A DNA stretch of 42,061 nucleotides from Chiloscyllium plagiosum (lineage: Eukaryota): positions 107,228,585 through 107,270,645 of the forward strand of contig NC_057717.1 of NCBI RefSeq assembly GCF_004010195.1. Reading direction: 5' to 3'. A program made the translations under genes and the position numbers. This document shows positions 1 through 42,061 of the stretch, one piece after another. Position 1 is the stretch's first letter. Every line of letters begins with the position of its first letter. A model generated the notes under the pieces. It had not been told where the DNA came from. It searched no databases and saw nothing but the letters and a program-made list of their open reading frames with translations.

Positions 1-564
1 GAGACCAGTTTCTTTTACCTTGCCAGGACATTCACAGTTTCAGTAAATACTCATCAGTACAGCAGGTAGTGATCCTGATGTGCCTGTCAATTCACACTAG
101 CCTTCAATCTGGTTTTTATGAAGCATTAAGTCAAAAATTTGGAATTCCAGTATGTTTCAATAATCCGGTTACGGGGCTCATTACTTATCGCAACTTTCTT
201 CCTCCACACTTCATTGAGGTTAATGTCAGTGTGGTTTGAAGCTGCCCTCTTGGATCAGAGGCACAAGTCAACTTATTTGCAATGTACTTTCACAAGGATG
301 AATGAGGTATGGTTAATGGGCATGAAATGATAAATGGTGAGGATTAATTTTCTTTGGGCGGTAGTGGCTTACTGATTGTCACTGGACTAATAATTCAAAA
401 ACCCAGGTTAATGTCCTAGCGCATGGTTTAAATCCCAACTCAATAGCTGGTGAGACCTGAATTCAATTTATAAATCTGGAATTGAAAGTTATTCAAATGG
501 TGACCATGAAGCCATTCTTAATCAACAAAGTTCAGAAATTCCTTTTAGGGAAGGAAAATCTGCT

Positions 565-640
565 ACTAATACAGAAAATATTGGACAAACTCAGCTGCTC
601 TGGCAGCTTCTGTGGAGAAAAAAACAGAGTTAATGTTTCA
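565..640 (-). mobile_element. Penelope-derived short element fragment (family C)
   Basis: Matches 9880-9950 (GGCAGCATCTGTGGAGAGAAATCAGAGTTAATGTTTC). Flanked by the duplication GAAAATCTGC/GAAAGTCTGC. Confidence 0.6.
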
Positions 641-1999
641 AGAAAGTCTGCCACCCTCATCTGGTCGAGCCAACATCAGACTCCACAGCAATTTGGTTAA
701 CTCTGAAATGGGCTAGCAAGACATTCAGTTGTATCTGACAGCTACAAAGTCTGATAAAAAGAATGAAACCAGATGGACGACTCAGTACCAATTAAGGCAC
801 TGGACATGACAACAGCAATACAGCCTTGTTGACCCTACAAATACCTTCTTGCCAACATTTAGGGACTATTGTCAAAATTAGAAGAACAATATTAAAACAA
901 GCAAAAGCCCAAGACAATCATTCTCTTGGAATCATATCTGCATACAATGTTGCAGACAGCACAATCTCCATGCCTGGAAATGCCCTTCCCACTGATGGAA
1001 GATGCTCACTGGAGGTAGTAGAATCATTGAATACAATTGGGTGTAAGGCTTCAATGCCATGAACTCTCATGGAATCACACCAGGAATAGGTAAAGGAACC
1101 TCCTGCTGATTGCCACTTATTGAACATCCACTGATGAATCCTCCATGTGGAACATCACCTGGAGAACACACTGAGGGTGGCAAGGGCACAGAAAGTAATC
1201 TGGAGTGGCAGTCTTCAAGATCCAGTACCATAAGTGGCTCAGTAGCACCATAACTGATTGAGTTTGCTGAATCCTAAAGAACGAAGTGCTAGATTGGGTC
1301 TGTGGCATGTGGTAAGAAAATCAACAAACTGGAGAAATGTACATTGTCAACGAATCTACTCGTTGCAGATGAATCTGTCCAGTATCAGTAGGAGAGTCCA
1401 CTGCAGAGTATTTTTCAAGCACCACACTTTTTAACTATACGTCCCTTCCTGTTCTATAACAACGTTATGATGCTAAATGGGATAGATTTCAAATCGATCT
1501 AGCAACTCAAACTGAGCCTCCATGAGTTGCTGTGCATCACCAGTAACAGCAGAATTGTATTCAACCATTATCTATACCCTTATGCCAGGCATATCCCTCT
1601 CTGCATCATACAACAAAGTCAGGGATGAACCCTTGTTCAAACAAGAGTGCAGAAGGAGTTCCTGGACTTGTCAACACAGGACTATTTACATGGCAAGCAA
1701 CACAAGCAGCTTTCAATAAACAGAGCTAAAAGGTTCCCACACCAAGTGCATGAAATTTAAGTTCTGCAGTTCGGCCACATCAGGTCATGAATGGTGATAG
1801 ACAACTATGCAAGTCAATGGAGGATTAGGCCCTACAAATATCTTTATTCTCAATAATGGGGAAGCCCAGCATTTCACTGGAAAAAAATAAGGCTGACAAA
1901 CTTTAGCAGGAAGTACCGATTGGACTATCCACCTCAGCTTCCTCCTGTTCTAGCATCACAGATGCAGTCTTCACTGAAGTTGATTCACTCTCTGTGATT

Positions 2000-2133
2000 G
2001 AAAGGGTGATGCTGAAAAAGCATAGCAGGTCAGGCAGCATCCAAGGAGCAGGAGAATCGACGCTTCGGGCATAAACCCTTCATCAGGAAAGGGCTTAAGC
2101 TCACCTACAGCATCTGCGGTCCTCACTTTCTAC
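2000..2133 (-). mobile_element. Penelope-derived short element (family A) with degenerate hammerhead motif
   Basis: Minus strand reads CTGATGA-A-GGGT-TTAT-GCCC-GAAG-CG-TC (2059-2086; GAAA mutated to GAAG). ~15-bp TSD TCACTCTCT(G/A)TG(A/C)TT at 1985-1999 and 2134-2148. Confidence 0.75.
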
Positions 2134-2603
2134 TCACTCTCTATGCTTTTAAGAAATTGCATATGTTATGCCACTGGATATGCAAAGATTATGTGTCTTA
2201 GCAACATTACTGAAGCTGTGTGTTTGACTGAGTGTGGCACCAAGGAATCCTAGCAATATTGGAATCAATGGGAATTGGGGGAAACTTGGTTGGAATTGCT
2301 CCCAACATAAAGAATGATGGTTGTGGCTGCTCAAGGTCAACCATATCAGTCCCAGGGCATCACTACAGGAGTTCCTCAGGATAGTGTGCTTGGACCAACC
2401 ATCTTCAGTTGCTTCATCAATGACCTTATCTCCATCTTAACATCAGAAGTGGGGATGTTTGCTGATAATTACACAATGTTCAGCACCATTTGCCTCTCCT
2501 CGATAGTGTCGATATGCAGAAAGCCATGGGGAACATTTGGGCTTGGACTGACAAGTGGCAATTAACATTTGCACCACAGAAATACCAGGCAATGACATAT
2601 CTA

Positions 2604-2930
2604 GTGGGCGGCACGGTGGCACAGTGGTTAGCATTGCTGCCTCACAGCGCCAGAGACCCGGGTTCAATTCCCGCCTCAGGCGACTGACTGTGTGGAGTTT
2701 GCACGTTCTCCCCGTGTCTGCGTGGGTTTCCTCCGGGTGCTCCGGTTTCCTCCCACAGTCCAAAAGATGTGCAGGTCAGGTGAATTGGCCATGCTAAATT
2801 GCCCGTAGTGTTAGGTAAGGGATAAATGTAGGGGTATGGGTGGGTTACGCTTCGGCGGGTCGGTGTGGACTTGTTGGGCCGAAGGGCCTGTTTCCACACT
2901 GTAATGTAATCTAATGTAATCTAATCTAAA
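2604..2930 (+). mobile_element. HE1-type tRNA-derived SINE (young, CpG-rich subfamily)
   Basis: A-box TGGCACAGTGG, B-box GGTTCAATTCC, conserved core GTGGGTTTCCTCCGGGTGCTCCGG, CR1-like tail and (TCTAA)n end. Confidence 0.9.
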
Positions 2931-3063
2931 ATCTAATAAGATAGAATGCAAATATTAACTCTTAACATTCAATGGCATTACCATCACTAAACACCACTGT
3001 CAAATCTGGAGGTATCATTGACCAAAAACTAAACACATCCAGCCCTATAAATAATAAAGGCTA

Positions 3064-3195
3064 AATAACATGGATGCTGGAAATCTGTAACAAACTGAAG
3101 AAGAGTCAAATCATACTCGAAGCATTATCTCTGCTTTTTTCTCCACTGAGGCTGCTAGACCTACTGAATTTCTTCAGAAATCTCTGTACTTGCTT
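3064..3195 (+). mobile_element. Penelope-derived short element (family C) with degenerate hammerhead motif
   Basis: CTGAAGA(3095-3101)-A-GAGT...ACTC-GAAG. Host LINE sequence (...AAATAA..GGCTA) is duplicated on both sides. Confidence 0.55.
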
Positions 3196-3739
3196 CAACC
3201 ATGAAAATAAATTGGCTACAAGAGCAGGTCGGAGGTTGGAAACTCTGCGGTGAGTAACACACCTGCATTCTCGTCAGGAGTGATGGAATATTCTCCACTT
3301 GGCTAGATGAGTGCAGCTCCAACAACACTGGAAATGTTTAACATCATTCAGTATATCTGACAGCAAACTTGATTGCCACCTGATACACTGCCTCAACTTT
3401 CACTCCCTCTACCAGATACATGAGAATACCACACTTCCCCATCAAGTCACACATCATCCTGACTTGGAAATATATTACCCTTCCTTTATTATCAAAATCC
3501 TGTAACTCCTTCACTAAGGGCATTGGGGATATACGTACACCAAATGGACTGCAGCGATTCAAGAAGGCAGCTCATCAACAATTTCTCAAGGGCAATTAGA
3601 TATAAGCAATAAATTCTGGCCCTGCCAGTGACAACCACATTCCATTAACAATTTTTAAAAACGCCTCAGTGATGTCATTAAGCTTCATGCTTACCTGATT
3701 CAAACCAACAAATCATTATCAATACCACATAAGCCTCCA

Positions 3740-3886
3740 ACCTCTGTATCAAGGAATGTGTTTGCATGTGTGCTTACTTGAGAGAGAGAGAGAAAGAATG
3801 TGTGCATGTGTGTTTGTTTGTATGTGTGATGGAGTGTAAGCCTGTGAGAGATTGTGTGCATGGGTGTGTGGGTAGGGGGGTGTATG
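3740..3886. repeat. (TG)n/(AG)n-rich low-complexity tract, continuous with 4562-4680 before the LTR inserted
   Basis: TG/AG dinucleotide runs on both sides of the LTR, which is bounded by a TSD. Confidence 0.7.
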
Positions 3887-4561
3887 TGTTATGATACGGA
3901 GTAAACCCTTCTGCAAAATTTAATACCAGCAGCACAGAAAAGAGTTATCCCATGCAGTAATCTGTAAAAATTCAAGTGGCCAACAAATATTTAAAGTAAA
4001 AATTAACATTTTGTTTCTTAAAGTATAACAAAGAATAATTAACTGACCACTATTTCCAATTTCTTCCTCTAACCTATCATTTACCTGACCTTCTATAATA
4101 CTAGTCTGATAAAACTCACCAATTAAGATTTACAAAACCACCCTTCTTATCTCAAAACCAGGCAGCTTTCGTTCTTCTAGTCAGATCTTCCTGTGTTTTC
4201 TTCTTCTTAGGAATTTCTGTGTCACAGGTTACTTTTAAGACAGCGTTTTTCAGGAATTCTGTTTACATGCTGGGCTTGTCAGTTCTCCTCTCAACTGTTC
4301 AATTTTACCCCTGAAGCATTGGATTGTGTCAATGGCTTTTAAGATTGTCAATATACTAAATTCAAACTGGATTGGAGTTTGATATTTTTTGTGGTATAAT
4401 TTAAACTGATTGGCTTAATTCGAATTTCTTTTTGTCTTCAGGCAAATCGAGCTAATCGAGTTGTTTGACCGAGTGTTATATTGTTGCCTTACTGAGAACA
4501 GCTGTGTCTCGTAGTTCTGCTGCTTTTAACTGTCTTAAAGTACACCCACATCTTCATAACA
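3887..4561 (-). mobile_element. Solo LTR of an LTR retrotransposon
   Basis: Termini TGTTATGA...TCATAACA form an 8-bp inverted repeat. Exact 5-bp TSD GTATG at 3882-3886 and 4562-4566. Homologous along its length to 31098-31806. Confidence 0.9.
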
Positions 4562-4935
4562 GTATGAGAGAGAGAGAGTGTGTGTATTAGAAAGTCTGCG
4601 TGAGTGTGTGAGCATATAAGAGTGTGTGAGTATGTGTGCTTGTGTGTGTATGCACGTGAGAGTGTATTGTGTAGTGGTGTCATCTATAGTGTGACATGAA
4701 CCCAAGGTCCTGGTTGAGGCCATCCTCATGGGTACTGAACTTGGCTCTGCTCAACCACTCTGCATTGTTGCATATCCCAAAGTCCGCCTTGGAGGATGGT
4801 CACCCGAAGATCCAAAGCCAAATGTCCCTGACCACTGAAGTGTTCATGTCACACTACAGGTGACCCCACTACACACAACACACACACACACACACACACA
4901 CTCTCTCTCTCTCTCTATCAAGCATGCATACACAC
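4562..4935 (-). mobile_element. Penelope-like element 3' end (GIY-YIG C-terminus) with short inverted duplication
   Basis: Minus translation EHFSGQGHLALDLRVTILQGGLWDMQQCRVVEQ...KFSTHEDGLNQDLGFMSHY. 4846-4935 is an inverted copy of the ATGTCACACTA(T/C)AG..(CA)n region. Confidence 0.75.
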
Positions 4936-4938
4936 AAA

Positions 4939-6040
4939 GGAATTGGGAATAAGGGATGGCATTTTTACAGGTGGTAGGGTGGGAGGAGGTGTAGTCTAGT
5001 TAGCTGTGGGAGTCGGTGGGCTTGTAGTAGATGTCTGTAGTTAGTCGGTCGCTAGAGACGATGATGGAGAGGTCCAGGAAGGGGAGGGTGGTGTCCAAGT
5101 TGGTCCAGGTGAATTTGAGGTCGAGGTGGAAGGTGTTTGTAAAGTTGATGAACTGTTCAACCTCCTCATGGGAGTACGAGACAGTGCCAAAAAATTAATC
5201 AATGTAGCGGAGGAACAGGTGAGGGGTGCTGCCCATGTTACTGCAGAAGATTGACCATTTCATGTATCCGACAAACAGGCAGGTGGGTGCCTATAGCTAC
5301 TCTTTTGATTTGGAGGAATTGGGAGGATTGGAAGGAGAAGCTGTTGAAGGTGAGGACCAATTCAGCCAGGTGGATGAGGGTGTTGGTGGAAAGGTACTGG
5401 TTGGGATGGCATGAGAAGAAGAAACGGAAGACTTGGGAGTCCTTCGTCGTGGCTGATCGATGTGTACAGGGACTGGATGTCCATGGTGAAGATGAGGCGT
5501 TGAGGGCCGGGAAAATGGAAATCTTAGATGTAGTGAAGTGAAGGGCATGGGTGGTGTCACGAACATAGGTGGGGAATTCTTGGAGTAAGGGGGACAGGAT
5601 AGTGTCGAGGTAGGAAGAGATGAGTGCGGGGGAACATGCGCAGGCTGAGACAATTGGTCAACCAAGGCAGTCAGGTTTGTGAATCTTCAGAAACAGGTAG
5701 AATCAGGTGGTGTGGGGTTCACAGACAATGACGTTTGAGGCTGTGGATGGGATATCCCCAGAGATGATGAGGTTTTGGATGGTCTGGGAGATGATGGTTT
5801 GGTGATGGGGGGTGAGGTCGCGATCAAGGGGTCAGTAGGAGGAGGTGTCTGCGAGTTGGCGCCTGACTTCAGCAGTGTAGAGGTCGGTGCGTCACACTGC
5901 TACTGCGCCCCCCCTCCCCCTTGTCTGCGGGTTTGATGGTGAGGTTGGAGTTGGAGCAGAGGGAGTGGAGGGCTGCGGGTTATGAGAGTGCGAGGTTGGA
6001 GTGAGTGAGAGGGGTGGAAGGGTGGACAGGTTGATGTCAT
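4939..6040 (-). mobile_element. Penelope-like reverse transcriptase remnant (disrupted)
   Basis: Minus-strand motifs FTMDIQSLYTSI, HLAELVLTFNSFSF, PHLFLRYID*, EEVEQFINFTNTFH, LPFLDLSI, DIYYKPTDSHS*LDYTSSHP, KNAIPYSQFL, with stops and frameshifts. Confidence 0.9.
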
Positions 6041-6667
6041 ATTTCCCTTATCAAGGAGTGTCCTTCTCTGCACTTACCCCAAACCGTCTCATTTCCTTAC
6101 ATTGCTTCACCTTCTACTGTTCTACAGAGTTTCTCACTAATGACTCTCATTAGTCACATCATTGCAATAAAAAAAAACTCTTCTTCCTTAACTGATAGTT
6201 AGTAAATGACAGCAGCTTCCTCCTCAGCCCTTCAGAGGAAAGGCTTTCCAAATAAACATAGCTTCTATGAACAGAAATATGACAGGGAAATAAGAAAACA
6301 GATGCCATTAACACCAGTGGGAACCGTATCACTGAGAATAAACAAACACCTGTTACGATTTAAATACACATTCTGGTTTCATGAATGTCTGCCTGTAAAT
6401 TTTGATCATTGAAAAGCTAATGACAAAAGTCATTACATTAAACAAGTAAAGATTTTAGATTGATTCTTTCAAAAGCAATGAATACAGACCCTTTCTGTGT
6501 CATGTGTGTACATGTTCCAGAAAGCAGTGCTTTTGTGCAAAGTACTTTTGTTATATATCCACCCTCTCTAACTTTGCAAAGCCATAATCTGCCTACCCAA
6601 TAACTCTACACTCCTAGATGCCTGAGCTCTATTTTAAGCTCGTTGTTTGTCATATTTTGTACACTAG

Positions 6668-6712
6668 GAGAAAGTGAGGACTGCAGATGCTGGGGATCAG
6701 AGCTTAAAAGTG
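6668..6712. mobile_element. Isolated family A terminal 'tail' fragment
   Basis: GAGAAAGTGAGGACTGCAGATGCTGGGGATCAGAGC is near-identical to 40953-40987. Confidence 0.65.
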
Positions 6713-7816
6713 CAGCTCTGTATTTTGCACCCTGAGCTGCTTGTATTAAAATAAAGTTTGATGCACTGGTAGGCCTGGACATGTGCCAATAATTCAGCTG
6801 AATTATGAGAATTCAACACATATATAGTGCAGTCTCCCTGTATTGGTTTTGGAACTATAACAGTCCAAACAAACTGAAACCGTGAACTCTGTACTGTGGG
6901 AGATGCAATGATCAGGCTGGCTAGCATATGGTCATAGAGGAACTGTTTGTCGTTCAGTCACAAACTCAAAAACACATCTTGCCAGGTTTGCTTGTACAAT
7001 TATAATATTGCACATGTTTAGCTGTGAAATGGATCAATCCCATTTGTACACTGTCTATTTTTAAAATATATCAATGGAAAATTGGACTTTGCCCATCTGT
7101 TTTTCAAATGGAATCACTGACCAGGCACTCTGTCAAAGTTATCCAGTTTATATCCTGATATGTAGTGACAGGAACTTTTCCTGGTGCAGGTACTGCTGGT
7201 AATTATTTCATCAGTGATGTGAGTGACATGGAACATAGAGAACATCGACAAATGTCCAAATCCAGTGGGTTATGGGTGGAAAAATAGAAAAGAAAGGCGG
7301 CAGAAAAAAGAGATAGGGAAAAGCAGACAGGCGAAAGAGCAGAATATGGAGCCACTTTACCATTTATGCAGCCATGTGATATAAACCGAATGTTGATTTG
7401 TGCCACAAGGTAAACTCACACCTGAAAATCTCAACCCAAATTTATTTGGTCTGGGAACTGTTATAGACCAGGCCAGACCCCCTCGAAATATTTCAAGAAA
7501 GTAGCCCAGACTCGAACTATGCTAGTTGTTTTAAATAGGTGTAACGTGGATATTCCAGGAGGGATGCTGTTGGTCAAACCACATAGTTTTAAACAAAACA
7601 GAATTTATTTATAAGATTACTAAATGAAACAAATGAAAGAGAATACTGAATAACTTAACCTATCTGAAAATCCAACAGATCATCTCAACTTAATGATGCT
7701 GTTCCAAATACTTGCACACAGGGTCTTACAGGACAGATGTTAGAAAAAGAGTACCAGCATGGACCTGCTTCTTTGGGTCCAGCAGCTTCAAACCTCTGCT
7801 GTGCTCAAACCAACTA

Positions 7817-8370
7817 AGAGTAAGTGATGACTGCAGATACTGGTGATCAGAGTTGAAAGTGTGATGCTGGAAAAGCACAGCAGGTCAGGCAACATGCAAG
7901 CAGCAGAAGAATGTGGGCGGCACGGTGGCACAGTGGTTAGCACTGCTGCCTCGCAGCGCCAGAGACCCGGGTTCAATTCCCGCCTCCGGCGACTGACTGT
8001 GTGGAGTTTGCTCATTCTCCCCGTGTCTGCGTGGGTTTCCTCCGGGTGCTCCGGTTTCCTCCCACAGTCCAAAGATGTGCGGGTCAGGTGAATTGGCCAT
8101 GTTAAATTGTCCGTAGTGTTCGGTAAGGGGTAAATGTAGGCGTATGGGTGGGTTGCGCTTCGGCGGGTTGGTGTGAACTTGTTGGGCCGAAGGGCCTGTT
8201 TCCACACTGTAAAGTAATCTAATCTAATCTAATCTAAATCAACTTTTCGAGCATAAGCTCTTCATTGGAATCCATTCCTGACGAAGAGCTTATGCTGGAA
8301 ACTTTGATTCTCCTGCTCCTTGGTTGCTGCCTAACCTGCTGTGCTTTTCCAGCACCACACTCTCGACTCT
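7817..8370. mobile_element. Family A fold-back element with two degenerate hammerhead motifs, split by a SINE
   Basis: Tail plus left arm 7817-7912 and 8238-8270; right arm CTGACGA-A-GAGC-TTAT-GCTG-GAAA from 8278. Duplication GTGCT(C/A)AAACCAA on both flanks. Confidence 0.75.
7913..8237 (+). mobile_element. HE1-type SINE (young subfamily)
   Basis: Near-identical to 2604-2930, with (TCTAA)n tail. Confidence 0.9.
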
Positions 8371-9209
8371 GTGCTAAAACCAAACCAGAGAAAAAACTGA
8401 GCTGGGAGAATCAGGCCACTGCCTTTTCATTGTACATGTGTTTTGTTTAAATTTAAATGCCTTTTGTCTGAGGCAGTATCTGTTAGCTGTAATCAAATTG
8501 GCCCTAAAACCCTTCAACTTAGACTTTTTGGAGTCTGTGTCTTTTACAAACTGTATGAAAAAAAAATCCAAAGACAGCACAATCTTGTTAAAGGGGCAGC
8601 ATTGTCACAGAACAACAAAGTGCTGCTGGAGGTAACAGTAACCAGGATGATCTCTCTGTTGACTATGAATTTGGTAGTTGCTGGGAGAACACAATGACCT
8701 GAATTACCTGACAGATTTATCTGATTGAATTCACTGCAAAACAATCTGGGGGGAAAGAAATTGTTCAATATTCAAGACAAGTTAAATAAATGTGACCTTT
8801 AAACAAGGGAACGCAATAAGGGTACATATGCTATACATCAGTCGCTTTCAACATCAACTATGATAATCAGACCATAGTAATGGTGTAGAAACCATTGGTA
8901 CAATGGGCACTTTCATGCTTCATCAATAGAAGATCATTCTGCAGTTTCTATGCTTGTTGCTGAGAACAATTACAGCATAGTTCCAAGTATTACAGAGTTA
9001 AGTGATAATATCTAACCTCAACCTCTTTGAAATACTCAGTTTCGATCATCGTATGCAACATGGTATGTCAACGAGATTAGGACATGGAGTTGGACAAACA
9101 AGAGGAACATTAGTTTGATTCCTGGCCCCTGCTTCTTATTGGAAAAATAAGACTGAATTCCTTCAATTGATCGTTTTCACATAACCTCTTTGGGCATTTA
9201 TGCGTAAGT

Positions 9210-9655
9210 CACAAAATCACAGAAATTTTACAATGCAGGGGGAGGCCATTTGGCTTATTAGCTCTAGCCCTGTTCCCTGAACGAATATCCTGACATCGTG
9301 CCATTTCCCTTGTCCTTTCTCCATATCTCTGAATATGGCTTCTATTTAATAATAAGTTAATGTATCAGTTGCACCTACTTCCACCACACTTCTGGGCATG
9401 GCACTCCGGACCCTAACTACTCACTCTGTGAAAAAAATTTCTCATATTTACATCTTTTGCAAATTATCTAATATCTAAGCCTTCTCGTTCTCAATAACTT
9501 TATAACTGGGAACACTTTCTCCCTTTGTACTCTGCCCAGCTCCCTCATGATATTGAAAACTTTTATTAAATCTCCTTTTAACCTTCTCCTCTCAAAGGAA
9601 AACAGTCTTAACTTATTTAATTTATCCTTATAGGTGAAGCTTCTCATCCACAGAA
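9210..9655 (-). mobile_element. Old CR1 LINE 3' end
   Basis: CR1-type 3' UTR (ATCACAGAA..TACAATGCAGGGGGAGGCCATT) followed by decayed ORF2 C-terminus. Confidence 0.6.
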
Positions 9656-9839
9656 TCAGCTATGACTCTGGAATTAAGCCCCAGTGCATCACATGTTTTA
9701 AAGAAAGTTTAAATGTCATTCTTTTTCACCAAGTTATTCAAATTGTTTCTCTTTGTGCTTTCCAGATCAAAAGAAACTTTCACCAGTTTTGTCAGTAAAC
9801 TCTAACTCATTTTTTAGAAACAAAGTAATGCTTGAAACA

Positions 9840-10005
9840 AAATCTTGAAAGAACTGCAGATGCCAGGAATCAGAAACAAAAATAGAAATTATGGAAAAAG
9901 CTCAGCAGATGTGGCAGCATCTGTGGAGAGAAATCAGAGTTAATGTTTCGGGTCCAGTGACCCTTCTAGAAAGGATCACTGGACCCAAAACATTAACTTT
10001 AATTT
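9840..10005. mobile_element. Family C fold-back element, hammerhead core lost at the inversion junction
   Basis: GTTAATGTTTCGGGTCCAGTGACCCTTCT and AGGATCACTGGACCCAAAACATTAAC form an inverted pair. 12-bp TSD ATGCTT(G/T)AAACA at 9828-9839 and 10006-10017. Confidence 0.75.
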
Positions 10006-10510
10006 ATGCTTTAAACACATGGCTACACCAGTTATCAACTAAGCTACTATGCACGAATAAATTATATCCCCTTAATTCCAAACATATGCGCATTCATACA
10101 TGGACAGGTTGAGAAAACTCACCTCTGCGAAGTATAATGGATACAGAAATATAGGCAAAGAGAAGAAAAACATAAAGAAACACCTGAACAGGTCAAGGGT
10201 TCAGATGTAGAAGATAGAATGTGTTTATTCTCAAAATTCCTTTGATAAACTGTCAAGAAGATCTGCTTGTTGTTGGTCACAGAGTAGTGTAAGATCCTCA
10301 GTTGAGGTGGAGGATCAGTTAGACCTAGGTCCTGGATTGAGCTAATATTTTGTTATTAAGAGTCTATGAGGAGATCTAAGACATTGATTTCTGGAACTTT
10401 CTCAAGTATCCAGAAAATATTTCACTAAGATATTTCTTCAGCTTGTTTTCTTTAAAGATTATTTTTACTCACTGATGTTCCTTCTGCCAAAAATGTGTTG
10501 CCTTACAATT

Positions 10511-11605
10511 ATAGAGTCAGAGAGATGTACAGCATGGAAACAGACCCTTCGATCCAACTCATCCATGCTGATCAGATATCCCAACCCAATCTAGTCCCAA
10601 CTGCCAGCACCTGGCCCATATCCCTCCAAATCCTTCCTATTCATATACCCATCCAGATGCCTTTTAAATGTTGCAGTAGTACTAGCCTCCACTACTTCCT
10701 CTGGCAGCTCATTCCATATACGTACCACCCTCTGACTGAAAAAGTTGCCCCTTAGGTCTCTTTTATTTCTTTCCCCTCTCACCCTAAACCAATACCCTCT
10801 AGCTCTAGACTCCCCAACCCCAGGGAAAAGACTTTGTATATTTATCCTATCTGCGCCCCTCATGATTTTATAAAGATCATGATTATATAACCTCTATAAG
10901 GTCATCCCTCAGCCTCCGATGCACCAGGGAAAATAGCCCTAGCCTATTCAACCTCTCCCAATAGCTCAAATCCTCCAACCCTGGCAACATCCTTGTACAT
11001 CTTTTCTGAACTCTTTCAAGTTTCACAACATCTTTCCAATAGGAAGGAGACCAGAATTGCACGCAAAATTCCAACAGTGGCTTGACCAATGTCCTGTACA
11101 GCCACAACATGACCTCCCAACTCCTGTACTCAATACTCTGACCAATAAAGGAAAGCATACCAAATGCTTTCTTCACTATCCTATCTACCTGCGACTCCAC
11201 TTCCAAGGAGTTATGAACCTGCACTGCAAAGTCTCTTTGTTCAACAACACTCCCTAGGACCTTACCATTAAGTGTATAAGTCCTACTAAGATTTGCTTTC
11301 CCAAAATGCAGCACCTCATATTTATCTAAATTAAACTCCATCTGCCACTTCTCAGCCTATTGGCCGATTTGATCAAGATCCTGTTGTAATCTGAGATAAC
11401 CTTCTTCACTGTCCACTACACCTCCAATTTTGGTGTCATCAGCAAACTTACTAACTATACCTCTTATGCTCACATCCAAATCATTTATATAAATGATGAA
11501 AAGTAGTGGACCCAGCACTGATCCTTGTGGCAATCCATTGGTCATAGGCCTCCAATCTGTAAAACAACCCTCCACCACCACCGTCTGTTTTCTACCTTTG
11601 AGCCA
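10511..11605 (-). mobile_element. 5'-truncated CR1 (HER1-like) LINE, RT C-terminal half + 3' UTR
   Basis: GLPQGSVLGPLLFIIYINDLD...SKFADDTK; LYRTLVKPLLEFCVQFWSP; FFSQRVVRIWNELPEEVV. Confidence 0.95.
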
Positions 11606-11639
11606 GTTCTGTATCCAAATGGCATCTCCGCACTGAACT

Positions 11640-13780
11640 TCATTTGCCCCCATCTGTCCAATCCACTAACTTATCTATCTCTTACTGCAGTTTTCTATTG
11701 TCCTCCTTACAATTTACAATGCTTCTGGGTGTTGCATTATCCAAAAAATCTGAATTTTTTCCCTGCACACTAAGATCTAGATCACATATATGTATCAGGA
11801 AAAGCAAGGGCCTCAAATTCAAACCCTGAGGAACTCTACTAATAACTGTACTCCAGTGCAAATAATCGCATTAACCATTACTCTTTGTTTCCTATTCTTC
11901 AGGCAATTGTCATTCAGCCAAGTATCCATATACCCTTTTCATGAGTCTATTGTCTATGTTCAATACGTTTGGAAGTTCATGTTCATATCAACAGTCTTTC
12001 CATCATCAACTGTCTCTGTTACCTTTTCAAAAAACTTCAGCAAAATAAGTTAAACATCACTTTTTTGTAAGAGATCGGTAGATGCTCATCTTAATTAATC
12101 CACATTTTAACAAGTAACTATTAATTCCATCCTGAATAATTGTTTCTAGATGTTGCTCCCCCACTGAAGTTAAACTGACTGGTCCGTAATTGTTGGTCTT
12201 GTCCTTACAATGTTTTTGAACAATGTGATAATGTCAGCAATTCTTCAGTTTGATGACACCAGCTGGGTCTACATGAAGAGTAAGAAAGATTGAAAGACTG
12301 TATCTACTGCCTCTGCAATTTTTATTCTCACTTTCTTCAACATCCTTGAATGCATTTTATCTGGTCCCAGTGCCTTATTAATTTTAAATACTTACATTCT
12401 ATCCAATATCACTTCTTTGCCAATTTTAAATCCTTGTAATGATTGAGTTCCCTTTGGTTTCACCATGGCCAAAGGTAGCATCAAATTTCTTGGTATAAAT
12501 TCTGTGTCTTACAATCTTATACTCCACAACCACCTGATGAAGGAGTAGCGCTTTGAAAGCTAGGGCTTCCAATTAAACCTGTTGGACTATAACCTGGGGC
12601 TGTGTGATTCTTAACTTGGTAAAAACAATTGCAAAGTATTCATTTAATACATTAGCAATACTCCCTGTCCATGTGTAAACCTCTCCTTGGTCTCTATTTG
12701 ACCCTAATCCTTCTTTTATCACCTTTTGTACTGTTTATGTACTTTTGTATTCCCTTTTATGTCAGCTGCTAGTCTTTTTTTCATTTCCCCTTTTTGCTGC
12801 TCTTATTTATTTTTTAACCTCTCTTATGAACCTTTTAATTCAGCTGGTTTTCAACTGTATTTTCTATCTGGCAGCAATTATAAGCACACTTCTTTCTTAA
12901 CCATTACTTTATTTTTCAGCCTTGGAGCCCTCAATTTGTTTGTCCTTCCTTTCCCTTTTAAGAGACTATACCTCTGTCTGGCCTGAAGTATCTAATTTTT
13001 GAAGGTAGCCCATTGTTCAACAACAGTTCTCTCCATCAACCTTTGGTTCCAGACTACTGCCCCATCTCTATTCTTGCTCCACTGATGTTAACTCTTTGCC
13101 AGTTAATTGTTCTTACTCTGGTTTTCCCTATGTCCTTTCCACTGTCATCCCAAATCTTATGATGCTATGATCACTGTCCCCTAAAAGTTTCCCCACTGAG
13201 GCTGCTCCAATTGGCTCATTCCCAAGAAGAGGTCAAGCAGTATCTCTTTTTTCATTGGTCTGGACACAACTATTGGAGAATATTCTCCTGAACACAATCT
13301 AGTATTGCTTGCCCTTCACAGCTCTTTACACTACCCCATCCCAGTCTATACGCATGTAATTAAAGCTCCCAGTTATAAGTATAATATTACTTAAATACTC
13401 TAATGCTTACATCTCGTGGAGTTCTCTTACATCCTTCCCACTAGTCAATGGACTGTAGACTAGACTGAGAAATACCCTCTTTTAATTCCTTAGTTCTAAT
13501 CAAATCAACTCAATCCTTGAACCCACTGGGACATCCTCCTTCTGAAGAATACATTGAACTCCTTAACAGTACTGCCACCCCTCTTTCTTTTCTTTCCTTC
13601 CTTACTTGCTGAACACCATGTAATATTTAACACCTAGTTCTGTCTTTCCTTGAGCCACATCTATTACAGATGTAACATCAAAATCCCATGCAGTAATCTT
13701 TATCTGTAACATAGCAATTTTAATGTCTGTACTTTATGCACCCATTCACACGTAGTGTAACCCTGATTGAAACATTTCTT
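11640..13780 (-). mobile_element. Older, heavily decayed CR1 LINE (EN to RT)
   Basis: Minus-strand SVGKLLGDSDHSIIRF near 13150-13200 and NYGPVSLTSVG near 12160-12195. Confidence 0.7.
12496..12614 (+). mobile_element. Family B Penelope-derived element with hammerhead motif
   Basis: CAC-CTGATGA(12534-12540)-A-GGAG-TAGCG-CTTT-GAAA-GC-TA-GGG. Flanked by CTTGGTA at 12489-12495 and 12615-12621. Confidence 0.8.
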
Positions 13781-14883
13781 TTTTCCTTTCTGTAGCTTCA
13801 CCTATTAATGTACAATCGTCTAATTTATGGACAGGATCAGACTCATGTTACTCTTCCCAAAGAAATGACTTGCCAACACACACTGTTGTAAGGGCATACG
13901 TGAAGAATGACCATGTCGATAGAGAATTAAGAGTGGAACATTACCCTCAGCAATACGCACCACCTTGAACAAAAAAATAGAGATTACAATTAAAGGGGAA
14001 AAATATCTGGGTTTCAGACATGGTGAAATAAATTACCAAGACTAATTACTGACGCAGTGCATCCATTGATACAAAGATAACTGTGTAAATACAACTTGAC
14101 AGCTGCACACTGGATTATCATTCCTACGACCATCTCTAGATTTATTCTCAAAACCATACCTACTGGAATACCAATCAGCAGTCACTGAGGTAACCGTCTA
14201 TCTACACAGTCCAAGCTTGTAGTTTGTTTTCTGTGAGAGTGTTGTGGAGAGAAGTCCATTAAGATTAATATTGATGTCCATACTTTCAAAGATTGGGGTC
14301 AGATTAGAAAAGTATATTTACCACAGTTTATGTTACCCAGGCAACACTATCCAAACGGGTTCACAGATTGCAATCAGTGTGCAGGTATTCTCTCTGCTGT
14401 GGATTTATAGGCGCATAAATAAAATAATTAAATACTAACCCTGTCACATTTTTCTCCCAGGTTGGAACAAATGTCTGTCCTAAGTGATTTAATGAGTTGG
14501 GTGGGAGTGGTATTTTGGATTGTTTGTAATTAAGGTCAACAATCAGTGATCCTGACTAGCGAATGGGACAACCTCCTGCTATTGTGATCCTGATCAGAAT
14601 CCTACTGGTGACTGGTGTACCTGATGATGTACCATTCACTGTTACTACTGTAATTTAATTGATACTGAACACATCACCACCCTCTGTGTCAATGGATGTG
14701 CAGTCTAATATGCTGTAGAAAGTGACAGATGTAAACAGCTGGACACCTAAAACTGCCATGATCTGTAGCCACATGGCATGTGTAATATTTATGCTACTCA
14801 CACTAACCCAAGCTGCAGTTCACAATTATACCGTGCAGACTTGCCAACAAGGAAAATGTGTTTCTGTTGGACTTTTTAAAAAA

Positions 14884-15184
14884 TGGTGGCTCATTGTGCC
14901 TCACAGTGCCAGGGACCCAGGTTCGATTCTAGCCTTGGACGACTGTCTGTGTGGAGTTTGCACATTCCCCTGTGTCTGCGTGGGTTTCCTCCGGGTGCTC
15001 CGGTTTCCTCCCACAGTCCAAAGATGTGCAGGTCAGGTGAATTGGCCATTCTAAATTACCCGTAGTGTTAAATGCATTAGTCAGAGGGAAATGGGTCTGG
15101 GTGGGTTACTCTTTGGAGGTTGTGTGTGGACTTGTTGGGCCGAAGGGGCTTTTTATCACACTGTAGGGAATCTAATCTAATCTA
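14884..15184 (+). mobile_element. HE1-type SINE (older subfamily)
   Basis: B-box GGTTCGATTC, conserved core, (TCTAA)n tail. Confidence 0.9.
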
Positions 15185-15729
15185 CTGTCATTTTCCCTTG
15201 CACTGCTGCTTCGGTTTTACAATCTGCTTCACTTTGCAAATAAGGAATCAAAGCAAACAGTAACATCTTTATCTGAAGCAGATGCTTCTAACACTGGGTC
15301 AGATTAAGAAAAATAAGTCTGGCTTCATGTTCCTCCTGTCAGTTCAGAGACCGTAGCTGGAAAGTGAACGTGTGTGAATAGTGGGTGAGGAGAGGATTAG
15401 GCTTAGTTGTGATGACTTCCAGGATAAATAACTTGATAATATTCTGTATCTTGGCCTGCACATGAAGAGTGGCTGCACTGCTGAGGAATTATAAAAACTG
15501 ACATTTGTGGAACCATACTCAGGAACAGCAAATGTTATGAAGGGCAGAGGTAAGTGGGCAGAGGAATGAATATTGATGAGAAATAAATGTAAGCAGAAGA
15601 AATGCATTAATGGTCCATAGCAGCAGCAGGAGGCAACCATTCAGTCCTTTGAGCCTATTTTCACCATTCAATCAGATTATGGCTGATCTGCTTATTTTAC
15701 AGTGGTCTAGCAGATTAGGCTAACGGGGT

Positions 15730-16250
15730 ATTTGCATTTATATAGCACCTCATCATGTTTCTCAGGATCATGGCTTCACATACAGAGTTAGTTTGGGGTA
15801 TGGCAATTTTGTTTATTCACACAATGACAACAGCCGATTTCCACAAAGCATCATTCTTCAGTCATCATGAGATATTTAACTCTACTGGAGTAAGTTAAAA
15901 TCACACAACACCAGGTTATGGTCCAACAGGTTTATTTGGAAGCACTGTGCTCTGAAAGCTAGTTCTTCCAAATAAACCTGTTGGATTATAACCTGGTGTT
16001 GTGTGATTTTTAACTTTGTTCACCCCAGTCCAACACCGGCTCCTCCACATTTATTGGTGTAGGAAGAACTCTCTGTCCTTCAAATAATGTCATGGGAACT
16101 TTAATATCATTTTGAACAGGCACCTGGAATAACACCTAATCCAAAAGGTGCTAGATTGGACAGTTAAAAAATTTAACCAAAGTTAGGGTACTCCAGCAAA
16201 ATGTGCCTCTCAATCAGAAACGTAGAAACTTTTAGACTTTAGTGAGTTGA
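15730..16250 (-). mobile_element. Decayed Deu-domain-like SINE, split by a family B element
   Basis: L2-like tail TTGCATTTATATAGCAC and a Deu-like segment CTTCAAATAATGTCATGGGAACTTT. Identified by recognition only. Confidence 0.45.
15893..16050. mobile_element. Family B fold-back element, hammerhead 5' core deleted, one-sided tail
   Basis: Inverted arms of ~55 bp around CTGTGCTCTGAAAGCTAG, followed by the tail TTTGTTCACCCCAGTCCAACACCGGCTCCTCCACAT. Confidence 0.8.
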
Positions 16251-16708
16251 TTTAGGAGAAAGAAAAGACAACCAACATCCCCACTACTGACACTGTCCTT
16301 ACTACTAACAAGCACAAGTGTCTTAGCATAATGTGAGCACAGGTGGAATCAACTTCACAGGTGAATGGTTTTCCTGAGTTGACAGAAGAGATCAGTATTG
16401 GCTTTGGATGTTTTGTCTGAGTCTTAGTCATGCACTTATGTTGAATTTTGGGATGTCTTTTAACTGCCCAGTTTGTACTCTGATTTGCTAAATGCAACTT
16501 GTAAAATTCTAGGCAGCACCACTCTTTGTCAGTAATCATTCAAATTTAGGGTAGAGGTTTCCCTGCAAACACTGCTGCATTCCCTCGCTAACACTGTTCT
16601 AACTTTAAAAATACACAGCTGAAACCTCTGCTCTTTTTTCTCAGCCTAAGTTACCAAGATTTTGAAGGGAGTCCCACGGCATGGCTCAGCAAGTTTGCTT
16701 TCTGTATG

Positions 16709-17022
16709 ATTAGATTAGATTCCCTACAGTGTGGAAACAGGCCCTTCAGCCCAACAAGTCCACATGGACCCTCCGAAGAGTAACCCACCCAGACCCATTT
16801 CCCCACTCTGTCTAATGCACCTAACACTATGGGCAATTTAGCATGGCCAATTCACCTGACCTACACATCTTTGGACTGTGGGAGGAAACCAGAGCACCCG
16901 GAGGAAACCCACGCAGACACAGGGGGAATGTGCAAACTCCACACAGACAGTCGCCTGAGGCTGGCATCGAACCTGGGGACCTGGTACTGTGAGGCAGCAG
17001 TGCTAACCACTGGGCCACCGTG
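16709..17022 (-). mobile_element. HE1-type SINE (older subfamily)
   Basis: Reverse complement of the HE1 head, core and tail; (TTAGA)n at the left end. Confidence 0.9.
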
Positions 17023-17231
17023 TTGACCCATTGTATCTTACCAAAATCACCTCATTAATCAGCTACACTGCCTGTATGGCACTCTCACATCTGATTCAAG
17101 CCCTATCCTGCCAAACACCATTCCCAGAACAACTCACCTATAATCCCAAAAATCACTGGCATCCCATGCACCCACACCAGGCCAAACACTGTCAGTCCAC
17201 AGCTGCACAGTTCAACTCCTCACATTTAGTC

Positions 17232-17506
17232 TGTACATGGCAGACAAGGAGGAAATTGGCATCCTGGTCTGTGGACAGGGAACTGAGGATTCTGTTGGAT
17301 GGGCTGACGCAGTGATGGGTCTGGCGACAGCAGCAAGGGTGATCTGGGCATTATATTTTCCTATTGTTTTGTTAATTTCTGACCTTGTTTTTAATTCTAA
17401 CTATTGTATTCTAAGATGGTGCCAGGAGAGTGGTGACTCTGTACACTTTTGACTGTACTCTTGTACTTGGCTACACATGACAGTAAAATCTAACCTAATC
17501 TAATCT
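17232..17506 (+). mobile_element. Unclassified retroposon 3' end
   Basis: Ends CACTTTTGACTGTAC...CACATGACAGTAAAA(TCTAA)n, similar to the end of 34830-35395. Confidence 0.45.
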
Positions 17507-18010
17507 CCAAGACTGGCAGCTGAGTCCCTGACACCAGACCATGCTAGCCTAGACCAAAGTTGGAATGTGGATTAAAGCAGTCTCAAAGTCTGCCCAGTAC
17601 TGTAAAAGGTCAATACAATTCTCCACTCTGCCAGTGTAAATGCCACCATATTCTCACTGACACTTCACCCTCACTCTATTTTTGCAATTGTACCCATCTC
17701 TAGCCTCTACCCCACTCAATATTGCTGAATACATTTCACTTTACCTGCTGTTCCTTACCTGTTGTCACCCATCACAACCTCTGCCCATGCAACCTGCATA
17801 CACGCTGCATTGCCAAATCACTCGGGTCACTTCCCCAAACTGCACAATAGTATTAGCTGTACCACCACTTTCTTCTCCCTGAATACTTACGCCTTACTTA
17901 TTCCAGAAAGAAAATGTCTCATCACAGGACAGAAGGAGTCAAAAACAGGTGGAGGTTTGCCAAACCCTCAGCGCCTACCCCATACATGGCTGACCCTGGC
18001 TGCCCTGAGA
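17507..18010 (+). pseudogene. Remnant of a Harbinger/PIF-type Myb/SANT-like ORF with an apparent intron
   Basis: After acceptor TTATTCCAG (17906) the sequence reads KKMSHHRTE, then frameshifts to SKTGGGLPNPQRL, resembling the KTGGG motif of Harbinger Myb/SANT proteins. A decayed upstream segment (QTMLA*TKV...QYCKR) lies at ~17530-17630. Confidence 0.45.
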
Positions 18011-18170
18011 GGCTGATTGACTAAAACCAAGACCCTGGACTCATTTCAGAGGCTTTCCTAGGCTTACTGCGCTGGGACTCCCTGTTAGAAGGCAATCCCC
18101 CTTATCTTGACTGAGACTTTCTGACAACCATGACAGGATCGTTCCTCTGTGTCTGCATTAATCAGCGAGG

Positions 18171-18367
18171 TTTGGAGGAGCCGGTGTTGGACTGTGCTGT
18201 ACAAAGTTAAAAATCACACAACACCAGTATATAGTCCAACAGGTTTATTTGGAAGCCTTATCTTGTGGAGCGCTGCTCCACAACCACCTCATGAAGGAGC
18301 AGCACTCCGAAAGCTAGTGCTTCCAAATAAATCTGTTAGACTATAACTTGGTGTTCTGATTTTTAAC
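18171..18367. mobile_element. Family B fold-back element; hammerhead core has G5->C
   Basis: Left tail plus inverted arms; CAC-CTCATGA(18288-18294)-A-GGAG-CAGCA-CTCC-GAAA-GC-TA-GTG. 12-bp TSD TAAT(C/T)AGC(G/A)AGG at 18159-18170 and 18368-18379. Confidence 0.85.
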
Positions 18368-19139
18368 TAATTAGCAAGGCAAGACAACATATGATAGTGA
18401 TACTATGAGCAGCCAGATTGGCTCAGAGTGAGTTTGCACTATGACAGCAACCAAACAAACTGGAGGCGGAGCCTAGTCTAGTCCATTGTTTGGGTGTGTG
18501 TCCCTAAGCACACAGTTTCTTGCAGCTGCATTACAATGGTAGTTGCCAGTACAACCTAAGGCCTAAGGTGCAGCATAATATTCTTAACGGTTGGCACATG
18601 TCCTTAGATGTGGGGTGTGAGTGGTCGGTTCCATGGAGAGCGCCCTGAGATGTTGTCCAACGCGAAGGTGCTTCGGAGCAAGTGGTAAGCTGAAGAGGCC
18701 AAATTGCTCTGTCTTCCATGTCAGATTTTCCTGATGTTGATCTTGTTTGGCGAATTTGGTAGGAAAGAAAGCTGAATGTTAATGAGGCAAATTGAGCCGT
18801 CAACAGGGAATTAAATAATTTGAAATCATCAATTGGCAATTCTCACCGCTGTCTTGTGAAAAGCATACAAGATGGAGCAAGCTGTCTCAGTGTTGAGATG
18901 GGCCTCACTGGACATCTCATTGGATTCTGCCAGAAATCTCACTATAGCGTGTGTTGGTCAGACCCCTGTCAGATTCAACTCATGGTATCCACCATTCAAA
19001 GATAAGAAGTGCAATAAATATTCTTTGTTAATATACCATAAAGGGCCTAGTTAAGTCCACAAATGCAGGAACTTGTTGATAATTATTTGGTTAAAAATCA
19101 CATAACACCAGGTCATAGTCCAACAGGTTTATTTGGAAG

Positions 19140-19174
19140 CACTAGCTTTCGGAGTGTTGCTCCTTCATCAGGTG
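19140..19174 (-). ncRNA. Minimal type I hammerhead ribozyme motif (intact core)
   Basis: Minus strand: CAC-CTGATGA-A-GGAG-CAACA-CTCC-GAAA-GC-TA-GTG. Confidence 0.75.
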
Positions 19175-19604
19175 GCTGTGGAGTATAAGATCATAAGACA
19201 CAGAATTTATAGCAAAAGTTTACAGTGTGATGTAACTGAAATTATGTATTGAAAAAGACCTGGATTGTTTGTTAAGTCTCACATCTTTTAGAATGAACAT
19301 GTTGGTTTCAGTTCTTTCATATGTAAATCACAGAACCTATTTTTAAAGTTACATTCTCAAGTGAACTCACACCTTCAATGCATTATCTGGGCCAACATGG
19401 CACCTATTGTGAAAGTTCATTTGAGAATGTAACTTTAAAAACGTTCTACAATTTACTTATGAAAGAACTGAAACCAACATGTTCATTCTAAAAGATGAGA
19501 GACTTAACAAACAATCCAGGTCTTTTTCAATACATAATTTCAGTTACATCACACTGTAAACTTTTGCTATAAATTCTGTGTCTTATGATCTTATACTCCA
19601 CAGC

Positions 19605-19639
19605 CACCTGATGAAGGAGCAACACTCCGAAAGCTAGTG
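19605..19639 (+). ncRNA. Minimal type I hammerhead ribozyme motif (intact core)
   Basis: Stem I CAC/GTG, core CTGATGA (19608-19614), stem II GGAG/CTCC, GAAA (19629-19632), palindromic AGCT stem III. Predicted cleavage after CUA at 19636. Confidence 0.75.
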
Positions 19640-20529
19640 CTTCCAAATAAACCTGTTGGACTACGACCTGGTGTTGTGTGATTTTTAACTTTGTCCACCC
19701 CAGTCCAACACTGTCACTTCCACATCATAGTCAATATGGAAATCTGCGGATGTCAGGAAGTTCCTGGAATCTCTTTTGGATCACTATGAAGCTGTGACCC
19801 CAGTTTAAATTCTACCCACTTTACTCCAGCAAGCGGGTTTTCTATTAAAGTCTTCCAACCATCTCATTAAAACTCAAGACTTCGCTTCCTTTAGCTTTGA
19901 TCATTTTTCCACATCTTCCAGAAGCCATGAGCCTCACTGAGATTCAGTTCCACAGATAGCAAACATTAAAATTATTGGCAATTCTTCGTGGGTGAGCCAG
20001 TACAGTTGAATATCAATTAACTGTCTAACCACAGATGACGTAACTGACCAGCCATGCCATAGACCCACGTGCACTCAAGCAAAAGGATGGGGTGAGTGTG
20101 TAGCTGCCAGTTAAGGTTTATCTTCCTGATCTAAGAGGATGCTCAGTTAATTTAGTATGGACCAGGCTATATTTAGCACCTCTGTGGTCCATATGGCTCA
20201 GCTGCTGACTGTCCTCAGCCACTGATCTATGAAACAACATAAATCAGCCTGTGGCTGGTGTGAGGCACTGTGGGTAACTCTGCCTTCAGCACAGCTTGTC
20301 CTGGTCACACCTAATTTACATAAAAATCCAATTAAAATGCCGCATTGAAAATTTAAAGAGCACGAGCATCAATTTAAATATATGATTTTCGTTTTAAATG
20401 CATTCATGAGAAGTAAACTTTGGTAAACACAACCATAAAATGAAAACATCTTAAATCTCTGAACATTCTGTTAACTTATTTTCTAAACACGGTGAACACT
20501 GAAATTTGATTAATATCTCAGTTAATGAT

Positions 20530-20812
20530 GGGTGGCTCAGTGGTTAGCACTGCTGCCTCACAGTGCCACAGACTGGGTTCGATTCCAGTCTTGGGTGACT
20601 GTCTATGCGGAGTTTGCACATTCTCCCTATGTCTGTGTGGGTTTCCTCCCACAGTCCAAAGATGTGCAGGTCAGGTGAATCACCCTTGCTAAATTTCCCA
20701 CAGTGTTAGGTGCATTAGTTAGGGGAATGAGATGGGTTACTCTTCGGAGGTCGGTATAGACTTGTTAGGCTGAAGGGTCTGTTTCTATACTGTGGGGAAT
20801 CTAATTTAATCT
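20530..20812 (+). mobile_element. HE1-type SINE (older subfamily, small internal deletion)
   Basis: GGTGGCTCAGTGGTTAGC head, B-box GGTTCGATTCC, HE1 tail. Confidence 0.88.
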
Positions 20813-21216
20813 CTTGGGAAATCCAGACCCTAATCTGCTCATGCTGTTGCTTCTGTGTATGCGGCATCTGCTTCTGTGAAAATTGGGCTACCTTTCCAAC
20901 ATTACAAAGGCAGCAAGCAATGAGTGCTCTTTCTCTCTTCACCTCTCTACCCAATACTGCATGTTTCTTGAGTTCCGGACCCTGTGCAGTCGCACCTTTA
21001 GCTGTCTGCTGACAGTGTAAGAAAGAGGAAAGTTTGTTCAGGATATCCCATCTCAATTCATTGCCGAGTTGCTATCACAGCAACTAATATTTTTCTCTTG
21101 ATTTTGCAGCAGTATTGAGCACTACTAAATCAGTCACATTTATACCTTGAATGGTTAGATGGAACAAGAATTTCAAACTATTTGTTCCATACATTAATAT
21201 GTCAAGTTCAAATTAT

Positions 21217-21525
21217 TTATAGAGTCATACAGCATATACAGACCCTCCAGCCAACTATGTTTATGCTGACCAACAAACACCAACCCATGTACACTAATCC
21301 CATTTACCTACACTTGGTCCATAGCATGCTATGCCCTAGCAATTTAAGTACTCATCCAGATGACTCTTAAATATTGCGAGAGTACTTGTCTCCACTACCC
21401 TCTCAGACAGCATGTTCCATATTTCTACTACCCTCTGGGGAATTTTTTTTTCTCAGATCTCCTCTAAGCCACTTACTCCTCACTTTAAACTTATGTCCTA
21501 TTATCTTAGCCACATCTGCCACTGG
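21217..21525 (-). mobile_element. CR1 LINE 3' end
   Basis: ATAGAGTCATACAGCAT 3' UTR, similar to the sequence from 10511 onward. Confidence 0.65.
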
Positions 21526-21544
21526 GAATTTATCATAACATTTC

Positions 21545-21695
21545 CTACTTTACAATATTGGTAAGCACTACTTTCATCTCCACTTCTGTCCAGCTCCTGT
21601 AGCCACATTTTAGGATGGACAAGATGGTCCTTGAGAGGGTGCTGAGGAGATTTACCAGAATGCATTCAGGGAAGTGGGGTTTTAGCTATGAGGTT
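21545..21695 (+). mobile_element. CR1 ORF2 fragment
   Basis: Translates as PHFRMDKMVLERVLRRFTRM. Confidence 0.65.
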
Positions 21696-21697
21696 AT

Positions 21698-22007
21698 GAT
21701 TAGATTCCCTACAGTGTGGAAACAGGCCCTTCAGCCCAACAAGTCCACAAAAACCCTCCGAAGAGTAACCCACCCAGTCCCATTTCCCTCTGACTAATAT
21801 ACCTAACACTATGGGCAATTTAGCATGACCAATTCACCTGATCTGCACATCTTTGGACTGTGGGAGGAAACCGGAGCACCCGGAGGAAACCCACGCAGAC
21901 ACGGGGAGAATGTGCAAACTCCACACAGACAATCCCCCGAGGCTGGAATCGAACCTGGACCCTGGTGCTGTGAGGCAGCAGTGCTAACCACTGAGCCACC
22001 GTGCCGC
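21698..22007 (-). mobile_element. HE1-type SINE (older subfamily)
   Basis: Reverse complement of a full-length HE1 copy. Confidence 0.9.
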
Positions 22008-23010
22008 TAGGGACGGCTAGGGATATTGAAGGACCCAAAAAAAGTGATTTATACATAGAGGCAGGGGACATGGCTAACGTGCTAAATGAATTTGAAGCTG
22101 TCTTTACCAAAGAGGGAGATGCTTTCCTATGGTGACACAGATGGGTTCAAAGTTGATAAGGAGGAAGTGTTGGTCAGATTACTGATTCTTAAAATTGAAA
22201 AGACACCAGTATTGGATGAGATGCATCCAAGGATATTGAAGGAGGTGAGGATGGACATTACAGAGGCATTGGCCACAATCTTTCAGTCTTCCCTCGACTT
22301 TGGGGAGGCCCAGAAGACTGCAGAGTTGGAAACATTATGGCCTTGTTCAAGTAAGGTTGTAAGGATAAGCCCAATTACAGACCAATTAATTTAACTTCAG
22401 TCATGGGTAAGCTTCTAGAAACAAATTTTCGGAATAGAATTGGTAGTCTCTTGGAAAAGGGTTTGGATGAGCCAGCATAGCTTCCTTAAAAGGAAATCAT
22501 GTTTGACCAATTTGCTGCAGTTTTTTGAATAGGTAACAGAAAGACTCAATGCAGTTAATGAGGTGCATTAAATGTCTTTCACAAGCCATTTAATAGAGCT
22601 TGAGGATAACTGTTTCACAAACATGGAGTAAGCTAAGGAGGCAGGTCTCCATGAATTAAGGCAGATGGTACAGGGATTGAAAACATGTTATTGGCTTTAT
22701 TCTGCACCACACTTTTGTAACATATTAGCTTATGATAGGTTTAAATACGGTAAATTTTAAAAGCAAAACTGTTCTCCATTAGCTGATGATGCAAGGATGA
22801 AGGGACACAGCTTTAAAGTTTTGGCTAGGAAATGGAGGGAGGATGCGAGGAAGAATATTTTCAAGACAACAAGTGGTAATGATCTGGAACTCACTGCCTG
22901 CGAGGGTGGTACAAATAGAGAAGATGTATAACTTCAACACAAAATTGGATGGGCACTTGAAGAAAATAAATTCATAAAGCTTTGGGAACAGATAAGGAAA
23001 TGAGACTGAC
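22008..23010 (+). mobile_element. Decayed CR1 ORF2 fragments
   Basis: KTPVLDEMHPRILKEV...ALATIFQSSLD; KGKSCLTNLLQFFE; IFSRQQVVMIWNSLPARVV near 22860. Confidence 0.8.
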
Positions 23011-23699
23011 ACTGAAATGCAATTCAATGCTGTACTTCCAAAAAGACACTTCATCACCCATACTGCCTCCTTTCCTTGCTGTCTCAGCATTTTCTGATGC
23101 ACCCACTAAAAGAGTGAGAAAAATATATTTCTTCGCAGAAAGATCTTTAACACATTTTTGGATATCTCCGTGCCCTGGATTTATTTTTACTATGAAAGGG
23201 CTTATGTCCTTCACTTTTGGCATCGTTGACTAAATTTAGAATCACTTTGAATGTTCACTATCTAAAATAGACCTTGCTTCCCAAGCCCGGTCTCACCAAT
23301 TTTTTTCCATTACCTCGCATAATCCACTTTGATTGGTACTCCAAGGGTCAGTTTATTTGTTAACAGTTTGATTGATTCAATGTTTGCTTAACCAAGACAC
23401 CTGAATTGTCAGGCTGAAAATGAGACACTCCCACCTCTCCTCCCTATACAGGGCTCCTAAGCTGATCAGACAACATGAGTGACAGAGAGCAACCTAATTC
23501 CTCTGGTGTCACTTCTATTCATTGCAATGAGGGCCAGCCTGGCAACCAATCTGAAGGTGGCAAAGCTCAGGAATGTATATTACTTTTTTGGGTAGTCAGA
23601 CAGAGGTCAAGGGAAAAGCTAATGTCCAGAAACAGGGAGGACAGTCTCTGTCAGGCAGGACAATTCAAGTGAAGTAACAAAGGGATGATGTCACTCTCA

Positions 23700-24075
23700 A
23701 TCTTAAAATGTACATCCTTACTTTCAAATCTCTAAATGGCCTCACGTTGTGGCTTTGGCTGCAACCTGCACTAACCCTACAGCTCACAAAAATTTCCAAC
23801 CTCCTTCAATTCCAACTATTTGTGCATTTCTGAGTTTAATCACTCTACCTTCACCAGCTTGGGACCATTAGCTCTGGAACTCCCTTTCTAAGTCTTACTT
23901 TCTCTCTGTTTGCTCCTTTCAGGTGCTTCTGAAGACCTACCTCAGTGATCAAGAGTTTGATTATCTGCATTGACAGCATCAAGATTGTTTGGTGTCAAAT
24001 TCTGATCGATAACACCCTTCTGAAGCACTGTGGAACAGTTTACTTTAAAGGAGCTATATAAATGCAACATGTTGT
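23700..24075 (+). mobile_element. L2-type LINE 3' end
   Basis: ILTFKSLNGL-like remnant and tail AAAGGAGCTATATAAATGCAA. Confidence 0.55.
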
Positions 24076-24109
24076 CTCTGATGGCAATATTTGAACTTTA
24101 TGTTCAACA

Positions 24110-24280
24110 CGTGGTGATGAGGGTGCAGGAAGAGTGTAGTAAGGGTGCAGCAAAGGGTACAGCAAAGGGTACAGTAAAATCAGAGTATGGAAGCAATATG
24201 GGTGCAATAAGAGCTCAGTAAGGATGTAGTAAAAATGAGATAAGGATGTGTTGAGAGTGAAGTAAGGGTGCAGATAGAGT
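24110..24280 (+). repeat. Degenerate 11-12 bp minisatellite (AAGGGTGCAGT-like)
   Basis: Repeated AAGGGT(G/A)CAG units; similar units resume at 25515-25620. Confidence 0.6.
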
Positions 24281-24289
24281 GATCTAAGT

Positions 24290-25520
24290 TTTGTTTTATA
24301 TTCATTCATGGGATGTTGTCACCACTGGGTCAGCATTCATTGTCCGTCCCTAATTCCCTTGAGAAGGTGGTAATAGTTGGGAGTAAATGTTTGTGGATGT
24401 GGTGCTAATCAAGTAAGTTGTTTCTTTTTCTGGATGGTGTCAAGCTTCTTCAGTGCTGTTGGAGCTGCACTCAACCAGGCAGGTCAGGAGTATTCCAGCA
24501 CACTCCTTGTCTGTGCCTTGAAGACAGTGGACAGGTTTTGGGAGTCAGGAGGTCAGTTCAGATCATAGAATCCCTACACGTTGGAAACAGGCCATTTGGC
24601 CCAATAAGTCCACACTGATCCTTCAAAGAATAACCCACCCAGACCCATTCCCTCCTATTATTCTACAACTCTCCTGAATGATGCACCTAACCTACATATA
24701 CCTGAACACTATGAATAATTTATCATAGCCAATTCACCTAACCTGCACATCTTTGGACTATGGGTGGAAACCCACACAGACATGGGGAGAAATGTGCAAA
24801 CGCCACACGTACAGTCACCTAAGACTGGAATCGAACTTGGGTCCCTGGCGCTGGGAGGCAGCAGTGCTAACCATTGAGCCACCATGCTGCTCCACAGACA
24901 TACGCTGCAGGATTCCCAGATTCTGATCTTGTAGCCAAAGGAATCAGATAGCTAATCCAGTTCAGATTCTGGTCAACAGTTACCCGCAAGATTTTCTTAG
25001 TGGGGATTATATTATTGTAATGTAATTGAAAGTTGAGGTGCAATGATCAAAGTATGTTGAGGATGATCGTTGCCATTTGTGTGGCACGAACAATACCTCA
25101 CACAAGCATGGATATCATCCAGGTCTGAACTGCATTTAGCCATGGACTGCTTCGGTATCTGAGGAGTTGTGAATGGTACAAAATATATTGTGCAATCTTC
25201 AGCAAACATCCCAACCTCTGATCTTTTGATTGAGGGAAGATCTTTAATGAAGCAGCTGCAGATGATTGGGCCTAGACACTATCCTGAGGAACTCCTGAAG
25301 TAATGTCCTGTAGTTAATGTGACTGACTTCCAACAACCACAATCATCTTCTTTTGTTCTAGTTTTGACTCTAACCAACAGAGAGATTTCCCCGATTCCTA
25401 CTGCCTCTAATTTTTCTAGGGTTCCTTGATGACATAGCTGGTCAAATATGGCTTTGGTGCCAAGGACAGTTATTCTCACTGAAAAGAGGTCAGATCTTTT
25501 GTTGATGTTTGAACCAAGGC
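24290..25520 (-). mobile_element. Decayed LINE of the same family as 357-3655 (3' part)
   Basis: Tail TTCATTCATGGGATG..CCCTAATTCCCTTGAG; minus-strand GMFAEDCTI and GVPQDSV remnants. Confidence 0.75.
24563..24890 (-). mobile_element. HE1-related SINE nested in the LINE
   Basis: HE1 head and core on the minus strand with a variant tail. Confidence 0.85.
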
Positions 25521-26407
25521 TGCAGTGAGGTCATGTCAGTTAGAATACAGTTAGGAAGCAGTTAGAATGCAGTTAGGTTGCAATAGAAATGCAGCAAGGG
25601 TGCAGTATAAATGTAGCATGTATGTCATTGTCATTACCAACCCTTGGATCTGTGTTACTATATGTATGGAGATCAGGTGAGGAAAAGATAAAATTAATTG
25701 TCTCATGGTCATGGCAATATACAATATATAATTCACACTCGAATGTCAACTTTGGTGAAATATCATAGAACCCACGAAACTGTTCCTTGTATGAACCAAC
25801 ATGTTGAGGAAAGTAAGACAGAAAATCCTGGTGAGTGGGGAGGTGGTACGGGTGAGGTAAACATTGATAATCCAGAGTTGATTATTAGGAAAGAACAGTC
25901 AATATATGTAATGCTTTAACTGTAGGTGGAAGGGAGTTACTGAGTCACCAATAACACATTTACATTGCTTCAGCTTCCCATCAGTCTTACAGTTATGCTG
26001 GTATCACAATGAAGTCTTGATGACTTGATTAGGTTTCTCCCTCCCACCCATCTATTACTTCATTTCTACGCAACGGCTGACAAGGACCATCTGTCCTCGG
26101 CACCAGTATCTTAACGCTCATTCACACAGACAGGCAATAAAACAGAGCTGTGCTGCTGGGAGTCTCCATTTAAACAGGCTTTAAAGTCCACTCTGCTAGA
26201 AATTGCTTTTAAACAGAATCAGAACATTCACTCGGCCATGTTTGTGAATATGGAACTGAAAAGTCACAATTCTAAACTTTTTTTCCCCTTTTCTCATTCA
26301 TTTTCTATTTTGTTCCTGTCTTTTCAGTCAGATTGCCTGCATATCTGAATTCAGAAAACCTTCGTTTAATCTGGACATTTTCTAAAAGTGTGCTTACAAT
26401 GTGGATT

Positions 26408-26500
26408 TTTGTGACACAATGGTAGTATCCCTACCTCTGGGCCAGGAGGCTGAGGTTCATGTCTCACCTACTCCAGAGGTGTGCAATAACATCTCTGAAT
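26408..26500 (+). mobile_element. tRNA-like SINE head fragment
   Basis: GTGACACAATGGTAG (A-box-like) followed by GGTTCATGTC (B-box-like). Confidence 0.45.
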
Positions 26501-27187
26501 AGCGTGCTAAGAAAATATCTACCGATAATGTCCAATATTGTTGGCAGCGGATATCTAACATTCTGGGAGCTAAGCTCCTGGAGACTGGACAAAACCATGG
26601 TTTTTGCACCTTCAATGAAAATGACTGAGTTCAGCAAGGGAAGGGGGGAAGGGGCTGTGGCATGGGTAGAAAAGCAGGTAAGGGCAGGAGTGGAGGTAAT
26701 TCCTCCACCTGCTCCACTTTCCAATATCATCTTTAGGAGTGCTGTGGACTCGTGGATAGCAGAAACATCAACTGCCATAACGAATATAGGGCCTGCCAGA
26801 TCAAAGGGAGGAGCAGAACACTTCATTTACACCAATAAATTTTTCAGCTTGCAGAACCACCATCCCACCAAGAAAACAGTAAAGAGCTTTCAGTCCCAAC
26901 AGTCCGTAGATACCCCAGAAATACTGCTGTGGTACTTGTCCCCAATAACTCCACCCCAAGGGTTACTGCAGGGTCACAGTAAGTTGGGGTAACTTCTGCC
27001 TCACCACTCTTGCGAGAATTCCTTTCTACATTTGAAACATGGAAGAAATATGCTTTGACAAAAAAGCTGTGGTTTTAAAACATTTTATTTCACTTTGTCT
27101 ATGTTCCCTAAAGCAGTTGCTTGAATTATTAATATTTTGAAAATATTTTCATCATCATTTTCATCCATTCTTCAATCAACATCAGAA

Positions 27188-27637
27188 AGTTTCGTCTGCA
27201 TATCCACCAATGTCATTTACTGTATCCGTTGCTCCTGATGCGGTCTCCTATACATTGGGGAGACTGGACACCTCCTCGCAGAGCACTTTAGGGAACATCT
27301 CCAGGACACCCGCACCAATCAACCCAATCTCCCCGTCCCACTCTGCTGAGGACATGCAGATCCTGGGCCTCCTCTGCCGCCACTCCCTCATCGCCCGACG
27401 CCTGGAGGAAGAATGCCTCATCTTTCTCCTCGGAACACTTCAACCCCATGACATCAATGTGGACTTCACCAGTTTCCTCATTTCCCCTCCCCCACCTTAC
27501 CTCAGGTCCAACCTTCCAGCTCCGCACCATCCTCATCATTCCTGATGAAGGGCTTTTGCCCAAAACGTTGATTTTCCTGCTCCTTGGATGCTGCCTAACC
27601 TGCAGTGCTTTTCCAGCACCATTCTAATCTTGACTCT
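27188..27637 (+). mobile_element. 5'-truncated Penelope-like element: GIY-YIG endonuclease remnant + family A hammerhead-bearing end
   Basis: NVIYCIRCS*CGLLYIGETG...EHFREHL from 27209; RRLEEECLIFLLGTLQPHDINVDF; CTGATGA-A-GGGC-TTTT-GCCC-AAAA-CG-TT at 27542. Perfect 14-bp TSD AATCAACATCAGAA at 27174-27187 and 27638-27651. Confidence 0.92.
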
Positions 27638-27689
27638 AATCAACATCAGAATCCAAGCCCTTCTTCTTTGGTACCCTTGGCCCATCAAA

Positions 27690-27852
27690 GTCAGAAGTTG
27701 CACAACATGAGATTATAGTTCAACAGGTTCATTTGAAATCACAAGTTTTTGGAGCACTGCTCCTTCATCAATTCACCTGACGAAGGGGCTGCGCTCTGAA
27801 AGCTTGTGACTTCAAATAAACCTGTTCATCGATAAACTGGTGTCGTGTGACT
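27690..27852. mobile_element. Family B-variant fold-back element
   Basis: Diverged inverted arms of ~75 bp meeting near 27771. Confidence 0.8.
27773..27809 (+). ncRNA. Minimal type I hammerhead ribozyme motif (intact core)
   Basis: TCAC-CTGACGA-A-GGGG-CTGCG-CTCT-GAAA-GC-TT-GTGA: 4-bp stem I and a stem II with G-U pairs. Confidence 0.7.
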
Positions 27853-28544
27853 AGTGAATTATCCACCACAGTCCCCATATCTTGACCCATCAACACACTT
27901 AACCTAACTTCTTGTTCCTTTCTTTGTAATCCTATCCCTACTGCTTTTATTCTCACCACTGTCATACTGCTCGTCCATTGGGGAATTATAGTGCCTCTTC
28001 TGTTGCCCTACATTCTCTTAATATTAATTAAAGGAAAGGGGCAGACAGAAACATAAGCTAGTAACTGCATAAAGGATTCACTAAAACATGTTCCAGCACA
28101 ACTTCAACTCTCATTAATGAGTGACAAGTTAAAAAGCACAAACTGCATTATCTATTAGTTGATTCCTGTTACACCATGGTTTGGTTCCTGTGTGCAGGTT
28201 TAGGAAACCGCATTCTTGGTTTGAAATGCGGAAACAACATTTGGCAACAACAGAAAGTCTTAGAAAGAACAGCAGCTTCAAGAAAATCAGCACATTCCTC
28301 TCCCTTTGAACTTTAACAGGTCTGAAAAAAATGTTCAGTTATATTTGAGATCTACTCAGCTGCCAGCCTTTGCAACAAAAATTGATTAAGCTGTGATAAT
28401 TAGCAGTAATTAATTAATGCTTATTCAGCTAATTTACTTGGATTCCATACAAATTCCATGTTACTCCACTAAATTACACCTAATCATCCCTGTTTGAGTT
28501 TAAAAGAACCCCAAACTGCAAAGCTCCGTGGCTCACAAACTAAT

Positions 28545-29962
28545 ATAGAACATAGAACAATACAGCACAGAACAGGCCCTTCGGCCCACGATGTTGTGCC
28601 GAACATTTGTCCTAGCTTAAGCACCTATCCATGTACCTATCCAATTGCCGCTTAAAGGTCGCCAATGATTCTGACTCTGCCACTCCNNNNNNNNNNNNNN
28701 NNNNNNNNNNNNNNNNNNNNNNNNNNNNNNNNNNNNNNNNNNNNNNNNNNNNNNNNNNNNNNNNNNNNNNNNNNNNNNNNNNNNNNNNNNNNNNNNNNNN
28801 NNNNNNNNNNNNNNNNNNNNNNNNNNNNNNNNNNNNNNNNNNNNNNNNNNNNNNNNNNNNNNNNNNNNNNNNNNNNNNNNNNNNNNNNNNNNNNNNNNNN
28901 NNNNNNNNNNNNNNNNNNNNNNNNNNNNNNNNNNNNNNNNNNNNNNNNNNNNNNNNNNNNNNNNNNNNNNNNNNNNNNNNNNNNNNNNNNNNNNNNNNNN
29001 NNNNNNNNNNNNNNNNNNNNNNNNNNNNNNNNNNNNNNNNNNNNNNNNNNNNNNNNNNNNNNNNNNNNNNNNNNNNNNNNNNNNNNNNNNNNNNNNNNNN
29101 NNNNNNNNNNNNNNNNNNNNNNNNNNNNNNNNNNNNNNNNNNNNNNNNNNNNNNNNNNNNNNNNNNNNNNNNNNNNNNNNNNNNNNNNNNNNNNNNNNNN
29201 NNNNNNNNNNNNNNNNNNNNNNNNNNNNNNNNNNNNNNNNNNNNNNNNNNNNNNNNNNNNNNNNNNNNNNNNNNNNNNNNNNNNNNNNNNNNNNNNNNNN
29301 NNNNNNNNNNNNNNNNNNNNNNNNNNNNNNNNNNNNNNNNNNNNNNNNNNNNNNNNNNNNNNNNNNNNNNNNNNNNNNNNNNNNNNNNNNNNNNNNNNNN
29401 NNNNNNNNNNNNNNNNNNNNNNNNNNNNNNNNNNNNNNNNNNNNNNNNNNNNNNNNNNNNNNNNNNNNNNNNNNNNNNNNNNNNNNNNNNNNNNNNNNNN
29501 NNNNNNNNNNNNNNNNNNNNNNNNNNNNNNNNNNNNNNNNNNNNNNNNNNNNNNNNNNNNNNNNNNNNNNNNNNNNNNNNNNNNNNNNNNNNNNNNNNNN
29601 NNNNNNNNCAGATATTCATAAATCCTATCCCTCAGTACCCTTTCCATTACTTTGCCTACCACAGAAGTAAGACTAACAGGCCTGTAATTCCCGGGGTTAT
29701 CCCTATTCCCTTTTTTGAACAGGGGCACAACATTCGCTACTCTCCAGTCCCCTGGTACCACCCCTGTTGACAGTGAAGACGAAAAGATCATTGCCAATGG
29801 TAGTGCAATTTCCTCTCTTGCTTCCCACATAATCCTAGGATATATCCCTTCAGGCCCGGGGGACTTGTCTATCCTCAAGTTATTCAAAATGTCCAACACA
29901 TCTTCCTTCCTAACAAGTATCTCCTCTAGCTTACCAGTCTGTTTCACACTCTCCTCTTCAAC
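28545..29962 (-). mobile_element. Young CR1 LINE spanning an assembly gap
   Basis: 3' UTR (ATAGAAC)n at 28545. DKSPGPEGIYPRIM...GNYRPVSLTSVVGK lies right of the gap in the same orientation. Confidence 0.85.
28687..29608. other. Assembly gap (922 N)
   Basis: Run of N. Confidence 1.
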
Positions 29963-30455
29963 AATTCAATCACAATTCAAAATATTATAACATCACACAA
30001 CACTCATAACAGAAACAGCCTACTGTCTGACAGCTGGGTTCAAATTCAGACCAAACTCATTGGATGAGAATCTCTATAAACTCAGTTCAGATAGCCTTAG
30101 TGAACAGTTGACTGTAAACAAAAGATCTTTAATGAGGAAAAAGCTATCCTTCAGGATTGTCCTGAAATCTCTGGGAAGTCAAGAACATCAAGAGATAGGA
30201 GGAGGTGATGACCATTCAAAACAATTATGTTGGATCTCAGTCTTAGATAAATGTGAGGTGCTGTATTTTGGAAAGGCAAATCATGGGCAGGATTTATACA
30301 ATTAATGGTAAAGTCCTGGGGAGTGTTGCTGAACAAAGTGACCTTGGAGTTCAGGTTCATAGTTCCTTGAAAGTGGAATCGCAGGTTGATAGGATAGTGA
30401 AGAAGGCGTTTGGTATGCTTTCCCCTCTTTGTCAGTGCATTGAGTATAGAAGTTT

Positions 30456-30769
30456 GGGGTGGCACGGTGGCTCAGTGGTTAGCACTGCAGCCTTACAGCA
30501 CCAGGGACCTGGGTTCGATTCAAGCCTCGGGCAACTGTCTGTGTGAGTTTGCACATTCTCCCCGTGTCTGTGTGGGTTTTCTCCGGGTGCTCCGGTTTCC
30601 TCCCACAGTCCAAAAGATGTGCATGTCAGGTAGATTGGCCATGCTAAGTTGCCCATAGTGTTAGGTGCATTAGTCAGAGGGAAATGGGGCTGAGTGGGTT
30701 ACTCTTTGGAGGGTTGGTGTGGACTTGTTGGGCCAAAGAGCCTGTTTCTACACTGTAGGGAGTCTAATC
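30456..30769 (+). mobile_element. HE1-type SINE (older subfamily) inserted in CR1
   Basis: Full head, core and tail; AGAAGTT..GG duplicated on both sides. Confidence 0.9.
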
Positions 30770-31097
30770 AGAAGTTGGGCTGTACAGGACATCGGTTCGA
30801 GCACTTTTGGAACATTGTGTGCAATTCTGGTCTCCCTGCTACAGGAAAAGACGTTGTGAAACCTTAAAGGATTCAGAAAAGATTTACAAATATGTTACCA
30901 CGGTTGGAGAGTTTGAGCTGAATAGGATGGAGCTATTTTCACTGGTGCATCAGAGGCTGAGGGGTGACCTCATAGAAGTTTGTAAAATCATGACGGGCAT
31001 GGATAGGATAAATAGACAAGGTCTTTTCCCTGGGTTGGGGAGTCCAAAACTATACTGCATAGGTTTATCGTGAGAGGGGAATGATTTAAAAGGGACC

Positions 31098-31806
31098 TGT
31101 TATGACACGGGGTAAACCCCTCTGCTAATTTAAAACCAGCAACGCAGAAAAGATTTATCCTGTGCAGTAATCTGTGAAAATTCGATCGGCCAAGAACTAG
31201 TTAAAGTATAAATTAACAACTTTATTTCTTAAAATATAACAGAGAATAATTAACTAACAACTATTTACAATTCCTTCCTCTAACCTATCTTTTACTTTCC
31301 CCTCTCCAATACTAATCCAATAAAACCCCCCAATTAAAATGTATAAAACAAAACTTCTTATCTCAAAACCAGGCAGCTTTCAGTTTTCTCTGAATTCCTG
31401 TCTTCTTCTTGCGGATTCTGCTTCAGAGGTTACTGATCGATAAAGGTAGCTTCTAAGAGAGCTGTTTTTCAGGCAGTCTTTTTACATGCTGGTGGCTTGC
31501 CAGTTCTCCTCTCAACTGTTCAATTTTCCCTGGTCTTATACCCCCCAAAGCATCGGATTGTGTCATTGGCTTTTAATATTGTCAATATGCTAAATTCAAA
31601 CTTGATTGGAGTTTGGTATTTTTTGGGGTATAATTTAAACTAATTGGCCTAATTTGAATCTGTTTTGTCAATTCCAGGTAACCAACTAATCAAGTTGCTC
31701 GATCAAATGTTACATTACATTTTTGTTTCAGAAGATTTGGTTCTGTCAGGTAGTTCTGTTGCTTTTAACTCTCTTAAAGGTACACTACACCCACAACTTC
31801 AAAACA
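31098..31806 (-). mobile_element. Solo LTR, same family as 3887-4561
   Basis: Termini TGTTATGA...TCAAAACA. Exact TSD GGACC at 31093-31097 and 31807-31811. Minus-strand TATAA near 31536-31540 and AATAAA at 31221-31226. Confidence 0.9.
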
Positions 31807-32199
31807 GGACCTACGGGGCAACATTTTCACGGAGACGGTGATGCATGTTTGGAATGAGTTGCCACAGGAAGCGATGGAGGCTGGTACAATTACAACATTT
31901 ATAAGGCATGAATAGGAAGGGTGTTGAGGGTTATGGGCGAAATGCTGGCCAATGGGACTAGATTAATTTTGGATATCTGGTCAGCCTGTACAGGTTGGAT
32001 GAAAGGGTCTGTTTCCATGCTGGCATCTCTATGACTCAATGGTCTTCACTTTCCTGGCTGCTTCCCATACCCCTTTGATTGTCTGAGAGACCAAATTCTA
32101 CCTCAATCTTAAAATACATTTAATGATAGAAAGATTCATATCTGAGCATAACCTTGAGTTTTCAGGAATAAAAGCTGTCATGGTATTAAAAACATTTTC

Positions 32200-32535
32200 T
32201 TCTTGTTCATGAGATATAGGTGTCACTGGATAGGTCAGCACTTCATTTTCCACAGAACAATTAAGAATCAACCACATTGCTGAGAGTTTGGAATTGCATG
32301 TAGGCCAAACCAGTTGAAGACAGCATATTTCATTCCCAAAAGTACATTAGTGAATCAGATGGGCATTACGACAATCAAAGCCTAAATGGTCATTTTTGGA
32401 CCAGCTTTTTATGCTAGATTTTTACTAAATTCACATTTCACCGTCTCCACATTGGCATTCAAACTGATATTCCCAGAATATTAGCTTCAGGATCTGGATT
32501 ACCGGTCCAATGGAATTACCTCTAAATCACTGCCT
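32200..32535 (-). mobile_element. tRNA-like SINE sharing head and tail with the 357-3655 LINE
   Basis: Reverse complement aligns by eye to 357-705 and then to 3608-3650. Confidence 0.65.
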
Positions 32536-32542
32536 TGCTTAG

Positions 32543-32592
32543 CTAATTAATTATTTTTTAATTAATTAATTAATTAATTATTAATTTTTTAT
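32543..32592. repeat. (TAAT)n AT-only simple repeat
   Basis: Tandem TAATTAAT units. Confidence 0.85.
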
Positions 32593-32961
32593 TCACTTCA
32601 ACACTTTTGTTTAGTTGCTATTGCAGGTAGGGAGAAAGGCTGTTTGAGTGATTAGGAATTCTGTACTATCAGGTGCTGAAACCCCTAGTTTTATGTTGAA
32701 TTAGAGATGTCAAACCGATCCTTAACCTCACTCAGACAGGCTGTTATGTGGTTACAAAACTGAATAAAAAATGTAGAAACACAGTTCAAATCCACCATAG
32801 CAGTTGAAAAATTTTTAAATCCAGAATTAAAAAGCAACTATCAAAGTAAAGGCTTGGAGTCTTGCCAAACTATGTTGATTCTGGATCCTTTAAAATGGTG
32901 CTTCCAGGATACCCACCCCAATTTCTGGATTTCTGATTTTCAGGAATGCCTTTTAAAGCCC

Positions 32962-33051
32962 TTTTGAAGAAGGGCTTATGCCCGAAACGTCGATTCTCCT
33001 GTTCCCTGGATGCTGCCTGACCTGCTGCGCTTTTCCAGCAACACATTTTCA
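32962..33051 (+). mobile_element. Family A single-arm insertion starting at the hammerhead core
   Basis: TTGAAGA-A-GGGC-TTAT-GCCC-GAAA-CG-TC with C3 absent. 10-bp TSD CCTTTTAAAG at 32949-32958 and 33052-33061. Confidence 0.85.
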
Positions 33052-33323
33052 CCTTTTAAAGTCGGCAGGTTGGTGTTGGTCATGAGCCCACAGCTGGCAC
33101 TCCTGACCTGGTTGTCTCTAGTGCAATGACAGGTATATCCTAGTCCTTCACAATTTTCACAATCTGATCAAAGTTTCAATGGTTCATGGCTCAGGAGTCT
33201 TGTGAATCATGGGACCCCATTTATATTCCTGGGTTCAGTGCACAGAAGCAGAAGAAGGTTTGACTCCATGAACTACCCACCTTTAAACATAGTCAACTGC
33301 ACTTCCAATTTATGCTTCAGAGT

Positions 33324-34593
33324 TGTGGCCTGGTTTGGGAATCAGGCTGGATGACCCAGGGAGAGCCAGTTCCCAAGGAGACCTAGCTTGAAAGCTTGCC
33401 TCAGGGTTCCATGTCTTCAGGATATCAAACTAATAAGACCCAATTAACAGAGAACTTGAAGAGTTAAGGTCAAAATGGCAGTACATTCTGTAAAGACTAC
33501 ATTATTTTGGATTGTGACCCAACTCAGAAAAAGGACTGCTTTAAATAAAGGACTGTGGAAGAAGCTGTTGCACTTTGAAAGCAAATTACTAGTAAGCATT
33601 CCGAGTTGGGTTTACACTGTTGGTTTGAAATAAGTCGTGAGACAAAGAGGTTTAAGATACCATGACATTATGTACATGCAGAAAAAGCTCTGCTCAGAGA
33701 CAGATTGGTTTGTGCAATGAGACCAGTGTGGATGCCAGCAATCATCAGCTGAACAACTCTGATTAGCTCCTGGGCAGATGAACAGTGTGTGTGCATGATC
33801 AAAACAGAGGTGGAAGCCTCCAGATTCCAATAGGGGAAAGATCTCGCTGTTTCTCTCTCTGCAGTAAAATAGCCAAAATCTAGATGATCACAAGCAATTC
33901 TCTTCCATCGGCTGCTGTAAGCTGTTGTCTCCAACCAGTGATTGAAAAAAACTGAACCATTAGTGTGCCAGTTGCTTTAAGACTACAATAAAGAACTGAA
34001 AGAATTTGGAAAGAATGGAGATTGGAGATCAGAAAAATTTCAGAAGCAAAAGGGATGTCTCATCAAATCCCTTGCACTGGTTTCCCAGTAATATTATTTG
34101 TCTCTCTACGCATGACATCCATGTTTGCCTGTCCATGTCTGTATGTGTGTAAGTGTAGAGTTTATGAAGGGTGTTTGAGTTTCAGCTAGGAAAGTTATAT
34201 GTTGATAATTCACAGTTTTGCTTGCCTGTGGTTAGATTTGATTTCTGCATATTAAATAGCAGTTTCTTGTTAAGTACAAGGATCTGGTCAGTGTTTTCTA
34301 CCAACCTCAGTTCATCAGAGAAGAAAATTGGGGCTTTACCTTTTGTGATGATCCTGAAAGTAGTGGGGCTCAAGTATTACAGAGGAACCTCAATTATCCG
34401 GCATTTGATTAACTCAATTTCGGATTATCCGAACAAGATCGCAAGGTCCCAGTGCTTGGCTAATATGTTATCCTACACTCGATTATCCGGCATTTGATTA
34501 ACCGAGCGAAATACTCCCCATCCGTGTCCTTCAGATAATCAAGGTTCCTCTGGACTGGAAGAGAAAGATTGCTAATCACCACAGTAACCAACA
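33324..34593 (+). mobile_element. Possible LTR-like element
   Basis: Candidate TG...CA ends and ATTAAA at 34251. No TSD found and boundaries are uncertain. Confidence 0.25.
34380..34552. mobile_element. Tc1/mariner (Tigger/pogo-like) MITE
   Basis: TIRs CAGAGGAACCTCAATTATC and GATAATCAAGGTTCCTCTG; TA on the left, GA on the right. Internal direct repeat ATTATCCGGCATTTGATTAAC. Confidence 0.8.
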
Positions 34594-34829
34594 TCAAAAA
34601 TTAAATTTATGATCTAACAAAGTAGGTTGCACTTTGTGATCTGACTTATTTAGTATTATCATCATCTGGAAACATAATTGATGTCACTACTGGGGGGAAG
34701 AATCACTCTTATTGATAACAAGCAAGTCCATTCAGTGAAACTTCTTCAACTAGTTGTGGTGGAGTAGTTGGGCTGAGCCTAGGGCTCATCTGCTCTGAAT
34801 TGGCTCTCTTTCTTTGTTTTCGTTTGAGC

Positions 34830-35395
34830 CTGGAGAGTGACAGGTGAAGGAGGAGGCCTCCAGTGACAGTAGCAGCAACAACATCAGATGCGCTGGACAC
34901 AGCCCCACCCCAGCCCGGGGTCTCCTGGCGAGCAAGGAACAGTTCCCAGGCTGACTCTCTTGTCTGGACCCATAGGTTAGGCCGAGGCTCCAGGTGCACA
35001 TCTAGGCCCAGGCGCCTGAAGGTGAAGAAACAGTGGTCTTGGCACAGCGTGGCAGTGTCCTGAAGAGGTGGTCTTGTCCAAGTTGGAGGTCTTGTCCCAG
35101 CATGAAGGTCTTCTTTATCCAAGCATTCCAGGGGCCTGGCAGATGCTCATGACCTAGAATGGTGATCTCGTCCCAGCTGCATCTTATTCCAGTGTCCCTT
35201 AGCTGGTTTTCACTGAGCCAGGAGCAATTAACTGAACTATGAGGCACTTTGTCTTAATTTTACTTTTTTTTGTTATGATGTATGATGTCTGTCATTGATG
35301 GAGGAGCCATGGTGAAGCAAGTTATGAAATCTTTCACTGTATTTTTCATGTAGAAGTACAAGTGGCAATAAATTCCTATTCTATTCTAATCTATT
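34830..35395 (+). mobile_element. Unclassified retroposon with (TTCTA)n tail
   Basis: GC-rich body ending TTTCACTGTA...GTACAAGTGGCAATAAA(TTCTA)n. Confidence 0.45.
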
Positions 35396-36110
35396 CAAAC
35401 TAATCTTTTATGAAAGCAAACATTCCATTGAATGCCTAATCGCTAAGTTCTTAATTCCTTATGGAAATGTCTGTTTACATTCAATAACCAGTTGTAGTTG
35501 TGCATCAAAATGCTGACTTGATATGCACCCTGTTATGAAAATGACAGTTTGGGAAATCAGTCATGTAGCACCATTCCTTAATGGTTTTATGTAAACTTGA
35601 AATACCTAATGTTTCTTTTTTCCAATAATGCATTTTCTTGGCAGATTTCACAGTCCCAATGGGTTTATGCACTTTTATGCACAAATGTCTTTTCACAAAC
35701 CCTAACTTGCCCTACACCTACCAAAGATGTCCTGGTACTGGATCCAAATGAGAACAAGAACATTATAAAAAACACAAATATAATACATTCCTCCACCCCT
35801 CATCCCTCACAGTCCCATCAGCACCACACAATCCCCATTCCCCTCGCATGCCAATTCATACAACCTAACATCCTCTATACATTCCTATAACCTCCAATAG
35901 CCCCTATGCCCCACTACCCATTCTCCATGGTCCCTCATTCCCCCATTCTATCTTTGTCCCTACTTCAAACCACCACCTTTCCCCCTTCACCTACTATGCC
36001 AACTCATTGAATAGCTTCAAACACACAAACATAAGAGGGATAAAAAGTTTCATTACTAAAACTTTTATACTGCAGACTACACTCTATTGAGAAAAACAGT
36101 CTAATTCGAA

Positions 36111-36241
36111 AAGACATATTTTGACACTTTTTGACAGATCTTGACATGGTGATATTTGTCCACATATCTAGACAAAGCTTGACAGACCTTGACACATATT
36201 GCTATCCTTGACACTTCTTGACAGGTTTATACTTGTTGACA
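36111..36241 (+). repeat. Array of TTGACA motifs with 10-bp periodicity
   Basis: Exact TTGACA at 36121, 36131, 36141, 36179, 36189, 36208, 36218 and 36236. Confidence 0.8.
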
Positions 36242-38784
36242 CCTGAGAAGGCTCACCACTTTTTCAAAGAAAATTAGAGATGGCAATACATGCTGCTCTT
36301 GCACAAGAGTTGCAATACGTCCCAGAACAACCTTAAATAAGCTGTTCAATGACTGTGTATGTTGTTATAGCTGATGCTAACTTGGATGGCTTATCTTTGG
36401 TGGCCTCTGGTATGGGAGGGATAAATCAGACAGGGTTCTTGCTGCTGAATGCTATTTGCTGGAAGATATGTGTTTTGATCTTGACTGGAACATTCCACAT
36501 GATGTAATAACCTGTCAACAATGAATGTCTAAGTGGAGTTTGTTTAAATTTTAAACTAGATGGGTTGACTTTGATTGGTCAAGACATTGTCCTGAGATAT
36601 GAGCGAGAAAATGGCTATTGCCTAGTTTGTTGAGTTGTAACAGGCAGAATGTATGTAAATATTCTTCCTATGTGCATAGAACTGGCCCTATGTACTGACA
36701 TATGTAGCTTCCAAGACACAAACCTCTTGACAATCAAAGTTAACCTGTCAAGTTGAAAACTTAAACAAAGTTTGGCAGTTAGCTGTCAGTCATCATTAAG
36801 TGCTGCATTCTCCATAGCAATGCCACAATCAATCAGAGTCTATTTGCCATCAAATTAGTATAAAGAATGCTTACCCTTTTTTGCAGTATTTCCTGATGAC
36901 AAAAAGCTTAAACAAAATACATGTTTTTTTCAGGAATACTCAAATTCTGTACTTCCAAATGATTATTACATTGTTGTTAAACTATGAAAACCATGTAGAA
37001 ATTCACATCAGATAGGGTCAAAATGCCTCTGTTATTCGGATCCTGTCTAAAATGTGGAAGTCATAACTCAATTCTGAGAGGATGGCCTCATTGCGTACTC
37101 ATGGCTACTCATAGCCCTGTAGAAAGTACATTTATATAGCACTTTCAACACAGTAAAATATCCTAAAGTGTTTCACAGAAGCAAAATAAAAAGATATTGG
37201 GGCAATGACCACAAGGTGGCGGATGTGGGAATTACAACATTGTCAGCTGGCATTTTGCTATTTGAGGTCAGAACAAAGTCATATTACTGAAAGCAAAGGC
37301 AGTTGCGCAAGCATAGTCAGTAAACAGCTACATTAAAGACTATTATTCTGACTTGCGCTATCTCTGGTATCACCAAGGCTGGGGATAATAAACAGCTGAT
37401 GGCTCAGCATTGCACAGACTTTAGAGATCCTATTTTAGAATTTTGCTCGATTGCCAAAACTCTTTGGCACCAGCGGCACTTTCCTATCAATAGCACCCAA
37501 TGATGTCTATTAGGGGTTTCAGTGCCAGAGGTATGGTTTCTGAATTGATCATGTTCCAGGATTGCCCCTTTTACTATCAACTTAATAAATGCAATTTAAG
37601 ATAAAATATTGATACCTTCACCCAAAATTCAACCTTCCCTGCTTTTCCTTTCTAATCATTTGCAGCCACACTGTTCTCACAAAACCATTTAATTCATTGC
37701 GTGAGTGCTTCAGATGTTTTTGTTATGTGAAGGCCTATTTCTGTTTCACTGAGGGGGCTGGGTTGTAACCTTGACTCCACTAGCTCCAGTATTTGGTGAC
37801 ATTTTTACACAATCATTGTGTATGGCTGGCCCCTAAAGACACATCAAGTATACAACAATATGTGTATGTGTGTTGCGTTAATTTGCCTGCTATTTACTGG
37901 GCTTTAATTTTCACGCTGTACTGTAAACTCTATGTCATAACTGACAGCAGGACAGCAAAAGTAAGAAATTATCGACATTACAAATGGCTGGAACTGTGAA
38001 GATGTTCAATTGAAAAATTGCCTCACAGCAACTTTTGCTGAGAGATCTGCTGGCCAGGGTTCTGCACAACATCTTCCTCTTTCAACGTGTAAACCGTACA
38101 AAGGCACTATGAGATGAAAATATCTTGAACATGCAATGGGCTTATTTGAAACAAGTTTGTGGCAATTTTATGGATACTTCTGAAGGAAAGGGGGATTGCT
38201 CCTTACTGCGTTGGGCTCATTTGTACCCAACTTTGTGTTTTAACTGCCCTCGGAATATGTTATGGGGATGTATAGAAAACTTCACTCTTGATGTTGTACT
38301 TGCTCTACAAATCTAATGCTGACACAGAGTGCTTGAAACTGAATTGTTCTGCTCCAAATTTTTTAATGTGTAAAAGAAATTTAAAAGTGCATCAATTAAT
38401 ACTTGGGGGCGACAGGGGAAAGAAAAACAATTTCCTGAACTGCGTAACTTTTTATCAAGAATTTGTATTGTAGTATCAAGAGAATTTAGTGAGGAAATGA
38501 CAGCAAGAATATACTGCGAATATACAGAAGTGTGATGACATATGCAGTGTGAACAGGAACTTAGGGGGAGGGCAGGAAGAGTAACTGGCTGAATAAGGGA
38601 GACAGCACCAGAATAAAATAGCTGTCGCTATAAAATCAAGAGATTGTCATTCATCCAGAGTTTATATCACTTTGCTCTCAAAGCAAATCGCTGCAATTTT
38701 AAACCCTGGGATTGAAAGACTTTGTTCCCTTAATTCCTAATAGAAAGAAAACTAAATGCTAGATAATCCATGCCTCTGTAAGTG

Positions 38785-38887
38785 GAACGAAACAGAAAGT
38801 GCTGAAGAAACTTGATGTCTGGCAGCCTCTGTGGAGATAGAAACAGAGTTAATGTTTTGAGTCTAATATGACTTGTTTTTCAGAGCT
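38785..38887 (-). mobile_element. Family C fragment, hammerhead motif decayed
   Basis: GGCAGCCTCTGTGGAGATAGAAACAGAGTTAATGTTTTGAGTC matches 9910-9955. Confidence 0.6.
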
Positions 38888-39446
38888 TTGCTGCTTTTTG
38901 TTCAAACGGTAGTGATCCAGCCCTCAAAATGGACTGAGTGCTCTGTCGGGACTGCCATGGATGCTACCAGCTGTCCAGCCACAGTCTGTGTTGATGAAGG
39001 GAGGTGGCATTAAATCTACATCAATAAGTGGTGATGTTGTTATACATCAGGGAAGCTGCAAAAACTGCCGTGGCCGCTTGTATTGACTTATAATTATGTT
39101 AAATGGTTTAAAATTTTCAGTACAAGATGTTATGCAAGAGAACTAAGCCCTATCCTTACCTTTTACACCATACAATAAATGGTCTTGCTAATTATTACCT
39201 GAGGCAGCTAATACATCATCATTCACTACTTTAACTTGCATATTAAGTGGAACTACTTCATGATCAGACAATGTTTTATCACATGGACTATGCTCCTGAC
39301 TGGAAATTCTTACGGAACACATCTGCTTAAAGAAAGACTTGCATGAGCAGAACATGTGGACTCAGGGCACAAGTAACACAATAGTAAGTTGGATACAAAT
39401 GGATAGTCAAGGTGAAAGGTAGTTGCTCAGATGAGCATAAAATGGG

Positions 39447-39820
39447 AATTTGTGAAACTTGAAAGAGTTCAGAAAAGATTTGGAAGGATGTTTCCAGTAT
39501 TGGAGGGTATGAACTACAGGGAGAGGCTGAACAGGATGGGGCTATTTTGTCTGCAGTGTCAGAGGCTGAGGAGTGACCTTGTAGAAGTTTATAAAATCAT
39601 GAGGGGCATAGAGAGGATAAATAGACAAGGTCTATTCCCTGGGGTAGGGAGTCCAAAACTAGAGAACATAGGTTTAAGGTGAGAGGGCAAAGATTTAAAA
39701 AAGACCTAAAGGGCAACATTTTCACGCAGAGGGTGGTACATTTCTGAATGATCTGCCAGGTGGTTGGCATGGATGAGTTGGACCGAAGGGTCTATTTCCA
39801 TGGTTGTACATCTCTATAAT
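39447..39820 (+). mobile_element. CR1 (HER1-like) 3' end
   Basis: VKLERVQKRFGRMFP...QRLRSDLVEVYKIMRG; ends TACATCTCTATAA. Confidence 0.9.
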
Positions 39821-40954
39821 TAATGTTGAACAAGTACTGGTGCTGGGACCAATTTCTTTACCAATTACATATATAAATGTAGATTTGGGAATTAAAAGTC
39901 CAGTATGAGTCGGAGGAGGTAGGGGAGGTCCTTAATGAATACTTTGCTTCGGTAATCACTACTGAGAGGGACCTTGTTGTTTGTGAGGACAGCATGAAAC
40001 AGGCTGATATGCTCAAACAGGTTGATGTTAAGAAGGAGAATGTACAGGAAACTTTGAAGAACAAGGATAGATAAGTCCCCTGGGCCAGGCTGGATATACC
40101 CAAGGTCACTACAGCAAGTGAGGGAAGAGATTGCTGCACCTTTGGCGATGATCTTTGTGTCCTCACTGTCCACTGGATTAATGCCACATGATTGGAGCAC
40201 AGCAAATGTTATTCCCTTGTTCAAGAAAGGGAATAGGGAATTACAGACCAGTCAATCTTATGTTTATGGTGGGCAAATTAATGGAGAGGGTTCTGAAAGA
40301 GAGGATTTATGATTATTTGGAAAACCATTGTTTGATTAGAGATAGTCAGCATGGCTTTGTGAGGGGGAGGTCATGCCTCACACCTTTATTGAATTCTTTG
40401 AGTATGTGACAAAACATGTTGATGAAGGGAGAGCAGTGGATGTGGTGTATATGGATTTTAACAAGGCATTTGAGAAGGTTCCCTATGGTAGGCTCAATCA
40501 GAAAGTAAGGAGGCATGAAATACAGATAATTGGCTGGCCCATAGAAAACAGAGGGTGGTAGTAGATGGAAAGTATTCAGTCAGGAGCTTGGTGACCAGTG
40601 GTGTTCTGCAGGGATTTGTTCTTGGACCTCTGCTCTTTGTGATTTTTACAAATGACATGGATGATGAACTGGAAGGATGGGTTAGAAAGTTTTCTGATGA
40701 CACTAAGCTTAATGGAGTGGTGGATAGTGTGGAGGGCTGTTGTAGGTTGCAACGAGACATTGACAGGATGCAGAGCAGGGCAGAGTAGTGGCAGATGGAG
40801 TTCTACCTGGATAAGTGTAAAGTGATTCATTTTGGTAGGTCGAAATTGAATGCAGATTACATGGTTAAAGGCAGGATTCTTGGTAGCGTGGAGGAACAGA
40901 GGGATCTTGGGCTCCACGTCCATAGATCCTCAAAATTGATACCCAAGTTGATAG

Positions 40955-41156
40955 AAAGTGAGGTCTGCAGATGCTGGAGATCAGAGCTGAAAATGTGTTG
41001 CTGGAGAAGCGCAGCAGGTCAGGCAGCATCCAGGAACAGGAGAATCGACGTTTCGGGCATAAGCCCTTCTGAAGAAGGGCTTATGCCCGAAACGTCGATT
41101 CTCCTGTTCCCTGGATGCTGCCTGACCTGCTGCGCTTCTCCAGCAACACATTTTCA
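40955..41156. mobile_element. Young family A fold-back element inserted in CR1 ORF2
   Basis: Tail 40955-40987. Arms 40988-41070 and 41073-41156 differ by one indel. 14-bp TSD ACCCA(A/G)GTTGATAG at 40941-40954 and 41157-41170. Confidence 0.95.
41067..41100 (+). ncRNA. Minimal type I hammerhead ribozyme motif (intact core, weak stem I)
   Basis: CTGAAGA(41069-41075)-A-GGGC-TTAT-GCCC-GAAA-CG-TC with palindromic ACGT stem III. GUC site ends at 41096. Confidence 0.7.
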
Positions 41157-41748
41157 ACCCAGGTTGATAGGGTTGTTAAGAAGGTGTACGGTATGTTGGC
41201 TTTCATTAGGAGGGGGATTGAGTTTAAGAGCCACGAAGTTCTACAGAGCCCTGGTTAGACTACACTTGGAATATTGTATTCAGTTCTTGTCGCCTCATTA
41301 TAGGAAGGAAGTGGAAGCTTTAGAGAGAGTACAGATGAGATTTACCAGGATACTGCCTGGAGGGCATGTCTTATGAAGAATGGTTGAGGGAGCTACAGCT
41401 TTTCTAATTGTAGCAAAGAAGGATGAGAGGTGACTTGATAGAGGTGTACAAGATGATGAGAGGCATAGATAGAGTAGATAACCAGAGGCATTTTCTCAGG
41501 GCCGAAATGGCTATCACAAGGGGTCATAATTTTAAGGTGACTGGAGGAAGGTTTAGGGGGGATGTCAGAGATAGGTTCTTTACACAGAGAATGGTGGGTG
41601 CATGGAATGCACTGCCAGCAGTGGTAGTAGAGTCAGATACATTAGGGACATTTAAGGAACTCTCGGATAGGCACATGGATGATAGTAAAATGAAGGGTAC
41701 GTAGGTTAGTTTGAACTTAGAGTAGGATAAAAGATTGGCACAACATCG

Positions 41749-42061
41749 AATTTGGTTTAAACTAATTTGGCAGGGGGATGGGATCCGGACTTGTAGTCCA
41801 GCAAGTAGGTTAGCTGTTTGTCAGGATGCCCAAGACTGTAGGGAGGCTGTGGAGAAGGTAGCACTGACAGGGACTACTTGCGGACACAGAGATGGGCTCA
41901 AGTGCGTATACTTCAACGCAAGGAGTATCAGAAATAAGGTGGGTGAACTTAAGGCGTGGATCGGTACCTGGGACTACGATGTTGTGGCCATCACGGAAAC
42001 GTGGATAGACAGGAATGGTTGTTGGAGGTTCCTGGTTACAGAGGTTTCAGTAAGATTAGGG
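41749..42061 (+). mobile_element. Start of another CR1 copy (ORF2 endonuclease N-terminus) running off the window
   Basis: LKCVYFNARSIRNKVGELKAWIGTWDYDVVAITETW from ~41897, followed by a frameshift. Confidence 0.9.

Follow-up and report, generated by a model that had tools for sequence, protein, structure and literature searches.

We propose that the 14 repeat loci described here, all lying in a 42,061-bp stretch of the Chiloscyllium plagiosum genome (hereafter the window), are insertion products of Penelope-like elements (PLEs), that is, dead-on-arrival, 5'-truncated copies of two lineages rather than independent mini-elements, a reading to which we give a probability of roughly 80%. Nearly all of these copies are reduced to a 3' terminal module made of a minimal type I hammerhead motif and the following 55–95 nt. 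Since PLEs are already known to carry miniature hammerhead motifs, the pattern, although genuine, is what one would ordinarily see in elements of this class, and the novelty implied by an earlier note on this DNA is not supported, the hallmarks having already been published (Cervera & de la Pena 2014, PMC4209133; Craig, Yushenova, Rodriguez & Arkhipova 2021, PMC8557442; Frangieh 2024, PMC11167929).

The 13 insertions of 90–640 bp listed in that note proved to be real, as self-BLAST and nhmmer profiles place all 13 in three repeat families (A, B, and C), with loci spanning 92 bp (A4) to ~640 bp (B4). The same searches revealed a 14th locus, a further family C copy (C0), beyond which the nhmmer profile census of the window returned no other new copy; for the known members, this census is circular, because the profiles were built from the same copies.

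Table 1. Repeat loci and PLE remnant of the window (L and R, left and right arm; C3 and H17 inside the cells are hammerhead nucleotides, and arm 5' ends are counted from C3)
Feature	Position	Strand	Evidence	Arms and motif	TSD
C0, decayed solo family C copy	541..652	-	nhmmer E 4.4e-31; blastn 78%; alignment	Hammerhead boxes unrecognisable in alignment	Weak (score 8)
A1, family A arm + head-to-head mini-arm	1998..2133	-	Self-BLAST, nhmmer, grammar score; mini-arm read by eye	Arm 1998-2089, minus: single core change, A15.1 to G, 5' end at -3; mini-arm ~2090-2133, plus: stem II start, then tail directly	1985-1999 / 2134-2148, 15 bp, 2 mismatches
C1, solo family C copy	3095..3198	+	BLAST, alignment, nhmmer, grammar score	CUGAAGA box intact; A15.1 to G	None detectable
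Internal PLE RT ORF remnant, truncated at both ends	4937..6075	-	tblastn P0004 residues 176-537 of 654, 62-75% identity, E 7e-110		
A2, head-to-head family A pair	7814..8368	both	Self-BLAST, nhmmer, arm alignment, inverted-repeat search	L, minus, tail-bearing: 7817-7912 plus 8237-8269, split by ~325-bp SINE-like insertion (7913-8236); R, plus: 8275-8368; arms 86% identical; 5' ends at -4 and -5	7799-7813 / 8369-8383, 15 bp, 1 mismatch
C2, head-to-head family C pair	9840..10005	both	BLAST, nhmmer, arms 89.5% over 38	Long L, minus, has tail; short R, ~9966-10005, stops 17 nt past predicted cleavage site; both begin at ~G8/A9, hence no CUGANGA box in either	~9828-9839 / 10006-10017
B1, solo family B copy	12483..12620	+	Motif search, BLAST, nhmmer, grammar score	Extends 50 nt upstream of C3; boxes intact; stem II weakened to G-U pairs; no tail found	None detectable
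B2, head-to-head family B pair without complete hammerhead	15884..16056	both	BLAST, nhmmer, arms 94.5%	L begins at H17/nt 1.1, the predicted cleavage site (+28); R, tail-bearing, begins in loop II (+17)	None detectable
B3, head-to-head family B pair	18171..18367	both	BLAST, nhmmer, arms 87.5%	L, minus, tail-bearing, begins at G10.1; R extends to -12, G5 to C	Weak: 18159-18170 / 18368-18379, 12 bp, 2 mismatches, score 8
B4, long young family B palindrome	19090..19730	both	BLAST, nhmmer, arms 96.1% over 281; inverted repeat 253 nt, 96%	Arms ~300 nt each, junction near 19385; tail on R only; grammar intact in both, C3-H17 at 19143-19171 minus and 19608-19636 plus; 220 nt upstream of motif non-coding	None detectable
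A3, 5'-truncated PLE copy with ORF end	27188..27637	+	GIY-YIG E 5e-4, protein alignments, TSD 14/14	See text	27174-27187 / 27638-27651, 14/14
B5, old head-to-head family B pair	27689..27880	both	BLAST, arms 75%, grammar score	Inserted 52 bp after A3; R with intact boxes and degenerate tail	27676-27688 / 27881-27893, 13 bp, 1 mismatch
A4, 92-bp solo family A copy	32959..33051	+	BLAST 98% to A5, nhmmer, grammar score	C3 to U; preceded by 6-nt stub of inverted arm	32949-32958 / 33052-33061, 10/10
C3 copy, decayed solo family C	38778..38879	-	BLAST, alignment, nhmmer, grammar score	G8 and G12 both to A	None detectable
A5, young head-to-head family A pair	40955..41156	both	BLAST, nhmmer, arms 81/81 identical, 1 gap letter	Inside LINE RT remnant, RVT_1 ORFs adjoin; R has the sole fully intact family A motif, C3-H17 at 41069-41096; L has 32-nt tail	40941-40954 / 41157-41170, 14 bp, 1 mismatch

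Family A is tied directly to the end of a PLE ORF. In A3, the 3'-terminal ~105 codons of a GIY-YIG endonuclease ORF (27185–27500, with one in-frame stop and one frameshift) are followed by a short spacer and then by the hammerhead motif (C3 at 27542, H17 at 27569, G12 changed to A), and the 3' module breaks off 8 nt into the tail. This ORF aligns in two collinear pieces to the 806-aa protein P0011 (residues 699–746, 27/48 identical, E 1e-18; residues 758–800, 21/43, E 2e-9), which scores 29.4 bits against RVT_1 (cut-off 29.6) and 25 bits against GIY-YIG (cut-off 22.6), the A3 piece itself matching GIY-YIG at E 5e-4 with 20.7 bits, under the 22.6 cut-off. The protein closest to this piece is a 359-aa shark record (78% identity), among whose 85 longer relatives PF00078 is found in 65 and PF01541 in 18; the relatives of the A3 ORF being RT plus GIY-YIG proteins, they point to a PLE architecture. 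A tblastn search of the window with 86 PLE-type proteins hit only 4901–6096 and 27173–27479 and thus gave no coding link for B or C. The first of these hits corresponds to a 1.1-kb RT remnant, absent from the earlier list, so that longer PLE pieces are present in the same window.

The 3' module of family C is homologous to that of A (39 of 60 positions identical, a score reached by 0 of 500 shuffles, with BLAST and nhmmer cross-matches too), which supports tying C to PLEs through A. Family B matches A and C at chance level (183/500 and 252/500 shuffles), and it is by structural hallmarks only, namely the same core boxes, extra A, and G10.1–C11.1 pair as in the other lineage, that we infer its probable PLE origin. 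On this basis, the Penelope derivation put forward earlier is supported, by a different route for each family, and the three families "differing in sequence" hold as repeat families but reduce to two lineages, A/C and B.

Head-to-head inverted arms are present at 8 of the 14 loci (A1, A2, A5, B2, B3, B4, B5, and C2), with arm identities from 100% down to 75%, and at all eight the tail, ~32–40 nt long, is confined to one arm (as read by eye in A1 and B5), in agreement with the earlier description of inverted arms in many copies and a tail on one end only. The two arms of A5 extend to 60 and 92 nt past the predicted cleavage site. As for the target-site duplications (TSDs), previously given as 7–15 bp, they are clear at seven loci (A1–A5, B5, and C2: score of at least 10, 10–15 bp, 0–2 mismatches, a score that 1 of 300 random position pairs attains), weak at B3 and C0 (score 8, reached by 16 of 300 random pairs), and undetected at the five remaining ones. 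Relative to nucleotide C3 of the hammerhead, arm 5' ends lie at -3, -4, -5, +1, +5, and 0 in family A and at -50, +28, +17, +8, -12, +1, and -3 in family B. Ten of the 13 aligned arms (a 14th, the A1 mini-arm, could not be placed on the hammerhead region) begin between -5 and +8, or 10 of 15 when the two B4 arms, at about -220 each, are added separately. This clustering near the hammerhead's 5' edge departs from what simple random truncation would predict and is not accounted for by our reading. The inversion junctions, whose recurrence at independent loci had been proposed as a test, mostly differ (among A1, A2, and A5 and among B2, B3, B4, and B5, as judged from arm 5' ends), with the exception of A4 and A5, which nearly share a junction although their differing TSDs denote independent insertions.

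By analogy with published PLE work, a staggered target cut by the RT/GIY-YIG protein would give rise to the 10–15 bp TSD, and reverse transcription would begin inside the RNA at either of two sites, ~60 or ~92 nt past the hammerhead cleavage site, producing a tailless end or one bearing the ~32-nt tail, respectively. Synthesis of the cDNA might commonly halt within a few bases of the hammerhead 5' edge, and a second, opposite arm would often be made, whether primed on the other nicked strand or formed by cDNA snap-back at short inverted matches beside the core, yielding a head-to-head pair in which one arm alone bears a tail. The hammerhead would belong to the pseudo-LTR of the source element, where it presumably works as a protein-assisted dimer on multi-unit transcripts, and would be a passenger in the inserted copies, decaying neutrally.

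Several of these steps have counterparts in the Poseidon PLE of Anolis carolinensis, PAc (Frangieh 2024, PMC11167929), in which a hammerhead also lies at a fixed distance upstream of internal RT start sites and the optional 30–40 nt tail is the stretch between two such sites, ~85–92 nt after the hammerhead cut, the with-tail end being at 92 nt here. The PAc protein moreover cuts and extends both DNA strands in vitro, which fits the head-to-head arms. Unlike PAc, whose ORF begins at stem II, no long ORF opens in the A or B module as read from the sequence; in A3, it is the frame of the preceding ORF that continues into the core-box UGAUGA. Strong 5' truncation, an adjacent inverted 5'-truncated copy, a 30–40 bp tail often on one end only, and TSDs are given as PLE traits by Craig, Yushenova, Rodriguez & Arkhipova (2021, PMC8557442); in contrast to the general PLE insertions treated there, the window holds no partial tandem (pseudo-LTR), all copies being solo arms or head-to-head pairs.

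It is improbable that the short units are instead discrete non-autonomous mini-PLEs ("solo pLTR" cassettes or hairpin elements) recopied in trans by the PLE RT/GIY-YIG protein, with their structure and 5' boundary inherited. Such elements would fit the 98% identity and common junction of A4 and A5 and the clustering of 10 of the 15 placed arm 5' ends, as well as the lack of a coding link for B in the window, and non-autonomous families can, as Li, Clavereau & Pollet (2026 preprint) argue, originate from the terminal sequences of PLEs. However, the junctions otherwise vary, and snap-back on a short inverted match flanking the core, as read in the sequence, could recreate the A4/A5 junction each time. 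Word depth and loose ends in the contigs of two species (X1 and X10) speak to both sides. Genome-wide, the best-supported loose ends among those listed fall at -6 to -4 (591, 509, and 634 contigs in X1; 570, 441, and 572 in X10), with low upstream agreement (0.30–0.40), as an inherited boundary would predict; part of them nonetheless look like long copies with another spacer, because the consensus at 27536 resembles the C-rich stretch upstream in A3. Summed word depth in X1, which is not a copy number, is 3–12 in unique flanks, 0.6–1.3 million in the ORF-end bins 27208–27315, 1.2–2.4 million in bins 27451–27504, and 4.8–5.3 million in the 3' module. There is hence a 2–4 fold step at the hammerhead, which would suit mini-elements, but ORF-bearing sequence is just 2–8 fold less deep than the module (again as depth, not copy number), and the profile is a 5'-to-3' rise rather than that of a separate, hugely amplified mini-family.

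The mini-element alternative is further disfavored by the decay of the copies. Whether the core is more conserved than its flanks had been posed as a test, and it is not: within families, mismatches are as frequent in the core as elsewhere (A, 8/90 vs. 52/522, p 0.85; B, 10/106 vs. 96/800, p 0.52), meaning that the hammerhead core of inserted copies is under no selection and decays neutrally. Besides, a solo copy ending at an RT start site would presumably lack the RNA needed for insertion, given that the Anolis PLE requires RNA reaching ~55 nt past that site (Frangieh 2024, PMC11167929). Animal non-LTR retrozymes, also reported in the one Chondrichthyes genome of Li, Clavereau & Pollet (2026 preprint), resemble our copies in their type I hammerheads of PLE ancestry and their non-coding units of ~100–400 nt, but are defined by direct tandem repeats able to release a monomer between two ribozymes (Cervera & de la Pena 2020, PMC7229834; Li, Clavereau & Pollet 2026 preprint), whereas the arms here are inverted and none of the nine TRF rows of the window is a direct tandem array within a family locus. 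Between the two origins offered in the earlier note, truncation products are thus favored over self-propagating units by the differing junctions, the equal decay of core and flanks, the absence of tandem arrays, and the rising depth.

That the hammerhead likeness is incidental, the grammar arising by chance in GC-rich hairpins of SINE-, MITE- or hairpin-type repeats unrelated to PLEs, is very unlikely. Rfam hammerhead models gave no match at any threshold tried, even on 76–81 nt targets at E<=10, the only weak matches being to miRNA hairpin models, far under gathering scores; helix I has only ~3 bp and a monomeric helix III is absent. Yet CTGANGA-N14-GAAA occurs four times in the window against 0.15 expected, and the same boxes with a 4–30 nt gap 16 times against 4.29 expected, counts reached by 0 of 100 shuffles in both cases. 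The A3 motif stands directly 3' of a PLE ORF end, and the two lineages, unalignable downstream, have all core boxes, the extra base, and G10.1–C11.1 in common. Stem II varies by family while remaining paired (GGGC/GCCC in A and GGAG/CUCC in B, as stated earlier; the GGGUC/GACCC attributed to C is found in C2 only, C1 having GAGU/ACUC), including a change on both sides, to GAGC/GCUC, in the left arm of A2. Moreover, the grammar matches that of the PLE min-HHRs, which standard descriptors reportedly miss (Cervera & de la Pena 2014, PMC4209133): core boxes, an extra unpaired nucleotide between A9 and G10.1, a conserved G10.1–C11.1, a short helix I, no monomeric helix III, and a palindromic 15.2–16.2 (ACGU in A, AGCU in B). 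Also common to both are the presence of several consensus families in one genome, a prevalence of motifs standing alone ("probably truncated PLEs"), and pairs on opposite strands, 100–700 bp apart in that study. Differences lie in the vertebrate hosts (bony fishes, coelacanth, Xenopus, and reptiles, the main text of that paper being without cartilaginous fish), in stem II (4–5 bp here vs. the 6–8 bp stressed there), and in family C, whose ACAU, in all four copies retaining the stretch, forms no palindrome.

These comparisons support a minimal type I hammerhead grammar in the PLE-derived copies; intact motifs may act as ribozymes. The description of the insertions as ribozyme-bearing applies to three to five of the 20 arms scored, the others being decayed or beginning inside the motif: five (A5R, B1, B4L, B4R, and B5R) are free of box errors, three of which (A5R, B4L, and B4R) also have a Watson–Crick G10.1–C11.1, and both C2 arms lack any grammar match, with no family C copy fully intact. 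Several fuzzy grammar matches were mis-registered, and those arms were read by eye from alignments. In the predicted fold of the A5 palindrome, the opposite-arm stub pairs with stem II and the hammerhead does not form.

Equally doubtful is a recruitment by the host of conserved ribozymes or small-RNA hairpin precursors kept by selection, to which the long perfect hairpins of A5 and B4, with their weak resemblance to miRNA-type precursors in Rfam models, and a module depth 35–50 times that of the ORF part in X15, a run guessed to be RNA, might lend some weight, but which the neutral decay, the mostly broken motifs, and arm identities as expected of insertions of different ages contradict. A second species (sample X10, in a contig record spanning 27701–27900) also carries B5 at the same locus, a sharing that neutrality equally predicts for an old insertion.

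The hammerhead-bearing repeats that had been noticed in this window are confirmed, and we consider it roughly 80% probable that the 14 loci concerned are best read as dead-on-arrival, truncated insertions of Penelope-like elements (PLEs). They lie in repeat-rich vertebrate DNA of 42,061 bases, in which the low G+C of the 28001–30000 bin is due to an assembly gap of 922 N. All 13 loci of the earlier note were recovered by self-BLAST with one arm per family and by nhmmer profiles, and both searches added one copy of family C (table), beyond which the profiles detected no further family copies in the window; having been made from the same copies, these profiles are no test of the membership of the known members. 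The motif CTGANGA-N14-GAAA has 4 matches where 0.15 are expected, a count to which no shuffle gets, and the variable-gap version of CTGANGA...GAAA has 16 where 4.29 are expected, which no shuffle equals. Among the other repeats, the two SINE-like copies have a head that we take to be tRNA-like in appearance, and ARAGORN called no tRNA in them; the second one interrupts the left arm of A2, a family A locus, and is therefore younger than the A2 insertion. RVT_1 was found in 4 of 139 ORFs of at least 66 aa, all in other, LINE-type remnants, and the insertion site of A5 lies inside one such fragment (40182–40785).

Coordinates of the copies and neighbouring features discussed in the text (window positions)
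Feature	Position	Strand	Remarks
C0, family C copy added to the list	541–652		self-BLAST, nhmmer
RVT_1-positive ORF fragment, other (LINE-type) retroelement	2311–2562	+	Pfam
SINE-like repeat, first copy	2605–2930		~325 bp; 96% identical to second copy; ends in a short TAATC-type tandem
PLE reverse-transcriptase ORF remnant	4937–6075	-	internal, truncated at both ends; 1.1 kb; 62–75% identity to shark protein record
SINE-like repeat, second copy	7913–8236		~325 bp; 96% identical to first copy; ends in a short TAATC-type tandem
RVT_1-positive ORF fragment, other (LINE-type) retroelement	11360–11665	-	Pfam
A3, family A copy with ORF end	27188–27637	+	
B5, head-to-head pair of family B	27689–27880		52 bp after A3
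Assembly gap	28687–29608		922 N
RVT_1-positive ORF fragment, other (LINE-type) retroelement	40182–40785	+	Pfam

A coding link to PLEs is provided by A3, which exceeds the other copies in length and carries, 5' of its hammerhead motif, two collinear ORF pieces with a frameshift between them and one in-frame stop. The first piece, with the stop read as X, matches Pfam GIY-YIG at E 5e-4 and 20.7 bits, under the cut-off of 22.6, and in the Pfam scan of the 139 ORFs the PLE pieces matched nothing at E ≤ 0.01. The protein closest to this first piece, at 78% identity, is a record of 359 aa that carries the name of a bamboo shark and has 85 longer relatives (E ≤ 1e-10), 65 of them with PF00078 and 18 with PF01541 in precomputed domain annotation. 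On the 806-aa protein P0011, in which RVT_1 reaches 29.4 bits (cut-off 29.6) and GIY-YIG 25 bits (cut-off 22.6), the A3 pieces align to residues 699–746 (E 1e-18) and 758–800 (E 2e-9). A single ORF in which a reverse transcriptase (RT) is followed by a C-terminal GIY-YIG endonuclease is given as the hallmark of canonical EN+ PLEs in the pertinent part of Craig et al. (2021; PMC8557442), and since the end of the A3 ORF matches this architecture, family A is the 3' end of a PLE. Such an architecture was found for family A alone, and there for the ORF end only; tblastn with 86 PLE-type proteins revealed no coding remnant beside the B or C copies of the window. The separate PLE RT remnant (table) abuts, on its 3' side, an (AC)n/(CT)n microsatellite at about 4566–4916.

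The three families are not all unrelated and resolve into two lineages, A/C and B, because C is homologous to A (39/60 identical positions over the 60 nt past the cleavage site, a score equalled by 0/500 shuffles), when B compares with A and C at chance level (183/500 and 252/500 shuffles equal the score). The Penelope-derived origin proposed by the earlier note is thus right for A, through the ORF end of A3, and for C, through its 3' homology to A, and it is likely for B, whose assignment to PLEs is made from its motif grammar, tail, inverted arms and target site duplications (TSDs) only. Between the two lineages the core is identical and the flanks are unalignable, and an identical core next to a stem II that is re-sequenced but still paired fits a constraint that acts on the source elements and spares the inserted copies.

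Inverted arms were observed at 8 of the 14 loci, in the form of head-to-head pairs with both 3' ends outward, and all eight (8/8) have the tail on a single arm, as seen in alignments and, for A1 and B5, by eye. The two arms of A5 extend 60 and 92 nt past the predicted cleavage site, which leaves a tail of 32 nt. Arm-to-arm identity ranges from 81/81 positions in A5 through 96% in B4, 94.5% in B2, 89.5% in C2, 87.5% in B3 and 86% in A2 down to 75% in B5, and this spread implies that the window holds insertions of many ages. TSDs of 10–15 bp are clear at seven loci (A1–A5, B5 and C2; score of at least 10, attained by 1/300 random position pairs), with an exact one of 14 bp at A3; they are weak at B3 and C0, and the TSD search found none at B1, B2, B4, C1 and C3. 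An inverted, 5'-truncated adjacent copy, a tail of 30–40 bp, often at one end only, and TSDs from staggered cuts are all traits of canonical EN+ PLEs that recur here. What differs from these elements is the lack of pseudo-LTRs, which they form by partial tandem insertion: self-BLAST, nhmmer and TRF detected no direct tandem of any family in the window, which would follow from the truncation of every copy to less than one unit and is therefore no argument against a PLE origin. Just beyond the right end of B4, about 30 nt at 19745–19775 resemble, by eye, an A/C-type tail in minus orientation, and may be what is left of a further PLE copy reduced to its tail.

With regard to the ribozyme motif itself, alignments of all arms, together with a scan of 20 arms for the grammar, bear out both the stem II sequences proposed for each family and the extra A after A9, as well as the pair of bases between A15.1 and U16.1, CG in family A and GC in family B. 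The core considered comprises C3 U4 G5 A6 N7 G8 A9 ... G12 A13 A14 A15.1 ... U16.1 H17, and copies for which the scan gave mis-registered fuzzy matches were taken from the alignments. The scan found the catalytic core boxes error-free in 5 of 20 arms (A5R, B1, B4L, B4R and B5R, where L and R denote left and right arms), three of which (A5R, B4L, B4R) also keep a Watson-Crick G10.1-C11.1 pair; four correctly registered arms (A1, A4, B3R, C1) carry a single core change, and the remaining scored arms have a decayed or truncated motif. None of the family C copies holds an intact motif, and both arms of C2, which begin at about G8/A9, are devoid of the CUGANGA box. The least decayed copies of A, B and C all keep the unpaired A (A9/G10.1) and the G-C closing pair of helix II, and stem II varies in sequence among families with its pairing retained, a change on both sides being visible in A2. 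At 15.2–16.2, where a palindrome would permit a dimeric helix III, the sequence is ACGU in A and AGCU in B; in family C it is ACAU in all 4 copies keeping that stretch. In the A3 endonuclease frame, which is open beyond the usual C-terminus, termination occurs at the two UGA of the CUGAUGA core box (27540–27548), possibly by mere coincidence, the copy being decayed.

Folding predictions for these motifs are mixed. Two A3 segments are predicted to cofold by pairing with each other over 6 bp at the palindrome, each keeping its stem II, at -24.3 kcal/mol vs 2 x -9.3 kcal/mol for the monomers; in the predicted B4 dimer the palindrome is paired, yet G12–A14 are also sequestered, and for the A5 monomer a competing hairpin is preferred, the opposite-arm stub beating stem II. 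Searches against Rfam gave no hammerhead match on the window at the gathering score, none among the 20 matches at E ≤ 10 and none on 81-nt and 76-nt targets, and the weak matches to miRNA models are due to the long hairpins only. Standard descriptors reportedly miss motifs that are devoid of helix III, according to the part of Cervera & de la Pena (2014; PMC4209133) devoted to this point.

The 5' ends of the arms are not scattered, as 10 of 13 arms start between -5 and +8 of C3; this set excludes the mini-arm of A1, for which no alignment to this region was obtained, and both arms of B4, which start at about -220. Among the loose contig ends listed for the public sequencing runs compared with the A3/B5 region, the best supported in both species likewise fall at -6 to -4. 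These loose ends speak only in part for an element whose end is fixed: the consensus at 27536 resembles the spacer upstream of the A3 motif, so that some of the contigs ending at -6 to -4 probably represent long copies in which the spacer differs and is shorter. The inversion junctions of A4 and A5 are nearly identical, and the A1, A4/A5 and B3 junctions are each compatible with fold-back of the cDNA on an inverted match of 3–4 nt beside the core, which is UUC before C3 vs G8-A9-A in family A and CUCC at -16 vs the GGAG of stem II in family B. By our inference, fold-back at such a match could produce one junction repeatedly in separate insertions, with no need for the junction to be inherited.

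One may ask whether the hammerhead module of ~85–125 nt is a discrete retrotransposition cassette whose 5' boundary is set by the ribozyme region and not by random truncation, a reading that we regard as improbable. Such a boundary could arise if the template RNA started at the hammerhead 5' edge, or if the cDNA snapped back at the short inverted matches in the core (UUC/G8-A9-A in A, CUCC/GGAG in B). If this were true, the cassette would stand at word depths 10^5–10^6 x single copy in two shark species, and the minority of arms starting exactly at nt 1.1 would be genomic fossils of in vivo hammerhead self-cleavage in a vertebrate; these are the left arm of B2 and, on one reading of its orientation, a joint between 27537 and 27570. 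The left arm of B2 has its first base at H17/nt 1.1, the predicted cleavage site (15946–15950). Among the strand-switch joints listed for family A contigs, the best supported, with 4 and 6 contigs in two species, runs from 27537 to 27570 (nt 1.1), its orientation not being given in the contig table. Both could be footprints of cleaved templates, and as the cases are few we make no claim of a self-cleavage footprint.

Each feature that was striking at first sight is already described in print. The portions of Cervera & de la Pena (2014; PMC4209133) that concern PLEs define minimal type I hammerheads in the pseudo-LTRs of all PLEs, with consensus families per genome, dual opposite-strand motifs 100–700 bp apart, a majority of solo motifs that probably stem from truncated PLEs, and an in vitro cleavage that is low and occurs as dimers only; dimer cleavage of PLE hammerheads is also attributed to Lunse, Weinberg & Breaker (2016/17) in the summary contained in PMC6765202. 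For an Anolis PLE, the corresponding sections of Frangieh et al. (2024; PMC11167929) report that the protein acts on both DNA strands, cutting and extending them, that reverse transcription has two internal RNA start sites whose spacing equals the tail, that the hammerhead cuts only with the protein, this cut being dispensable for insertion in vitro, and that no RNA-seq reads end at the cut site. The distance from cut site to start site given there, about 85–92 nt, matches the 92 nt of the with-tail end observed here. In contrast, the Anolis ORF opens in the hammerhead module, while our reading of the sequences found no long ORF opening in the module of A or B, where short frames are ended by stops in the module itself or in the tail.

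The copies are fresh members of a described phenomenon in a cartilaginous-fish genome. Whale-shark repeats include PLEs according to PMC8455134, and tandem non-LTR retrozymes derived from PLE termini are described, one Chondrichthyes genome included, in the relevant part of a preprint (Li et al. 2026). The literature searched contained no shark-specific description of PLE hammerheads, Repbase, Dfam and the papers' supplements, which possibly contain cartilaginous-fish examples, lying outside that search. The window cleanly illustrates, in a cartilaginous fish, the structure that textbooks give for PLE insertions, which helps repeat annotation, as head-to-head stubs are readily confused with MITEs, SINEs or miRNA hairpins and their hammerheads go unflagged by Rfam; it also adds two lineages that are hugely abundant in two species, with at least one insertion (B5) older than the species split. 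Specialists could take an interest only in how closely the arm 5' ends and the inversion junctions group at the hammerhead 5' edge; if this holds genome-wide, it would be relevant to the termination of PLE cDNA synthesis and to the origin of the inverted arm.

The mini-elements of the earlier note stand as hammerhead-bearing and Penelope-derived, for B probably so, and are more likely truncation products than self-propagating units, in view of neutral decay, the absence of tandems and a rise in depth as for 5' truncation. Mismatches to the family majority affect 8/90 core vs 52/522 other positions in family A (p 0.85) and 10/106 vs 96/800 in family B (p 0.52), and since core and non-core positions differ equally within families, the copies decay neutrally. 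Non-LTR retrozymes of animals are direct tandem units, each with a type I hammerhead, that are able to release and circularise monomers. Here the paired motifs are all on opposite strands, none of the 9 TRF rows falls inside a family locus, and the lack of direct tandems places the copies outside the retrozyme definition.

To compare module and coding part, contigs of four runs were aligned with 27100–27900 at 80% likeness and their word depth was summed; as summed word depth is not copy number, only the shape of the profile is used. In run X1, depth is 3–12 in the unique flanks, 0.6–1.3 million in the ORF-end bins (27208–27315), 1.2–2.4 million at 27451–27504 and 4.8–5.3 million in the 3' module, with a trough of 0.15 million in the variable spacer (27505–27531), and run X10, from a second species, has the same profile shape at 8.4–9.0 million. 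This 2–8 fold 3'-ward rise is as expected for 5' truncation, and the profile contains no separate mini-family orders of magnitude over the coding part. At 27641, where 408, 386 and 53 contigs of three runs have loose ends, the consensus of these ends is the tail, with an agreement of 0.57–0.73. Run X22, raw single-cell RNA, contributed 0 reads here and so bears neither on expression nor on cleavage ends. Record 16 of run X10 covers 27701–27900, that is, the B5 pair plus flank in the second species, which implies that this insertion predates the split of both species. In run X15, whose kind is guessed as RNA, the family A module (27532–27639) stands at 35–50x the depth of the ORF-end bins, vs 4–8x in the DNA run; if X15 is indeed RNA, the module would be over-represented in transcripts, an observation that we do not count as evidence of transcription.
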